Shown: positions 1 through 64,000 of the stretch, one piece after another | Numbering within the stretch: the stretch's first letter is position 1 | Layout of the letters: every line of letters starts with the position of its first letter | Translations under genes and position numbers: made by a program | The notes under the pieces: generated by a model | The model's input: only the letters and a program-made list of their open reading frames with translations | The model's database searches: none | Told to the model about the DNA's origin: nothing | DNA from: a virus | IMG/VR virus record: IMGVR_UViG_3300045253_000023 | Location: 1-64,000 of that record | Direction: 5' to 3' (one strand) | DNA length: 64,000 bases

Positions 1-2
1 TC

Positions 3-1172
3 AGATACTTCCGATCGCAATTTGTTAACAACTCCAATCCATCGGTTGATACAATCAATTGGAATCATCTCTCCTCGGACTCGGCTGCGAACTACACTCT
101 TATTCCTCCTGGAACCGTCTACAATTGGAGCGGAACAGCTCTCTACAATGAAGATACCTTTGCTGCGGATTCAGCAGGAGTAGTCTTCCAACCAAATTCA
201 TTCCGCCAGAACTACATGAGCAATATTCCTCCGTCGGACTCGGCCGTCGTGAATATCGCTTGGGTTCGAATTGGTTCAACGACCTCTGGTGGTTCCGACC
301 CAACATGGGCGACCAATTCAACCTACAATTTCGGGGATGTTGTTAAATTCAACGATGCGACTCTCGGTTGGGGTCGTTACCAGCTCGTCAAGCCTCTGGA
401 TTCCCCATTCCTTTCAACAACCAATCCAGACAATGATTCGTTGTACTGGTCTCTTGCGGCCTCTAATTACCAATTTGATCAAGAGACTTCCTACAATTCA
501 TTGAAGTGGAAGGCTCTTCCTTCCCCTTCTATCAATCCGGAACTAATCGGTATCTCCGACCCTGGCGACTTCCCTGGTTACTGGTTGAATCATGATGGCT
601 GGCTCGACTCTGAAAAGAAGATTCAGGACTCATTCTTCTATCAGGACTTCTCGTATCAAGTCACCTGCGATCTCGACCAAACCGCATTTCGTCAGCCATT
701 GATCAATATTGCACATCCTGCGGGCTATCAATTATTCAACGTCGTGTCTTCTGTCGGAAATTTGCCTCTATACAGTCTTGCTCTGGGTATGCCGCTGCCT
801 CTCTATCCTCCAAACTCGGCAAAACTTGATCTGAGAACCCCGAATTATCCAAATGTCATCTTCACTATTGAGTGGATGAATGATAGAAGCGCATTTCCAT
901 TCGATATTTCATTGGCAGACGCAAATACCAGTCGGATTTCTTCCTCTGTAGTTTCCACGTACTCCTTGCAGACGGATTATTCAACTTTCCAGCGATACAG
1001 AGAAGCCAATCTAGTGTTCGAGCAGGACATCGTTGATAACACGGATGTCGTCGACTTTGCGATCCTAGGAGGCGGCAACAACGTGCTTGTCTTTAACAAC
1101 GGACTCAAGCTCCCTTGCGTGCCGAAGAAGGAGTATGTTCTCTCTGGTAATCCACGATACATCCTTCCATAG
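3..1172 (+). CDS. Baseplate wedge initiator gp7-like protein, C-terminal part (5' truncated by window)
   Basis: The frame is open from nt 3, upstream of the ATG at 216. Contains the GYW..HDGWLDSEKKIQDSFFYQDFSY...HPAGY motif typical of T4-like gp7 C-termini and lies upstream of gp8. Confidence 0.75.
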   Translation, partial: RYFRSQFVNNSNPSVDTINWNHLSSDSAANYTLIPPGTVYNWSGTALYNEDTFAADSAGVVFQPNSFRQNYMSNIPPSDSAVVNIAWVRIGSTTSGGSDPTWATNSTYNFGDVVKFNDATLGWGRYQLVKPLDSPFLSTTNPDNDSLYWSLAASNYQFDQETSYNSLKWKALPSPSINPELIGISDPGDFPGYWLNHDGWLDSEKKIQDSFFYQDFSYQVTCDLDQTAFRQPLINIAHPAGYQLFNVVSSVGNLPLYSLALGMPLPLYPPNSAKLDLRTPNYPNVIFTIEWMNDRSAFPFDISLADANTSRISSSVVSTYSLQTDYSTFQRYREANLVFEQDIVDNTDVVDFAILGGGNNVLVFNNGLKLPCVPKKEYVLSGNPRYILP

Positions 1173-1318
1173 CCTGACCAAACCTTCTAGAGCATCAAAC
1201 ACTTTAGAAGGTTTCCAATCGAGCCACGTTCACATTTACTCCCTCACCAGGGCAAAAGTGATATCGCAGCCAATAGAGCCACAAGATTGTTCTTCGTCAA
1301 GTATCTCTGCACAACGTC

Positions 1319-1325
1319 ATAAGTA
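1319..1325 (+). promoter_or_regulatory. Putative late promoter ATAAGTA
   Basis: Recurrent (C/A)TAAGTA motif about 40 nt upstream of a structural gene start; resembles T4 TATAAATA. Confidence 0.6.
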
Positions 1326-1366
1326 CATCATCTGCCCCATACAACGTCATTTTACAGGAATAACCA

Positions 1367-2452
1367 ATGTCAATCGTCATCACCAAAGACTTTGTTCAGA
1401 CAACGCTCGCAGCGCCTGCGGGATCATCTGATGTCACACTCACAGTCAACACTGCCACTACTCCATTCCTGAACATTCCTACTCCTACAGGCTCTCAGCT
1501 TGGCTACCTGGTGTTGTGTGATGACCTGAACAACCCGACCAAGTTCGAGATTGTTTCGTACACAGGATACTCTTCAGGAACTGTCAGTGGTGTGGTACGT
1601 GGACTCGGGGGAACCAGTGCTACAACTTGGCTTGCTGGACACTTTGTCTACATGGCTCCATTGTCATTGAGTACTGCTGTTCCTATCTGGTTGCAGAACA
1701 TCTCAAATGGTGCTGTGACATACATGGGTGGCAATGTTGGTATTGGGACTGTCACTCCTGCCAAGACATTGGATATCGTGGGAACATTGGGAGTGAGTGG
1801 AGATGTTGCTCTGGCGACTACTCTCCACGTGACTGGAACAACCACTGCTGCGCATGTGGATGCCACGACAATCAACACCTCTGGAGATATCACCTCTGCT
1901 GGGAACCTCGTTGGTGCGCATCTGGCTATCCCAGGAAGCGTGGCACTTGGCAGCTACAAGCTGGGAACATTCACTCCAACGCTAATTGGTGGCACATCTG
2001 CAGGAACTGCTGTCTATACAACTCAGACAGGAAACTATGTGATCATTGGACGCATGGCGATCTTGCAGTTCTCCATTGCTGTGAACTGGCCATCTGTCCC
2101 ACCATCTGGACAATTGATCATCTCTGGTTATCCAAGTGGCATTGGCTCTGTGGCTGGTTTCTCTGGCAGCTTCTCCAACTTGCTGGGATTTCTGCCATTC
2201 AAGGGATTCACCAACAACACAGTGCATTCCCCAACCATCATCCAGAACATGGTGAACATTGTGCCATTGACCATTGCAAATGCTGGTAATGCTGGCATTG
2301 TGATCTCTCGCAACCTGGCATCCAATGACCAGTCCCTGGGAACTCCTGACACTTCTCAGCATGACATCTTTGATGCGACATACATTGCATCCACAACAAC
2401 TGGTGTGACTCTCACAGGCACCATCTCATTCTTGACAGATGCAGAGGCATAA
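1367..2452 (+). CDS. Baseplate/short fibre-type structural protein
   Basis: 361 aa with ACAGGA SD. N-terminal EIVSYTG...VVRGLGGTSA segment, GNVGIGT fibre motif and GTFTPTL...GNYVIIGR fibre C-terminal domain. Confidence 0.6.
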   Translation: MSIVITKDFVQTTLAAPAGSSDVTLTVNTATTPFLNIPTPTGSQLGYLVLCDDLNNPTKFEIVSYTGYSSGTVSGVVRGLGGTSATTWLAGHFVYMAPLSLSTAVPIWLQNISNGAVTYMGGNVGIGTVTPAKTLDIVGTLGVSGDVALATTLHVTGTTTAAHVDATTINTSGDITSAGNLVGAHLAIPGSVALGSYKLGTFTPTLIGGTSAGTAVYTTQTGNYVIIGRMAILQFSIAVNWPSVPPSGQLIISGYPSGIGSVAGFSGSFSNLLGFLPFKGFTNNTVHSPTIIQNMVNIVPLTIANAGNAGIVISRNLASNDQSLGTPDTSQHDIFDATYIASTTTGVTLTGTISFLTDAEA

Positions 2453-2458
2453 CAGACC

Positions 2459-3334
2459 ATGTTGAGAGGATTCGGTCAAGCACCATATGGACGCAGTGAC
2501 AAGCATGCGGTCATGAGCATGTTCAGTGATGTCAATGCTGAACTGTTCTATACTGTCATGGGCAATCGAATTGTCACAGCAAATCCTGTGTCTGGCAACC
2601 TCTCATACTCCATCCTCAAGTGCAACACTGTGCAGCCATATGGCATGATGTATGGACAGACAGATGGCTCATGGATTCTACCAGAGGATGTGGCCAATTC
2701 CTTCCATGATTACAGAATTGATTTCGCACGATTGCTTGTGTTCTACAATGGTGTGAAACTGACACCATCTCGTGTGCCTGGCATTCTCCCAACTGGCAGT
2801 GTCAACATCACCAACAGTGCTGGTGGAGATGGCTTGGCTGTGCCAATCGCCAATGTCAATGCATACACATTATTCTACAATGGCATCATCAACAAACTGA
2901 CAGTGTTCTTCACCAACAGCACTCGCACACATGTCAACAGTGATGTCATTGAGACCTTCTGGTTGTCTGATAATAACCTGTCTGCGACAGACATAGCTGA
3001 TGGCTCTTTCTATCTACAGTACTTCAATAGAACAGACCCATCGATCACTGGAGTCCTTGCGGCATCAGGCTATGTAAACAGTAACACATTTTACAACAAT
3101 GCTCTTGTCTTCAAGAATGGTCTGTCACAGCGTCCAGCTGTGGACTATTTCATCAATGCTTCTGGAGACATGTCATTCCACAGCGGAGCATTGGTTGCCA
3201 CAGACATTGTCGAATTGTATGTTTTGACTGTCTCCAACAAACAATCACGCATCGGAAATGCACAGCTATTCATGGATGACTACACTCAATGGATAATGCC
3301 CACATTTCCTGATCTTCGTCTCAAGGAAGTTTAA
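2459..3334 (+). CDS. Putative baseplate structural protein
   Basis: 291 aa between baseplate genes; repeated LVF(Y/K)NG...DY motifs seen in T4-like virion proteins. Confidence 0.55.
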   Translation: MLRGFGQAPYGRSDKHAVMSMFSDVNAELFYTVMGNRIVTANPVSGNLSYSILKCNTVQPYGMMYGQTDGSWILPEDVANSFHDYRIDFARLLVFYNGVKLTPSRVPGILPTGSVNITNSAGGDGLAVPIANVNAYTLFYNGIINKLTVFFTNSTRTHVNSDVIETFWLSDNNLSATDIADGSFYLQYFNRTDPSITGVLAASGYVNSNTFYNNALVFKNGLSQRPAVDYFINASGDMSFHSGALVATDIVELYVLTVSNKQSRIGNAQLFMDDYTQWIMPTFPDLRLKEV

Positions 3335-3338
3335 TCCC

Positions 3339-3515
3339 ATGAACTGGCAAGCTCTCACAGTATTCCCAATCCCACAGTTCGCACTGGTCGTTCTGATTCT
3401 CACACTCCTCGGATGGTGGTTTGCAGGATGGGTCGGTGCACTGTGCTGCTTTGTGATCCCAATTGTCTTGGGCATCGTCTTCATTGAGTGGCTCATGTCA
3501 CTCATGCCTCACTAA
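3339..3515 (+). CDS. Small hydrophobic membrane protein (58 aa; not in ORF track)
   Basis: Read by hand: MNWQALTVFPIPQFALVVLILTLLGWWFAGWVGALCCFVIPIVLGIVFIEWLMSLMPH. AAGGAAG upstream; fills the gap between two genes. Confidence 0.55.
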   Translation: MNWQALTVFPIPQFALVVLILTLLGWWFAGWVGALCCFVIPIVLGIVFIEWLMSLMPH

Positions 3516-3536
3516 CATCTACAGGAACATACAGCA

Positions 3537-4640
3537 ATGGCAAACGGCATTTTCAGATCAACCACTGTTCGTGTTGATGACGCAGCAAACTTCGTCACCC
3601 AATTCTATCCATCAGTGCCAACACCACTGGCATCTGACAACCATCTGTACTGCATGATTGGACGTGAAGACAATCCAATTGGCACCAACCCAGCAACATT
3701 GTCTGCATGGCCAGCTCAGGCGGGACTGTGGTCCAATGATGCCATTCCTCCTGTGCCTGCTGACACACTGGGAAATGACAATGTGTTCTGGGCAATGGCA
3801 ATTGGTGGACAGCTCATGGACCCACGCAACATTGCATTGGTGTGCCCATTCGGAAGCAACACACAATGGGCCACTGGCAACACCTATGACAAGTGGGACA
3901 TCAATGACACAGCATTGTACACCAATGCGAACTTCTACATTCTGAACTCTCAGAATGAAGTCCTCATGTGCGTCCAGCGTGGTGGATTGTCTCTCAATGG
4001 TCCATCCACAGTGGAACCAAAATGGTTTGTGACATACACATCTGGTGGAGCCACAACCATTGGCTTTGACACAACAACAGTGGGAAGTGCCAACCAGAAC
4101 GTCTTCAATGATGGCACCAAGAGCATCCTGAAGACCACTGATGGCTACATCTGGAAATACCTGTATACACTCACCAACAATGAAATCACCAACATTCTCC
4201 AGACCAACTGGTTGCCAGTCAACTTTGGATTGAATCGTTGGGGACAGAGCTTCGGCCTGTTGACTGATCCACAGTACACACAATCACAAGACAGTGTCAC
4301 AACATCTGGAACCAATGGCTATGCTTACAAGATTTTGGGGGCTAGATATGTCTTGATCACCACAACATTAAACAGTGGTGCGCCAGGAAGTGGTGTGTTG
4401 CCATATGGCTTGAACTATCGTCAGGTCACATTGGTCAAGAACCCACTGTCATCTGCTGGTGGCACTCCACGCGCAACCTTTGCTGTGGGCATCTTGCCAA
4501 ACAGCACTGAGCCATCTGGTGATGGTACTGCTGGACACTTTGTGGTGCCATCTGGTGATGTCATCTATATCGAAAACAAGAGCCCAATCGTTCGTGTGTC
4601 ATCGCAGACAGAACTGTTCAAGGCTGTTGTCAGCTTCTAA
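3537..4640 (+). CDS. gp8: Baseplate wedge subunit gp8
   Basis: LYCMIGR, WATGNTYDKWD, FYILNS..VLMC, DGYIWKYLYT, YRQVTLVKNP and SGDVIYIENKSPIVR...E.FK.VVSF motifs. Confidence 0.9.
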   Translation: MANGIFRSTTVRVDDAANFVTQFYPSVPTPLASDNHLYCMIGREDNPIGTNPATLSAWPAQAGLWSNDAIPPVPADTLGNDNVFWAMAIGGQLMDPRNIALVCPFGSNTQWATGNTYDKWDINDTALYTNANFYILNSQNEVLMCVQRGGLSLNGPSTVEPKWFVTYTSGGATTIGFDTTTVGSANQNVFNDGTKSILKTTDGYIWKYLYTLTNNEITNILQTNWLPVNFGLNRWGQSFGLLTDPQYTQSQDSVTTSGTNGYAYKILGARYVLITTTLNSGAPGSGVLPYGLNYRQVTLVKNPLSSAGGTPRATFAVGILPNSTEPSGDGTAGHFVVPSGDVIYIENKSPIVRVSSQTELFKAVVSF

Positions 4641-4670
4641 TCCCACATTATATACAGGAATACACTCCCA

Positions 4671-7600
4671 GTGAGCTATCAGAAATTCGGCAGCGCAGCA
4701 CCCTACTACGACGACTTCCTTGCGTCCAACAACCTGTTGCGTATCATGTTCAATCCTGCTCGTGCTGTCCAGGCTCGAGAGCTCACACAGCTTGCCACCA
4801 TCTTGCAGAACCAGGTTGCGCAGCTTGGCAACTTCATTTTCAAGGACAACAGCAATGTGTTCCAGGCACAGATCAATGTGTCTCAGAAGAAGCCAACATG
4901 CACCATCCAACAGTTCGCTGTGTTGTACAACAGTGGCACTCATACATGGGCACCAGATGGTTCCACACTGGTCAACATCCTGCCATCATGGATTGGCAAG
5001 ACATTTCAGAACACTGATCCCCATGGCTCCACTGCTGCATCCAAGACCATCACCATCACTGGCTTCCAATTGCCACCTGGTGCGCTTCCAATCCTGTTCT
5101 ATGAGTTCAGTGGTGCGGATGTTGCTGCAACAGATGTGTTCTTCGACAGTGACATCACTGGAACATCCGTTGGTGGCATCACCATTGCAACCAATGCAAC
5201 ACGTTCATTGACAGCAGAGTGCGGAGAAGGCATTATCTGGTGCCGTGGTCACTTTGTCACCATCCCTGCACAGTCCACAATCATCACTGTTGATGCACAG
5301 GATGGCAAGACATACCAAGTTGGCTTCACCATCACTGAGCGTGTGGTCACATCCACAACAGAAGGCATCGGTTTGTCATTGGATGATCCCGCCAATGGTT
5401 CTCCAAATGCGAATGCTCCTGGTGCAGATCGTTACCAAATCACTCCAACACTGACATCCTATGATGTCAATGACACCACAGTCACACAAGACTTCCTGAA
5501 CAACTTTGCACCATTCGTGTTGGTTGAGAATGCTGTTGTGACGGATGATGGCAAGAACCAACCACAGTTCGCAGCCATTCTCGACATCATGGCGAAGCGC
5601 ACCTATGACACCAATGGCGACTTCATTGTTGATCCATTCACAATGGTGTTGAAGGAAGTTGCTGCTTCTGTCACAGCCAAGCCAGGTCACACATTGGATG
5701 AGACCATTGCTGGATATCCTGGCTATGATGCGGCATTCTCCACTGCCCATGCTGACTATCTCGTCAGCGAGCTCAATCCTGGAACTGCCTTTGTTCGTGG
5801 CTATGAGATTCAGACATTCCTGACCACACGCATTCTCGTCAAGAAGGGTCGTGATGTGTTGGGCTTGCAGGATGTTGTTGTTCCAGTTAACAGCCCATTC
5901 TTCCTGGTGGCCAATCTCTCTCCACTGGGTTCATCGATCATTGGGTCTGCCGACCCAGACGGACAGGGCAACAATCTGGCTGGTTCTGGCGGCGCATGGT
6001 TGAACTTCAACCATATGGAAGAGATCAACATCACTTCTGCGCCAAATGGTCAGGGACGTGTGCTCTCACGTGCGCGTCTGCACTCCATTGATCGTTCTGG
6101 TGGTGTGATTCGATTGTACATCATCCCTGGAAACATCCCTGGCACCCCAGTCATCCCTGTTTGGGGCGGCTCGCATGGTGCATCATATTATTCGGAAGGC
6201 AGCCTGGTGTACTACACACTTGGCGGCATTGCCAAGGTCTATGAATGCTTGAACAACAGTGGCACATTCAATTCCACTATTGCTCCACCAGATGATTCCA
6301 CCAACTGGGAATACATCGAAGACATTGCTAAATTCCAGACACCTGGAGCAGTGGAGCCAATTCAGTTCCAGAATCTGTCTGCTGCACGTTCCATTGTGTC
6401 TGTCGCACAGAACAACAACTATGTCAACTTGGCATTGGATGCTTCTGATCCAAACAATGTGTTCCCAATCTATGGATCAAACCCAATCCCATTGATCTAT
6501 GGTGTTCCAGGAACGCAGGTGGTTGATGCGTTGCCAACAGAAATGTCTATCGGCACTGTCTATACCTACACAGGAACAGTCAGTGGTGGCAACATCTCAT
6601 TCACATCCAATGCTGTCTCTGGCGGCACATTCAATGCTGCGGAAACAGACCTGATTGTCTTTGCATATGTTGTGTCATCATCTGTCTCTGGCGCAACCAA
6701 CCAATTGCTTGACCCAAACCAGATCACTGTGTCTGGTGGACTCACATCCACTGTCACACTTGGTTTTGGTTCTGTCCATGTTGCTGGTCACACTGGCCTC
6801 AACAATGGTGACGTGGTCACTGTCGCATTGAAAGAAACTCGTTCCCAGATTGAAGCGCGCACCAAGACATTGTCATCAGTCACAGCGCAGAATATCTCCA
6901 TTGCTGACTCCTCCACCGATCTACTGATCCTGAGTGATGAAGACGTTGCACACATTGTTTCCGTGGTCCAGTTGTCGAACAACACGGACACCTCCTTCAA
7001 CACTGCTGCCTATGGTGGAACAGGTGCTGGACGAATTTTGTCGAATCTGGAATTGATCAAGCTGTCATTTGACAATGGTCAGCGTGACTTCTACTATGAC
7101 TATGGTTCTGTCTCTGGCTTCTCAAATCTGTATCACAGCCAATACAAGGCAACACTTGCTGGACCAACTGTCTATCAGGTCAACTATGTTGCATACCAGC
7201 ATGAGAGCAACTCCAACAAGTTGTTTTTCAACAAGAACTCATACTCAAACCTGATTGGTTCAGAAGCGAATCTGCCACAGTATCCAATCTATCGTTCACC
7301 TGTGTATGGCAACTTCGACTTGCAGAAGAGCATTGACTTCCGACGCAAGACATCGGAGATGGGCAACACACTGATCAACATCCTGATGCCTCAGCAGTTC
7401 ACAGTGCTTGAGCTTCCTGGAACCACCACGCACTATGTTTCGCGATACGATGTGTTGTGGGTTGACAAGACAGGTCAGTTTGGTATCACAAATGGTGTGC
7501 CATCAACCAATCCAGTTGAACCAGTGCCACCACCAAACACGATGACGCTGTATACACTGGGCATCTTCCCATATACATTCAACACAAGCAATGTCCAAAT

Positions 7601-10600
7601 CATTCCTCACAGGAATGCGCGCTACACCATGGCGGACATCTCCAAGCTGGAACAGCGCATTCAGAATCTTGAAGAGTATGTGTCATTGTCATTGCTTGAA
7701 CAGAATGCAAATGATCTTCAGATCACTGATCCAAACACTGGATTCGACTCATTCAAGAGCGGCATCTTCGCTGATCCATTTACAGACAACAGTCGCGCAA
7801 ATGTGTACGATCCACATTACCGCATCACTGGATACTCTGCGAACCAGTCTGCAACAACACCAGTTGAATTCTGGAACATGCCAATGACTGTTCGCACTGG
7901 TTTCGCTACCACTGCAAAAGTCTGGAAAGACCTGGTCACATTGCAGCCAACTGGCGTCACCATGTTGTGCTCTTCATTGTATGCAACAGAGACATTGAAT
8001 GTCAACCCATATCTCTTCTATGTTTGGAAGGGTGGCGTGACACTGAATCCTGCTGTTGACACATGGTATGACACTGTTTGGCTTCCAACCATCAACATCA
8101 CTGAAGGTTCATGGGACCCACCAGCTGGATTCAATCCAAACCCTGTCATCGACACCATTCAACAGAACTGGGTCGGCTTTGTTCCTGGTGCAGCTGTCAA
8201 TGTTTCGTCACTGACCAATGTTCCATCTGGCGCAACATCTGTGCCTATCGATGGCAGCCTGGGTTCTTCAATCACCCAGCAGCTCGAACAGACCATCGCG
8301 GCAATTGGCGGTCACTGGCAAGGTGGCACCATCATCCCAGCCACACCAATTTCAAACGGAGAGACATTCAGAGTGACGTCGCTGACAGGTGACGAGATAA
8401 GCCTGCCTCCTTCCTCGACAATGCCTAACCTGCCAGGAATTGGTCTCCTGTTCCAATCCAATGGAGCAGTGGCAAATGCTCCTCTCGGCAACAATGGTTG
8501 GAACACAGGACTCAACATTCCAATCAACATCTCATCCTCATCCACTGTTGGTGACATTGGTGGATTGGGCAGCCTGTTCCAGAACAGTTCTGGTGCAGCT
8601 GTGTTGTCTCCACTGTTCCGTGGTGTTAATGGTTTTGGTGACACATACTCCAAGCTGTCTGTCACTCAGACCACAACCACAACCACAACCTCTTCCCTTG
8701 TCAAACACACCCAGCAACTGACATCGAACCGTATTGTCTCGACTACACAAGAGCCATACATGCGTTCGCGTCAAGTCAACTTCATTGCTACTGGCTTCCG
8801 TCCAGGCATGAGTGTTGTGGGCACATTGGACAAGAAGCCAGTCACACTGGTTGTTGACAGTCGCTACAAGACATCTGATGGTCGTTTCGTGACTTCACCA
8901 GATGGAACCATCGAAGGTTCGTTCTTCATTCCACAAAACACATTCACCGCAGGAACCAAGTTGTTCCAGTTGAATGACAGCAATCTCGATGCCGCTGGTC
9001 AGTCTGCACCAACCTCTGGTGGTTCTGCGAACTACACTGCGTTCGGATACCTGATCACAGAACAACAGACAATCACAACGATTCGTTCTGTTGATGTCGT
9101 GACCACAACCGAAACCACACAGAATGTTGATGTCAACATCCAGGTCTACTTGGATCCACTGGCGCAATCATTCCTGGTCTCCATTCCAGGTGGCGTGTTC
9201 TTGAGCAGCTGCCAGTTGTTCTTTGCTACCAAGAGCGGCGACTTCTCTGGTGCGAATGATGGAGTCACCGTCAATGGTCAGCCATTGTCTGGATACCTGG
9301 CATCTGTCTATGGTTCATCGTATCCGAAGGATGTCAACAATTCAGCTCCAATGCTTGGACAAGGACAGTTGATTTTGGGACCACCTGGTTCGCAGAAGGT
9401 CAAGGGCGTTCCATTGTCCATCTACTTGGTCACAATGGTCAATGGTCAACCAACATCACACATTGTGCCATTCTCCAAGGTCACATTGTATCCAGATCAG
9501 ATCAATTCAAATCCTGTTGTTCCAAGATTTGGACGCACAACAATCACATGGGCAGACCCAATCTACCTGAATGAGAATCAGGAATATGCTCTTGTCATCT
9601 CGAGCTCATCCAAAGAATACAACGTTTGGACAGCAACACTCAGCAAGCAAGACATCTTCCAGCATGGTGCAGCAAATCCTGGTCAGGGTATTGCTCAGCA
9701 GGCATTCTTGGGCGAATTGTTTGAATCCAAGAACAGCAGCACATGGGTTCCAAATCCACTCACCAATCTCGCATTCGCTCTGTACTACTATCAGTTCGCA
9801 GCATCGAACACTGTGGGCTTGGCTGATTCCAAGAAGATCGATGACGTGTCATTTGCGGGCAAGAACTTCACTGTCTACAATCCAACATCGACATATGATC
9901 CATTGTCGATTGTCTTCTTCTCATGGTCCAATAGTGATGATGGTTCGCAGCCAGACAATACTGGATTCTTCCAGAATCTGAACAACACAACCAATCCAGC
10001 TGGACAAGCGCCTGCGTCATTCAGCGGCGGAACAACAACATACAACACCGCATTCTGGTCTCAACTTGACCCAACTGGCGGCGCGAATGCTTATGATCCA
10101 GTCAACATGCAGGCAGTTCGCTATGGTTCGGCAGTCACACCAATCATCGGGGAACTGTCTGTCAAGGGAACAAGCACACTTTACCAGCACGTGTTCTACC
10201 CAACAACTGGCGGCGCTGGATTCATCCCAACTGGCTTGACATACCATCCAGTCACGAACATGGACATCAATGATGTCTCTGCTTTGGACTTTGGATCATC
10301 GGGTTCAGTCAATGTTGAGAAGCTGGTTGACAATGCTTCCGGAACGACACACAACTATGCTATTCTGGCAACATTGTCGTCGACCAATCCAAACTTGACA
10401 CCAGTGCTCGATAAGCAACAGATGCGTGCTGTATTGACTCGCAACTTGGTCCATGGTATTGATCCAAATCTTCTGTGGGGCGGACAGAACTTCGGCGACA
10501 TCTTGTCGACCATGAGTGGTTCTGGTATCCAAGCCGCATTCGACTTGGCAAAACTCGCATCAGTTGTGTACTCACCAAATGCTGTCATCTTTGTTGGTGG

Positions 10601-11936
10601 CGCAACCAATGTGTACTACTACAACGCATCCGGAAGCAACATCGACTATTCCGCTGTTTCTGGTGGAACACTCGAAGCAACATGGCGTACAGACAAGGGT
10701 CTCGGTAAGTGGAAGGTTGCGAACGGATTCGTTCCACCATTCATTGATGGTATCCCAGGTGTCGGTGACGCAGGTGCATATGTCTCACAGACAGTCAATT
10801 TGTCAAACCCATCTGACAACCTGACAGTGATTCTCGATGTCATGAAGAATCACAACTCATACATCAATGTGTACTACCGTACTGGCGCAGCCAATGATGA
10901 CTTCTTGTTCTCTGGTGCATACAACCAGAGTTCTTTGGACCCATCAATGTTCGTCAACCAGCCAATGAAGCTGAAGTATTTCGGCAAGACAGGCGACGCC
11001 ATCTTCTTGACAGGTAAAGACCCAGCAACTGGCACTATCAATCCACAGATGTCTGTCTCTTCATTCGAGAGTTTGAATGATCAGGCACCATCTCCTGGCG
11101 CCAGCGGCAACCTGCGATACAAGATTCACATCTCTGCTGTCTCTGAGCTCAAGCAGTTCGCTGATGGTTTGACATATGACTCAACAGGCAACATCAACAA
11201 TATCCAAGGATATGGTTCTGATCCAGTTGTTGGATCATTCTACACCAACGTGCAGAATGTGTTCGCAATGTTGGCATCTGACAACTCATTGGAGAACTTG
11301 CCTTCGAACCATCTGCCAAATTGGAGCTCAACAGCGGCATACGCAGTTGGCGACATTGTCAACACTTCCTTTGTCTTCCCAGTATCTGGAAGCCCACAGG
11401 AATTGCAAGACTTCCGTGTTTGGAAGTCCAATGCTCTCATTGCTGATCAGTGGAGCGCAAGTCCAGGAACATACGCAACCAACGACATTGTTGTTGTGCC
11501 AAATGTTCAGGGTCTGCCATATGTTGCATACAAGGCAAATGCTTCGACAGTCGGCACAGATGTCCCAGGCACATCCAGCAAGTGGGATTTGCAGGTCAAC
11601 TCAACCACCAACAATCCAATCCCAGCATTCGGCAAGGGCACCAAGCCAACTGCACTTGGAACAGCATGGACAGAGATTCCAACAATCTCACTGCGTTCAT
11701 CGTTGAAGGTTGAATCTGACTCCAGCTGGAAGCCAATGTCTCACAAGACTCCTGTCACCAGCAATGCAAACTTGGCTGATGGTCAGTTCTATGAGTACAC
11801 CTATGTTCCTGCTGTTGCTCCATCAACTGCGTTCTCGCAATTTGCGGTTCGTGTTGACTTGAGAACATCGCAGACACAGATTTCTCGTTGCTATGTACCT
11901 CAGATCAAGAACTTGCGCGCAATCGCAACACTGTAA
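4671..11936 (+). CDS. Very large baseplate/virion structural protein (VrlC/DUF4815-like)
   Basis: 2421 aa with PYYDDF...IMFNPARAVQARELTQL, NAPGADRY, RYTMADISKLEQRIQNLEEYVSLSLLE, DPLAQSF and terminal P.IKNLRAIA motifs; follows gp8. Confidence 0.85.
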   Translation: MSYQKFGSAAPYYDDFLASNNLLRIMFNPARAVQARELTQLATILQNQVAQLGNFIFKDNSNVFQAQINVSQKKPTCTIQQFAVLYNSGTHTWAPDGSTLVNILPSWIGKTFQNTDPHGSTAASKTITITGFQLPPGALPILFYEFSGADVAATDVFFDSDITGTSVGGITIATNATRSLTAECGEGIIWCRGHFVTIPAQSTIITVDAQDGKTYQVGFTITERVVTSTTEGIGLSLDDPANGSPNANAPGADRYQITPTLTSYDVNDTTVTQDFLNNFAPFVLVENAVVTDDGKNQPQFAAILDIMAKRTYDTNGDFIVDPFTMVLKEVAASVTAKPGHTLDETIAGYPGYDAAFSTAHADYLVSELNPGTAFVRGYEIQTFLTTRILVKKGRDVLGLQDVVVPVNSPFFLVANLSPLGSSIIGSADPDGQGNNLAGSGGAWLNFNHMEEINITSAPNGQGRVLSRARLHSIDRSGGVIRLYIIPGNIPGTPVIPVWGGSHGASYYSEGSLVYYTLGGIAKVYECLNNSGTFNSTIAPPDDSTNWEYIEDIAKFQTPGAVEPIQFQNLSAARSIVSVAQNNNYVNLALDASDPNNVFPIYGSNPIPLIYGVPGTQVVDALPTEMSIGTVYTYTGTVSGGNISFTSNAVSGGTFNAAETDLIVFAYVVSSSVSGATNQLLDPNQITVSGGLTSTVTLGFGSVHVAGHTGLNNGDVVTVALKETRSQIEARTKTLSSVTAQNISIADSSTDLLILSDEDVAHIVSVVQLSNNTDTSFNTAAYGGTGAGRILSNLELIKLSFDNGQRDFYYDYGSVSGFSNLYHSQYKATLAGPTVYQVNYVAYQHESNSNKLFFNKNSYSNLIGSEANLPQYPIYRSPVYGNFDLQKSIDFRRKTSEMGNTLINILMPQQFTVLELPGTTTHYVSRYDVLWVDKTGQFGITNGVPSTNPVEPVPPPNTMTLYTLGIFPYTFNTSNVQIIPHRNARYTMADISKLEQRIQNLEEYVSLSLLEQNANDLQITDPNTGFDSFKSGIFADPFTDNSRANVYDPHYRITGYSANQSATTPVEFWNMPMTVRTGFATTAKVWKDLVTLQPTGVTMLCSSLYATETLNVNPYLFYVWKGGVTLNPAVDTWYDTVWLPTINITEGSWDPPAGFNPNPVIDTIQQNWVGFVPGAAVNVSSLTNVPSGATSVPIDGSLGSSITQQLEQTIAAIGGHWQGGTIIPATPISNGETFRVTSLTGDEISLPPSSTMPNLPGIGLLFQSNGAVANAPLGNNGWNTGLNIPINISSSSTVGDIGGLGSLFQNSSGAAVLSPLFRGVNGFGDTYSKLSVTQTTTTTTTSSLVKHTQQLTSNRIVSTTQEPYMRSRQVNFIATGFRPGMSVVGTLDKKPVTLVVDSRYKTSDGRFVTSPDGTIEGSFFIPQNTFTAGTKLFQLNDSNLDAAGQSAPTSGGSANYTAFGYLITEQQTITTIRSVDVVTTTETTQNVDVNIQVYLDPLAQSFLVSIPGGVFLSSCQLFFATKSGDFSGANDGVTVNGQPLSGYLASVYGSSYPKDVNNSAPMLGQGQLILGPPGSQKVKGVPLSIYLVTMVNGQPTSHIVPFSKVTLYPDQINSNPVVPRFGRTTITWADPIYLNENQEYALVISSSSKEYNVWTATLSKQDIFQHGAANPGQGIAQQAFLGELFESKNSSTWVPNPLTNLAFALYYYQFAASNTVGLADSKKIDDVSFAGKNFTVYNPTSTYDPLSIVFFSWSNSDDGSQPDNTGFFQNLNNTTNPAGQAPASFSGGTTTYNTAFWSQLDPTGGANAYDPVNMQAVRYGSAVTPIIGELSVKGTSTLYQHVFYPTTGGAGFIPTGLTYHPVTNMDINDVSALDFGSSGSVNVEKLVDNASGTTHNYAILATLSSTNPNLTPVLDKQQMRAVLTRNLVHGIDPNLLWGGQNFGDILSTMSGSGIQAAFDLAKLASVVYSPNAVIFVGGATNVYYYNASGSNIDYSAVSGGTLEATWRTDKGLGKWKVANGFVPPFIDGIPGVGDAGAYVSQTVNLSNPSDNLTVILDVMKNHNSYINVYYRTGAANDDFLFSGAYNQSSLDPSMFVNQPMKLKYFGKTGDAIFLTGKDPATGTINPQMSVSSFESLNDQAPSPGASGNLRYKIHISAVSELKQFADGLTYDSTGNINNIQGYGSDPVVGSFYTNVQNVFAMLASDNSLENLPSNHLPNWSSTAAYAVGDIVNTSFVFPVSGSPQELQDFRVWKSNALIADQWSASPGTYATNDIVVVPNVQGLPYVAYKANASTVGTDVPGTSSKWDLQVNSTTNNPIPAFGKGTKPTALGTAWTEIPTISLRSSLKVESDSSWKPMSHKTPVTSNANLADGQFYEYTYVPAVAPSTAFSQFAVRVDLRTSQTQISRCYVPQIKNLRAIATL

Positions 11937-11951
11937 CACCAAGGAACCAAC

Positions 11952-12263
11952 ATGTCGAAGTTTGTCACAAAAGCCATCCGTGATCCATTTTCAAAGGCTG
12001 TCATCTTCACTGACAAGTCAGAGTATGCGCGCGCTCTGATTCGACGCAATCGCTCAATTGAAATTCGTCGCCAGAATGAGGAACATGAGGCCATGAAGAA
12101 GCGAGTCGAAAACCATGATATGTTGCTACGATCACATGGAGAGCTGGCTAATCAACACCAGGACTTGAAAACGCAACATCAGGAACTCAAGGCTCAGTTT
12201 GCAGAGTTGAGAGATATGCTAAGTAAGGTTGCTGCTGACGTCAAGTCAGCCCACAAAGCATAA
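11952..12263 (+). CDS. Small coiled-coil protein following the VrlC-like gene
   Basis: 103 aa, AAGGA SD, RDPFSKAVIFTDKSEY N-terminus then a heptad-rich C-terminus. Confidence 0.7.
   Translation: MSKFVTKAIRDPFSKAVIFTDKSEYARALIRRNRSIEIRRQNEEHEAMKKRVENHDMLLRSHGELANQHQDLKTQHQELKAQFAELRDMLSKVAADVKSAHKA
12219..12225 (+). promoter_or_regulatory. Putative late promoter CTAAGTA
   Basis: Motif copy about 70 nt upstream of the fibre gene at 12294. Confidence 0.45.
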
Positions 12264-12293
12264 CAAGTCGTTACAACCTAGGACACATCACGG

Positions 12294-13784
12294 ATGAGCA
12301 TTCCAAACAGCGCATACTATGCGTCGACAACCAAGACATGGACGAGTCTGGATTCCTATGCCGTCAACGACGTCGTGGTTTACAACCAGAAGCTGTATCA
12401 ATGTTCAGTTACCAGAACAGCAACAGCAACGACACCTGATGTTGACACCTCTCACTGGAATTTCCTGAACAACTATCTGCCTGCACAAGCAGTTGCGACA
12501 GATACATTCAAGACACTTCGCGAAGACATGGATTACCAGTTGCTTGGTACAGGCAACGTTGACTATCGTCTGACCAAAGCAGAGCTGGATGTTCTCAACA
12601 TCCTCAACAACAACTTCGGTGGATACTCTGCGCCACGCACAGGTTTGAATGCTCGCCTGACCACAGATGAAACTGCTATCACAGCCATCTTGGGATTGAC
12701 TGGCGCTCCATACACTGGTTCTGCGCTCAACACAGAAATCACTTCTCTGGAAACCAAGATTGCTAATGTCGTTGGTCAATCTGGTGCACCATACACTGGT
12801 TCTGCGCTTGCAACAACAATCACTTCTTTGCAGACACAGATCACCAATGTCGTTGGTCAATCTGGTGCACCATACACTGGTTCTGCGCTTGCAACAACAA
12901 TTGCTTCTGTTCTTTCGCGACTCACCACAGATGAAGGTGCAATCAATGCAATCTTGGCATTGAGTGGTTCTCCATACACTGGTTCTGCGTTGAAGACAGA
13001 GATTGATGGACTCGAAACCAAGATTGCAAATGTTGTTGCTCAGTCTGGCGCTCCATATACATCGAGCGCATTGGCAACAACACTGACATCATTGCAGACA
13101 CAGATCACCAACGTGGTTGCTCAGTCTGGTGCTCCATATGCTGGTTCCGCAATCGCAACAACACTGACTTCACTTCAGTCTCAATTGACTGCTATCTTGA
13201 GTCAAACTGGTTCGCCATACACTGGTTCTGCAATTGCCACCACGTTGACATCATTGCAGACACAGATCACAGCAATCAATGCCTATGGTTATGCGCGATT
13301 CAAGAATGCTTGGGTCACATCAACCGCATATGCTGTTGGTGATACTGTAACTCAAGGCACATTCTCTTCTGTCTATGTTTGCGCAACTGCACATACATCT
13401 GGAACCTTCGCAACTGATTTGGGCGCGGGCAAGTGGGTGCTGTTCCTTGATCTGACTGGAGCATTCAAGAAGTATCAGATCGTTGCTTCTTCAAGCACAC
13501 CAACATTGGCAGCAACTGCTGGTGGTTCATACTTCCTGGATTCGACTGGTGGTCCAATGACCATCAATCTGCCAACAACACCAACCATCGGCGACCCACC
13601 AATCAACTTCACGCATATTGATGGAGACTTGACTGATGTTGGTAATGCCTTCTCAATCACCATTGCGCATGGATCAAAGAACATCATGGGATTTGCTGAA
13701 GACCTGAAGCTCGACAAGAACAATGTATCATTCACTCTTGTCTATTCTGACACAACTCATGGTTGGAGGATAACCATCCTCTAA
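12294..13784 (+). CDS. Segmented coiled-coil fibre protein with carbohydrate-binding-like modules
   Basis: 496 aa; 27-aa repeats ([27 protein letters not shown]) flanked by W...Y.V.D.V modules; C-terminal [15 protein letters not shown]...[10 protein letters not shown] fibre domain. Confidence 0.75.
12702..13290 (+). repeat. Tandem 81-nt (27-aa) coding repeats, 7 units
   Basis: G(A/S)PY units start at 12702, 12783, 12864, 12966, 13047, 13128 and 13209; one spacing is 102 nt. Confidence 0.9.
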
Positions 13785-14560
13785 TGACTAAGCTCTATTC
13801 CTTCTTCCTTCCAATTGGTCCGCAAGGACCAACTGGTCCAGCAGGACCAACAGGTGCCCAGGGTTCAACTGGACCAACGGGTCCGAATGGACCAAATGGA
13901 CCAAATGGACCTCAAGGTGCTCAGGGAACAACTGGTCCTCAAGGCACTCAAGGTGCTACTGGTCCAAATGGTTTGCTTGGTCCGCAGGGCGCGGCTGGTG
14001 CGAATGGTCCGCAGGGCGCGGCTGGTCCAACAGGATCACAAGGAGCAACTGGTGGAACAGGAACAACTGGTCCACAGGGTGCTCAAGGTGCTCAGGGAGC
14101 AACTGGTCCAAATGGTCCAACAGGTGCTACTGGTCCAACAGGATCACAAGGTGCTCAAGGAAATCAAGGATCGATTGGTGCTCAAGGATCACCAGGAACA
14201 CTTGGTCCGCAAGGATTCCAGGGAGCAACTGGTCCTACTGGCGCAACTGGTCCAACAGGTGCTCAAGGTGCCGCTGGTCCAACAGGTGCTCAAGGTGCTC
14301 AAGGAGCAACTGGTCCTCAAGGATTCCAAGGAGTCGCTGGTCCAACAGGTGCTCAAGGTCCAACAGGAGCCGCTGGTCCAACAGGTGTTCAAGGTGCTCA
14401 AGGAGCAACTGGTCCAACAGGTGCTGCAGGCCCAACTGGTCCGCAAGGCTCGTCAGGCGGAACTGGTCCAACAGGCCCAACTGGCCCAACAGGCGGAACT
14501 GGTCCTCAAGGTGCTGTTGGTCCTCAAGGATTCCAAGGCCCAACTGGCCCAACAGGCTAA
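13784..14560 (+). CDS. Collagen-like protein 1 (nearly pure Gly-X-Y)
   Basis: Starts at a TAATG overlap with GGAGGA SD; uninterrupted [12 protein letters not shown] triplets to the C-terminus. Confidence 0.9.
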
Positions 14561-14566
14561 TCTGCA

Positions 14567-15712
14567 ATGACAAAAACGGTGTCCTTCTTCAAGATTGGTA
14601 ACATTGGCCCAATGGGATCGACTGGGCCAACGGGCGCGATTGGGCCATTAGGCTCGGCTGGTCCTGCTGGAACTCAAGGCACTCAAGGCACTCAAGGTTC
14701 AACTGGTTTTGTTGGTTCAACAGGTCCAACAGGACATGCTGGACCAACGGGAACAACAGGTGCTCAAGGACCAACAGGAACTCCAAACGGAACTCAGGGC
14801 GCAGTTGGTCCAACAGGTCCAACTGGTCCTGTCGGTTCGATCGGCCCAACTGGAGCAACTGGCCCTCAGGGATTCGTTGGAAAAGTTGGTCCTCAATCTG
14901 GTGTCCAAGGTCCAACAGGAACTCAGGGTGCCCAAGGATCACAAGGTGCCCAAGGATCACAAGGTGTCAAGGGTGCTCCTGGAGCAACTGGCACTCAAGG
15001 TCCACAAGGAAATGTCGGAACTCAAGGTTCAAGCGGTGGAACGGGCGCTCAAGGACCAACAGGCGCAGCACCAGTCGGACCAGTCGGTTCAATTGGTCCT
15101 CGTGGTCCTCAAGGATTCGCAGGCACAGCACCAGTTGGTGCTCAAGGCCCAGCGTCAGCAGTTACTGGTCCGCAAGGACCAACAGGGTTTGCTGGTCCAA
15201 CAGGCCCAGCATCTGGCGTTCAAGGTGGAACAGGACCAACAGGTCATGCTGGACCAACTGGTTCGGCTGGTCCAACAGGAGCAACTGGTCCCCAAGGAGC
15301 TCAGGGTGCTCGTGGTCCTCAAGGTGCAACTGGCGCGCAAGGCCCAACCAACACATCTACCATCTTCCCTGGCCCAGCCGATGGTTCAACTTTGGTTTTT
15401 GGTTCACTCTCTCCTGGTACATTCTCGAAAGATTCTGGATCATATTCTGCTGTTGGTAGAGTTGGAGGCACAATCACTGGTTATTCATGGTCGTCGACCG
15501 TGATATCGTCAGATAGTGGTTTCTTGACTGCGTCTCCAAATTCTCCAAGCGCATCATCATCAACCATTCACGTTACAGATAAGGTCAAACCAGGAGCTGG
15601 TACAGATAATTTTGGTGTGTTGCATATTGCAGTCACAATCTCATATTCTGTTGGTCCGCCAGCTACAAGTGCGTTCCGTGTACTAAATACAGATTGGCAG
15701 AACCAAAACTAA
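14567..15712 (+). CDS. Collagen-like protein 2 with C-terminal beta-rich domain
   Basis: 381 aa; Gly-X-Y repeats with a few interruptions followed by a ~120-aa Ser/Thr-rich globular tail. Confidence 0.9.
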
Positions 15713-15731
15713 TCCAGAGGAATTCTATATC

Positions 15732-16355
15732 ATGTTGATGAAAGACCGTATATTCATGCCACCAGAAAGACCAGAATTCCCAAACTATGTCTTCACGAAA
15801 AACTTCTTGACAATATCAGAATGTGAACGATTGATTGGTGAGTGCGGAGAACATCCAGAACTGAAGTTCGCTGTTATTGGGAATGGAAGCGATGGAGTGT
15901 CTCAAGAAAACCTGGCATATCGAACAGTCAAAGTCAAACATCTTTGGGAAGACAGTTTTGATTGGGTGTATACCAAACTCCATGATGAGATTCTCAAAGT
16001 CAACAAGATTTTTGAATTTGATCTCTCTGGGATTGATGAGAACTTTCAGTTTCTGAGATATGATTCTCAGCCAGAAGGATCGGTCATTCCTCCTGGTCAC
16101 TATGGTTGGCATCAAGACTACGGTGGTGGCCCATACTCTAGGCGCAAGATTTCTGTAGTGGTGAACTTGTCGCCACCTGCAAATTACAAGGGTTGCTCTC
16201 TTGAAATCATGACACACAATGCGTTCACAGTTTCGCATACAGAACCAGGAACAATGATCACGTTTCCTTCATATCTACCACATCATGTGACGGATATCAC
16301 AGAAGGAACCAGATTTGCTTTGGTCACGTGGATATCTGGTCCGCGCTTCAAATGA
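15732..16355 (+). CDS. 2OG-Fe(II) oxygenase (prolyl-hydroxylase/PKHD-like)
   Basis: HYGWHQD (HxD), RKISVVVNLS, FPSYLPHHVT (distal His) and GTRFALVTW (2OG-binding Arg); CTAAATA at 15683-15689 upstream. Confidence 0.9.
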   Translation: MLMKDRIFMPPERPEFPNYVFTKNFLTISECERLIGECGEHPELKFAVIGNGSDGVSQENLAYRTVKVKHLWEDSFDWVYTKLHDEILKVNKIFEFDLSGIDENFQFLRYDSQPEGSVIPPGHYGWHQDYGGGPYSRRKISVVVNLSPPANYKGCSLEIMTHNAFTVSHTEPGTMITFPSYLPHHVTDITEGTRFALVTWISGPRFK

Positions 16356-16362
16356 CTAAGTA
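16356..16362 (+). promoter_or_regulatory. Putative late promoter CTAAGTA
   Basis: Intergenic motif copy about 45 nt before 16407. Confidence 0.6.
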
Positions 16363-16406
16363 GAATCACAATCGCGTATATTCCTAACACATGGACGTAT
16401 CTGAAT

Positions 16407-17024
16407 ATGAAAAATGTAATCCTTGGATTCCTACTCTTGACATTGGTGACTTTGTTTTCTCCAGTGGCTTTTGCAGATGACCAGCCAATCTTTGTTTCGC
16501 AAGCAACAAAAGACATGTCTGGCGACTACTATGCTGTCAGACAGTCAACACTGACTGGCGCAAGCACCGACTTGGCTTCACCAAACAGCGGAGTTGCTCT
16601 TGAAGTATTCCCTGCTGGAGACAGCATCTTCGGTGGCACATTCGTTGGCACCTTTGTTTTCGGTCAGGTGTATCTGGCTGGTTCTCCATGGTTCACATTC
16701 CAAACAGACCATGCTGATCAATTGAATGCTCAGTATCAAACAGCATTCTCCGTTGTCCTCGTAAGTACAACAATGACACCAGCTGGGACCGCAGTCAATG
16801 CGCAACTCGGTGAAGGTACGTTGACTTTTGATCCAGGATCAAATGGCGATGGACATACAGCGGATTTGTTGATGCATTTCGATGCACCATTCACTCTCTA
16901 CGGAACGTCAGTGAATAATGTGAGATTTCGTCTGCATCGCTTCTCAACATCTGCTGTTGATGCATGCTTGCCTGTTGATCAGTTCTCACCAGTTGCACCA
17001 TACGGAACGCTTCCTTGCCATTAA
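16407..17024 (+). CDS. Secreted/periplasmic protein with Sec signal peptide
   Basis: MKNVILGFLLLTLVTLFSPVAFA-DD signal peptide (A-F-A site); beta-rich mature part with a C-terminal Cys pair. Confidence 0.7.
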   Translation: MKNVILGFLLLTLVTLFSPVAFADDQPIFVSQATKDMSGDYYAVRQSTLTGASTDLASPNSGVALEVFPAGDSIFGGTFVGTFVFGQVYLAGSPWFTFQTDHADQLNAQYQTAFSVVLVSTTMTPAGTAVNAQLGEGTLTFDPGSNGDGHTADLLMHFDAPFTLYGTSVNNVRFRLHRFSTSAVDACLPVDQFSPVAPYGTLPCH

Positions 17025-17067
17025 GATAATGATGGGAAGCCCGTCCCATCAACAAGGAAGTTGAAGA

Positions 17068-20000
17068 ATGTCGGGCATTCAGCCTCTATACATCAAGCCA
17101 AATGGCTCAGTTATCAAAAAGTCGGAGCTCACAGGCTCCGACTTGACTGATGTCAACAATGACGTTGGTGCGGCAGCTATTGCTGGCGGCGCGGGTGCAT
17201 CTCCGACTTCTCTGATTGTAACACATACACCAGTCAACTATTCAATTGGCGGAGCAATTCCGCCAGTGTCGAAATATGTCGACACACATCTTGCTGGTAT
17301 TGACACTGAGCTTGGAGTCATTCTTGGACTCATTGGCGGTGGTTCCTCTGGATGGAACACAGGAGCAGATTCACCAGTTCCAAGTGGCACAACCAATATT
17401 GATTGGACTGTGTACAATGCGTTCAAAGTAACGCTTCCAAGTCTACACTTCACACAACCAACAATCACAATAGCATTTACTGCGCCTCCTGCGTTGCCAT
17501 CAATGCTTGTGCTTGAACTTTTCCAACCAACACATTTGATTGGTTGGAGAGAAACAAATTTGGCTGGATCAACATTGCCATCTCTTCAGATTTCTGGTGG
17601 TGGCATCATTCCTGCTTCTTTGAATCAAAGTGAAACTTTGGTGCTGACTCTTTGGTGGGATGGCACCAATTACAACGTCACATCAATCAATTCCAGCGCA
17701 CAATATCCATATGGAGCACCAACATTTTCGACATTCAATGCTGGTCCTGGTTTGGTTTCTGATCCAGGGACAGATGGATTCATTCTGACGTCACATGGTT
17801 GGGATGTTCCAGCATTTGATGCTTCTGCTATCATCTCTGGTGTCTTTTCAACTGCACGCATTCCAAGTCTTGATGCCTCAATTATCACAACAGGTGTGAT
17901 CGCAACTGCGCGCCTGGGTTCTGGCACCGCTGCTGCAAACAGTTATCTTGCTGGCGATCAAACATACAAAAGTGCTCTTGTTCCTGCTTCTGTTGCAGCA
18001 ACAGGCACAGTTACTGGATCAAACATTTCTGGTTCAACATCCGGAACCAACACTGGTGACGTTACACTCGCAGCAGTGGGTTCAACTCCAAATGCGAATG
18101 CAGCAACATTGTCTGGTCAGGTTCTCAATCTACAACCAGCTAATGGCACAACACCTGGTGTATTGACTGCTCTTGCTCAAACAATTGGTGGTGTCAAAAC
18201 ATTCACATCCAATCCAATCATCACAGGAAGTCAACCACTTCTCGATATCACAGATACACATTCTGGTGGTAAGCATTGGCAGCTCCGTTCTGGTTTAGCT
18301 GGTGTTGATGTCCTTGACTTCTATAGTGTCAACAATTCCAAGACTCTCATCTCCTTCCAAGCAGATGGTAATGTCAACATCGGAGCTGGAAGCAACCCAG
18401 CCAACAACTCACGATTGTATGTGTTTGGCGGAGCAAATGGCGCTAACATCGATGTTCGTGGTGATGCCGCTGTTCAAGATCAAGCTGTCATTGAGCTAGA
18501 AGGCTCTGACTACGATACCAACTTCAACTCTGTTCGTGTTCAGAACTATGGTGTCGCCAATGTCTTCGGCAACACCATGGGTTACACCAACACCAATCTT
18601 CAAGGATTGATGTTCCAAGGCGTTGACACTGTCACCGCGATGGTTGTGGCACTGGGCAACTTCGACATCCACTTTGGAACCAACTTCAAAGAATGGATGG
18701 ACTTGACCAAGCTCGGCAATCTTGGTATTCACACAACATCACCAACTGCGAACTTCCAAGTCAACCAAGCAACATATGGTCCTGGCACAGTATCCAATGG
18801 AGCTGGCGGCACCACAGTGACTGGTGTCGGAACACAATTCACCAACACATTCAAAATTGGCGACACAATCACCATTGGTTCTGAAACCAAGGCAATTTCT
18901 GCAATTGCTTCAGACACATCGATGACCACTGCGTCATTCACCAGCGCACACAGTGGTCTTTCATATACACTTGTTGGCGGAACGCGATTCCAGGTCTTTG
19001 GTAATGGTGCAGCCACAATGGCTGGCACATTCACGGCTGGCAATTTCTCTGGAACATCTTCCGGAACAAACACTGGCGACGTGACGCTGACTGCTGTCGG
19101 TTCATCTCCATCGGCAAATGGCGCTACATTGTCTGGTCAAGCACTCACTCTTCAACCAGCTGATGGAACACATCCTGGATTGTTGACTTCTGGCGCACAA
19201 ACCATAGGCGGAGCGAAGACATTCTCTGCTGCTATTTCGGCATCAAATCTATCCGGAACCAATACTGGTGATCAGACAATCACCTTGACATCAGACGTCA
19301 CAGGCTCCGGAACAGGCTCGTTCGCTACGACAATCTCTGCGGCTGCCGTGACCCTTGCCAAGATGGCGAACCTCGCAGCAAACTCGATCATCGGTAACAA
19401 CACTGGATCGGCTGCTACACCTATTGCGTTGACTACAACTCAGACCAAGGCATTGTTGGCAATTGCTAACACCGATGTCAGTGGTTTGGGAACCATGTCG
19501 ACACAGAATTCAAACGCAGTCAGCATCAGCGGCGGAACCATTACAACCACTGGCTTGGCATCAGAGACATTCTCTACTGCTGCTGCGGTGTCTGCTGCTG
19601 GTTCAACTCAAGGCACAGCAACTGCCATCACAAATGATTTCAATGTGATCACCACAGTTGCTTCTTCAACTGGTGTTGTCTTGCCTACAGCAACCGTCGG
19701 AAGACGTATGGTTGTTGTTAACAAGGGTGCAAATCCTCTTGCTGTCTATCCTGCTTCTGGAGCATCAATTGATGCTCTCTCAGCCAATGCCGCAGTTACA
19801 ATTCCAGTTGCTGGTTGGGTTGAGTTTGACGCATCATCCACCACTCAATGGTATTCGACATTCAATGCCATCTCAACCTCGGCATTGACAGGTGATGTGA
19901 CAGCTTCTGGAACAACCAACACGATGGCAACCACCATCGCTGCTGGTGCAGTCACATTGACAAAGATGGCGAACCTTGCTGCCAATAGCATCATTGGAAA

Positions 20001-22416
20001 CAACACTGGTTCTCCTGCCACACCTATTGCGTTGACAGTTGCTCAGACATTGACATTGCTTGGCATCACCAGCGGAGCAAGTGTTTCTTCGGTGGCAATG
20101 ACTGTTCCATCAATCATGTCTGTTTCTGGTTCGCCAATCACAACATCTGGAACACTTGCTGTCACCCTGGCAACTCAATCTCAGAATCTATTTTTCACAG
20201 GACCTGCCTCTGGCTCAGCTGCGACACCAACATTCCGTGCCATTGTTCCTCTTGATCTCGGAACTGGTTCAGCTACAGCAAACAACGTGTTGCTTGGCAA
20301 CCAGACATGGGGTACTGTTCCAAATGCTGGATTGACCAATTCTTCGCTGACTATTGGAACAACAGCAATTTCTCTGGGAACCACAGCAGCAACATTGACA
20401 GCATTCGGAGCTGACCAAGAAACATTCTCGACAGCAGCAACTGTCTCAGCTGCTGGTTCAACTCAAGGTACAGCAACTGCGATCACCAAAGACTTCAACG
20501 TGGCAACAACTGTTGCTGCGTCGACAGGTGTTGTTTTGCCTACAGCTACAGTTGGTCGACGTATCATCGTCATCAACAAAGGCGCGAATGCCCTTGCTGT
20601 CTATCCAGCTTCTGGTGCAGCAATTGATGCTTTGTCTGCAAACGCATCTGTTTCTGTTCCAGTTGGTGGATGGATTGAATTCAATGCTTCAACCACCACT
20701 CAGTGGTATTCAACATTAAATGCAATGTCAACTTCAGCATTAACTGGAGATGTGACAGCTTCCGGAACAACCAACACAATGGCAACTACAATTGCCTCTG
20801 GTGTTGTCACTCTGGCGAAGATGGCAAATTTGGCTGCAAACTCATTCATTGGAAACAACACTGGATCACCAGCAACTCCAATCGCATTGACTGTCGCACA
20901 ATCATTGACACTGCTTGGTGTGACATCAGGCGCTTCTGTTTCTTCAGTTGCGATGACAGTCCCATCTATTCTGTCTGTTTCTGGTTCTCCAATCACAACA
21001 TCTGGAACACTTGCTGTCACACTTGCAACTCAGACACAGAACTTGGTCTTCACTGGTCCTGCTTCTGGTTCAGCTGCGACACCAACATTCCGCGCGCTCG
21101 TGGCGCTTGATCTTGGAACAGGTACAGCAAACAGTGGTGTATTCTTCCGTGGAGATATGACCTGGACCAACCAGCTCGCAGGCAATCTGATTTTGACTGC
21201 TGGCAACTCTGCGTTGATCGGAAACACAACAGCAACAACATTGAATTCGATTGCTCCAACTCTTCAAGTTGTAGGCACAACCAACGCCAAGGCATCTGGA
21301 ATTTTTGGACAATGGACTGCTGATGCTGTTGGTTCAACAATCCAGTTCTCCAAGAGTCGTGGTACTTCAATCGGAACTACAACCGCAACTGCCTCTGGCG
21401 ATGTGGTTGGTAAGCTAGATTTCTGGGCAGCCAATGCCAATGGTACATCTGCAATGGCAAATGCTGGATACTATCAAGTTGTAGTTGACGGTACACCAGG
21501 CACAACATTCTCTCCAGGTCGCCATGAATGGTACACAGCAACTGCTGCGGCTGGTCCAGCTGTCAAGATGACATTGACCAATGGTGGATTGCTTGGAATC
21601 GGTAATACACCACAATGTACGCTTGATGTTTCTGGATTCATTCGTCCTGTTTCTACTGCTGTTGTGGCTCCAACAGGCGGCAAGGGATTGGAGTTGTATT
21701 ACGACAGTGCTGGTGATACTGGTGGTGTTCTTGCATATGATCGTACAGGCGGAGCATATAAACCACTCTCACTCCGTGCTCTGAATTTCACATTTGATGT
21801 CAATGGCACAAATGCGATGGTGGTGACACTTCCAATAGCTGGTGTTGGTCAATTCCGAGCTGGCTCTGGTATATTGGCATGGGGTAGCAATCTCGGCACA
21901 ACTGCTGCCAACTACAATATTGGTGGTCAGGGATCATACACTGGTTGGAATGTAACTGGCGGCAACGGCGAAACAGATTTCATCAATCACAGAGGCGGTG
22001 GTGGCGGCGGATTCTATTTCTACAACACTGATGGATCAACATCAGTTACTGCCATTGCTAAGATCATTGGAAATGGTACTGCTCTCGGTCAATTCTTGGG
22101 AGCAAATTATGGATCAACCGAAATTGCCAAGGGCACAATTACATCAACTGTGACTCTTGACTTTACAGCTGGCATGTATCAATCATTCACATTGACAGCT
22201 TCAACAGCATACACAGTTACATTCACTGCTCCAACAAATCCATGTATGATCTATGTGAAGGTTACAGCACCATCTGGTACTGTGCCTGCTGGTACATGGC
22301 CAACCGTCAAAGGAACAGCATTGGCTTCTCCTATCACATCAAGCAAAGCCAACTTCTATGGATTGTTTTATGATGGCACAAACTATTGGAACATCAGTTC
22401 AGTCTTGAACCAATAA
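17068..22416 (+). CDS. Long tail fibre-like protein with internal duplications
   Basis: 1782 aa rich in Thr/Ser/Gly/Ala; QTIGGxKTF, GN(V/L)(G/N)I and SGTNTGD fibre motifs; related W/YDGTNY domains at both ends. Confidence 0.85.
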   Translation: MSGIQPLYIKPNGSVIKKSELTGSDLTDVNNDVGAAAIAGGAGASPTSLIVTHTPVNYSIGGAIPPVSKYVDTHLAGIDTELGVILGLIGGGSSGWNTGADSPVPSGTTNIDWTVYNAFKVTLPSLHFTQPTITIAFTAPPALPSMLVLELFQPTHLIGWRETNLAGSTLPSLQISGGGIIPASLNQSETLVLTLWWDGTNYNVTSINSSAQYPYGAPTFSTFNAGPGLVSDPGTDGFILTSHGWDVPAFDASAIISGVFSTARIPSLDASIITTGVIATARLGSGTAAANSYLAGDQTYKSALVPASVAATGTVTGSNISGSTSGTNTGDVTLAAVGSTPNANAATLSGQVLNLQPANGTTPGVLTALAQTIGGVKTFTSNPIITGSQPLLDITDTHSGGKHWQLRSGLAGVDVLDFYSVNNSKTLISFQADGNVNIGAGSNPANNSRLYVFGGANGANIDVRGDAAVQDQAVIELEGSDYDTNFNSVRVQNYGVANVFGNTMGYTNTNLQGLMFQGVDTVTAMVVALGNFDIHFGTNFKEWMDLTKLGNLGIHTTSPTANFQVNQATYGPGTVSNGAGGTTVTGVGTQFTNTFKIGDTITIGSETKAISAIASDTSMTTASFTSAHSGLSYTLVGGTRFQVFGNGAATMAGTFTAGNFSGTSSGTNTGDVTLTAVGSSPSANGATLSGQALTLQPADGTHPGLLTSGAQTIGGAKTFSAAISASNLSGTNTGDQTITLTSDVTGSGTGSFATTISAAAVTLAKMANLAANSIIGNNTGSAATPIALTTTQTKALLAIANTDVSGLGTMSTQNSNAVSISGGTITTTGLASETFSTAAAVSAAGSTQGTATAITNDFNVITTVASSTGVVLPTATVGRRMVVVNKGANPLAVYPASGASIDALSANAAVTIPVAGWVEFDASSTTQWYSTFNAISTSALTGDVTASGTTNTMATTIAAGAVTLTKMANLAANSIIGNNTGSPATPIALTVAQTLTLLGITSGASVSSVAMTVPSIMSVSGSPITTSGTLAVTLATQSQNLFFTGPASGSAATPTFRAIVPLDLGTGSATANNVLLGNQTWGTVPNAGLTNSSLTIGTTAISLGTTAATLTAFGADQETFSTAATVSAAGSTQGTATAITKDFNVATTVAASTGVVLPTATVGRRIIVINKGANALAVYPASGAAIDALSANASVSVPVGGWIEFNASTTTQWYSTLNAMSTSALTGDVTASGTTNTMATTIASGVVTLAKMANLAANSFIGNNTGSPATPIALTVAQSLTLLGVTSGASVSSVAMTVPSILSVSGSPITTSGTLAVTLATQTQNLVFTGPASGSAATPTFRALVALDLGTGTANSGVFFRGDMTWTNQLAGNLILTAGNSALIGNTTATTLNSIAPTLQVVGTTNAKASGIFGQWTADAVGSTIQFSKSRGTSIGTTTATASGDVVGKLDFWAANANGTSAMANAGYYQVVVDGTPGTTFSPGRHEWYTATAAAGPAVKMTLTNGGLLGIGNTPQCTLDVSGFIRPVSTAVVAPTGGKGLELYYDSAGDTGGVLAYDRTGGAYKPLSLRALNFTFDVNGTNAMVVTLPIAGVGQFRAGSGILAWGSNLGTTAANYNIGGQGSYTGWNVTGGNGETDFINHRGGGGGGFYFYNTDGSTSVTAIAKIIGNGTALGQFLGANYGSTEIAKGTITSTVTLDFTAGMYQSFTLTASTAYTVTFTAPTNPCMIYVKVTAPSGTVPAGTWPTVKGTALASPITSSKANFYGLFYDGTNYWNISSVLNQ
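19564..21123 (+). repeat. Internal duplication: two ~705-nt copies with 855-nt period
   Basis: The ETFSTAA...DLGTG block starts at 19564 and again at 20419; protein nearly identical, many synonymous differences. Confidence 0.9.
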
Positions 22417-22438
22417 TCTCTGTCATCCTCTGGATGGC

Positions 22439-22445
22439 CTAAATA
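22439..22445 (+). promoter_or_regulatory. Putative late promoter CTAAATA upstream of lysis cluster
   Basis: TAAATA variant closest to T4 TATAAATA; intergenic. Confidence 0.55.
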
Positions 22446-22489
22446 CAAATGATTGGTCTCGTCATACAATTTCACAAGGGAAACATATC

Positions 22490-22801
22490 ATGTCTAACAA
22501 AGAACAAACAAAGGCAGAACCACGTACAGGTATCATGTTCAACGCACAGTTTGTGCAGGTAATTGCCGACTATCTGACCACAAAGCCATACAAAGAAGTT
22601 GCTGGCATCATTTCTGGCCTTCAGACAGGTAATGTGATCGATGATCTCGGCATCGCGTTGATGGACACATATCTGAACAAGAATTATGCAGGTTTCCTGA
22701 ATTTGTCGGAAACTGTCGCGGCTGCTTTGAAGCCTACTGAGGCAACTCCGCCACAAGCGGAAGTCAAAAAAGGCGCAAAGAAAGGTTCAACAAAGGAGTA
22801 A
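22490..22801 (+). CDS. Hypothetical protein
   Basis: 103 aa with AAGGGA SD; YLTTKPYKEVAGII motif of small phage proteins found next to fibre genes. Confidence 0.7.
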   Translation: MSNKEQTKAEPRTGIMFNAQFVQVIADYLTTKPYKEVAGIISGLQTGNVIDDLGIALMDTYLNKNYAGFLNLSETVAAALKPTEATPPQAEVKKGAKKGSTKE

Positions 22802-22807
22802 TGTATC

Positions 22808-23032
22808 ATGGGTTCATATGAAGTCGTTCTGATGTCATTTTTGGTCAAGTGTGTCTTGGCCATGGGTGCTTGGCTCATGTTGCGCTTTGCTTTGGGCAAC
22901 CTCGACAACCTGGCTGGGTTCAGTTTCAAAACATGGATAAACAATGAAAATGGCAGTGATGTTGGCAAGGGCATTTATCTTGGTGCTCGTATTTTTGCCA
23001 TGGCTTACTTGTTCAGCTCAATCCTCTCCTAG
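22808..23032 (+). CDS. Putative holin (two TM helices)
   Basis: 74 aa, two hydrophobic segments, AAGGAG SD, directly upstream of the muralytic enzyme. Confidence 0.6.
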   Translation: MGSYEVVLMSFLVKCVLAMGAWLMLRFALGNLDNLAGFSFKTWINNENGSDVGKGIYLGARIFAMAYLFSSILS

Positions 23033-23636
23033 TACAGAGAGTTCCCAGTTCACAGGGACGATCGTAGAAGGAATTGGAATTCCGAGCGAGATTGAGGCAC
23101 ATCGTGCCTCAATGCGAATTGGCATCACTTTCAAGAACAACAAGTATGATGAGTCATTCAAGAAATACGTTGGCATGTACAACCCAACTCTTGATTGGCG
23201 TTTGTTGAAGGCGCAATGCAACACAGAATCAAATCTGAATCCATTGGCTGAGTCGCCAGGAGTTGGAGCACAAGGTCTCTGTCAGTTTATGCCAGAAACA
23301 TGGGCAGAATATCAGTCTGATCTCCACACTGTCGGTTCCCCATTTGATCCCAAGACAAACATCATGTTTGCGGCATATTACATGCATGTCTTGCGTGATC
23401 AATGGACAGCCAAACGTCCAGAATTCGATCATCATTCGTTGGCTATGGCATCATTCAACGCAGGCACTGGGCATATCGAAAGAGCTCAGAGGAAATGCGG
23501 AAACAAGAGTCTTTGGTTTGAAATTTCGCCATGTTTGGTACAGATCACTGGAGTTGCGAACGCAAAGCAAACCACTGATTATGTCATCCGAAATTGGCTC
23601 ACATACGAGGACATAGTCCTCACACAAAAGAAGTAA
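22944..23636 (+). CDS. Endolysin, lytic transglycosylase (SLT family) with N-terminal signal-like segment
   Basis: LLKAQCNTES (catalytic Glu), GAQGLCQFMPETW, ASFNAGTG and QTTDYV motifs. Exact start uncertain. Confidence 0.85.
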   Translation: MKMAVMLARAFILVLVFLPWLTCSAQSSPSTESSQFTGTIVEGIGIPSEIEAHRASMRIGITFKNNKYDESFKKYVGMYNPTLDWRLLKAQCNTESNLNPLAESPGVGAQGLCQFMPETWAEYQSDLHTVGSPFDPKTNIMFAAYYMHVLRDQWTAKRPEFDHHSLAMASFNAGTGHIERAQRKCGNKSLWFEISPCLVQITGVANAKQTTDYVIRNWLTYEDIVLTQKK

Positions 23637-23646
23637 CAGGTGCATT

Positions 23647-24129
23647 ATGGAAACAATTCTTGCTTTGGGTTTGAAATACTGGAAACAAATCATCGTTGTG
23701 ATGTTTCTTATCTCGATGGTTGGCAGTGTTGTCTATCTCTACAAGGACAATGAGTCCTTGAGTGGTCGTCTTGCGCTTGCGCAGGTTGACAAGAAAGTTG
23801 CGATCGATGATTACAATCGTTTGTCCAAAGCTCAAACAGCTCAGAACAAACAGATTGAAGACCTTCAGTCTCGCAATGCCGATCTTGAAAAGGCATTGAT
23901 GACTTCTCAAACAACCATCAACACAATGGCAGCTAATGCTTCTGTCTTGGTTGGAAAAATCAAGAATCAGGTGTTGCCTCTTGATTGTCAAGGAAAGATC
24001 AACTGGTTGAAGCAACAGGCTCTTCAGATTCAGAAAGACTTCCCAGAAGAAGAAGCTCCTTTGCCTCAGCCACCAGTCAAGTCTTCACTATTGAACCTGG
24101 TTCCATCCTACTTGAAGGGAGGACACTAA
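23647..24129 (+). CDS. i-spanin (Rz-like)
   Basis: N-terminal TM helix, long coiled coil and a C-terminal-region Cys; follows the endolysin. Confidence 0.75.
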   Translation: METILALGLKYWKQIIVVMFLISMVGSVVYLYKDNESLSGRLALAQVDKKVAIDDYNRLSKAQTAQNKQIEDLQSRNADLEKALMTSQTTINTMAANASVLVGKIKNQVLPLDCQGKINWLKQQALQIQKDFPEEEAPLPQPPVKSSLLNLVPSYLKGGH

Positions 24130-24130
24130 T

Positions 24131-24487
24131 ATGAGAAGCGTCGTCAAAATGCTAGTTGTCCTGTTGTTTACAGCAGTCATCGCTGGATGTGACTTAAATC
24201 CAACCAAACCAGTTGAACAACAGATTGTTTACATTGATCGTGTTGTTCATGCTGATCCACCAAAACCAAACGACGTTCAGAAGCCACAAATTCCTGTTAA
24301 ACAATTGACTGGAACAGAATCAGATGATGACACGTTGAAGGCATACGCAACATCAGTTGACTTGCTATTGAATTACAGTCAGCAACTTGAAGCATCTCTG
24401 AAACCATTCTGGGATGCTTACAATGCTGCGATGGCGGCAAAGGCTAAGGAAGCAGCTGCCGCAAAACCACCACAAGGAAAGAAGTAA
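24131..24487 (+). CDS. o-spanin (Rz1-like lipoprotein)
   Basis: Lipobox VIAG-C, Pro-rich linker and C-terminal helix; follows the i-spanin. Confidence 0.8.
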   Translation: MRSVVKMLVVLLFTAVIAGCDLNPTKPVEQQIVYIDRVVHADPPKPNDVQKPQIPVKQLTGTESDDDTLKAYATSVDLLLNYSQQLEASLKPFWDAYNAAMAAKAKEAAAAKPPQGKK

Positions 24488-24488
24488 C

Positions 24489-24863
24489 ATGACCACAGCA
24501 ACCCTTGCAGATATTACACGCGGCGATACTCTCGCGTACAAATTGACGTTCACAACAGACGCCAATCCAGGAGTTGCTGTGGATGTTACTGGTTGGGAAT
24601 TCTGGATGACATTCAAAGTCAATCTGGGTGACCCAGATATCCTTGCTCCTCTCCAGATGTTCTACGACAATCCAACAGCTCCTTCAACTGGAATAGTCAC
24701 ACTTGAGATTCCTGGTGATTGTTGCGATGATCTTCCAATCGGTCTATTGTACTGGGATATTCAGGTTGTCATTCCAGCAAGTTCAACTCACGCCAAATTT
24801 GTTCAGACTGTTCTCTCAGGAACTGTCAACGTTGTTTCTGACGTCACAATCACTTCAGTCTAG
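24489..24863 (+). CDS. Small Ig-like/adaptor structural protein
   Basis: ITRGDT...VDVTGW...LYWDIQV...VLSGTVNVVSDVT pattern of phage baseplate/fibre adaptor domains; start reassigned to ATG 24489. Confidence 0.65.
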   Translation: MTTATLADITRGDTLAYKLTFTTDANPGVAVDVTGWEFWMTFKVNLGDPDILAPLQMFYDNPTAPSTGIVTLEIPGDCCDDLPIGLLYWDIQVVIPASSTHAKFVQTVLSGTVNVVSDVTITSV

Positions 24864-24871
24864 GATATCAA

Positions 24872-25228
24872 ATGAAGACCACTATCTCACAACTTGATGC
24901 TATTGCGGCGCAGGCCACATTGATTGCTAATGCGGGAACTCGTTTGGGAACTCCAAAGGTTTCTGGATTTTTCATCACGGGCGGCAGTATTCATTGGGAA
25001 GCTGATCGTCCTGGAAACATGAATTTCTTGATTCAAGCAGCAAACCTCATTCCACCTGCTCCAAATGCCGTTGCGTTGCTGAACACAGAAACAGGCTTCA
25101 CCGAAGATGTTTCTGGCAACACAATCGTGGTAACAGATACTGGCGCCTTGGTTTTGTATTATGTTGTTTCGGACATCCATGGAAACAATTCTCAATCTGT
25201 GATCAACAGTTTCGCATTTACACACTAA
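24872..25228 (+). CDS. Hypothetical structural protein
   Basis: 118 aa, AGGA SD, tightly packed in the operon. Confidence 0.6.
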   Translation: MKTTISQLDAIAAQATLIANAGTRLGTPKVSGFFITGGSIHWEADRPGNMNFLIQAANLIPPAPNAVALLNTETGFTEDVSGNTIVVTDTGALVLYYVVSDIHGNNSQSVINSFAFTH

Positions 25229-25240
25229 GGATTACAGGTA

Positions 25241-25618
25241 ATGCTCAGAACTTTCCCTGATTTCTATGCGGGCGACTCAATCAACTATGCGTTTGATCTC
25301 AGAGATGACGCTGGTGCTCCGCTGGATTGTCAGAACGCCAAAATCTGGTTGACGCTCAAGCACAAGCCAGAAGATTTGGATACAGATGCTGTGCTTCAAA
25401 CCATGTTTAGAATGCCACAATATTCTGATCTGGCAAAATATGGTAAGGTCTCAATCTTTGTCCCTGGAACCATGACTTCTCCACTTGCAGCAACATTGTA
25501 TTGGTGGGATTTGAAGTTGTGTCTTTGGAATCAAACCACTTGTGCTATGGGCACAGTCAAAACAATCGGCCTTGGTGTCTTGCGAGTCAACCAAGAAATC
25601 ACACGTTCATATTCGTAG
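25241..25618 (+). CDS. Small adaptor structural protein, paralogue of 24489-24863
   Basis: FYAGDS...PLDC....IWLTLK...D.D.DA.LQ...LYWWDL...GVLRVNQEIT aligns by eye with 24489-24863. Confidence 0.65.
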   Translation: MLRTFPDFYAGDSINYAFDLRDDAGAPLDCQNAKIWLTLKHKPEDLDTDAVLQTMFRMPQYSDLAKYGKVSIFVPGTMTSPLAATLYWWDLKLCLWNQTTCAMGTVKTIGLGVLRVNQEITRSYS

Positions 25619-25634
25619 ACATGGGCGGTGATGC

Positions 25635-27356
25635 ATGGCTGACACAATTGTAGTTACATCTCCAGATAGCAGTGGAGTCAACACTGTTGGGCGAGTAAAT
25701 GTCAACACAAAAGATTCAGTCACCAACGCAACGTTGGTCAGAGGAGTAACTGCGCAAGGTGCGGAGATTCCTCCAGTTCAAATATCCACAATCAAAGGAG
25801 ATACTGGCTCAACAGGTCGAGTTGGTCCTAGCGGTGCGCAGGGTGCGCAAGGCGATCCAGGTCCAAGCGGTCCTCAAGGCTCAGTTGGCGCGCAGGGAGC
25901 GAGCGGCGGAGTTGGTCCTCAAGGAGCTCAAGGAACATCTGGTTCACCTGGTGCTGCAGGACCAACTGGATCACCAGGCGCTCAAGGTGCTCCTGGAACT
26001 ATCGGTCCTCAAGGATCAACTGGTCCAACAGGTTCAACTGGAATTGCTGGTCCGACTGGTCCAACAGGAAGCACTGGTGCGCAAGGAGCCACAGGAGCTG
26101 GAGTACCAGGAGCAGCTGGTCCAACGGGCGCAAATGGTCCGACTGGCCCACAAGGATTCCAAGGAGCAACTGGTGCAGGAACACCAGGAATTGCTGGTCC
26201 GACTGGTCTTCAAGGAGCTGTTGGTGGAACAGGCCCAACAGGTTCAACTGGTCCTCAGGGATTTCAAGGAAACACAGGCGGCATTGGACCAACTGGTCTC
26301 CAAGGAGCTGTCGGAACTACTGGTCCGACTGGCGGAAATGGTCCCCAGGGATTTCAGGGTGCTGTTGGAACAACAGGCCCAACAGGAAGCACTGGACCAC
26401 AAGGATTGACAGGAATAACTGGTCCGACTGGACCAACAGGCGGAACTGGACCACAAGGATTCCAGGGCGCTGTCGGAACTACAGGTTCGCAAGGAGCAAC
26501 TGGTGGTTCTGGACCAACAGGACCAACAGGAAATACTGGACCAACAGGATCACAAGGTGCTCAAGGATCACAAGGAGCTTCTGGTCCGACAGGAGCTAAT
26601 GGTCCAACAGGTGCTCAAGGATTCCAAGGTGCCGCTGGTCCAACAGGTGGCACAGGACCAACTGGTCTTCAAGGAGCAGTCGGAACGACAGGACCAACTG
26701 GACCAACGGGTGCTCAAGGTGCCGTTGGTCCTACAGGCGGAACTGGACCACAAGGACTACAAGGAAACACTGGTCCAGCAGGTTCAACTGGTCCGCAAGG
26801 ATTCCAAGGAAACACAGGCGTCACAGGGCCAACTGGTCTTCAAGGTGCGGTTGGAACGACAGGAGGAGCTGGACCAACTGGACCAACAGGCGGCACTGGT
26901 CCGCAAGGCGCGCAAGGTTCAGCAGGAACCACAGGTCCAACAGGACCAAATGGTCCACAAGGATCACAAGGAGCTGCTGGAGGAATAGGACCAACTGGTG
27001 GTAATGGTCCAACAGGCCCACAAGGTTCGCAAGGTGCAGCTGGTGGTGTCGGACCAACTGGACCACAAGGACCAACTGCCACCTTAAATAAGGTCACAGG
27101 ACTTGTTGATTTTGGTTCTGGCGCAAGTGAAGAGAATTCTGCTACAGTATCTGTTTCTGCTGCATGGGTGACACCATCAATGATGTTGATTCCTGTTGTC
27201 ACAGCGTATAGCGCAGATCATGACGATGAAGATGTCAATCTTGATTGTGTGTCTGCTATCACAACGAATATCAACAATGGCGTTGGTTTCGATATTATCG
27301 CATCTGCTCCAGAAGGAACTTGGGGCCGATACAACGTCACTGTCACTGGAGTATAA
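25635..27356 (+). CDS. Collagen-like protein 3
   Basis: 573 aa with about 430 aa of Gly-X-Y ([12 protein letters not shown]) between short N- and C-terminal domains. Confidence 0.9.
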
Positions 27357-27362
27357 AACAAC

Positions 27363-28808
27363 ATGAGCACAAGAATCAAAGGCGTCTCAAATCTTGCTGA
27401 TGTGGATAGCAACAGCAATCTCAAAACCAATTTGCCGACTGTTATTTCTCAGGCAGGATATGTGATTCCTGTTTCGGAAGTTGATCCAGGTACAATCACA
27501 GGATCATCTCTTCGCAGAGCAATCAACGTGTCGCAAGGTCGAAGAATGGCTGTTGGTCTTGACACTCCGATCTTTGATTTCACATTCAATGCTACAGCTC
27601 AAGACACAAGTACATGGAAATGTGTATTCACAACCATGACTATCACTCAAGGTTCTGGATCAGCATTGTTCAATGCTGGTTCTGCAACTGTTTCTGGCAA
27701 CATTGCTGGACTTCAATCTTGGCGCATGTTCAACTTGCTTGAAGGCGGTCCACTCAAAATCGAACTCTCACTTCTTGCGACAGCTGTTCCACTGACCAAC
27801 CAGGTTGGTGAATGGGGATTGTTCCAGACTGCTGCTACTATTGCTGATGGTGTGTACTTCCGCTACAGCTCAGCTGGTCTGTATGGTGTCATCAACTATG
27901 GTGGCGTCGAAACAGTTAGCAGCTTGCTTCTTGCTTCAATAACAGCAGGAACAACATACAACTTCACTATCATCATCGGTGAAGGTTCTACCGAATTCTG
28001 GTATGATCTTGGTGCTGGCGCAGTTCTCATGGGCACAATCACTACACCAGCAGCCCAATCAGAGCCATTTGCTTTTGGTGCATTGCCTGTCTGCGTTCAG
28101 CAGCGCAACTCCGGAACAGTGTCTGGTTCTCCTCAGATGCAACTGAAATGGTCAGACGTTTCCGTGATGCAGAAGTCATTGAACTTGACTATGCCATTCT
28201 CTGAACAAGTTGCTCTTTGCCGAGGCAATCACCAAGGTATGTCTGGTGGCACCATGGGTATGCTGGCATTGCTGACAAACAGCTTGGCAGCGGGCGCGGG
28301 CGCAGCAATGACAAACACAACCGCTGCCCTTGGTACAGGTTTGGGTGGACAATTTTCAGCTCAGCCAACTTTGGCAGCTGGAACAGATGGAATTGTTTGC
28401 TCATATCAGAATCCAGCTGGTTCTGTCAACCAAACTCCAAGAACATTGGTGATCACAGGTATCCATGTCTCATCAATGGTCAACACTGCCTTGACTGGCG
28501 GACCATGCCAATTCATGTATTCACTTGCTTGGGGTCATACCGCTGTTTCGGCGGCCACTGCTGAATCTGCTTCATTCGCAACCAACACCACAAAGGCTCC
28601 TCGCCGCATGGGAGTTGGACTCGAAACCATCGCTGCAACAGCAGCTGTTGGTGTCACTGGCACTCCTGGCGGCATCCATGTTCTGTTGAATTCGCCTATC
28701 ATTGTCAACCCAGGTGAATTCGTTGCATTGCTGGCAAAGAACTTCGGTACAGTCACCTCTGCTGGTGTTGTTACCTTCCTCGTCACTTTCGATCATCACT
28801 GGATTTAA
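27363..28808 (+). CDS. Beta-rich structural protein, possibly collagen-fibre tip/lectin-like
   Basis: 481 aa, Thr/Gly/Ala-rich beta pattern, coupled between a collagen gene and gp13. Confidence 0.55.
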   Translation: MSTRIKGVSNLADVDSNSNLKTNLPTVISQAGYVIPVSEVDPGTITGSSLRRAINVSQGRRMAVGLDTPIFDFTFNATAQDTSTWKCVFTTMTITQGSGSALFNAGSATVSGNIAGLQSWRMFNLLEGGPLKIELSLLATAVPLTNQVGEWGLFQTAATIADGVYFRYSSAGLYGVINYGGVETVSSLLLASITAGTTYNFTIIIGEGSTEFWYDLGAGAVLMGTITTPAAQSEPFAFGALPVCVQQRNSGTVSGSPQMQLKWSDVSVMQKSLNLTMPFSEQVALCRGNHQGMSGGTMGMLALLTNSLAAGAGAAMTNTTAALGTGLGGQFSAQPTLAAGTDGIVCSYQNPAGSVNQTPRTLVITGIHVSSMVNTALTGGPCQFMYSLAWGHTAVSAATAESASFATNTTKAPRRMGVGLETIAATAAVGVTGTPGGIHVLLNSPIIVNPGEFVALLAKNFGTVTSAGVVTFLVTFDHHWI

Positions 28809-28810
28809 TC

Positions 28811-29575
28811 ATGGGTGCTATCACCAATCTACAATCACCAGAAGACCTTCGCAATTATGCGATGAAGGCACTAGGTTCGCCAGTCATCAATATCGAAATT
28901 GATGAAGAGCAAATCTTTGACCGCATTTCTGATGCCATTCAGAAGTACATCCTCAAGCACTACAATGGCACCAATGAAGTTTGGGACTTCTACAAAGTCA
29001 CGGATGCAGACATCAAAAATGGATTCATCACTGTCCCTGCGAAGTACATCGCAATCCTGGATATGGTCGATCCAATCAAGGATTCATTCGGAACTGGTGA
29101 TGAATTTGATCAGCTGAGTTATCGTCTGGCGAATTCTGACTTCTTTGATTACACTTGGACATTGGCATCGGACATGTTCACGTCATGGTTGGCGTTCCAA
29201 GAGAAACTGGAGCTGATCAAGCAGTTCTTCCAGCCACAGCGTCGCTTCCGTTACAACTCCATGACTGGACAGATGCAGCTCTTTGGAAGTGATTGGCAAC
29301 GTCCAGGCTATTTCTTCATTTGGCATGCATACACATCCATTGATCCAACAGAAAACACCAACATCTACAACGATGAATGGCTGAAGCGATATGCAACAGC
29401 TCTAATTGGACAGCAATGGGGTCGCAACGTGTTCAAGTACAATGGCATTCAACTGCCAGGTGGCGTCACGATGAATGGTATCGAGATTCGCAACTACTAT
29501 GATGCTCAAGTTGCCAAGCTCGATGAAGAATTCCAGAAGTCATATATGCTTCCTATTGACTTCATGGTGGCATAA
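28811..29575 (+). CDS. gp13: Neck protein gp13
   Basis: LRNYAMKALGSPVINIEIDEEQI, YNDEWLKRYATALIGQQWGRN..KY.GIQLPGGVTMNG. Confidence 0.95.
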   Translation: MGAITNLQSPEDLRNYAMKALGSPVINIEIDEEQIFDRISDAIQKYILKHYNGTNEVWDFYKVTDADIKNGFITVPAKYIAILDMVDPIKDSFGTGDEFDQLSYRLANSDFFDYTWTLASDMFTSWLAFQEKLELIKQFFQPQRRFRYNSMTGQMQLFGSDWQRPGYFFIWHAYTSIDPTENTNIYNDEWLKRYATALIGQQWGRNVFKYNGIQLPGGVTMNGIEIRNYYDAQVAKLDEEFQKSYMLPIDFMVA

Positions 29576-29583
29576 GTACCAAC

Positions 29584-30237
29584 ATGACGATCAATCGCTA
29601 TTTCAATCTGCTTGGCCAGAAGGTGCCGAATCAGGAAACTGATTTGGTGCGCGGCTGGGTCAAAGAGGCCATCCAAATCAATGGATTCGACCTCTATTAC
29701 ATCGTGCGCGACACAGTAAAATTGGACAAATTGTTTGGTGAAGATGTTTTGTCAAACTTCAAGACCAACTACAAGATCGAAGCATATCTGGAAACCAGTG
29801 GTGGGTTTGAAGGTCCAGGTGATGTATTGAAGCAGATGGGATCAATTGTTTCCGACCAATGCACCATCCAAGTACAGCGCGAGAGATTCCAAGAACAGAC
29901 CACAATGGAGTATCCAAAGGAAGGAGACTTGATCTTCTTCCCAGAGATGTTCAATCGCGGCGTTTGGGAAATCAAATTTGTTGAGGATGAACAACAGTTC
30001 TATCCAACAGGCAGTCGTATCTCATTCAAGATGAAGTTGGAGTTGTTTGATCTCAGCGGAGAAACATTCAACACTGGTATCGCCAATCTGGATAAGCGCA
30101 TGGGTGACTTTGCTCCAGTGAAACTCCAAACACTGACTGAATTGGAAGATGTCTTGAAATCAGACAACAAGCAGATTCAGACAGAAAGCGATGCGATCGT
30201 GGACACAACACAATCATCAATCTTCGGTAAATTCTAA
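29584..30237 (+). CDS. gp14: Neck protein gp14 (head closure)
   Basis: EAIQINGFDLYYIVR...LFGED, PKEGDLIFFP, EIKFVEDEQQFY, terminal FGKF; follows gp13. ATAAGTA at 29572-29578. Confidence 0.95.
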   Translation: MTINRYFNLLGQKVPNQETDLVRGWVKEAIQINGFDLYYIVRDTVKLDKLFGEDVLSNFKTNYKIEAYLETSGGFEGPGDVLKQMGSIVSDQCTIQVQRERFQEQTTMEYPKEGDLIFFPEMFNRGVWEIKFVEDEQQFYPTGSRISFKMKLELFDLSGETFNTGIANLDKRMGDFAPVKLQTLTELEDVLKSDNKQIQTESDAIVDTTQSSIFGKF

Positions 30238-30240
30238 ACC

Positions 30241-32196
30241 ATGTCATATCTTGATGGCGCACAAGACGAAGTCTACTATCAAACCATTCGCCGCAATGCG
30301 ATTGTGTTTGCGACTGTCTTTAACAACATGAATCTGATTCGCTTTGATGCGAACAACGTTGCTGTGACCAAGCAAAAGGTGCCACTTGTCTATGGTCCAA
30401 AGCAGCACTGGTATCAGAAGATCATCGAAAAGGCTTCGATGACATCTGACCAAGGTCGAACAGTTGAGCTCCAGACAACGACTCCACGCATGTCCTTTTA
30501 CATGCCAACGCTGAGCTATGATTCAACGCGCCAAATGAATCCACTCAATCAAGTGCGTCAGCGCAATGGGTCTGCAAATGAATTGAGCCAGTTGGCCCCA
30601 GCTCCATACAATCTCGACTTCAAACTGTCCATCTATTCCAAGAACACAGATGATGGTTTGAATGTGCTTGAGCAGATTCTTCCAATGTTCACCCCAACAC
30701 TCAATGTGCGTGTGCGTGAGGTGGACAAGATGGAAGAATTTCGCACAGTCAAGATCACATTGAAGCATGTTGAATGCGATGACAACTATGCGAGTGGATA
30801 TGAAAAGAATCGACTGATCACATGGGACTTGGATTTTGTTCAAGAAGCTGTGATCTATCCACCAATCCAGAATACTCCATTGATCTTGCAGACCATTGTG
30901 GACTTCAAGAATGACTATCTCAACCCTCCTCAAGAACTTGAGAAAATCACAGTAACCGCATTGGGTCAGAATCCACCAGATTACAACAAAGAGAATGCTT
31001 CAATTGATATTGAAGACTTCGGTGAATCCACTCTTGAGATGTCAGGTCATATTCCAGGCGGCAACGCAGGAACCGCAGCATCAGGTAGCTATACAGGATT
31101 GTTTGGCTATCCACCATACACATTCGCTCTGGCTTCCGGAACATTCCCTTCGACTGGCGGTCTCAGTTCCACAGGTGTCGCATTGGGTAATTGGAAGGCA
31201 GCTGCCTCGTTTTCATGGGTCGTTCAAGTCACTGACTCGCGCGATGAAACATTCTTGCTCAACGATTCATGCACAACCACCACGCTATATCCAACATTGA
31301 CATTGACTGGAACATACCCAAGTGGCGATGTCGGCGTGCCATACTCGCAGAATCTCGCCATCTCTGGTGGCAACGGAGTTTACTCTCTGACTGGCGGAAC
31401 TGGTCTAGCATCAGGCACATTGCCTGCTGGATTGTCATTGTCTATCGTTGGAACCAATTTGGTTCTTTCTGGAACACCAACAACCATTCACGCAGACTAT
31501 ACATTCACTGTTTCTGTTGATTCTAGTGATGTACAAACTGCAACATCAGCTCAAGATTTGTCAATCACACCAGACCCAGCTGAGGCTCTTGATCCAGGTC
31601 ACACATCAACATTCATTGATCTGACAAATTCCAATCGCACATCACGCAGTCATGCTGATATTTTCAGCGGCGATCCAAATTGGCAGTCTGCTCGTTCTGT
31701 CACACCTCATTCTTCTGGTAAGTATTGGGTTGAATTGACAATTGACGCATCCAACACAGGATTCAATGACGCCTTTGGTGTGATTGATTCCGCATACAAT
31801 ATCTCGAACAATGCTCTCAGCATCGTCGTTGGCACCGTTGGTTATTCCTTCGGATCATTGCTTGGCAATAGCAACAATGTCCATGGCGGAATGGTTCTCA
31901 ATCTGACTCCATCTGAACCAGGATTGAGTTCAGGTCAAACCTTCATGCTTTGCGTTGACTTTGATGCAGGTAATGGTTGGTTGCAAGGCACCAACACTGG
32001 AGGATTCTTGGGTGGCGGCAATCCAGCAATTGGTTCACTTCCATTGTTCTCATTCACTCCAAATACGCAGTTGTTCTTTGCGGTTTCAGTAGCAGCAAAT
32101 GCTGGTTCATCTGGACCAAATGGACTCAACACAATCAACAGCGGTCAGGCGTCGCCTGTTAATACCGCACCAGCAGGTTTCGATCCGTGGGGTTAA
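30241..32196 (+). CDS. gp15: Tail sheath stabiliser/terminator gp15 fused to Ig-like and SPRY-like domains
   Basis: First ~260 aa carry KVPLVYGPKQ, PRMSF, YDSTR, PAPYNLDFKL, EQILPMFTP; followed by a ~390-aa extension. Confidence 0.9.
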   Translation: MSYLDGAQDEVYYQTIRRNAIVFATVFNNMNLIRFDANNVAVTKQKVPLVYGPKQHWYQKIIEKASMTSDQGRTVELQTTTPRMSFYMPTLSYDSTRQMNPLNQVRQRNGSANELSQLAPAPYNLDFKLSIYSKNTDDGLNVLEQILPMFTPTLNVRVREVDKMEEFRTVKITLKHVECDDNYASGYEKNRLITWDLDFVQEAVIYPPIQNTPLILQTIVDFKNDYLNPPQELEKITVTALGQNPPDYNKENASIDIEDFGESTLEMSGHIPGGNAGTAASGSYTGLFGYPPYTFALASGTFPSTGGLSSTGVALGNWKAAASFSWVVQVTDSRDETFLLNDSCTTTTLYPTLTLTGTYPSGDVGVPYSQNLAISGGNGVYSLTGGTGLASGTLPAGLSLSIVGTNLVLSGTPTTIHADYTFTVSVDSSDVQTATSAQDLSITPDPAEALDPGHTSTFIDLTNSNRTSRSHADIFSGDPNWQSARSVTPHSSGKYWVELTIDASNTGFNDAFGVIDSAYNISNNALSIVVGTVGYSFGSLLGNSNNVHGGMVLNLTPSEPGLSSGQTFMLCVDFDAGNGWLQGTNTGGFLGGGNPAIGSLPLFSFTPNTQLFFAVSVAANAGSSGPNGLNTINSGQASPVNTAPAGFDPWG

Positions 32197-32201
32197 GTGT
32201 T

Positions 32202-32735
32202 ATGACAAAAGTTGATGATACATTTTCATCATTGAATGAACTTCTTGGCATCAATGCCGAAGAAAAACAAGAGATGATCTCTGTCGACGATGACAAAAAT
32301 GTCCAGAGTCTTGTGCCTCAAGACAATACTGTCATTGCTTTCAGAGAGAATACGAATGCGCCAGATAAAGGCCAGAGTGCCACGGATGATTTCAACTTCG
32401 CGCGGGAAGTCATTCATGACGCGCTCCAGCGCGCGCAGGACTTGGTTGCTGTCACGATCCGTGAAGCAAAGATCACTGGACATCCTATGGTCATGCAGGC
32501 TGCTAACCAAGCAATCAAGAACATTTCGGAGCTGGGCAAAGACTTGCTCGAAATACATAATAAAATCAAGGAGTTAAAGGCTGACGACAAACCTCAGCAG
32601 CCTGGCAAGACAATTATTGTTGAGAAGTCGACCCTTGAACTCTTGAGAGAACTCAAGAAAGATATGGCCATTATTGATGGTGAAGCAACAAGGATAGAGC
32701 ATAATGGATCTGAATCTCGAACCACCAGTTCCTGA
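32202..32735 (+). CDS. gp16: Terminase small subunit gp16
   Basis: DDFNFAREVI...GHP...LLEIHNKIK...STLELL pattern; overlaps the start of gp17. Confidence 0.8.
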   Translation: MTKVDDTFSSLNELLGINAEEKQEMISVDDDKNVQSLVPQDNTVIAFRENTNAPDKGQSATDDFNFAREVIHDALQRAQDLVAVTIREAKITGHPMVMQAANQAIKNISELGKDLLEIHNKIKELKADDKPQQPGKTIIVEKSTLELLRELKKDMAIIDGEATRIEHNGSESRTTSS

Positions 32736-34386
32736 TTTCAAGTTGAAACGCTCCCAGGGATATCTGGGAAACAAAGAAATTAAGCGAGCAGGAGTTACGT
32801 TGCCTCTGACACCAGAGCATATCAAGGAATATGCCAAATGTGCCATGGACATCAACTACTTCTGCGAAATGTACATGAAAATTGTCTCTGTGGACGATGG
32901 TTTGATTCCATTGAAGCCATTTCCATTCCAGAAGAAGATCATTGCAGCATCCATCGAGAACAGATTCAACATCGTGGTTTGCGCACGTCAATCTGGTAAG
33001 ACAACAACCAACACAGCAATCATCCTTCACTATATTCTGTTCAATGAGCAGAAGAACGTGGCCATCATTGCTAACAAAGCGCAAACTGCTCGAAGCATCC
33101 TCGATCGTATCCAGTTGGCATACAGACATCTACCAAAGTGGCTGCAACAAGGTGTTGTGGAGTGGAACAAAGGTTCTTCATCCTTTGAGAATGGTTGCAA
33201 GATTTTCGTTGGTTCAACGACATCATCATCGATTCGTGGTGAAACAATCGCCATGCTGTTCATCGACGAAGTTGCCTTCATTGAGCCAAACCTGTATGAA
33301 GAGTTCTTCCGCTCAGTCTACCCAACCATCTCATCTGGTAAGACAACCAAGATTTTCATGGTGTCAACTCCAAATGGAATGAATCACTTCTACACACTGG
33401 TCAAAGCTGCCAGAGAGAACAAGAGCGGATTTAAGCTGCTTGAGTTCACGTGGCGCGATGTTCCAGGTAGAACTGAGGAATGGAAAGAACAAGAAATTGC
33501 CAACACTTCTCCTGAGGCGTTCAATCAGGAACAAGAATGTGTGTTCATGGGTTCCACCAAGACGCTGTTGTCTTCGAAGTGCCTCAAAGATTTGTCCTTC
33601 AACAATCCGCTGGACATCAATGATGAGAAGACACTCAAGCTCTATGAGAAGCCAATCAAGAGAAACCCAGATATTGAGGATGACGTCAACAACGTTGATC
33701 ATCAATACTTTTTGTCTGTGGACGTTTCGGAAGGTTTGAATCAAGACTACTCCACAATCTCTGTGATTGACATCACATCAATCCCATACAAGCAAGTCGC
33801 TACATACAGAAGCAATCGCATTTCGCCACTGTTGTTCCCTATGATCATCTACAAGATGGCCACTGCGTACAACAATGCGTATGTCCTTGTTGAGAACAAC
33901 TCCATTGGTCACTCTGTGGTCAACGATTTGAACTTTGACTTGGGTTATGAGAATGTGTTGTTCATCAAGACCACAGAAGAAGAAAAGATTCGTCTGGGTA
34001 TGAAGACAACCGTTCGAACCAAGAAGCTGGGTTGCTTGCGTATCAAGGATTTGCTGGAATCTGGAATCCTCGAACTGAATGATGAGCAAACCATTCTTGA
34101 GTTGTACAACTTTGTTGAGAAAGGACCAACTTATGCGGCTGAGGAAGGATATCAAGACGACATGGTCATGGGCCTTGTCAACTTCGCATACTACTCATCG
34201 CTTGAGCAGTTCCGCAATCTGACAGAGAACGTTTTCAAGGTTCATTTCCAGGAAATGAAGAAGAAACACCTTGAGGATTCCATGCCAACGATGCCTTATA
34301 TGAACATGGATGCTGCCAAGGAAGTCCATTATGACCCGACGGACGAAGAGAACCAAAAGCTGTTTGATCAAGGGTTCTATTTGTAA
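32704..34386 (+). CDS. gp17: Terminase large subunit gp17
   Basis: YLGN, ARQSGKTT (Walker A), LFIDEVAFI (Walker B), STPNGMNHFY, VDVSEG..QDYS, DDMVMGL. Confidence 0.98.
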   Translation: MDLNLEPPVPDFKLKRSQGYLGNKEIKRAGVTLPLTPEHIKEYAKCAMDINYFCEMYMKIVSVDDGLIPLKPFPFQKKIIAASIENRFNIVVCARQSGKTTTNTAIILHYILFNEQKNVAIIANKAQTARSILDRIQLAYRHLPKWLQQGVVEWNKGSSSFENGCKIFVGSTTSSSIRGETIAMLFIDEVAFIEPNLYEEFFRSVYPTISSGKTTKIFMVSTPNGMNHFYTLVKAARENKSGFKLLEFTWRDVPGRTEEWKEQEIANTSPEAFNQEQECVFMGSTKTLLSSKCLKDLSFNNPLDINDEKTLKLYEKPIKRNPDIEDDVNNVDHQYFLSVDVSEGLNQDYSTISVIDITSIPYKQVATYRSNRISPLLFPMIIYKMATAYNNAYVLVENNSIGHSVVNDLNFDLGYENVLFIKTTEEEKIRLGMKTTVRTKKLGCLRIKDLLESGILELNDEQTILELYNFVEKGPTYAAEEGYQDDMVMGLVNFAYYSSLEQFRNLTENVFKVHFQEMKKKHLEDSMPTMPYMNMDAAKEVHYDPTDEENQKLFDQGFYL

Positions 34387-34399
34387 GATTCTGTAGGGA

Positions 34400-34406
34400 A
34401 TAAGTA
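34400..34406 (+). promoter_or_regulatory. Putative late promoter ATAAGTA (gp18)
   Basis: Intergenic motif copy upstream of the tail sheath gene. Confidence 0.65.
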
Positions 34407-34491
34407 ATCTGTGATGAACATCTATTGGGAAGAAGCTGGAAGCAATCTTCTCTGACGCAGGAAGCACAACAATATATCAAGGAGAAACATA

Positions 34492-36309
34492 ATGGCTGGT
34501 TCCTTCCTCATTTCACCAGGAGTACTTGTCAAGGAACAGGATTTCTCCCTCATTGTCCCAACAGTTCCAGTTAACATCGGAGCGGTCGTCGGTGACTTTA
34601 ACTGGGGACCTGTTGAGGAAATCACACTGATTTCTGACGAGCCAACGCTGGCGCAAGTTTTCGATCCACCTGTCAATCGCAATGCGAAGGACTGGTTCAC
34701 CGCGCGTAACTTCTTGACTTACTCCAAGAATTTGTATGCTGTGCGTATGATCGACGACGTTCTTACCAACTACGTTTCGTCAAATGGTAGCTCGGCAGTT
34801 GGCAACGCTGTTGACCTGACATACACCCCAACACACACTTATTGGAATGCTCCAGCCTCTGGAACACCTTCCAAGATCATCGTCAAGAATCATCAGGATT
34901 TCTTGAATCAGTATGACACTCTGAAGCAGTACACCAACGGCACCAACAAGATCAACTTCATTGCTCGTTACCCAGGCAGCAAGGGTAACAACATTCAGGT
35001 TGCATTCACAGGTACTGCTGGCTTCGGTGCATGGACATATGCTGATCGTTTCTCCTTCACCCCAACATTGAATGAATTGGCAATGGTTGTTCTGTTGAAC
35101 GGCCAGGTCGTCGAAACATTCTTTGTTTCCCTGATTCCAGGAACAGTTGACGGCAATGGCCAGCCAATGTACATCGGCAACGTCTTGAATGACGAGTCGC
35201 AGTACGTCTATGTCCTTCCAGCCAACTTTGTCACATACACTGGCGGACACAACGGCGACACATATGTTGCTGGCGATGCTCCAACCGTTTACCCAACAAC
35301 AGTGGTTTCATTGATCCATGGTGGCGACACCACAGCAAATTCATCCACAGCGATGGAAGCTGGATATTTCGCAGGCTGGGCATTGTTTGCCGCAGCTTCC
35401 GACATCTCAATCAACTACTGCATGCAGGGTGGTGCTGACCCAGTCGTTGGTAACTACATCATCGAGAATGTGGCAATGGTCCGTAAGGACTGCGTTGCGT
35501 TCGTTTCCCCACGTCAGCAAGACGTCGTGAACAACGCAACTCCATCAACCACAATGGTCAACTTCCGTCAGGGTGGCTTGACAGACCTGTCATACAACAT
35601 CGACTCGTCATATGCCTTCCTCGATGGCAACTACAAGTACCAGTTCGACAACTACAACCTCGTCTATCGTTGGGTTCCATTCAACGGCGACATGGCTGGT
35701 CTGTTGGCTCAAACAGCTTACACAAACGATCCTTGGTGGTCGCCAGCTGGTTTGAATCGTGGCCAGATCAAGGATGTGGTCAAGTTGGCATTCAATCCAA
35801 CTCAGGCAATGCGAGACCAGATGTACTCGGCAAACATCAACCCAATCGTGTCCTTCCCAGGACAAGGTGTGGTTTTGTATGGCGACAAAACAATGCAGGC
35901 TCGCCCATCAGCATTCGACCGCATCAACGTGCGTATGCTGTTCATCGTCATCGAAGTCGCTATCGCAAAGGCAGCTCAGTATTTGCTGTTCGAGTTCAAC
36001 GACGTCTTCACACAGAATCGTTTCGTCCAGATGGTCGAACCTTACCTGCGTGATGTTCAGGCTCGTCGTGGTATTGAAAAGGTCAAGGGTCAAGATGGAT
36101 TCTACATCATCGCAGACTCTCGCGTCAATACTCCACAGGTCATCGACTCCAACCAGTTCGTGGCAACAATCCTGATCAAGCCTGCGCGTTCGATCAACTT
36201 CATCACCTTGACATTTGCAGCAACGTCAACTGGTGTTGAGTTCGCAGAACTTGCAGCCGAGATCACAGGTTCGTCGCCAACCACTGGCACAATCAACCTC
36301 AGCGCGTAA
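34492..36309 (+). CDS. gp18: Tail sheath protein gp18
   Basis: SPGVLVKEQD, FNWGP, RKDCVAFVSP, PWWSPAGLNRGQI, SAFDRINVR, IKPARSINFITLTF. Confidence 0.98.
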   Translation: MAGSFLISPGVLVKEQDFSLIVPTVPVNIGAVVGDFNWGPVEEITLISDEPTLAQVFDPPVNRNAKDWFTARNFLTYSKNLYAVRMIDDVLTNYVSSNGSSAVGNAVDLTYTPTHTYWNAPASGTPSKIIVKNHQDFLNQYDTLKQYTNGTNKINFIARYPGSKGNNIQVAFTGTAGFGAWTYADRFSFTPTLNELAMVVLLNGQVVETFFVSLIPGTVDGNGQPMYIGNVLNDESQYVYVLPANFVTYTGGHNGDTYVAGDAPTVYPTTVVSLIHGGDTTANSSTAMEAGYFAGWALFAAASDISINYCMQGGADPVVGNYIIENVAMVRKDCVAFVSPRQQDVVNNATPSTTMVNFRQGGLTDLSYNIDSSYAFLDGNYKYQFDNYNLVYRWVPFNGDMAGLLAQTAYTNDPWWSPAGLNRGQIKDVVKLAFNPTQAMRDQMYSANINPIVSFPGQGVVLYGDKTMQARPSAFDRINVRMLFIVIEVAIAKAAQYLLFEFNDVFTQNRFVQMVEPYLRDVQARRGIEKVKGQDGFYIIADSRVNTPQVIDSNQFVATILIKPARSINFITLTFAATSTGVEFAELAAEITGSSPTTGTINLSA

Positions 36310-36336
36310 CAATCAACAGGAAAGGAATCTTCGAAT

Positions 36337-36819
36337 ATGGATATTGAACAGTTCAAGGGTGCGTTTAGCGACCTCGCTCGCCCAAATCGCTTCCAAGTGA
36401 TTCTGTCGCGCGCTGGCAACTTGCAGTTCTTCTGTAAGGCAACCACTGTGCCTGGCAATCACGTCGCGGCAGCAGACGTCAACTATCAAGGACGTATTGT
36501 CAAACTTCCTGGTGATCGTGAGAATCCAGATTGGACTGTTACAGTCTATTCGGATACCACATATGCGGTCTATCAGGCATTCCAGGCTTGGCTCAAGGAT
36601 ATCAATGATCCTGAAGGCAATACTGGCAATACACCTGCGGGAGTGAAGGCCGATGGAATTATCAACCATCTTGGTCGTGACGATGCGGTCATCAACAGCT
36701 GGCAGATTGTTGGATGCTTGCCAACCGAACTCGGCTCTGTCGAGTTGGATTGGGGTACCAACAACACTGTCTCCAGCTTCACTGTGACGCTGGCGAACGA
36801 CTACGTCTTGCCAAACTAA
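36337..36819 (+). CDS. gp19: Tail tube protein gp19
   Basis: ARPNRFQV, FFCKATTVPG, GRIVKLPGDR...WTVTV; follows gp18. Confidence 0.95.
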   Translation: MDIEQFKGAFSDLARPNRFQVILSRAGNLQFFCKATTVPGNHVAAADVNYQGRIVKLPGDRENPDWTVTVYSDTTYAVYQAFQAWLKDINDPEGNTGNTPAGVKADGIINHLGRDDAVINSWQIVGCLPTELGSVELDWGTNNTVSSFTVTLANDYVLPN

Positions 36820-36844
36820 GCAGGCAGTAGAACGAGACCCACAG

Positions 36845-36873
36845 AAGGGAAGGAGTGATATCCTTCCCTTTTT
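36845..36873 (+). terminator. Rho-independent terminator after gp19
   Basis: AAGGGAAGGA-gtgata-TCCTTCCCTT followed by TTT. Confidence 0.85.
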
Positions 36874-36895
36874 AATTTCTGGCTCTACCAACAAC

Positions 36896-36902
36896 CTAAG
36901 TA
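36896..36902 (+). promoter_or_regulatory. Putative late promoter CTAAGTA (gp20)
   Basis: Motif copy just after the terminator and 35 nt before the portal start. Confidence 0.7.
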
Positions 36903-36937
36903 CCACTGTTGAGATAGATTCCATATAAGGGAAATTC

Positions 36938-38656
36938 ATGTTTAAGGTATTCGGACTCGAATTTGGCAAAGAAAAGCAAGCCAATGAAGAGGAACGCAAG
37001 CTACAGTCCATTGTCCCTCGTTCAGACCAGGGCGCAGTTGTCATTGACGACAACTATGTCGGGCGTTCTGCGGAATTCTTCATCTATGGCAACACTGCTG
37101 AATTCACCTTCCGCAGCCAGAAGGATCGCATCGAGCTGTATCGCAGGATGTGTGAGAATCCATATGTCGACACAGCAATTGATGACATTGTCAATGAAGC
37201 AATCACCTTCGATGTAGAGAAAGGCATTGTCTTCTTGAAGCTGGACAAGACCACATTCTCAGAGAGTATCAAGAAAAAGATCATTGATGAATTCAATGGC
37301 GTGCTTGAGCTCATGGAGTTTGATTTCAATGGTCCTGACGTATTCCGTCAATGGTATGTTGATGGTCAAACATATATTCATGTGGTTGTTGATCCAGAAG
37401 ACCTCAAGAGCGGTATCCATGAGATTCGCTTTGTTGATCCCCGCGCAATCCAGAAGATTGTTGAGATTCAGACAGACCCAGCAACTGGTGTCGAAGTATC
37501 TCGCAATGAGTTCTACCTGTATATGCCTAACATGGCATTGGATAAGAACAATCTGTCCACCAAGACCAAGATGGCTCAAGAATTCAAGGCTGTCAAGCTG
37601 ACTGCTGATTCTGTGGCGTATATCTGGTCTGGCAGAACCAACATCGATGGTTTCCCAATTTCCTACATGGACAGAGCCATCAAGGCTTGGAACCAAATCA
37701 ATTCATTGGAAGACGCATTCATCGTTTTCCATCTTTCTCGTGCCCCATCCAAGCGTGCTTTCTACATTGACGTTGGCGATTTGCCAAAGCCAGCTGCTGA
37801 AAAGTACATGAAAGGCATGATTGAGAAGTACAAGAACAAAGCCATCTACGACATGAAGACTGGTCAGGTCGACAATGCTGCCCAGATCAATTCCATGTTC
37901 CATGACTACTGGCTGCCTCGTCAGAACGGCAAAAACAGCACAGAAATTGGAGTCATTGAAGGCACCGCACAGAATTTTGCTGGTCCAAATGAGTTGGAAT
38001 ACTGGCTCAAGAAGCTATGGCGCGCATTCAAGATTCCAATCACTCGACTCAATTCAGAGTCTGTAACTCCATTTGGACGTGGTTCAGAAATCACACGCGA
38101 TGAACTGAAATTCCAGAAGTTCATCAACAAGTTGCGTGGCCGATTCTCACAGCTATTCTCAGAAATTCTGCGTCGTCAGTTGTTGCTCAAGAACATCATC
38201 ACCCAGGATGATTGGGAAGAGAACAAATACAACGTGCGTTTTGAGTATGCCCAAGATTCCATGTTCTTTGAGATGAAGAGCACAGAAATTCTTGAGATGC
38301 GTCTCCAAACATTGAACACAATCACACCATACATCGGCAAATACTACACACAAGACTGGGTTGAGAAGAACGTGCTCATGTTGTCTGATGAACAGATTGA
38401 TGAGATGCACAACAAGTTGGGTGAGGAAATTGGTTCTGGTATCCATGACAGTGACTTCACAGACAAGGAAGGCAACCCAATGCAGCCTTCACAAGCTGCG
38501 AAGAAGGGTTTGGGTGCGGGCGCTGCGTTCGGTCAAAGCACCAACGCGACTTCTACTGATGCCAACAAAAATTCAGCATACTCTTCACCAAAGAGCAAAT
38601 CAAATCCAGGCAAAAGCCTGATTTCAACCAGAGACAAAGCACCAAAGGGAGCATAA
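36938..38656 (+). CDS. gp20: Portal protein gp20
   Basis: AIDDIVNEAI, FRQWYVDG, RAPSKRAFYIDVGDLPK..AEKY, DYWLPR, EITRDELKFQKFI. Confidence 0.98.
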   Translation: MFKVFGLEFGKEKQANEEERKLQSIVPRSDQGAVVIDDNYVGRSAEFFIYGNTAEFTFRSQKDRIELYRRMCENPYVDTAIDDIVNEAITFDVEKGIVFLKLDKTTFSESIKKKIIDEFNGVLELMEFDFNGPDVFRQWYVDGQTYIHVVVDPEDLKSGIHEIRFVDPRAIQKIVEIQTDPATGVEVSRNEFYLYMPNMALDKNNLSTKTKMAQEFKAVKLTADSVAYIWSGRTNIDGFPISYMDRAIKAWNQINSLEDAFIVFHLSRAPSKRAFYIDVGDLPKPAAEKYMKGMIEKYKNKAIYDMKTGQVDNAAQINSMFHDYWLPRQNGKNSTEIGVIEGTAQNFAGPNELEYWLKKLWRAFKIPITRLNSESVTPFGRGSEITRDELKFQKFINKLRGRFSQLFSEILRRQLLLKNIITQDDWEENKYNVRFEYAQDSMFFEMKSTEILEMRLQTLNTITPYIGKYYTQDWVEKNVLMLSDEQIDEMHNKLGEEIGSGIHDSDFTDKEGNPMQPSQAAKKGLGAGAAFGQSTNATSTDANKNSAYSSPKSKSNPGKSLISTRDKAPKGA

Positions 38657-38660
38657 TATC

Positions 38661-38837
38661 ATGGCAAATTTGAAGGAAAGAATTGAAAATCTGTTGAGAG
38701 AGAAGGTCGCCAATCGCGTCCGCTTTGAAGGCAAGTCTTTGATCAAGAAAGACATGAATGCCTACACCAAATTGGATTCTACTGGCATTTCAAACTCAAC
38801 TGGCATTGCCACAGAAGGCAAGAAAGACAAGAAGTAG
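38661..38837 (+). CDS. Small basic protein in the gp67/gp68 prohead-core position (58 aa; not in ORF track)
   Basis: MANLKERIENLLREKVANRVRFEGKSLIKKDMNAYTKLDSTGISNSTGIATEGKKDKK with GGGAG SD, between gp20 and gp21. Confidence 0.6.
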   Translation: MANLKERIENLLREKVANRVRFEGKSLIKKDMNAYTKLDSTGISNSTGIATEGKKDKK

Positions 38838-38890
38838 CCATTGGTTTGGAGAAATATGCTTGGCAAACCACAGCCAAAATTCTCCAACCA

Positions 38891-38897
38891 CTAAGTA
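38891..38897 (+). promoter_or_regulatory. Putative late promoter CTAAGTA (gp21)
   Basis: Intergenic motif copy. Confidence 0.65.
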
Positions 38898-38951
38898 ATT
38901 GATAGGAAATGGAATTTCTTCAGGGTTGAAAAGGACTTCAGGGATAATACA

Positions 38952-39620
38952 ATGAGACTGCTTGTCGAAGACATCACAGAGACCAAGCTGGTCCATGAAA
39001 TTAGTGAGGCCATCTCAGAGAATGGTGGCACTCCTATGAAGCAATATTGGCTGACAGGAATTTTCCTGCAAGCGGATATGAGGAATGGCAACAACCGCAT
39101 CTATCCAAAAGCAATTTTGGATGAAGCAGTTGATGTGTATCGTCAGAAGTACATCGCGCTTGGGCGCGGATATGGCGAACTTGGACACCCTGATCCAAAT
39201 GATCCTGGTATCCACTTGAACAACGTTGCAATCTTGACGCAAGACATCAAAGAAGATGGAAACAATTTCATTGGCAAGGCCAAGGTCATTGATACTCCAG
39301 CTGGTCGCATTGTGAAAGCCTTCATTGATGAGGGTGTAACATTGGGCGTTTCTTCGCGTGGTCGTGGCGATGTCAAGAATGGTATTGTCCAGAAGGGATT
39401 CCGACTGGTCACCGCTGTGGACGTGGTTGCTGATCCTTCTGCTCCTGACGCATTTGCATCTGCATTGGTTGAAGGCAAGGATTGGGTTGTTGAGAATGGC
39501 ATCATGCTGGATGAGGAAGTTTCAAGTCTTCGTCTGGAATTGCTGGCTACAAACCGCAAGAATTTGGTTGCCAAGAAGATGGAATTGCTTCAAAAGTTCC
39601 TTGGAAAAATCTCAACTTAA
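38952..39620 (+). CDS. gp21: Prohead core protein protease gp21
   Basis: GIFLQAD..NGNNRIYP, GELGHP (catalytic His), DTPAGRIVK, LGVSSRG (catalytic Ser), DVVADPSAPDAF. Confidence 0.97.
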   Translation: MRLLVEDITETKLVHEISEAISENGGTPMKQYWLTGIFLQADMRNGNNRIYPKAILDEAVDVYRQKYIALGRGYGELGHPDPNDPGIHLNNVAILTQDIKEDGNNFIGKAKVIDTPAGRIVKAFIDEGVTLGVSSRGRGDVKNGIVQKGFRLVTAVDVVADPSAPDAFASALVEGKDWVVENGIMLDEEVSSLRLELLATNRKNLVAKKMELLQKFLGKIST

Positions 39621-39626
39621 TAAGTA
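39620..39626 (+). promoter_or_regulatory. Putative late promoter ATAAGTA (gp22-gp23)
   Basis: Motif copy right at the gp21 stop. Confidence 0.65.
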
Positions 39627-39674
39627 ACTGTTGTACATGGAATTTCAACCGATTCGCGAGAAAGGAATCCAAAC

Positions 39675-40511
39675 GTGAAAAAGAACAAAATTACAGTTGC
39701 TCTCGATGTGAAAGCATTGAACACAAATTACAAGGTCGAAAAGGAACTCAAGGAAGAGCTGCGCAAGATTTTGGGCGCAGAACTGACAGAGTCCGATGGC
39801 GACAAGGTTTCCGTCCTCTTTGAATCCGCAGTGAATGCAAAGTTGAACAAGCTGTTGCCAGCAGTGGCAAAGCAGTTCAACACACAAGTTGCAGCACGTG
39901 TGGTTGAAATCAAGGAAGAACTCACAGACAACATTTCTGACTATCTGTCATATGTCGTTGAGCAGTGGTTTGATGAAAACAAGCAAGCCATCACCACAGG
40001 CCTCAAGGCAGCACGCGACAATACTCTGATTGAAGAACTTCAGAAGGTGTTCGCAACCCATCTGGTTTCCGTTCCAAACAAGGGCGAGAACCTGGTTGAG
40101 AGCCTGGAAAAGAAGCTCAAGAAAGCAGAGCGTCAGTTGTCAGAATCACAAGACAACAACATTGCTCTCAAGAACCGCGTCGCTGGTCTCAAGTGCGAGC
40201 GCGTTTTTGAAGACTTGTCGGAAGGCCTCGCAGCAACCGAAGCAGAGAAGTTCATGACTCTGGTTGAGGACCTCGAAGTCAACGATCCAAAAGATTTTGA
40301 AACCAAGGCAAAGATCATCCGTGATGCCCACTTCCCAAAGGCCAAGACATTGGCTGAGTCGAAGGTGGACGCCAAAGCAGCAGCTGGCAAGGTGCTGACG
40401 GAATCCAAGCAGGTGGGTTCAAAGGCGGCATCAACTGCCAAGACCAATGATGGTAATGGAAATGTCATCGACATGTCCCGTGCTCTCAAGAAGTCGCGAT
40501 TTGCTTCTTAA
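39675..40511 (+). CDS. gp22: Prohead core scaffold protein gp22
   Basis: LFESAV, DYLSYVVEQW..EN..AI..GLK; coiled coil with many L/I-x-E gp21 sites; GTG start with AAGGA SD. Confidence 0.93.
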   Translation: MKKNKITVALDVKALNTNYKVEKELKEELRKILGAELTESDGDKVSVLFESAVNAKLNKLLPAVAKQFNTQVAARVVEIKEELTDNISDYLSYVVEQWFDENKQAITTGLKAARDNTLIEELQKVFATHLVSVPNKGENLVESLEKKLKKAERQLSESQDNNIALKNRVAGLKCERVFEDLSEGLAATEAEKFMTLVEDLEVNDPKDFETKAKIIRDAHFPKAKTLAESKVDAKAAAGKVLTESKQVGSKAASTAKTNDGNGNVIDMSRALKKSRFAS

Positions 40512-40542
40512 TTTTTAACCAACATTTCAAGGAAGAATACAA

Positions 40543-41766
40543 ATGAACATGAAAGTCGAACTCACAGAAGAGATCGTCGGCAAGTGGCATGATGTCATCG
40601 AGGCAGAAGGCGCTGTCGCGATCAAGGACCCAACGGTCAAGAAGAACCTCATCCGCACACTCGAAGTCTCCGAGCGTACCCTTCAGGAAGAAACCACAAC
40701 TGGCGCAGTCGCAAACTGGGACCCAGTACTTGTTTCCCTGATTCGTCGTACACAGCCATCACTGGTTGCCAACCAACTCGTCGGCGTTCAGCCAATGACT
40801 GGTCCAACTGGCCTGATCTTCATCATGCGCGCGTTCTATTTCAACTCTGTCACATCAACACAGACAGAAACTTGGAATCAGGTTGCTCCTGATCCAAACC
40901 AGTCCGGAAACGGTTCTGGCGTGTCGATGACCACATCTGCTGCTGAGCAGCTGGGTACTGCGTTGGTGACCAACACTGGTTCCAACCCACAGCCAGTTCT
41001 GCCAACCGCACCATGGACAGAAATGAACTTCTCCATCGAAAAGAGCTCAGTCACTGCTGGCTCCCGCGCGATGAAGGCAAAGTACACTCGTGAACTTGAG
41101 CAAGACCTGCGCAACATTCACGGCTTGGACGCTGAGCAAGAATTGTCCACGATCCTTTCCGCAGAAATCACTGCTGAAATCGACCGCGAAATTCTCGCCC
41201 TGATCTTGTCCCAGGCTGTCAATGCTGGCAACTTCGACCTCAACACCGACACAGACGGTCGTTGGGAAGTTGAAAAGTACAAGGCTCTCGTCGTCAAGAT
41301 CGAGAAGGAAGGCAACAAGGTTGCACGCGGTACACGTCGTGGCAAGGCCAACTTCATCATCACCTCGGCAAACGTCGCTGGTGCGTTGAACATGGCAGGC
41401 AAGATTGACGCGTTGACCAACTTCGGTTCGTTCGCACCAAACACAGTCGGAATGTCTTACGTCGGTGTCTTGGCTGGAACATACCAGGTGTATGTCGATC
41501 CATATGCTACCACAGACTATGTCGTGGTTGGATACAAGGGACCAAACGTGTATGATGCTGGTATCTTCTACAGCCCATACGTTCCTCTTGAGTTCCTCCG
41601 CGCAACTGGTCAGGATGACTTCCAGCCACGTATCGGTTTCAAGACACGTTATGGTATCATCGCCAACCCATTCGGTGCTTACACAGACCCATCCTCGAGC
41701 TCTGCTCCAGGATACCTGGGATCAGGCAACCAGTACTACCGTCTGTTCACAGTTTCCTCGATCTAA
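40543..41766 (+). CDS. gp23: Major capsid protein gp23
   Basis: DPVLVSLIRR..P, GVQPMTGPTGLIF, EMNFSIEK, QDLRNIHGLDAEQEL, DAGIFYSPYVPL, FQPRIGFKTRYG. Confidence 0.98.
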   Translation: MNMKVELTEEIVGKWHDVIEAEGAVAIKDPTVKKNLIRTLEVSERTLQEETTTGAVANWDPVLVSLIRRTQPSLVANQLVGVQPMTGPTGLIFIMRAFYFNSVTSTQTETWNQVAPDPNQSGNGSGVSMTTSAAEQLGTALVTNTGSNPQPVLPTAPWTEMNFSIEKSSVTAGSRAMKAKYTRELEQDLRNIHGLDAEQELSTILSAEITAEIDREILALILSQAVNAGNFDLNTDTDGRWEVEKYKALVVKIEKEGNKVARGTRRGKANFIITSANVAGALNMAGKIDALTNFGSFAPNTVGMSYVGVLAGTYQVYVDPYATTDYVVVGYKGPNVYDAGIFYSPYVPLEFLRATGQDDFQPRIGFKTRYGIIANPFGAYTDPSSSSAPGYLGSGNQYYRLFTVSSI

Positions 41767-41795
41767 TCATCGAGCAACTGAGTCACAAACACTTG

Positions 41796-41824
41796 GAAAC
41801 CCGCGCAAGCGGGTTTTCTTGTTT
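41796..41824 (+). terminator. Rho-independent terminator after gp23
   Basis: GAAACCCGC-GCAA-GCGGGTTTT followed by a T-rich tail. Confidence 0.9.
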
Positions 41825-41834
41825 CCGGAAACCG

Positions 41835-41842
41835 TATAAGTA
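41835..41842 (+). promoter_or_regulatory. Putative late promoter TATAAGTA
   Basis: One mismatch from T4 TATAAATA; immediately after the terminator. Confidence 0.7.
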
Positions 41843-41873
41843 GAGGCATGATTGAGCACTTGGATAACACATA

Positions 41874-42497
41874 ATGATTCCTGAGAATGTATTCAACGAT
41901 ACCACCATCTGGCACGATGACAATCCACATCGTTCTTTGATTGTTGTAGACAACTTCTATCGACATCCAGATGCGGTGCGTGAACTTGCGTTGAGGCAAG
42001 ATTATGTGGAAGACCTTCGATATTACAAAGGTCTGCGTACAAGAGAACAGTTCTTGTTCCCTCGCGTCAGGGAAACTTTTCAAGACCTTCTACAGTCCAA
42101 CATAACTGATTGGACAGATCAATCATTCAATGGTGTCTTTCAACAAACCAATTGCAATGATCCATTGGTATATCACTCTGATCTTCAGAGCTATGCCGCA
42201 GCCATCTATCTGAATCCTGCGTACCACCTTGAAGGTGGCACATCATTTTGGGCTCATACTCTGACTGGTCAAATGGACAGCAGAACAGACGATCCAGACA
42301 ACACCATATTCACCGCTGAATCTGTGCTTGACTCCAAACAATGGAGACTCGTTGACAAGGTGGCCCCAGTATACAACAGATTGGTGATTTGGGATGCGAA
42401 GCGTATTCATTCTGCTTCCTCATATCAAGCATCCACGAAATATGATCCTCGATTGGTGCAGTTGTTCTTCTTCAACACTTTCGACACCAAGTCTTAA
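41874..42497 (+). CDS. 2OG-Fe(II) oxygenase-like protein (DUF6445-like)
   Basis: IVVDNFYRHPDAVRELAL, HSD (HxD), AAIYLNP, GGTSFW, YNRLVIWD...HSAS, RLVQLFFFN. Confidence 0.8.
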   Translation: MIPENVFNDTTIWHDDNPHRSLIVVDNFYRHPDAVRELALRQDYVEDLRYYKGLRTREQFLFPRVRETFQDLLQSNITDWTDQSFNGVFQQTNCNDPLVYHSDLQSYAAAIYLNPAYHLEGGTSFWAHTLTGQMDSRTDDPDNTIFTAESVLDSKQWRLVDKVAPVYNRLVIWDAKRIHSASSYQASTKYDPRLVQLFFFNTFDTKS

Positions 42498-42520
42498 CCC
42501 AATTTTAACCTTTCTTGACG

Positions 42521-42528
42521 TATAAGTA
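42521..42528 (+). promoter_or_regulatory. Putative late promoter TATAAGTA
   Basis: Intergenic motif copy 35 nt before 42563. Confidence 0.7.
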
Positions 42529-42562
42529 CAGTGTGCTGACACATCAAGAGACATGAAGAGAG

Positions 42563-43099
42563 ATGATTTGTATGATACTCAACAACAGAATATTTCGGAT
42601 TCTCCGAGAGATCAAAGAGGATATCGCACAGGTCATTTGTCTTCTGAAGAAGCTCGTCAGGAATCACGTCCCAGCTCCAACAGCCCTGTATGAGCTGAGA
42701 TTTTCAGTCCCTTCCATCCATCAAATGTTTTTCCAAGGAGTTACACTCATGAATCTTACCACAGAACAGAAAGTCTCTGTAACCGTTACTGGCGCCAAGA
42801 CAGCTCTGGGCAATCCAGCTCAGATTTTTGGTGCGGCAACATTTACTTCCGACACCCCAAGCGTTGCAACAGTTTCCCCAAATGCTGATGGCCTTTCGGC
42901 TGAAGTGTTTGCGGTTGGCGTTGGTGCAGCTCAGATCAATGTTTCTTTTGAAGGCGATCCAACCCCAGGCGTTGACACAGTTCATCTGTCAGGCGCTGTG
43001 AACGTTGTCGCAGCAGAAGCAGCAGTTGGTGAACTGACATTCGGTACACCAGAACTGAATACACCACCAGCTCCAGCACCAGTTCTCGGCGCAGGCTAA
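42563..43099 (+). CDS. Ig-like (Big_2-type) domain protein; strong internal start at 42749
   Basis: FTSDTPSVATV...AVGVGAAQINVS Ig group-2 pattern; AAGGAG SD before the in-frame ATG at 42749. Confidence 0.7.
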   Translation: MICMILNNRIFRILREIKEDIAQVICLLKKLVRNHVPAPTALYELRFSVPSIHQMFFQGVTLMNLTTEQKVSVTVTGAKTALGNPAQIFGAATFTSDTPSVATVSPNADGLSAEVFAVGVGAAQINVSFEGDPTPGVDTVHLSGAVNVVAAEAAVGELTFGTPELNTPPAPAPVLGAG

Positions 43100-43125
43100 G
43101 AACCACTGTAGCACGCAACATTCGC

Positions 43126-43156
43126 AAAAGACCCCAGCAATGGGGTCTTTTTCTTT
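43126..43156 (+). terminator. Rho-independent terminator
   Basis: AAAAGACCCCA-GCAA-TGGGGTCTTTT followed by TCTTT. Confidence 0.9.
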
Positions 43157-43170
43157 GTGGGATTGTGGCC

Positions 43171-43177
43171 CTAAGTA
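43171..43177 (+). promoter_or_regulatory. Putative late promoter CTAAGTA (gp3)
   Basis: Motif copy between the terminator and gp3. Confidence 0.7.
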
Positions 43178-43210
43178 CATTCATGTTTACCAGACACGTG
43201 CTCTAACATC

Positions 43211-43744
43211 ATGGCAAATCAAGCAAACAGCGGCCAAATTGACTACACCTATGCCAATGAAAACAACTTCAGGGTCATCATCAACAAGATGCCCAAGGTG
43301 TCGTTCTTCGCACTGAACACCTTCCTGCCAGAAGTTTCTTCTCCAGGAGCAGGGGTCGCGTTCCCAACCCAAGACATCAATATCCCTGATGACAAGCTCA
43401 TCTGGGCTCCGCTTGATGTTGGGTTTGTGGTTGATGAGGGCTGGTTCAACTATGAAGAAGTGTTTCGTTGGATGGAAGCAACTGTCATGCCGCGTAACAC
43501 AGAAGCATCATACATTCAATACAGCGATGCCCTGATCATGATTCTGGACAATCTGAAGAGTCCAGTGCTCAATGTCAAATTCGCATCGTGTTTCCCTGTG
43601 ACTCTATCACAGGTTGCTGTCAAGACGACAGACTCCACCACATTGTTCGGAAGTGTGTCTCTCAGATATTCATACTACACGATCGATCGTGTTTCTGAAC
43701 TCACTCCGCCAATAGGCGATCCTCCTCCGATCCTGACACTCTAG
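43211..43744 (+). CDS. gp3: Tail tube terminator/tail completion protein gp3
   Basis: FRVIINKMPKVSFF....LPEVS, FVVDE...NYEEVFRWM, YSDALIMIL, F..CFPVTLS; gp23-gp3-uvsY synteny. Confidence 0.88.
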   Translation: MANQANSGQIDYTYANENNFRVIINKMPKVSFFALNTFLPEVSSPGAGVAFPTQDINIPDDKLIWAPLDVGFVVDEGWFNYEEVFRWMEATVMPRNTEASYIQYSDALIMILDNLKSPVLNVKFASCFPVTLSQVAVKTTDSTTLFGSVSLRYSYYTIDRVSELTPPIGDPPPILTL

Positions 43745-43830
43745 AATGCCGAGAGTGCTTGTCTGAGAAGGTTTCTCATAACCTTCCTTGCCAACATCAC
43801 TGAGATGCTCTCTCGTGCGGAGATTTGCGC

Positions 43831-43860
43831 TTGACTTTTAACCCAGTTTCATCATATAAT
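43831..43860 (+). promoter_or_regulatory. Sigma70-like promoter (uvsY)
   Basis: TTGACT-N18-TATAAT. Confidence 0.75.
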
Positions 43861-43894
43861 AGTCAATCTGACATTGAATTCAACAAGGTTTATT

Positions 43895-44317
43895 ATGACC
43901 AAACAGACAGTCGCCCCACAATCTCTTGATGCACTGATGGAAGAAGCCAAGGCTGATCTGGCTTTCGACATGACCACCGCAGAACATGTTTCTGTTAAGG
44001 TGCCTTTCCTCACAGAGAAATATGCCAGGAAGCTGGTGTTTGCCAAAGCATCTCTGCGCAAAGCTGAGATGGACATGAATGAAGTGTATGCGGAACGACT
44101 GCAGCACTACATAACATCCCACAATATCCGCATCGACAGACGCGATCTCGACACATATGTCAAGGGCGACAAGGAATACAATCAAGCAGTCGCGCGCATG
44201 GAGACAAAGAAACTTGAGGTGGAATATCTTCAAGCTATCATGAGCGCACTTGACAAGTTGAGCTGGAATGTGGGTAACGCCATCAAACTGTGGATTTGGA
44301 AACAAGGTGGCAGATGA
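43895..44317 (+). CDS. uvsY: Recombination mediator UvsY
   Basis: S.KVP.L..KY, DLDTYVKGD, EYLQ.IM..L....WNVGNAI..W..KQG; upstream of uvsW. Confidence 0.88.
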   Translation: MTKQTVAPQSLDALMEEAKADLAFDMTTAEHVSVKVPFLTEKYARKLVFAKASLRKAEMDMNEVYAERLQHYITSHNIRIDRRDLDTYVKGDKEYNQAVARMETKKLEVEYLQAIMSALDKLSWNVGNAIKLWIWKQGGR

Positions 44318-44384
44318 AATTCTGTTATCGCGGCCCAGATAATTAACTGGGCCCAGATAGCAATCATGACTATAGGATACACAA

Positions 44385-45893
44385 GTGAGTGATGTAACCA
44401 TCCAAAAACTGAATGACACTTTCCTGCTGGTCGACGCTGACATGTCGATTGCGGCAGAGATAAGTGATTTCTTCACATTCGAACCACCGAATGCCTTTTG
44501 GATGCGCAAGAAGCGCCCAATGTGGGATGGCAAGATTCGCCTCTACCACATGGACAAACGATTACTGTATGTCGGCCTGCTGACCCATCTTTTGGAGTTC
44601 TGCGACAAGTGGGGCTACAGTGTTGAACTAGACCAATCTCTCGTGCCAGAGATTGCCTCGGTGGATGACATTGAGGCGTTCATTGACAATCTGGACGTGC
44701 GCAACGAGGATGGTGACGAGATTGCTTGCTATGACCATCAGGCTGAGGCTGTTCAGCAGTGCATCCGCTTCGGCCGTCGAACCATTGTCTCCCCAACAGC
44801 ATCAGGCAAGAGCCTGATCATCTATATTTTGCTGCGCTGGTATGAAGCCAAGTTGCGTGCAGAAAACAAGAAAACACTCATTGTCGTGCCAACCATTGGA
44901 CTTGTTTCTCAGATGGCATCTGATATCTGGGATTACAGCAGTCAAGATGCAGAATTCGATGCTGAATATGATATCCTCAAGATTGCTGAAGGCTCTGACA
45001 AAAACTCAGAAACAGCTTGTGTCTATATCAGCACCTGGCAGTCCATCTATCAGGAATCACCTGAATACTTTGAACAATTTGGCATGATCATTGCAGATGA
45101 ATGCCATCAATACAAGGCGGATGCCATCAAAGGCATTCTTGAGAAGAGCATCAACACGCCATTGCGTTTTGGTCTCACTGGCACGCTGACTGCTGATGGA
45201 TCCAAATGCAACAAGCTCATCATCCAGGGATTGTTTGGTCCACAGATCAAGATTGCTTCAACGCGCGAGCTCATGGACAAGGGTATCATTGCTGGTATTG
45301 ACATCAACATCATCAACACGTACTACTCAGAAGAAACAGCTGAGTTTGCACGCCACATGGACTATCACCAAGAGATTGACTTCATCACCAAGAGTCAATC
45401 GCGCAATGAGTTTCTGACGAGAATTGTTTCCGCAGAAAAGAAGAACACGTTGCTGTTGTTCCTCAAGCAAGATCATGGTGAGAGGCTTTTTGAGATGGTG
45501 GTTGATGCCAATCCTGGTCGCCCAATCTATTTGATCTATGGCAAGCATCCTGCTGATGAGCGCGAAGAAGTCAGACGCCTGATGGAGACCCATACTGACG
45601 CAATTGCCATTTGTTCATTTGGAACGTTCTCAACAGGCGTCAATATCAAGAATATCCACACTGTCATCTTTGCCAGCCCATCCAAGAGCGCAATCCGCGT
45701 GTTGCAGTCTATTGGTCGTGGTCTACGAAAGCTGGCTGGCAAGACAGTGCTCAAACTGATTGATATCGTGGACATATTCCAAATTGGTAATCGCAGACCA
45801 AACAACTACTGCGTCCAACACTCTGTCGAGCGCATGAAGCTATATGCAGCTGAGGAGTTCGACTATAAATTGATTGATGTGGAGATAGAATAA
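44385..45893 (+). CDS. uvsW: SF2 DNA helicase UvsW
   Basis: WDGKIRL, SPTASGKSLIIY, ISTWQSIY, DECH, FGLTGTL, GTFSTGVNIKN, VLQSIGRGLRK. Confidence 0.97.
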   Translation: MSDVTIQKLNDTFLLVDADMSIAAEISDFFTFEPPNAFWMRKKRPMWDGKIRLYHMDKRLLYVGLLTHLLEFCDKWGYSVELDQSLVPEIASVDDIEAFIDNLDVRNEDGDEIACYDHQAEAVQQCIRFGRRTIVSPTASGKSLIIYILLRWYEAKLRAENKKTLIVVPTIGLVSQMASDIWDYSSQDAEFDAEYDILKIAEGSDKNSETACVYISTWQSIYQESPEYFEQFGMIIADECHQYKADAIKGILEKSINTPLRFGLTGTLTADGSKCNKLIIQGLFGPQIKIASTRELMDKGIIAGIDINIINTYYSEETAEFARHMDYHQEIDFITKSQSRNEFLTRIVSAEKKNTLLLFLKQDHGERLFEMVVDANPGRPIYLIYGKHPADEREEVRRLMETHTDAIAICSFGTFSTGVNIKNIHTVIFASPSKSAIRVLQSIGRGLRKLAGKTVLKLIDIVDIFQIGNRRPNNYCVQHSVERMKLYAAEEFDYKLIDVEIE

Positions 45894-45894
45894 C

Positions 45895-46377
45895 ATGGCC
45901 ACCAAAAAGAAAGCACCAGTGAAAACCAAGAAGCCAGTCACTCGCGGCACAACTGTCGCAAAATCAGTGAAGGCTGTCGCCAAGAAACTTTTGGACAAGC
46001 GCATCAATGGCCCCAATCGAAACACCAAGGTGTTTGCATTGCAAAGTGGGTTTGAATTGATTGGAACAATCGTCCATTCGGATGCCGAGAGCGTGTATCT
46101 ACATCGCCCTGGTGCTATTTTGAGAATGAATCAGTCGTTGGAAGGTGGCGGGATTCAGCAGATTTACTTCTTGATTCCCTCATATGCATTTGCAGTGAAT
46201 GATATGATTCAGGTGATCAAGTCCAGCATCGCAATCGTTTGCATTCCTGATGAGTACATGATGAAGACGTATGATGCCTTCATCGCGGGAGAGTATGATG
46301 CGATGATAGAGAAACCAACGAAAGAGAAGAAGTCAACCAAGAAGGTTGTTGATGGACAGAAGCTGAGTGATCTCTAG
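45895..46377 (+). CDS. Hypothetical protein (Sm-like fold candidate) with Lys-rich N-tail
   Basis: KVFALQSGFELIG pattern of the gene usually found between uvsW and gp55 in cyanomyovirus-type genomes. Confidence 0.7.
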   Translation: MATKKKAPVKTKKPVTRGTTVAKSVKAVAKKLLDKRINGPNRNTKVFALQSGFELIGTIVHSDAESVYLHRPGAILRMNQSLEGGGIQQIYFLIPSYAFAVNDMIQVIKSSIAIVCIPDEYMMKTYDAFIAGEYDAMIEKPTKEKKSTKKVVDGQKLSDL

Positions 46378-46632
46378 TTCTGTCGAATCAAGAAGTTAAT
46401 TGAAAATTGCGATACCACTATATGGGTCACCCTTCGGGTGACGCTACGCTAACCCCATTAGATCAAAAACAATCATATCATTTTCTTCTTCAGGTGTCAT
46501 CTCTTAAGTATACGAGCCGAACTTGAAAATCGACCTCAAAATGAGCATGAAATTTTAACCAATTGATTCGTTGCAAAATATACTTTCTGGTATCGAAAAG
46601 TTGTTAAGCTCTCGTTTACAAATGGTTGTCCC

Positions 46633-46661
46633 TTGACTTTGTAGACCATATCATCTATGAT
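46633..46661 (+). promoter_or_regulatory. Sigma70-like promoter (gp55 operon)
   Basis: TTGACT-N17-TATGAT. Confidence 0.8.
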
Positions 46662-46694
46662 AGAGCAATACACCACTCCTATTGAGGATATTTC

Positions 46695-47402
46695 ATGATT
46701 CGATCAAAGACTGCCAAGAAGCCAGCTCCTGCTAAGAAAAAGGCTTCATTCGCGAAGAAGGCACCTGTCAAGAAGATCGCAGCAACAAAGAAAGCTGCTC
46801 CAGTGAAGAAACAACCAACTCTGTTGAAGAGAGCACTGGGTCTGGATGTTACAATGGGCGTCGAGAAACCTGCCGTTTCTGCCACAAACAAGAACCACTA
46901 CGTTAACAACGTTGAATTCTATCAAGAGATGATTCAGTTCCGCATTGACAATGCGGATCGCATAAAACAGGGACTTCGTCCCAACATCTCAAACTCCATC
47001 GGCAAGAAAATTCTTGAAATCTGCACCAGGTTGTCATTCAAGTTCAACTTCATCAAGTACTCCTTCCGCGAAGACATGATCTCTGATGCAATCCAGAATT
47101 GCATCAACTACATCTGGAATTTCAACCCTGAGAAGGGTAAGAATCCATTCTCATATTTCACCTTGATTGCATACCGCGCATTTGTGCGTCGTATTCAACG
47201 AGAGAAGAAGATCATGGCTGATCGTCAGAAGTACATGAACCAAATCCTGATTGAGCTGGAAACAGAAAGCAACGGATTGTCGGATGAAGAGAAGTCCATT
47301 GCCAAAGAGATTGAAGCATCCATCTTTGGTGATCGTCATGCGGTTGCGAAGGACCCAGGCTATGACATGGAGTTCAACAGTCAGGATGGCGCATATGACT
47401 GA
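46695..47402 (+). CDS. gp55: Late-transcription sigma factor gp55
   Basis: HYVNNVEFY, NFIKYSFREDMISDAIQNC..Y..NFNPEK..NPFSYFT.I.Y.AFVRRIQREKK. Confidence 0.96.
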   Translation: MIRSKTAKKPAPAKKKASFAKKAPVKKIAATKKAAPVKKQPTLLKRALGLDVTMGVEKPAVSATNKNHYVNNVEFYQEMIQFRIDNADRIKQGLRPNISNSIGKKILEICTRLSFKFNFIKYSFREDMISDAIQNCINYIWNFNPEKGKNPFSYFTLIAYRAFVRRIQREKKIMADRQKYMNQILIELETESNGLSDEEKSIAKEIEASIFGDRHAVAKDPGYDMEFNSQDGAYD

Positions 47403-48459
47403 CAAGAAGTTTGCTATTCTGGGCGACACCCATTTTGGTGCTCGTTCAGATTCCCTGACGCACATGTCATACATGGCGAAGTTCTATGATGAGGTGTTCT
47501 TTCCTCGACTCGAGAAAGACGGCATCAAGAAAATCTTCCAGCTGGGTGACTTCCTTGATCGTCGCAAGTTTGTCAACTTCAACACGCTGAATCAGACAAA
47601 GGAAATCTTCCTTGATCGCGCTGAGGCTGCTGGATGTGAGGTCTACATTCTGGTTGGCAATCACGACATCTACTGGCGCGACACCATCAAGCTGAACTCC
47701 ATTTCACAGTTGTACAAGTCATACAGCAACGTTCATTGCGTTGATGAACCTATGACTGTGACTGTTGGAAAGGATTTGGAGATAGACATCATCCCATGGA
47801 TATGCAAAGAGAATGAAGCTGACATCATGTCCTTCATTGAGCACACATCCTCTTCCATCCTGATGGGTCATCTTGAGTTGTCTGGCTTCCCAATGTACAA
47901 GGGAATCACCTCAGAGCATGGCATGGGTTCAGGCCCATTCGCAAAGTATGACCAGGTGTTCACTGGGCACTATCACACCCACAGCGTCAAAGACAACATT
48001 GAGTATCTCGGTACACCATATGAGATCACTTGGTCTGATTGTAATGACAGCAAAGGGTTTGGCATCTATGATGTGAAGTTGCGCGCAATGGAGTTTGTCT
48101 ACAATCCATTCCGTATCTTCCACAAGATCGTGTATAATGACAGCCAACACAACTACAAGAAGTTTGATTTTGCTGCTGTCAAGAACTCATACATCAAGAT
48201 ATTCATTGAGCACCGCAAGAGTGAAGAGGACTTTGACAAGTTCCTTGAGACACTCTACAACAAGTCGGAGCCACTTGATGTCACTATCACTGATCTCACC
48301 TCATCATACACTGATTCAGAATTGGATTCAATCCAAAGTCAAGACCCACTGAGCGTTTTGATTCAATCTGTTTCCGATGATGTGAAAGACGCAAAGGACA
48401 TCCGAATGCTTATCCAGGAAATTCATGCGCAGGTGTTACAAGACGGAGCAAGTGAATGA
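47395..48459 (+). CDS. gp47: Recombination nuclease subunit gp47 (Mre11/SbcD-like)
   Basis: GDTHFGAR, LGDFLDRRK, VGNHD, GHLE, GHYH; start reassigned to ATG 47395. Confidence 0.96.
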   Translation: MTDKKFAILGDTHFGARSDSLTHMSYMAKFYDEVFFPRLEKDGIKKIFQLGDFLDRRKFVNFNTLNQTKEIFLDRAEAAGCEVYILVGNHDIYWRDTIKLNSISQLYKSYSNVHCVDEPMTVTVGKDLEIDIIPWICKENEADIMSFIEHTSSSILMGHLELSGFPMYKGITSEHGMGSGPFAKYDQVFTGHYHTHSVKDNIEYLGTPYEITWSDCNDSKGFGIYDVKLRAMEFVYNPFRIFHKIVYNDSQHNYKKFDFAAVKNSYIKIFIEHRKSEEDFDKFLETLYNKSEPLDVTITDLTSSYTDSELDSIQSQDPLSVLIQSVSDDVKDAKDIRMLIQEIHAQVLQDGASE

Positions 48460-50219
48460 TTCGGTTTACAAATATCAAGGTTCGCAACTTCATGTCGGTG
48501 GGCAACAAGTGGATGGGTTATGACTTTGCTGAGGGTCAAAGCTATCTGGTGACGGGCAAGAATGGAGTAGGCAAGAGCATCATCCTGTTAGATGGTCTCA
48601 TGTTTGCTTTGTTCAACAAAGCCTTTCGCAACATCAATCTGGGTCAGCTGGTCAATTCAATCAACAACAAAGAGTGTCAAGCTGAAGTTGAGTTTGAGAT
48701 TGGCAAAACCACATACAAGATTGAGCGTGGCATCAAGCCCACTTATCTGAACATCTACATCAATGGCAAACTCAAGACGAAAGATGGCGACTTGCCATCG
48801 TATCAGAAGTTCCTTGAGTCCCAAATCTTGCGCATGAATGAAAAGACATTCAAGCAGATTGTGGTGTTGGGTTCCAAAGAATACACTCCCTTCATGAAGC
48901 TGTTCAAAGCAGACAGACGCATTGTTGTGGAAGACCTATTGTCTCTGACCATCTTCCAACAGATGGCAACAGTAGTCCAAGCACGCCAGAAATCACTGAT
49001 GCAAGAGTCGCAAACACTGGCCACTGAGCTTCGGTTTGTTCAGAAGAGCATTGATGAAACAAAAGATTTCATCAACACCTTGCGCTCATCTGGGGATGAA
49101 TACGTCAGCAACAAGCAGAAAGATATTGAGAAGCACCGTCTCAAGATGGATGAGCTCAAAGATCGTGTTGCTGAGAAGGAAGAACTGGTTGAAAAGGAAC
49201 GCAAGGGCGAAGACCTTGATGCGTTGTTTGATTCTGTGCAAGAGTCAAAGATGAAGTTGCTTGAGATGTCTTCTGTTGTCGAATCATCAATCAAACGCAT
49301 CAACGATGAACTGAACTTCTTTGCCAAGAATGATGTCTGTCCAAAGTGCCATCAAGATATCTCGCAAGAATTCAAAGACCATTTGAAGTGTGAGAATGAT
49401 GACAAGCTGCGAGACTTCCACAAGTGCATCGAGACTTCCAAAACACACACCATCAAACTCAATGATGACATTGATCAGATTCAGGCACGCATGGGCACGA
49501 TTCGCGATGCTCTGGATCAAGTACGCACACTGTATGCTGAGATACGTTCGCATGAGAACATCATCAACGTACTCAACACTGACATCAAGACGCATTCATC
49601 TCATTCTGATTCTGACTTGGCCACATTTGAACGCAAGCTGGCTGATCTGAATGATGACATGACTGCGAAGCGTCAGCGTGACATGGAGATCGTAGTTGAA
49701 GGTCGTCGCCTAAACTACATCTATGATATGGTGCGCGATGGTGGTATCCGTTCCAAAATCATTGATCAGTACCTGCCTGTCATCAACAAGTTGATTCGCA
49801 AGTATCTGGAGATCATGGAAAGCGATATTGACTTCTCATTTGATAGTGACTTCAAGGAGTCCATCAAGAGTCGTCATCGTGATGCCTTCACTTATGCCTC
49901 ATTTTCTGAAGGTCAGAAGCTGCGAATTGACCTTTGTTTGCTATTCACATGGCGTGAAATCTCTCGCATGCGCAACTCCTCAGCCACCAACCTGATTGTG
50001 TTTGATGAGATTGGTGACTCTTCACTTGATGCTGAAGGCTTTGAATGCTTCATGCGTATTTTGAAGGAAGAAAGTGAGAAACAATGCGTGATTATCATCT
50101 CACATACACCTGAGAAGATTGCTGGCAAAGTGGATCGCATCTATGAGTATGATCTGCATCGAGGCTTCACCAATTTGAAGAAACTGACAAACAACGCAAA
50201 TGAGGTATCACTGACATGA
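48456..50219 (+). CDS. gp46: Recombination ATPase subunit gp46 (Rad50/SbcC-like)
   Basis: GKNGVGKS, CPKCHQ zinc hook, FSEGQKLRIDL, VFDE, IISH. Confidence 0.97.
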   Translation: MIRFTNIKVRNFMSVGNKWMGYDFAEGQSYLVTGKNGVGKSIILLDGLMFALFNKAFRNINLGQLVNSINNKECQAEVEFEIGKTTYKIERGIKPTYLNIYINGKLKTKDGDLPSYQKFLESQILRMNEKTFKQIVVLGSKEYTPFMKLFKADRRIVVEDLLSLTIFQQMATVVQARQKSLMQESQTLATELRFVQKSIDETKDFINTLRSSGDEYVSNKQKDIEKHRLKMDELKDRVAEKEELVEKERKGEDLDALFDSVQESKMKLLEMSSVVESSIKRINDELNFFAKNDVCPKCHQDISQEFKDHLKCENDDKLRDFHKCIETSKTHTIKLNDDIDQIQARMGTIRDALDQVRTLYAEIRSHENIINVLNTDIKTHSSHSDSDLATFERKLADLNDDMTAKRQRDMEIVVEGRRLNYIYDMVRDGGIRSKIIDQYLPVINKLIRKYLEIMESDIDFSFDSDFKESIKSRHRDAFTYASFSEGQKLRIDLCLLFTWREISRMRNSSATNLIVFDEIGDSSLDAEGFECFMRILKEESEKQCVIIISHTPEKIAGKVDRIYEYDLHRGFTNLKKLTNNANEVSLT

Positions 50220-50668
50220 GTGGATTCATCACATTGAAATGTAATTTCATGGTGGATCAACCCACCATCAACAACCGCATCTATCCTCGCGCAATGATGG
50301 AATCTGCCATCAAAGAGTACCTGACCAACGGTAGTCGCGCGGGTGAGCTCCTTGCTTATTCAAATGGAAAGGAGTTTGGAGCATCTACCAACTTGAGAGC
50401 AGCTAGTCATGTTGTTCAAGATGTTCATCTTGAAGAAAATGGAGAAATCAAAGTTGATTTCAAGATACTCGACACAGCTGCTGGGAGAATGGTCGAAGCT
50501 CTTTTAATTGAGGTGCCTGGTTCACTTATGCCAAACATGATCATGGCTGGTAAGCTCAAACAGCACAAGAATGGTATGGGTGAATTGACTTCCTATTCTG
50601 AAGTCGAAGACCTCAAGGTGGCTTCGATTGATCTGTATTGTAAGCCATTGAATGAACAGAAAAGTTAA
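50216..50668 (+). CDS. Degenerate gp21-like (peptidase S77 fold) paralogue
   Basis: NNRIYP...GEL...SHVV...KILDTAAGRMV matches gp21, but GELGHP and GVSSRG are absent. Confidence 0.7.
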   Translation: MSGFITLKCNFMVDQPTINNRIYPRAMMESAIKEYLTNGSRAGELLAYSNGKEFGASTNLRAASHVVQDVHLEENGEIKVDFKILDTAAGRMVEALLIEVPGSLMPNMIMAGKLKQHKNGMGELTSYSEVEDLKVASIDLYCKPLNEQKS

Positions 50669-50674
50669 GAAGGC

Positions 50675-50703
50675 TTGACTTTTGTTTTCGTTCAAGGTAG
50701 ACT
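50675..50703 (+). promoter_or_regulatory. Sigma70-like promoter
   Basis: TTGACT-N17-TAGACT. Confidence 0.7.
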
Positions 50704-50738
50704 AACTCTGTCATCTATATTTGTTGAGGCTATGCATC

Positions 50739-50987
50739 ATGAGTACAACATTCCACGTCGACTTCATCGCTGACTGTGCGCAGAAAGTTCTTACGCGGTT
50801 CCCTGGAAATGATTCTGTAGAAAAGGCTCTCATTCTTCTGATGGTTGGTTTGTATGGTGTTACCTACAGCGATGAACAACTGGCATTGGCACTTCAGTTA
50901 GTTCATGATGAGAGTTTGACACCCGAGGAAAGCTATCAGAAAGCAAAGGCTGCTGGTCTTACTCATCAACACTTAACAGGAGCATAA
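50739..50987 (+). CDS. Hypothetical small protein
   Basis: GAGG SD before ATG 50739, downstream of a promoter. Confidence 0.6.
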   Translation: MSTTFHVDFIADCAQKVLTRFPGNDSVEKALILLMVGLYGVTYSDEQLALALQLVHDESLTPEESYQKAKAAGLTHQHLTGA

Positions 50988-50990
50988 TTC

Positions 50991-51209
50991 ATGGATTCAG
51001 CAGCAATCAAGATTCTGGAAGATGATACCAGACCAATTGAACAACTCAACAAGTTGTTCAATCCAACATTCGATGCATTTTCGAGATTCAGGTTCCGTGG
51101 TCGTCCATTGCGGACCATGCGCAAGCCTGAGTTGATTGAAGAACTCAAAACAGAAGCTGAGGCAAAGCGCGCTCGCCGCCGTGCCCGCAATCTGAGGATC
51201 GTAGCATGA
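50991..51209 (+). CDS. Hypothetical Arg-rich protein
   Basis: 72 aa, AGGAG SD, AEAKRARRRARNL tail. Confidence 0.65.
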   Translation: MDSAAIKILEDDTRPIEQLNKLFNPTFDAFSRFRFRGRPLRTMRKPELIEELKTEAEAKRARRRARNLRIVA

Positions 51210-51412
51210 AAGCAAAATTCTTCCTTGCCAACTTTGCATTAACTTGCATCACCATGTCATTCATTGCTCTTCTCTTCAAGATGCAAGGTCTTGATCAGTT
51301 GACGTGGCCCATGGTGTTGGGTCCAGTGATGCTTTGTGGCACAGTGTTCATCAGCCTGTTTGCTGTCATTGGGTTCTTGTTCTCATTTGGGTTCTTGACA
51401 GACGAAACGTAA
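51206..51412 (+). CDS. Small two-TM membrane protein
   Basis: ATGA overlap; hydrophobic F..FK..G....W..VL.P pattern. Confidence 0.7.
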   Translation: MKAKFFLANFALTCITMSFIALLFKMQGLDQLTWPMVLGPVMLCGTVFISLFAVIGFLFSFGFLTDET

Positions 51413-51440
51413 GTCAATGATCAATTGGAAAATTTAGTGC

Positions 51441-51469
51441 TTGACTTTTGCCTTCAAAGAGAGTAAGAT
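51441..51469 (+). promoter_or_regulatory. Sigma70-like promoter
   Basis: TTGACT-N17-TAAGAT. Confidence 0.7.
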
Positions 51470-51510
51470 AGCTCGTTGAGATAGACTTTTGTTGTTCACT
51501 GAGAGAGCAC

Positions 51511-51684
51511 ATGGCAACCACCCAGCAAACTGAAGCCAAGACCATAGCCAAGCGTATGGTTGAATTGAGCAAACGGTACGTGGCAAATCCGAATGACAAA
51601 AACTATGCGGAGTTTCATGCCTACATGAGCATCAAGAATGTCATGTTGGTCGCATTGCTGGCGCTAAATGAACTGGCTGAGTAA
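51511..51684 (+). CDS. Hypothetical 57-aa protein (not in ORF track)
   Basis: MATTQQTEAKTIAKRMVELSKRYVANPNDKNYAEFHAYMSIKNVMLVALLALNELAE, downstream of the promoter with a GAGAG SD. Confidence 0.55.
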   Translation: MATTQQTEAKTIAKRMVELSKRYVANPNDKNYAEFHAYMSIKNVMLVALLALNELAE

Positions 51685-51762
51685 GCCTTAATCTATCACC
51701 ACCCAAACCAAGGGAGTTTCAGTTCCCTTGATTTTCGTCATATTCCATACAGGAGTTTCATC

Positions 51763-52431
51763 ATGCAGTTATCTGAAAAGACCCTCACCGTTCTCAAGAA
51801 CTTTGCGAAGTTCAATGAAAACATCCTCATTGAGGAAGGTTCTGTCCTCAAGACAATGACAAACCAGAAGAACGTGTTTGCCACTGCCACCATTGAGGAA
51901 GAGTTTCCTCGTGAAGTGCCAATCTACAACCTGACTGAATTCCTCAATGCGCTTTCGTTGTTCAAGGCACCTGAACTTGAATTCGAAGATGCCTACATCG
52001 AGATCAAGGACACATCTGGACAGGGCATCAAGTATTTCTATGCTGACAAGAGTGTGTTGGCATATCCTGAGAAGGACATCGCCTTCAAGAAGAAGGACTT
52101 GGAGTTCAAGTTGACTGCGGTCAAACTTGAGAAGGTTCTGTTGGCAGCCCGTACATTGAACTTGCCAAATGTCACATTGGTCAATGATGGTGAGAAGTTG
52201 TTCCTTCGTGCCCATGATGCGGCCAATGCCACATCCAACAAGTTTGACGTCACCATCGATGACTTCGATGTTTCCGATGTCAAGGAATTCCAGGCTCACT
52301 TCAAGATGGAAAACCTGCGCTTGCTTGAACTGGATTATGATGTCGCTGTCAATCTTCAAGGCATTGCTTCTTTCAGCAATGAGAACTACAATCTGGTGTA
52401 TCTGATCGGATTGGCCACTGCCAAGAAGTAA
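51763..52431 (+). CDS. gp45: Sliding clamp gp45
   Basis: MQLSEKTLTVLKNFA, IYNLTEFL..LSLF, IKYFYAD, FKMENL. Confidence 0.95.
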   Translation: MQLSEKTLTVLKNFAKFNENILIEEGSVLKTMTNQKNVFATATIEEEFPREVPIYNLTEFLNALSLFKAPELEFEDAYIEIKDTSGQGIKYFYADKSVLAYPEKDIAFKKKDLEFKLTAVKLEKVLLAARTLNLPNVTLVNDGEKLFLRAHDAANATSNKFDVTIDDFDVSDVKEFQAHFKMENLRLLELDYDVAVNLQGIASFSNENYNLVYLIGLATAKK

Positions 52432-52501
52432 TCATTGCATCGGCACATAACTGGATCGCGCCGATTGTGATGGCGCGATCCATCACCAGAAGGAAGTCAT
52501 T

Positions 52502-53458
52502 ATGAGCAAGTTTGAAAAGAAACTTTGGGTTGAGAACTATCGTCCACAAACACTCAACGATGTGATTCTTCCGGAAACATTGAAGGCTGAGTTCCGAAAG
52601 TTTATCGAAGAGAAACAGGTGCCTCATTTGCTCCTTTCTGGACAAGCAGGCACTGGCAAGACCACTATGGCGCGTGTACTCGCAAACGAGATTGGCGCCG
52701 ACTTTTACATGATCAACGGCTCCAAGGAGTCAGGCATCGACACACTGCGCACGAAGGTCGTGTCGTATGCATCAACCACTTCTCTTGAACACCCAGGCCA
52801 GCCCAAGATTCTATTGATCGACGAGGCTGACTATCTGAACGCAAACTCATTCCAACCCGCATTGCGCGGCATCATGGAAGAAGTTTGGGAGAACTGTCGT
52901 TTCATCTTCACATGCAACTACAAGAACAGGCTGATTCCAGCCTTGCATTCTCGATGCACTGTGATTGACTTCTCATTCTCTGCCAATGACAAGATTGAGA
53001 TGATGGGCGCATTCATGTCTCGTTGCATGAAGATTCTGAAGGAAAACAATGTCAAATTCGATCCAAAGGTCTTGGCAGCATTCATCAAGAATCACTTCCC
53101 AGACATGCGTCGTACACTGAATGAGCTTCAACGCTATTCAACCTGTGGCACCATCGATGAAGGCATCCTGAAGGCATCAGGGCAAGACCTGATTGATCAG
53201 ATCGTGGTTTTCTTGAAGAACAAAAACTTCAAACAGATGCGCGATTGGGTTGACATGAATGAATCCATCGATGCTTCGGTGTTGTTCGACAAGCTGTATG
53301 ATGAACTCACTCCGTTCCTCGCTCCGCAATCTGTTCCAGACCTCATCCTGGTGTTGGATGACTATCAGAACAAGGCAGCCATTGTTGTGAATCAACGCAT
53401 CAATCTGGCTGCCTGTCTGACAACTCTGATGTCGACACTGGAGTTCAAAGCATCATGA
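52502..53458 (+). CDS. gp44: Clamp loader large subunit gp44
   Basis: WVENYRPQTL, GQAGTGKTT, IDEADYL, LHSRC, FPDMRR.LNELQRY. Confidence 0.97.
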   Translation: MSKFEKKLWVENYRPQTLNDVILPETLKAEFRKFIEEKQVPHLLLSGQAGTGKTTMARVLANEIGADFYMINGSKESGIDTLRTKVVSYASTTSLEHPGQPKILLIDEADYLNANSFQPALRGIMEEVWENCRFIFTCNYKNRLIPALHSRCTVIDFSFSANDKIEMMGAFMSRCMKILKENNVKFDPKVLAAFIKNHFPDMRRTLNELQRYSTCGTIDEGILKASGQDLIDQIVVFLKNKNFKQMRDWVDMNESIDASVLFDKLYDELTPFLAPQSVPDLILVLDDYQNKAAIVVNQRINLAACLTTLMSTLEFKAS

Positions 53459-53697
53459 AATCTGTCAAGAAAACTCCCAAAGTTGGCGACTTGAGGATAC
53501 GCAGAATATTCCTTTTCAAATCAAGGAATCTGCGTCGTTTTGAGGGCGGCATGGAAAAACGTTGGTTAGAATTTGCTGATGTGATTCAAGAATGGCAAGA
53601 GTGGACTGAGTGGGAATACACACCAGAAGGCGGCGAAACAGGCTACTATTCTGGATGGAAAGATATCGGATGGTGGGATGAGGAGCGAAACTTATGA
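53455..53697 (+). CDS. Hypothetical Trp-rich protein inserted between gp44 and gp62
   Basis: 80 aa with ATGA overlaps at both ends. Confidence 0.65.
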   Translation: MKSVKKTPKVGDLRIRRIFLFKSRNLRRFEGGMEKRWLEFADVIQEWQEWTEWEYTPEGGETGYYSGWKDIGWWDEERNL

Positions 53698-54104
53698 GTG
53701 AAATCAAACCAGCAACCATTTGGGAGCTGTTGAATGATATCACATCAGAGAAACGTGGCTTGTTTCACGAAGATGAAATGCACCAAAAGGCATACAACAT
53801 CTTCATCTTCAATCTGATGCTATCACAGCATCCTGATTGCATTCTCATCATCAATCAACTCAATGCCCATGGATCATTGTCCAAGAAGTGGCATCATGAT
53901 TTTCTGTTCCACAAGCTGCCACGTCGCAAGCGATTCGCGAAACTGGCAAAGCCTGAAGAAGATCAGAATCTTGACAATGTGATGGAAGTATTGAACCTGT
54001 CCCGAGAAAAGGCATCAGAAATGATGTTTGCTTTTTCCGCAGAAGATTTTGCGGAGATGGCAGCCTCGTTGGACAAAGGAGGAAGGCATCGTGGCACTAA
54101 GTAA
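53694..54104 (+). CDS. gp62: Clamp loader small subunit gp62
   Basis: YNIFIFN..LS...D......N, DFL...LPRRKRFAK..K, S.EKA, LDKGG. Confidence 0.9.
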   Translation: MSEIKPATIWELLNDITSEKRGLFHEDEMHQKAYNIFIFNLMLSQHPDCILIINQLNAHGSLSKKWHHDFLFHKLPRRKRFAKLAKPEEDQNLDNVMEVLNLSREKASEMMFAFSAEDFAEMAASLDKGGRHRGTK

Positions 54105-54144
54105 CTCTGATATCTACCTTCTCGATGACATAGGATGTAACATC

Positions 54145-54588
54145 ATGGATGATGTGTTTGAACGTTTTGGAATTCTTGAGGTTTCATTGGCCTCGCCTGA
54201 CGACTTCTTGAAGATCAAGGAGACGCTCACGCGCATTGGCATCCCATCCTTCAAGACAAAGACCCTCTATCAGTCCTGCCATATCTTTCACAAGCAGGGA
54301 CGCTATGGTATTGTCCATTTCAAAGAACTGTTTGCCCTTGATGGCAAGCCTTCGGAGATGACGGCTGATGATACTGAGCGCCGCAACCTGGTTGCCAAGC
54401 TGATTGTTGAATGGGGTCTCTGCAAGCCAGTGAACTTCGACATCGCCACATTTAATGTTGGCAATGCGTTCAACAAAACCAAGATCATCAAGTTCGGCGA
54501 GAAGCATGAATGGAAACTGGAGTCGAAGCATTCGCTCGGCAAGGTTTCATTGCGCGAAGAACCAAACCAAACAGGAAGACTGGCATGA
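54145..54588 (+). CDS. regA: Translational repressor RegA
   Basis: PDDFLKIKETLTRIGI, LYQSCHIFHKQGRYGIVHFKELFALDGK; start reassigned to ATG 54145. Confidence 0.97.
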   Translation: MDDVFERFGILEVSLASPDDFLKIKETLTRIGIPSFKTKTLYQSCHIFHKQGRYGIVHFKELFALDGKPSEMTADDTERRNLVAKLIVEWGLCKPVNFDIATFNVGNAFNKTKIIKFGEKHEWKLESKHSLGKVSLREEPNQTGRLA

Positions 54589-54824
54589 AGTTCAAACAAT
54601 CTGTAGAGCTCACAGAAAGCAGAAGCATCACGTTCTATGTCGAAGGCGCTGCTGAGGGTATCGACAAGAAATACAACGATCACGGACCAACCGTCAATTG
54701 GTCTGCTCTGGGCAGCGTTGAACTTCCTCAGGCAATAGCATTTGTCAAGTATCTTCAGAAGGCTATTGACACAGCCAAGTCACTCAAACCAGGTCAGCGA
54801 GAGAATTTGAATTTCAGCATTTAA
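54585..54824 (+). CDS. Small protein with capsid-targeting-like N-terminus
   Basis: ATGA overlap with regA; begins MKFKQSVELTE-S. Confidence 0.6.
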   Translation: MKFKQSVELTESRSITFYVEGAAEGIDKKYNDHGPTVNWSALGSVELPQAIAFVKYLQKAIDTAKSLKPGQRENLNFSI

Positions 54825-54839
54825 TATGGGGTATTCATT

Positions 54840-55508
54840 ATGGCAGTTGGAAACATTGAATCTGAGGACAAAGGCACAGCAGCACGTTACAATGACAACA
54901 AGATTGAATATGAGTTGATCCCAACTCATCTTCTTGAGTCCACTGCGCGCGTGTTCATGCATGGCAAGAAGAAATACAAAGCATGGAATTGGGCCAAGGG
55001 CATGCCATGGTCTGTTGTCATTGGTTGTATGAAACGTCATCTGGCAGCCATTGAGCGCGGCGAAGACTTTGACGTTGGCAAGAAGGGTTCAGGATTGCGC
55101 CACATTGGGCACATCATGTGCAACGCAATCATGCTTGAACATTACATGAACACCTTCCCCGAAGGTGATGATCGTCCAAAGTGGTTCAATGGCAAAGCGG
55201 AAGGATCGCTTGGTCAGAACGTTCCACTTGAGTCTGAAGATGAACCATCAGTGTTGGGTGGTGCTCTTGCAGAACATCCAGCACCAATGCCAGAAGAAGT
55301 TCAGAATCCAAAGATTTTGCGTTTGGATATTGGAACAATGACTGAGCAAGAAGCCACCAAGGCAATAGCCAAAATCCAAGGTGAATTGGATGACAGGCTT
55401 CTCAACAAATTGTTGGTCTCAACGAGCATTAAACCAACATTCCCATGTAACTCTGGAATCCCAGGGAACTACGAACATCCAACAGTTTCTGGTGGTGATT
55501 TAACCTGA
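54840..55508 (+). CDS. dATP/dGTP diphosphohydrolase-domain protein (DUF5664-like)
   Basis: RYNDNK..YELIP, VF.HG.KKY..WNW.KGM, RHL.A..RGEDFD..SGL.H..H..CN..ML, DDRP. Confidence 0.85.
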   Translation: MAVGNIESEDKGTAARYNDNKIEYELIPTHLLESTARVFMHGKKKYKAWNWAKGMPWSVVIGCMKRHLAAIERGEDFDVGKKGSGLRHIGHIMCNAIMLEHYMNTFPEGDDRPKWFNGKAEGSLGQNVPLESEDEPSVLGGALAEHPAPMPEEVQNPKILRLDIGTMTEQEATKAIAKIQGELDDRLLNKLLVSTSIKPTFPCNSGIPGNYEHPTVSGGDLT

Positions 55509-55511
55509 CCA

Positions 55512-55540
55512 TTGACTTTCCTCAACTATCCAGCTACACT
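55512..55540 (+). promoter_or_regulatory. Sigma70-like promoter (gp43)
   Basis: TTGACT-N17-TACACT. Confidence 0.7.
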
Positions 55541-55571
55541 AGCAGAGGCTGGAAGCAAATAGGAGTTCCTC

Positions 55572-58148
55572 ATGTATACATCTGTCGTTCCCTATGGGAA
55601 CTCACTACTCATACGCGAACGTGATGCCAAAGGTCGTTTGAAGGCATGGCGTGAGCGTGAGTTTCAGCCATCTGTCTATATCCATTCAGAGAAAGGCAGC
55701 TTCACCAATCTACGTGGTGATCAGAAACTTGCTCGTGTCGAAACTGGTGACATCGCAGCAACCAAAGACTTCATGGAGTCTTATGTCGAAAACAGCAACG
55801 TCTCAATCTATGGGATGGATAACATTGCTCTGCAATACATTCAAGCCATGTATGACCGCAAGCAACCCATTCCCAAAAGCGCCATTCGAACTGGAACGCT
55901 CGACATTGAAGTTGGTTCAGATCAAGGTTTTCCAGACCCCATGGAAGCCAAATATCCCGTCACAGCAATCACTTATTTCGACTCATTCGATAACATATTC
56001 CACGTTTGGAGTACATGTGCTTGGGAAAGTTCCAAGAGTGAACTGAAGCCTGATGTTCTTCACAGAGTCAAGTATACGCAATGTGATACTGAAGAAGACA
56101 TCCTGCGCGGATTCATGGAATACTGGACAAGCAACTATCCAGACATCATCACTGGTTGGAACACAGATGGATTCGACTTGATCTATCTCTACAACCGCAT
56201 GGTTGGTATTTGGGATGAAACGGAAGCCAACACCATGTCTCCATGGAATGTTGTGCGCACCAAGAAGTTCACCAAGTTCAACAAAGACCAGCATGAAGTC
56301 AATCTGCTGGGCATCAATCAACTGGACTACCTGAAGCTGTATCGCAAGCATACATTCAAGATGCAGGAGTCTTATTCGCTTGACCATATTGCTTCCATTG
56401 AGCTCAAGGGTCATCGCAAACTGTCTTATGAAGAAGTCGGTTCTCTTCATGAACTCTACAAAACCAATCCCCAAAAGTACGTTGATTACAACATCACCGA
56501 CGTTGATTTGGTGTTGCGTATTGACTTCAAGAAGAAGCTGCTGGCTCTGGTGATTGACGTTGCATACTTCGCTGGTGTCAACTACGACGACACGTTCTCT
56601 CCAGTGAAGATTTGGGAAGCCAAAATCTATGACTATCTCATGAGCAATGGCATCATTGTTCCATGGAAGTCCAATCAAGGAGACAATGACTCTGGCGGTG
56701 AATTGCTTGGAGCATTTGTCAAAGAGGCTCCAACTGGCAAGATATGGAAATGGGTGATGTCTTTTGACTTGACCTCATTGTATCCATCCATCATGCGCCA
56801 ATGGAATCTGGGTCCAGACACACTCACATTGCCTCGCAATTATGAATTGCAGCAAATCCATAATCTGAACATTGTCAACAAAATTCTCAAGATGGAATTG
56901 ACAGAAGGTCAATTGGAAGCATTGCGCATGGAGAATTTGTGCCTTGCTGGCAATGGAACATTCTACACCAACAGCAAAAAGTCCTTCATGAATGTGCTCA
57001 TGGAAGAATTGTTCACTGAGCGCAAACGTTGTAAGGACTTGTCGATTGCGGCAAAGAAAGCCAAGACGCATTTGGAAGAAGGCTCTGATGAATGGAAGAA
57101 ACAAGATGCCATCGTCAGTGAGAACTTTGTTCGCGAACAAGCACTCAAGGTGTTGCTGAACTCAGCATATGGCGCTTTGGGCAACGCATACTTCATGTTC
57201 TATGATTTGGATGTGGCAGGTGCTGTGACGTATTCAGGTCAGGCCATCACACAATGGATTGAGATTCGTCTCAACAAATATCTGAATGATCTGTTCAAAA
57301 CCCAAAACGTGGATTACATTTTGTACATCGACACTGACTCAGTGTACATCAACTGCGAACAGTTTGTCAAACGTTTCATTCCAAAGGGAACACCAGAGAA
57401 TGACATCGTTGATTTCCTGGACAAGGTGGGTCAGAAGTTCCGCGATGATGTGATTGATCCAGGCTATGAGCATTTGCAGAAACACCTGAATTGCATGGAA
57501 CAGCTGATGATCATGAAGCGCGAAGCCATCGCCTCGGCCGCATTCTGGAAGGCCAAGAAGAAGTATGCCATGCGCGTACTTGATTCTGAAGGTGTCCGTG
57601 AGGAAGACTACAAGATCATGGGCTTGGAAGCAATTTCAACCAAGACCCCAATTTTCTCACGCAAGGCGCTCAAGGAAGCATACAAGATCATTCTCACCAA
57701 AGAGAATGAAGCACTGCTTGACTTCATTGATGAGTTCCGAACAAAGGTCGATGGCCTGTCCATTGAAGACCTGGCACTTGGCACATCTGTCTCTGGTCTG
57801 AAGAAGTATTCAGATGATGAAGGCTATCCAATCCAAGGCACCCCACAGCATGTAGCAGCCGCGTTGCTCTACAATCGTCTGATCAAGCAATATGGTGTGG
57901 ATGGCACCTATGAGTCCATCAAGGAAGGCGAGAAGATGAAGATGGTCTATCTTAAACAACGCAATCCATTGAAGACCTTCACTGTAGTTGGTTTCTCCAG
58001 CTTCTGGCCTCGTCAATTTGAGCTTGACAAGTTCATTGATCGCAACCGCATGTTTGAGCGTGGATTCTTGTCACCACTCGCTGAGATGTGCGACACATTC
58101 AATTGGCAAACTGAACGTGTTGCCGATTTGACACAATTTTTCACATAA
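55572..58148 (+). CDS. gp43: Family B DNA polymerase gp43
   Basis: LDIEV (ExoI), TGWN..GFD, YNITDV, SFDLTSLYPSI, K..LNSAYGALGN, YIDTDSVY, KKKY; uninterrupted. Confidence 0.98.
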   Translation: MYTSVVPYGNSLLIRERDAKGRLKAWREREFQPSVYIHSEKGSFTNLRGDQKLARVETGDIAATKDFMESYVENSNVSIYGMDNIALQYIQAMYDRKQPIPKSAIRTGTLDIEVGSDQGFPDPMEAKYPVTAITYFDSFDNIFHVWSTCAWESSKSELKPDVLHRVKYTQCDTEEDILRGFMEYWTSNYPDIITGWNTDGFDLIYLYNRMVGIWDETEANTMSPWNVVRTKKFTKFNKDQHEVNLLGINQLDYLKLYRKHTFKMQESYSLDHIASIELKGHRKLSYEEVGSLHELYKTNPQKYVDYNITDVDLVLRIDFKKKLLALVIDVAYFAGVNYDDTFSPVKIWEAKIYDYLMSNGIIVPWKSNQGDNDSGGELLGAFVKEAPTGKIWKWVMSFDLTSLYPSIMRQWNLGPDTLTLPRNYELQQIHNLNIVNKILKMELTEGQLEALRMENLCLAGNGTFYTNSKKSFMNVLMEELFTERKRCKDLSIAAKKAKTHLEEGSDEWKKQDAIVSENFVREQALKVLLNSAYGALGNAYFMFYDLDVAGAVTYSGQAITQWIEIRLNKYLNDLFKTQNVDYILYIDTDSVYINCEQFVKRFIPKGTPENDIVDFLDKVGQKFRDDVIDPGYEHLQKHLNCMEQLMIMKREAIASAAFWKAKKKYAMRVLDSEGVREEDYKIMGLEAISTKTPIFSRKALKEAYKIILTKENEALLDFIDEFRTKVDGLSIEDLALGTSVSGLKKYSDDEGYPIQGTPQHVAAALLYNRLIKQYGVDGTYESIKEGEKMKMVYLKQRNPLKTFTVVGFSSFWPRQFELDKFIDRNRMFERGFLSPLAEMCDTFNWQTERVADLTQFFT

Positions 58149-58157
58149 GGAAACCCC

Positions 58158-59270
58158 ATGTCCAAAGTATCCGAACTTGCTAAGAAACTCCTGGCGTCAT
58201 CGAAGTCTGAATATGCCTCGATGATTGAAGAATCAGAAGTGTTCAAGAAGACCTTTGTCCAAACTGAAATTCCAATCATCAATGCTGCTCTGTCTGGACA
58301 TCTTGATGGTGGTTTGACTTCAGGTCACACAGTGCTTGCTGGTGAATCGCGTTCATTCAAGACCTTGATTGGTTTGTTCTTGATGCGCGCCTATCTCAAC
58401 AAGTTTCCAGACGCAGTTGCCGTCATGTACGACAATGAGTTTGGTTCTCCTCCGATCTATTTGGAAGGCATGGGCATTGACACCAAGCGCCTGATCCATG
58501 TTCCATTCACCAATGTTGAGCAATTGAAGTTCTCACTGGTGTCCCAGTTGGACTCAGTAAAGCGTGGCGACAAGGTGTACTTCTTCATTGATTCCATTGG
58601 CGCAGCAGCATCCAAGAAGGAATTGGAAGATGCGCAGAAGGAATCCAGTGCAGCAGACATGACGCGCGCAAAGCAGATCAAGTCGTTGTTCCGCATGATC
58701 ACTCCATACTTCTCATTGCTGGATATTCCGTTGGTGACCATCAACCATATCTACATGACGCAAGAATTGTATGCACAGGCTGTCGTGTCTGGTGGTACTG
58801 GTGTCATGTTGTCAGCAGACACCTGCTTGATCATCACCAAGTCGAAGTTGAAAGAAACCATTGGTGGCAAAGAAAAACACAGTGGATTCCAATTCAACAT
58901 CAATGTTGAAAAGAGTCGTTTTGTGAAAGAAAAGTCGCGCTTGCCGTTGACTGTTCGATTCGATCGTGGTATTGATCCATGGTCAGGCTTGTTTGAACTT
59001 GGTCTTGAATTGGGCTACATCGTCCAACCAAAGAACGCATGGTATGCGCGCACCTTCCTCGACAAGAAGACAGGTGAGTTGGTTCCAGAAGCAAAGAACT
59101 GGCGCAAGGAAGATACCAAGTCCACTGAGTTCTGGACTGAATTGATTGAGAAGTCTGACTTCGCAAAGTCAGTTTCCCGTCACTATGCTCTCAAGAGCGA
59201 AAACCTTGTATCGGAGGATTCCAATGCGATTCTGGCAATGTTTGAAAACGCTCCTGAGTCGGAAGACTAA
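58158..59270 (+). CDS. uvsX: RecA-like recombinase UvsX
   Basis: NAALSG.LDGGL, AGESRSFKT, YDNEFG, IDSIG..ASKKE, ADMTRAKQIKSLFR, VSGGTG, KSRFVKEKS. Confidence 0.97.
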   Translation: MSKVSELAKKLLASSKSEYASMIEESEVFKKTFVQTEIPIINAALSGHLDGGLTSGHTVLAGESRSFKTLIGLFLMRAYLNKFPDAVAVMYDNEFGSPPIYLEGMGIDTKRLIHVPFTNVEQLKFSLVSQLDSVKRGDKVYFFIDSIGAAASKKELEDAQKESSAADMTRAKQIKSLFRMITPYFSLLDIPLVTINHIYMTQELYAQAVVSGGTGVMLSADTCLIITKSKLKETIGGKEKHSGFQFNINVEKSRFVKEKSRLPLTVRFDRGIDPWSGLFELGLELGYIVQPKNAWYARTFLDKKTGELVPEAKNWRKEDTKSTEFWTELIEKSDFAKSVSRHYALKSENLVSEDSNAILAMFENAPESED

Positions 59271-59559
59271 GGAAGCAGACATCATCCGCAGGAACGTGAC
59301 CATCGATGGGCGCAAATGGCCCATCATGATCACAGACATCAGACCCTGTTTTGAGATTGATGGCAAAGTTGGTATTCAAGTTGATTGGCAGCTTGATTTG
59401 ACTAATCCTCGTCTTTCAGGTATGATAAAGTCTCTACAGCTTCCTGATGGTGAAGTTGTACCGCACTCCGCGATCAAACCAAAAGAACTCGATGAAGTGA
59501 TGACCAAGATTGGAGACTATCTCCAAGCTGAACTCGCTGAGGGTTTCAAACAAGGATAA
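59224..59559 (+). CDS. Hypothetical protein (gp40 position)
   Basis: GGAGGA SD before ATG 59224; lies between uvsX and gp41; start uncertain. Confidence 0.5.
   Translation: MRFWQCLKTLLSRKTKEADIIRRNVTIDGRKWPIMITDIRPCFEIDGKVGIQVDWQLDLTNPRLSGMIKSLQLPDGEVVPHSAIKPKELDEVMTKIGDYLQAELAEGFKQG
59398..59426 (+). promoter_or_regulatory. Intragenic sigma70-like promoter upstream of gp41
   Basis: TTGACT-N17-TATGAT. Confidence 0.6.
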
Positions 59560-59562
59560 CAC

Positions 59563-61032
59563 ATGAGCGATGAATCACAACAGAAGAGCATCAAATCGCT
59601 GTCTTCTGTTCCTGATCTTGTTCTCCATGGCCTGTTGTTCAATGAAGAGTATTTCCGACATGTAATTCCATACCTGAAGAAAGAGTACTTCGAAGATGAG
59701 TCATCAAAGATCATCTTCGATACTATTCAAGACTTCGAGAAGGAATACAGCAGCCGCGCAACGCCTGCTTCATTGTTCATCTCAATTGAGAAGCGCAAGG
59801 GCATCTCAGAAACAACGCTCAACGATTGTGTTCAAAAGATCGAAGACATTGTTTCTCATGAAGAATCTGGACTAACAACAGACAATCAATGGCTCACCAA
59901 CTCCACCGAGAGTTGGGTCAAGGACCGCGCGTTCTTCTCTGTGTTGTTGAAGGCAGCTGATGCTGTCAATGGCAAGAAAGAGATGTCGCAACTTGGCATC
60001 CCTGATGAGATGAATGAGGCCATGTCCATCTCATTCAACACTACGATCGGTCATGACTATCTGGTGGACGCTGAGAAGCGATATGAGTTCTACCACAAGA
60101 AAGAGAACAAGATTCCATTCAAGATTGAGATGTTCAATCGTATTACCAAGGGTGGATTGGTTCCGAAGACACTGACATGTTTCATGTCGAACACGACAGG
60201 TGGATTCAAGTCAGGTACGATGTGCGATTATGCGGCATTCTTGTTGACACAAGGCTATGATGTGTTGTACATCACCTTAGAAATGTCTGAAGAGAAGATT
60301 GCTCATCGTATTGACGGCAATCTGATGAACCTGGAGTTGGATTATGTTGAGACCATTGGGCGCGAGAACTACATGTCCAAGGTTGAAAAGATGCGCAAGG
60401 ATTACACTGGCAAGCTCATCATCAAGGAATTCCCAACATCAGGCGCGCATGCTGGACACTTCCGCTATCTGTTGAAGGAACTCAAGCAGAAGAAGAAATT
60501 CAAACCAAAGGTTGTGTTCATTGACTATCTGAATATCTGCTCTTCCTCGCGTCTCTCTGCTGCCACATCAAACAGCTACAGCTATGTCAAGTCGATTGCC
60601 GAGGAGTTGCGCGGACTTGCGATCGAGATGGACTTTGCCTGTGTCACTGGTACACAAGGTGGTCGCGATGCGATTGAGTCCACTGATGTGGGTCTGGGTG
60701 ATGTTTCTGAATCCATCGGCCTTCCAAACACCTGCGATCTGTTTCTTGCTATCATCACCACTGAACAATTGGACAGCATGAATCAGCTGATGTTCAAACA
60801 GCTGAAGAATCGCTATGGTGATTTGGCAAAGTATCGAACCTTTGCAGTGGGTGTCAACAAGGCCAAGATGCAATTATATGACATCAGCAACCAGCAACAG
60901 CCTGGAGTAGTCGCGCCCAAAGGTCGTACAGTGACGACAGGAAATGGTTCTGAGGAGATCAATCTGGAGACAGGCGAAGTAACCAAGATTGCGCAAAGCA
61001 AGAAAGGCAACTTCGATGGATTCAAGTTCTGA
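59563..61032 (+). CDS. gp41: Replicative DnaB-like helicase gp41
   Basis: VIPYLKKEYF, IGHDY, ITKGG, LYITLEMSEEKI, IIKEFPT, IDYLNIC, KSIAEELRGLA, QLKNRYGD. Confidence 0.96.
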   Translation: MSDESQQKSIKSLSSVPDLVLHGLLFNEEYFRHVIPYLKKEYFEDESSKIIFDTIQDFEKEYSSRATPASLFISIEKRKGISETTLNDCVQKIEDIVSHEESGLTTDNQWLTNSTESWVKDRAFFSVLLKAADAVNGKKEMSQLGIPDEMNEAMSISFNTTIGHDYLVDAEKRYEFYHKKENKIPFKIEMFNRITKGGLVPKTLTCFMSNTTGGFKSGTMCDYAAFLLTQGYDVLYITLEMSEEKIAHRIDGNLMNLELDYVETIGRENYMSKVEKMRKDYTGKLIIKEFPTSGAHAGHFRYLLKELKQKKKFKPKVVFIDYLNICSSSRLSAATSNSYSYVKSIAEELRGLAIEMDFACVTGTQGGRDAIESTDVGLGDVSESIGLPNTCDLFLAIITTEQLDSMNQLMFKQLKNRYGDLAKYRTFAVGVNKAKMQLYDISNQQQPGVVAPKGRTVTTGNGSEEINLETGEVTKIAQSKKGNFDGFKF

Positions 61033-61038
61033 TTGTTG

Positions 61039-61539
61039 TTACTTCTCGAGTTTCTGAATGCCTTGCGATGTTTCTTGGGCAGGCCACAGGTGTCTGTCAA
61101 CATATGGAGCAAGGAAGCTCATGATGGCAAGAGCACCAATCAACAACCAACGCGCAATCTCAAGTTTGCGGATGCGCTCATCTCTGATTTTGTTGTCTTC
61201 CTTTCTGTCAAGTTCGCGCTGATCAGCTTCCTTGCGAAGCTGTACAACTTCAGCATCGTTGTCCTTCTCCATTCGCTCAAGGTTCTTTGTAAGAACATCA
61301 TCTTTGGAATTCAGCAACTTTTCCATGGTGAGCATGGTTCGTTCCTGAATGCTGATGACAGCTTCAAGTTTGGATGTGACGCCATCGATCTTGCTGACTG
61401 TGTTGTCAATTTTTCCATACAAGAACTGGAGTGATTGAATGTCACGTTTGACAATTTGGATGTCAGTCTTGGCGTTTGCTAGGTCGCGTGCGATTTCGCC
61501 TTCGAAGAAAGATGAGTTATCTTGTGGTCTAGGCGACAT
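61039..61539 (-). CDS. Coiled-coil protein with C-terminal TM helix
   Basis: AAGGGA SD on the minus strand; long heptad region then RIRKLEIARWLLIGALAIMSFLA. Confidence 0.75.
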   Translation of the reverse strand: MSPRPQDNSSFFEGEIARDLANAKTDIQIVKRDIQSLQFLYGKIDNTVSKIDGVTSKLEAVISIQERTMLTMEKLLNSKDDVLTKNLERMEKDNDAEVVQLRKEADQRELDRKEDNKIRDERIRKLEIARWLLIGALAIMSFLAPYVDRHLWPAQETSQGIQKLEK

Positions 61540-61543
61540 TGTT

Positions 61544-61942
61544 TTACAATCCCTTGAGAAATTTGTCAATTGATGAATCGCACTTTACTCCACCATCATT
61601 CTCAGGTAGAATAGAAAGAAACCGCAAGAATGAATTCAGCTGAGGCTGAAATTCCTTGGGGACGTAAAAGTGCAACAGTTTGTTTGTGGCTTCTGCACCA
61701 AACAAATTGTTCAGTGTTATAATGTGGTTCAACGTCAGATGATGGTTGTCTGATTCACCTTTCTTATATCTGGTCATCAACTTTTTGATGTAGAAGAAGA
61801 TTCGCATGTCCTCATCGAATTCATCTCCATTGAACATCTGGTCATTTTTGTAGTGCCGCCAGGCATATTTTCTCACGCTGTCTTTGTTCAATACTTCATC
61901 TTGGTCGTTCATATAGTCCATGTCGTTAATCTCAGATACCAA
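61544..61942 (-). CDS. Conserved T4-like hypothetical protein
   Basis: YA.RHY.N......EFDED...F.YIKKL..RY.......L.LNHII.L.NLFG pattern recognised from cyanomyovirus-type genomes; start uncertain (61942 or 61921). Confidence 0.75.
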   Translation of the reverse strand: MVSEINDMDYMNDQDEVLNKDSVRKYAWRHYKNDQMFNGDEFDEDMRIFFYIKKLMTRYKKGESDNHHLTLNHIITLNNLFGAEATNKLLHFYVPKEFQPQLNSFLRFLSILPENDGGVKCDSSIDKFLKGL

Positions 61943-62954
61943 ATTCCTGCTGATGATCTCTCATAAACTTGAGGGATTTCATCAGACATCCTCAACGACA
62001 TGGAACTGTCGCTGTCCATTGTGTGGTGACTCCGAGAAGAAGAAGTCCAAGATGCGTGGCTACTTCTACCCATCAAAGAATGGAGACTCAATCTCATTCA
62101 AGTGTCACAATTGCGGTGAAAGCCACTCGTTGTCTTATATCATAAAACTGGCAGCCAAAGACTACTATCAACAATACTTATATGAGAGGCTTGTGGGAAG
62201 GCAGGGCCAACGCAGAATGCGTGCACTAGACCCTGTTCCTCAAGAACGAAAGCCAAACAGAGCAGTTGCTGTTGACAACTTCAACAAGCTCATATATCGC
62301 ATTGATATGCTGCCAAAAGATCACGACGCACCACAGTATCTAGCTTCTCGATCTATACCAGAAACAGCTTGGAAAACCATGATGTGGACGCCTACATTCA
62401 TGGCATTTGTCAACAGTGTTGTCCCAGACAAATTCAACGAGCGATCCCTAAGTAACGATTATCCAGCATTGATTCTTCCCATGATCGACAAAGACAACGT
62501 TGTCTTTGGCTTTCAAGGTCGATCTCTTGTTGATGATCCATACATTCCAAGATACATCAGCATCATGCTGGATGAGAACAAGGAACGTTTGTTTGGGCTC
62601 AACAGAGTTGACATGAACAAGAAGTTCTATGTCGTTGAAGGACCACTGGATTCTCTCTTCCTTGATAACTCTATTGCCGTTTGTGGGTCAGACATGCAAC
62701 GAGTCGAAGGCACCAACGCGGTGTTTGTGACTGATTGCGAACCACGAAACAAACAAATCGTCGGGAAGATACAGAAGCTCATCGAAGCAAACCGCAAAGT
62801 CTGTCTGTTGCCGCCAGAAGTTTTCTCTGGTGAGGACATCAATGACATGATCGATGCTGGTTACACCCAAGAAGAAATACACGACCTGCTTGATATGCAC
62901 ACATATCAAGGAGCAGTCGCATTCATTCAATTCCAGAAATGGCGCAGAGTTTAA
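61920..62954 (+). CDS. gp61: DNA primase gp61
   Basis: CRCPLCGDS...RGY...FKCHNCG zinc finger, GFQGRSL, VVEGPLDSLFL, D.EPRN, DINDM (TOPRIM). Confidence 0.96.
   Translation: MSLISDTKFLLMISHKLEGFHQTSSTTWNCRCPLCGDSEKKKSKMRGYFYPSKNGDSISFKCHNCGESHSLSYIIKLAAKDYYQQYLYERLVGRQGQRRMRALDPVPQERKPNRAVAVDNFNKLIYRIDMLPKDHDAPQYLASRSIPETAWKTMMWTPTFMAFVNSVVPDKFNERSLSNDYPALILPMIDKDNVVFGFQGRSLVDDPYIPRYISIMLDENKERLFGLNRVDMNKKFYVVEGPLDSLFLDNSIAVCGSDMQRVEGTNAVFVTDCEPRNKQIVGKIQKLIEANRKVCLLPPEVFSGEDINDMIDAGYTQEEIHDLLDMHTYQGAVAFIQFQKWRRV
62175..62182 (-). promoter_or_regulatory. Putative minus-strand late promoter TATAAGTA inside primase
   Basis: The + strand reads TACTTATA; it points into the only two minus-strand genes. 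Confidence 0.55.
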
Positions 62955-62968
62955 TACAGGAGCAACAC

Positions 62969-64000
62969 ATGTCTGATACGCAGGAACTCATTGACTATTC
63001 CACACCTGGAGTCATTCCACCTTGGTCCACCATTGGTTTGATCACAGCAAAACGAACATATTGCCGCAGACTGGATGAGAACAATGAGGATGGTCCAAAA
63101 GAGGAATGGGATGACGTTTGCAATCGCGTTGTAAACTCTGCAAGAACACAATTGAAGGTTCCATTTGAACCTGGTGAGGCTGAGTCCTTGTTTCATATTC
63201 TCCATGAGCTCAAGGGAAGTGTTGCTGGACGTTTCTTGTGGCAGCTTGGAACATCGACTGTTGACAAGTTGGGAATGGCTTCGCTTCAGAACTGCGCAGC
63301 TGTCGTTGTTGATGAGCCTGTGCGTCCATTCACTTGGGCCATGGACATGCTCATGCTTGGTTCTGGAATTGGTTACAATATCCAGCGCGAGTATGTGTAC
63401 AAGTTGCCGAAAGTGAAGGAAGATTACATCAAGCCTGTGCGACAGGACAATGCTTCTGCTGACTTCATCGTGCCTGATACTCGCGAAGGATGGGTCAAGT
63501 TGCTTGAATACACACTCAAGAGCGCATTTGAGGATGGTCACAAACCAGGCTTCAAGTATTCATCTCAGTTGATTCGTGGTAAGGGCACCCCAATCAAGGG
63601 ATTCGGTGGAGTTGCCTCTGGTCCAGAAGAACTTTGCCTTGGCATTGGTCAGATTGGTGAAGTGATTGAGAACCGTGCTGGCAAACAGCTGCGTCCGATC
63701 GACTGCCTTGACATCATGAACATCATTGGTCAGATTGTTGTTTCTGGTAATGTTCGTCGCAGTGCCCAGATTGCTATTGGCGATGCGGATGACTTCCAGT
63801 TTCTGCGTGCTAAGAATTGGGCATCGGGCAACATTCCCAACTGGCGCTCCAATTCAAACAACTCTGTGGTCTGCAACAACATTGATGATCTGCCAGATGA
63901 ATTCTGGAAGAACTACAATGGCAACAGCGAACCATATGGCTTGATCAATCTCAAGCTGGCGCGCTCGATGGGTCGCACTGGCGAAACCCAGTACAAAGAC
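62969..64000 (+). CDS. nrdJ: Class II (adenosylcobalamin-dependent) ribonucleotide reductase, 3' truncated (not in ORF track)
   Basis: Hand translation: KRTYCR...AGRFLWQLG...LQNCA...MDMLMLGSGIG...DTREGW...GFGGVASGP...VVSGNVRRSAQIAIGD...WRSNSNNSV; AGGAG SD. Confidence 0.9.
   Translation, partial: MSDTQELIDYSTPGVIPPWSTIGLITAKRTYCRRLDENNEDGPKEEWDDVCNRVVNSARTQLKVPFEPGEAESLFHILHELKGSVAGRFLWQLGTSTVDKLGMASLQNCAAVVVDEPVRPFTWAMDMLMLGSGIGYNIQREYVYKLPKVKEDYIKPVRQDNASADFIVPDTREGWVKLLEYTLKSAFEDGHKPGFKYSSQLIRGKGTPIKGFGGVASGPEELCLGIGQIGEVIENRAGKQLRPIDCLDIMNIIGQIVVSGNVRRSAQIAIGDADDFQFLRAKNWASGNIPNWRSNSNNSVVCNNIDDLPDEFWKNYNGNSEPYGLINLKLARSMGRTGETQYKD

Follow-up and report, generated by a model that had tools for sequence, protein, structure and literature searches.

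The 64,000-nucleotide stretch analysed here (the window) belongs to the 161.5-kb genome of an uncultured T4-like phage, and it raises the question of why the tetramer CCGG has nearly vanished and why the few surviving copies all sit in one flanking context. A sequence-only reading had attributed the pattern to restriction evasion under a context rule. In this general form the reading holds, and both a host enzyme recognizing VCCGG and a context-specific modification are live explanations.

CCGG depletion and the TCCGGA exemption

Thirteen CCGG tetramers occur in the window, every one within TCCGGAA and at exactly the coordinates previously reported. TCCGGA lies in a Pro-Glu frame at 536..541 (CCGG from 537; AAT CCG GAA) and 52570..52575 (CCGG from 52571; CTT CCG GAA). 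A 2421-aa ORF carries it at 10338..10343 (CCGG from 10339; TCC GGA ACG, Ser-Gly-Thr) and 10629..10634 (10630; TCC GGA AGC), and a 1782-aa ORF encodes Ser-Gly-Thr with it at 18040..18045 (18041), 19060..19065 (19061), 19252..19257 (19253), 19306..19311 (19307), and 20761..20766 (20762). The same tripeptide is read at 28110..28115 (28111) and 31135..31140 (31136), and Ser-Gly-Asn at 40903..40908 (40904) in the major capsid gene, while the copy at 41824..41829 (41825) is intergenic, following the capsid gene, at the centre of the palindrome GTTTCCGGAAAC. The seventh-base A, previously taken as part of the rule, owes its presence in the window mainly to TCC-GGA-ACN codons for Ser-Gly-Thr, carried by two giant fibre-like genes; genome-wide it follows 23 of the 34 TCCGGA sites and is absent from 11. 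The real rule is thus the 6-mer TCCGGA, not a 7-mer.

The expectation of about 250 CCGG under uniform composition was too high: a dinucleotide shuffle of the window gives 88.5 ± 9.4 and a synonymous-codon shuffle 93.4 ± 8.5, against 13 observed, and TCCGGA itself is present 13 times where 9.9 are expected. The whole genome shows the depletion characteristic of restriction-site avoidance against a codon-preserving null, with 38 CCGG versus 236 ± 12 over 100 synonymous-codon shuffles (lowest count 210) that keep protein sequence and codon usage. By flank, TCCGGA occurs 34 times (28.4 expected), sites with one flanking T four times (92 expected), and sites with none not at all (116 expected). CCGG outside TCCGGA is therefore about 50-fold below expectation and TCCGGA at expectation; among the ten flank classes only TCCGGA is fully spared, and its half-matches are purged. 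CCGG is the most depleted tetramer of the genome, and the 5'-T excess relative to an NCCG[not G] background is strong (p = 5e-29). Non-TCCGGA copies, which in large numbers would have contradicted the rule, amount to none in the window and 4 of 38 in the genome; tRNA genes account for two of these four and a perfect hairpin for a third, settings that constrain the sequence. Around the sites, a further T/A flank (TTCCGGAA) occurs more often than expected (p = 1.7e-5).

The avoidance acts at the DNA level: none of the three reading frames and neither strand departs from the rule, and nine intergenic sites follow it too. Codon-pair bias does not reproduce it, as ACC-GGN, expected 88 times, encodes none of the 358 Thr-Gly dipeptides, and TCC-GGN occurs 14 times, always as TCC-GGA. 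GCGC, CGCG, CCWGG, and GATC are indeed near or above expectation in the window, as the sequence-only reading stated, but GGCC, which it also called common, is not (90 versus 155 expected). An origin without restriction avoidance, through 5-methylcytosine deamination at methylated CCGG, codon-pair bias, or avoidance of the phage's own nuclease for host DNA, is highly improbable. CpG words are somewhat low overall, as such an origin would suggest (CG dinucleotide 6338 versus 8984 expected), but CGCG, GCGC, and TCGA show no depletion in the tetramer comparison of the genome, and the rule is symmetric, frame-independent, and robust to the synonymous-codon null. Deamination, moreover, offers no reason to spare TCCGGA, and the loss of many other classical 6-bp sites points to host enzymes rather than one phage nuclease.

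Other purged sites and the nature of the exemption

A second purged site in the genome, RGATCY, behaves like CCGG in that its survivors carry a 5' T. Eight copies remain where 151 are expected, all eight reading tGGATCY, with T at 13 of 14 G-side half-flanks (p 7e-4). Those in the window are tGGATCCa at 9151..9158 and tGGATCTg at 32705..32712, each with a 5' T, and tGGATCCa at 45197..45204, with the T flank on both strands. The sole surviving CCGCGG of the genome is likewise tCCGCGGa. Many palindromes containing T are also purged genome-wide (AAGCTT 0 versus 42 expected, AGATCT 0 versus 38, CTGCAG 11 versus 58, GGATCC 6 versus 30), and further classical sites, namely CCGCGG, AGCGCT, and GGTACC, are lost. 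The T-flank effect is not universal among the palindromes of the genome; GAGCTC, an apparent further case, was rejected as a coding artefact.

The sequence-only reading had placed the protection on the purine side. In TCCGGA the last G precedes A on both strands, where 7-deazaguanine in a GA context or 2-aminoadenine at the last G or the next A might act, and a "DUF5664-like nucleotidase" beside the polymerase seemed to fit. That gene carries instead a PF18909 dATP/dGTP diphosphohydrolase N-terminal domain (54840..55508, plus strand, E 9e-27); it does adjoin the DNA polymerase gene, but nothing ties it to the TCCGGA rule. In DLP6 and Cr30, where CCGG is normal, a triphosphate pyrophosphohydrolase or phosphoribosyl-ATP diphosphatase is annotated right after regA, a candidate counterpart of the PF18909 gene. 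Profile searches of the genome found neither TGT/DpdA (PF01702), in a search whose positive controls all matched, nor PurZ (PF00709), and GGATCC, which always contains GA, is nonetheless purged wherever it lacks a T outside the site. Gene content thus leaves the guanine or purine modification close to refuted, and the decisive base is more probably the T opposite the A singled out in that reading.

Methylation of TCCGGA by a BspEI/Kpn2I-type enzyme, whether a host orphan or an unrecognized phage gene, could in principle block an overlapping CCGG nuclease; TCCGGA is a known methylase specificity, and overlapping methylation is a known block of a shorter site. The phage methylase envisaged earlier did not emerge from the genome: the C5 (PF00145), D12 (PF02086), and N6/N4 (PF01555) families are absent, and the [DNS]PP[YFW] and PCQ+ENV motifs, the former the amino-methyltransferase motif IV, have no match among 215 called ORFs, a motif scan that alone covered MT-A70 and other rarer families. 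A host methylase would shield only phage grown in that host. Methylation also leaves unexplained the T-flanked RGATCY and CCGCGG survivors, the TTCCGGAA enrichment, and the parallels in other hypermodified phages, and is very unlikely.

No combination of palindromic enzymes can yield the flank table, because a symmetric enzyme able to cut ACCGGA would necessarily accept TCCGGA as well; the tables of ViI and C48C1, by contrast, are explicable by palindromes, with RCCGGY, CCSGG, or ACCGGT sufficing. This leaves two options, protection by the 5' T or a host enzyme with the asymmetric target VCCGG. In the latter case an asymmetric or monomeric VCCGG (= CCGGB) reader, or one whose rate drops with T:A flanks, would refuse T before CCGG and phage modification would be irrelevant. 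This 5-bp specificity by itself reproduces the full flank table, the loss of one-T sites included, and it fits the variation within the CCGG family, whose members are told apart chiefly by the neighbouring base they read (Cfr10I RCCGGY, BsaWI WCCGGW, AgeI, NgoMIV, Kpn2I); the wide purge of T-containing sites further suggests that modification protects little in general. However, we know of no described enzyme with VCCGG specificity, and the 5' T on all eight RGATCY survivors and the lone CCGCGG would be left unexplained, as would a thymine-specific exemption in a phage with a thymidine-hypermodification pathway. Such an enzyme is an unlikely, but by no means negligible, explanation.

Predicted thymidine-hypermodification genes and a probable modified-thymine shield

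A predicted gene set for post-replicative thymidine hypermodification lies elsewhere in the genome, beyond the window. It comprises a Tet_JBP dioxygenase (PF12851; genome 141,684-143,120; Pfam E 1.9e-19, HRD motif), a P-loop Nucleotide Kinase3 (Ploopntkinase3, PF18751; 143,617-144,210; E 2.7e-11, Walker A GxxxxGKT) as candidate 5-hmdU DNA kinase, and an amino-acid:DNA transferase (AADT; aGPT-Pplase, PF18724; 103,074-104,129; E 2.5e-21, 76.9 bits against a cut-off of 26.2), together with GNAT and GATase genes identified by Pfam. PF18724 homologues are also present in ViI-like phages and Cr30. By domain assignment, the AADT expected of the 5-HMUDK/AADT pathway is thus present, and the predicted Tet/JBP dioxygenase would be the source of 5-hydroxymethyluracil. 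The sole gene of the thymidylate-synthase family scores as a true thymidylate synthase (TIGR03284, 161.7 versus an equivalog cut-off of 108.35), which fits a post-replicative route, and since no C5-methyltransferase is encoded, thymine is the only 5-methylpyrimidine available. ParB was not found in the genome.

Taken together, the phage has probably been evading a CCGG nuclease of its host, TCCGGA being shielded by hypermodified T in a TC context. The depletion, the flank rule, and the existence of the genes are observed; the modification, the context it prefers, and the nuclease are what we infer. Selection by the nuclease would have removed cuttable sites through synonymous and intergenic changes, whereas TCCGGA, with a 5' T on both strands, would escape because that T is hypermodified in virion DNA. 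A Tet/JBP-type dioxygenase would convert T to 5-hydroxymethyluracil in DNA after replication, preferring T-C (or T-G/C), the P-loop kinase would phosphorylate it, the transferase would swap the phosphate for an amino acid, and GNAT, GATase, and one further enzyme would tailor the adduct. On either strand, a bulky major-groove adduct would then lie a single nucleotide away from the scissile bond of C^CGG and may block the enzyme, and a single modified flank would be insufficient, so that TCCGGB and VCCGGA are purged as well. Protection by the modification cannot be general, because GGATCC has an internal T-C and is purged nonetheless.

Several observations in other phages count against the shield. 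In ViI, 227 of 235 CCGG sites carry a T flank, and HpaII digests ViI DNA fully in vitro, only MspI digestion being partial (PMC6449724); a flanking modified T therefore does not stop every CCGG enzyme, a point that also favours a host enzyme reading VCCGG. M6, proven to be hypermodified, likewise lacks RGATCY, BamHI, and HindIII sites. Relatives encoding the same dioxygenase do not show the rule: DLP6 lacks GGCC altogether, T-flanked copies included, and Cr30 has partly depleted GTAC with no T-flank excess.

Comparison with other phages and known systems

Thymidine hypermodification via a 5-hmdU DNA kinase and AADT occurs in ViI, M6, phiW-14, SP10, and PaMx11 (PMC5889632, PMC8989533). Survivors of purged G/C-only sites were classed by 5' T on both strands, on one, or on neither. 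SP10 retains 40 GGCC sites versus 242 expected (about 6-fold depletion), distributed 15, 24, and 1 (p 1.5e-15), with TGGCC on at least one strand in 39 of the 40. The corresponding counts are 5, 4, and 0 for GGGCCC (p 6.5e-9) and 1, 5, and 0 for GCCGGC in M6; 5, 18, and 1 for GCCGGC (p 3.6e-8) and 6, 17, and 0 for GGGCCC in phiW-14; 3, 1, and 0 for GCCGGC in PaMx11; and 2, 2, and 0 for CCGCGG in ViI, a weak case (p 0.01). Lambda, FelixO1, D3, F116, and SPO1 (plain hmU) show no or weak 5'-T excess and many unflanked survivors. In this small set of five modified and seven unmodified phages, the 5'-T rule at purged G/C-only sites is seen in all five proven T-hypermodified phages and is weak or absent in the seven without hypermodification. 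A VCCGG specificity in one host does not explain why the 5'-T polarity recurs in five T-hypermodified phages from four host genera and hardly in controls.

It is quite conceivable, if short of probable, that the TCCGGA rule is an instance of a general, undescribed footprint, whereby T-hypermodified phages purge those G/C-only sites, beyond the cover of the modification from inside, that lack an abutting 5' T. If true, sequence alone would reveal that a phage carries thymine modification, and the footprint would give the modified dinucleotide context (T-C/T-G), the reach of protection (one base outside the site), and the nuclease specificities of an unseen host. It would also account for the ApaI, NaeI, and NgoMIV resistance of M6 and phiW-14 DNA, a result left unexplained by Flodman et al., who took the chance of a flanking T to be 0.25. 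In M6, ViI, and phiW-14, resistant restriction sites centre on TG/TC, hypermodified DNA is still cut by enzymes with G/C-only sites, HpaII and MspI among them, and a flanking T was already proposed for the resistance of G/C-only sites (PMC6449724).

Phages of the 5-HMUDK/AADT type share the AADT, P-loop kinase, GNAT, and GATase genes with this phage, in which the pathway is predicted from gene content. They use a dUMP hydroxymethylase pool, whereas here Tet/JBP would make 5-hydroxymethyluracil in DNA; metagenomic gene sets with Tet/JBP replacing dUMP hydroxymethylase have been predicted to form 5hmU in situ (PMC8989533). Phage T-dioxygenases (5mYOX97, 5mYOX176) act post-replication and are sequence-selective for NTC or NTG, a ParB-independent T-dioxygenase favouring NTC (PMC13229309), and this published selectivity matches the need for a T-C-specific shield at TCCGGA. 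The 5mYOX phages resemble this one in having a Tet/JBP-family enzyme and no C5-methyltransferase, and the lack of a ParB partner is shared with the NTC-preferring subclass; sequence preference was not linked there to restriction-site survival.

The closest parallel in site survival is SP10, in which alpha-glutamylthymine is proven. As here, a G/C-only tetramer is purged and survivors are T-flanked, but one flanking T is usually enough in SP10 and both are needed in this phage. BsuRI of B. subtilis recognizes this tetramer, GGCC, and SPO1, a relative with plain hmU, has purged nearly all of it (4 versus 211). Palindrome avoidance in phages in general involves, as here, strong loss of a short Type II target against a codon null, together with loss of other classical sites; in this phage, however, whether a site is lost depends on its flanks, a pattern that no set of palindromic specificities can yield.

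CCGG depletion and its flanking bases

The window contains exactly 13 CCGG tetramers (TCCGGA starting at 536, 10338, 10629, 18040, 19060, 19252, 19306, 20761, 28110, 31135, 40903, 41824, and 52570), all of which read TCCGGAA, and the near elimination of CCGG described in the sequence-only reading is confirmed and highly significant. The expectation of about 250 sites in that reading was too high, as shuffling gives 88.5 ± 9.4 when dinucleotides are preserved and 93.4 ± 8.5 when synonymous codons are exchanged within genes. The record is a complete 161,561-bp virus genome with direct terminal repeats, of which the window forms the first 64 kb. CCGG is the most depleted tetramer of this genome, and its depletion stands under a genome-wide codon shuffle, with 38 sites observed and 236 ± 12 expected. 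These comprise 34 TCCGGA, 2 TCCGGG, 1 TCCGGC, and 1 ACCGGA, such that a 5′ T is present on at least one strand at 38/38 sites. Under the same shuffle, TCCGGA occurs 34 times against 28.4 expected, CCGG with T on one strand only occurs 4 times against 92, and CCGG with T on neither strand is absent against 116. The excess of T before CCGG is correspondingly large (p = 5e-29, with the bases preceding CCG not followed by G as background). The proposed heptamer rule holds for the hexamer TCCGGA and lapses at the seventh base, where A is found at 23/34 TCCGGA sites genome-wide and, in the window, is owed chiefly to TCC-GGA-ACN codons (Ser-Gly-Thr) of two giant fibre-like genes.

The flank rule is not a coding artefact, because CCGG sites are found in all three reading frames, on both strands, and at nine intergenic positions, and because dipeptide codon counts follow the same pattern: Thr-Gly is never encoded as ACC-GGN (0/358, 88 expected), Ala-Gly is encoded once as GCC-GGN (1/285, 52 expected), and all 14/14 TCC-GGN codon pairs are TCC-GGA. 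Codon-pair bias as the source of the pattern is thus contradicted both by the Thr-Gly count and by the intergenic sites. Among the four exceptions to TCCGGA, two lie inside tRNA genes (tRNA-Met and tRNA-Gly) and one inside a perfect hairpin. A second flanking T/A (TTCCGGAA) is enriched around TCCGGA (p 1.7e-5). A 12-bp perfect palindrome, GTTTCCGGAAAC, is centred on the intergenic TCCGGA located 3′ of the capsid gene (window 41818-41835) and may represent a terminator or binding site.

Judged by its proteins, the phage is a distant T4-like virus, with a DNA polymerase showing ~38% identity to cyanomyovirus polymerases and a capsid protein showing 43-46% identity to those of Desulfovibrio, Methylophilales, and Pelagibacter myoviruses and of Cr30. 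A DNA search of the phage collection and a search of IMG/VR with DNA-polymerase peptides both returned no close relatives. Outside the window, ARAGORN detected a cluster of 37 tRNA genes along with a permuted tmRNA (genome 75,562-100,923 and 124,408-124,861), and the tRNA genes contain three of the CCGG sites of the phage. GGAGGT/ACCTCC (2 vs 57 expected) and CCTCC (66 vs 224 expected) are also scarce in the whole genome, which suggests that internal Shine-Dalgarno-like sequences are avoided.

Candidate modification genes and related phages

The sequence-only reading had proposed restriction evasion or context-specific modification of guanine or purines. Its outline of restriction evasion combined with a context rule is retained, and the guanine/adenine chemistry gives way to a probable modification of thymine. 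The whole genome contains no TGT/DpdA, PurZ, ParB, or C5, D12, or N6/N4 methyltransferase, and no amino-methyltransferase motif was found among the 215 called ORFs. The "DUF5664-like" gene adjoining the polymerase encodes a PF18909 domain protein; DLP6 and Cr30, in which CCGG is normal, are annotated with a pyrophosphohydrolase-type gene just after regA, a putative counterpart of the PF18909 gene. A rule requiring G followed by A fails at RGATCY, since each GGATCC has GA and the survivors still need an outside 5′ T.

The genome encodes a Tet_JBP dioxygenase (genome 141,684-143,120; Pfam E 1.9e-19, HRD motif), a P-loop nucleotide kinase (143,617-144,210; Pfam E 2.7e-11), and an amino-acid:DNA transferase (PF18724; 103,074-104,129; Pfam E 2.5e-21), with GNAT and glutamine amidotransferase genes, assigned by Pfam, directly upstream of the transferase. 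These domain matches assign the gene set to the form of the thymidine-hypermodification pathway that uses Tet/JBP, a variant predicted by Lee et al. from metagenomic contigs (PMC8989533). The sole thymidylate-synthase-family gene scores as a true thymidylate synthase. A GT2 glycosyltransferase gene overlapping an Nmad5-domain gene (113,340-115,164) possibly forms a second branch that would glycosylate hydroxymethyl-pyrimidine; no Pfam match was obtained for the small ORF upstream of this pair. According to O'Toole et al., phage thymine dioxygenases are post-replicative and sequence-selective, NTC being preferred by a ParB-independent enzyme and NTG by a ParB-dependent one (PMC13229309).

The flank rule is absent in DLP6, Cr30, and C48C1, which carry a related dioxygenase and purge different sites (GGCC and CCGCGG in DLP6, GTAC in Cr30, CCSGG and ACCGGT in C48C1), which makes the rule particular to this phage–host pair. 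In Stenotrophomonas phage DLP6 (KU682439.2; 168 kb, 56% GC), GGCC (~550-1000 expected) and CCGCGG are reduced to zero, with no flank exemption; its Tet/JBP homologue, annotated as "SNF2 DNA repair protein", shares 59% identity with the protein of this phage. In C48C1 (OQ984149.1), CCCGG/CCGGG is wholly absent and ACCGGT occurs once, a pattern of standard CCSGG plus AgeI-type avoidance, showing that ordinary specificities, too, can produce CCGG tables that depend on the flanks.

Thymine next to purged sites in hypermodified phages

A symmetric specificity that accepts ACCGGA takes both A and T at the 5′ position and must therefore accept TCCGGA, so that no combination of palindromic enzymes can purge all CCGG but TCCGGA. 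Two options are left: either the enzyme is asymmetric and reads VCCGG, or a plain CCGG enzyme is held off where both strands have a protective 5′ T. Unlike in this phage, a palindromic set suffices for the CCGG tables of C48C1 (CCSGG + ACCGGT) and ViI (RCCGGY + CCSGG). Although 227/235 CCGG sites in ViI are T-flanked (p 3e-58), ViI was thus rejected as a clean parallel, because RCCGGY plus CCSGG avoidance fits its table (TCCGGG 0, CCCGGA 2).

Restriction resistance of M6, ViI, and phiW-14 DNA is centred on TG/TC dinucleotides (Flodman et al., PMC6449724). HpaII and MspI remain able to cleave, MspI only partially in ViI, whereas BspEI (TCCGGA) is blocked on ViI DNA. Some G/C-only cutters (ApaI, NaeI, NgoMIV, and NarI) were unexpectedly blocked, which was tentatively attributed to a flanking modified T, for which the chance was only 0.25 (PMC6449724).

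Phages with proven thymine hypermodification were examined at G/C-only palindromes observed at <0.4 of the composition expectation with at least 4 survivors, and the share of 5′-T half-flanks was compared with a trinucleotide-context null. In SP10 (NC_019487), 40 of 242 expected GGCC remain, with a T share of 0.68 vs 0.25 (p 1.5e-15) and T on both strands, one, or neither at 15, 24, and 1 sites, i.e. TGGCC on at least one strand at 39/40; its relative SPO1 (NC_011421), which has plain hmU and belongs to the phages without hypermodification, retains 4 of 211 GGCC, a near-total purge, and reaches at most p ~1e-3. In the same order of flank classes, Pseudomonas phage M6 (NC_007809) retains 9 of 67 GGGCCC (5, 4, 0; p 6.5e-9) and 6 of 67 GCCGGC (1, 5, 0; p 8.4e-5), Delftia phage phiW-14 (NC_013697) 24 of 78 GCCGGC (5, 18, 1; p 3.6e-8) and 23 of 78 GGGCCC (6, 17, 0; p 5.8e-5), PaMx11 4 of 67 GCCGGC (3, 1, 0; p 1.9e-5), and ViI 4 of 21 CCGCGG (2, 2, 0; p 0.01). 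The excess is T-specific, with the shares of A, C, and G each dropping. Among phages without hypermodification, lambda CCGCGG (0, 0, 4) and F116 CCCGGG (0, 6, 15) survive largely unflanked, D3 GGGCCC and CCCGGG are not significant, and FelixO1 reaches at most p ~1e-3 with many unflanked survivors; P22, SPP1, and T7 have no purged site with enough survivors for testing. A 5′-T polarity next to G/C therefore recurs in five modified phages from four host genera at different sites. Since almost every ApaI and NaeI site that survives is flanked by T on at least one strand (GGGCCC 9/9 and GCCGGC 6/6 in M6; 23/23 and 23/24, respectively, in phiW-14), such flanks would explain the published resistance of M6 and phiW-14 to ApaI, NaeI, and NgoMIV. 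TCCGGA itself accounts for 0/676 CCGG in M6. None of the papers searched describes this survival footprint.

A probable protective thymine and its competitors

We infer that a host CCGG nuclease selects against CCGG, and that in phage DNA the T of a putative TC context would be oxidised and phosphorylated and then receive an amino acid. On both strands the adduct would sit one nucleotide away from the scissile bond and block cleavage; half-flanked CCGG would also be lost because one protected strand is insufficient. This thymine-based explanation of TCCGGA survival is considered probable. Its main rival is a host enzyme intrinsically averse to T, whether of an asymmetric VCCGG type or with a strong sensitivity to flanks; this accounts for the CCGG table just as well but leaves both the cross-phage polarity and the survivors at RGATCY and CCGCGG unexplained, and appears rather unlikely; minor alternatives share the remaining probability. 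RGATCY (BstYI/XhoII-type) is reduced to 8 sites genome-wide (~151 expected, AGATCY zero), all 8/8 with an outside 5′ T (window examples 9152, 32706, and 45198), including 5/6 GGATCC that read tGGATCCa.

Several observations weigh against thymine protection. GGATCC contains an internal TC and still requires the outside T, DLP6 and Cr30 lack such a rule, and HpaII cuts ViI DNA to completion despite most sites being T-flanked, implying that any protective effect is enzyme-dependent. Many sites that contain T have been purged too (AAGCTT 0 vs 42, AGATCT 0 vs 38, CTGCAG 11 vs 58; whole-genome codon shuffle), although M6, proven to be hypermodified, also purges such sites. By the same measure, ACCGGT (0 vs 25), CCGCGG (1 vs 23), AGCGCT (2 vs 26), GGTACC (3 vs 31), AGGCCT (4 vs 21), CGTACG (1 vs 12), and GCTAGC (0 vs 11) are depleted, and this scarcity of classical 6-bp sites implies that Type II systems abound in the host population. 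Few phages enter the comparison, and the T-flank effect does not extend to palindromes generally in this genome, where palindromic hexamers are no more T-biased than non-palindromic ones (Mann-Whitney p 0.41). The strongest additional case, GAGCTC, arises from coding constraints (GAG-CTC-A.., Glu-Leu then Lys, Asn, or Thr), and the flank grading of GGCC seen against the codon shuffle disappears against a trinucleotide-aware flank null.

If thymine protection is correct, a simple k-mer statistic could predict thymine modification, its context, and host restriction specificity in uncultured phages, properties otherwise reachable only from virion DNA. TCCGGA also offers a concrete functional test for sequence-specific phage thymine dioxygenases, whose role in defence or epigenetic-like regulation was left open (PMC13229309). 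Restriction-site avoidance and thymidine hypermodification are each known, and in the literature searched their meeting in this way has no earlier description. Avoiding restriction sites and hypermodifying bases are usually regarded as alternative ways for a phage to counter host defence; in this genome the two appear interlocked at single-base resolution, a target persisting only at positions that the modification is able to cover.
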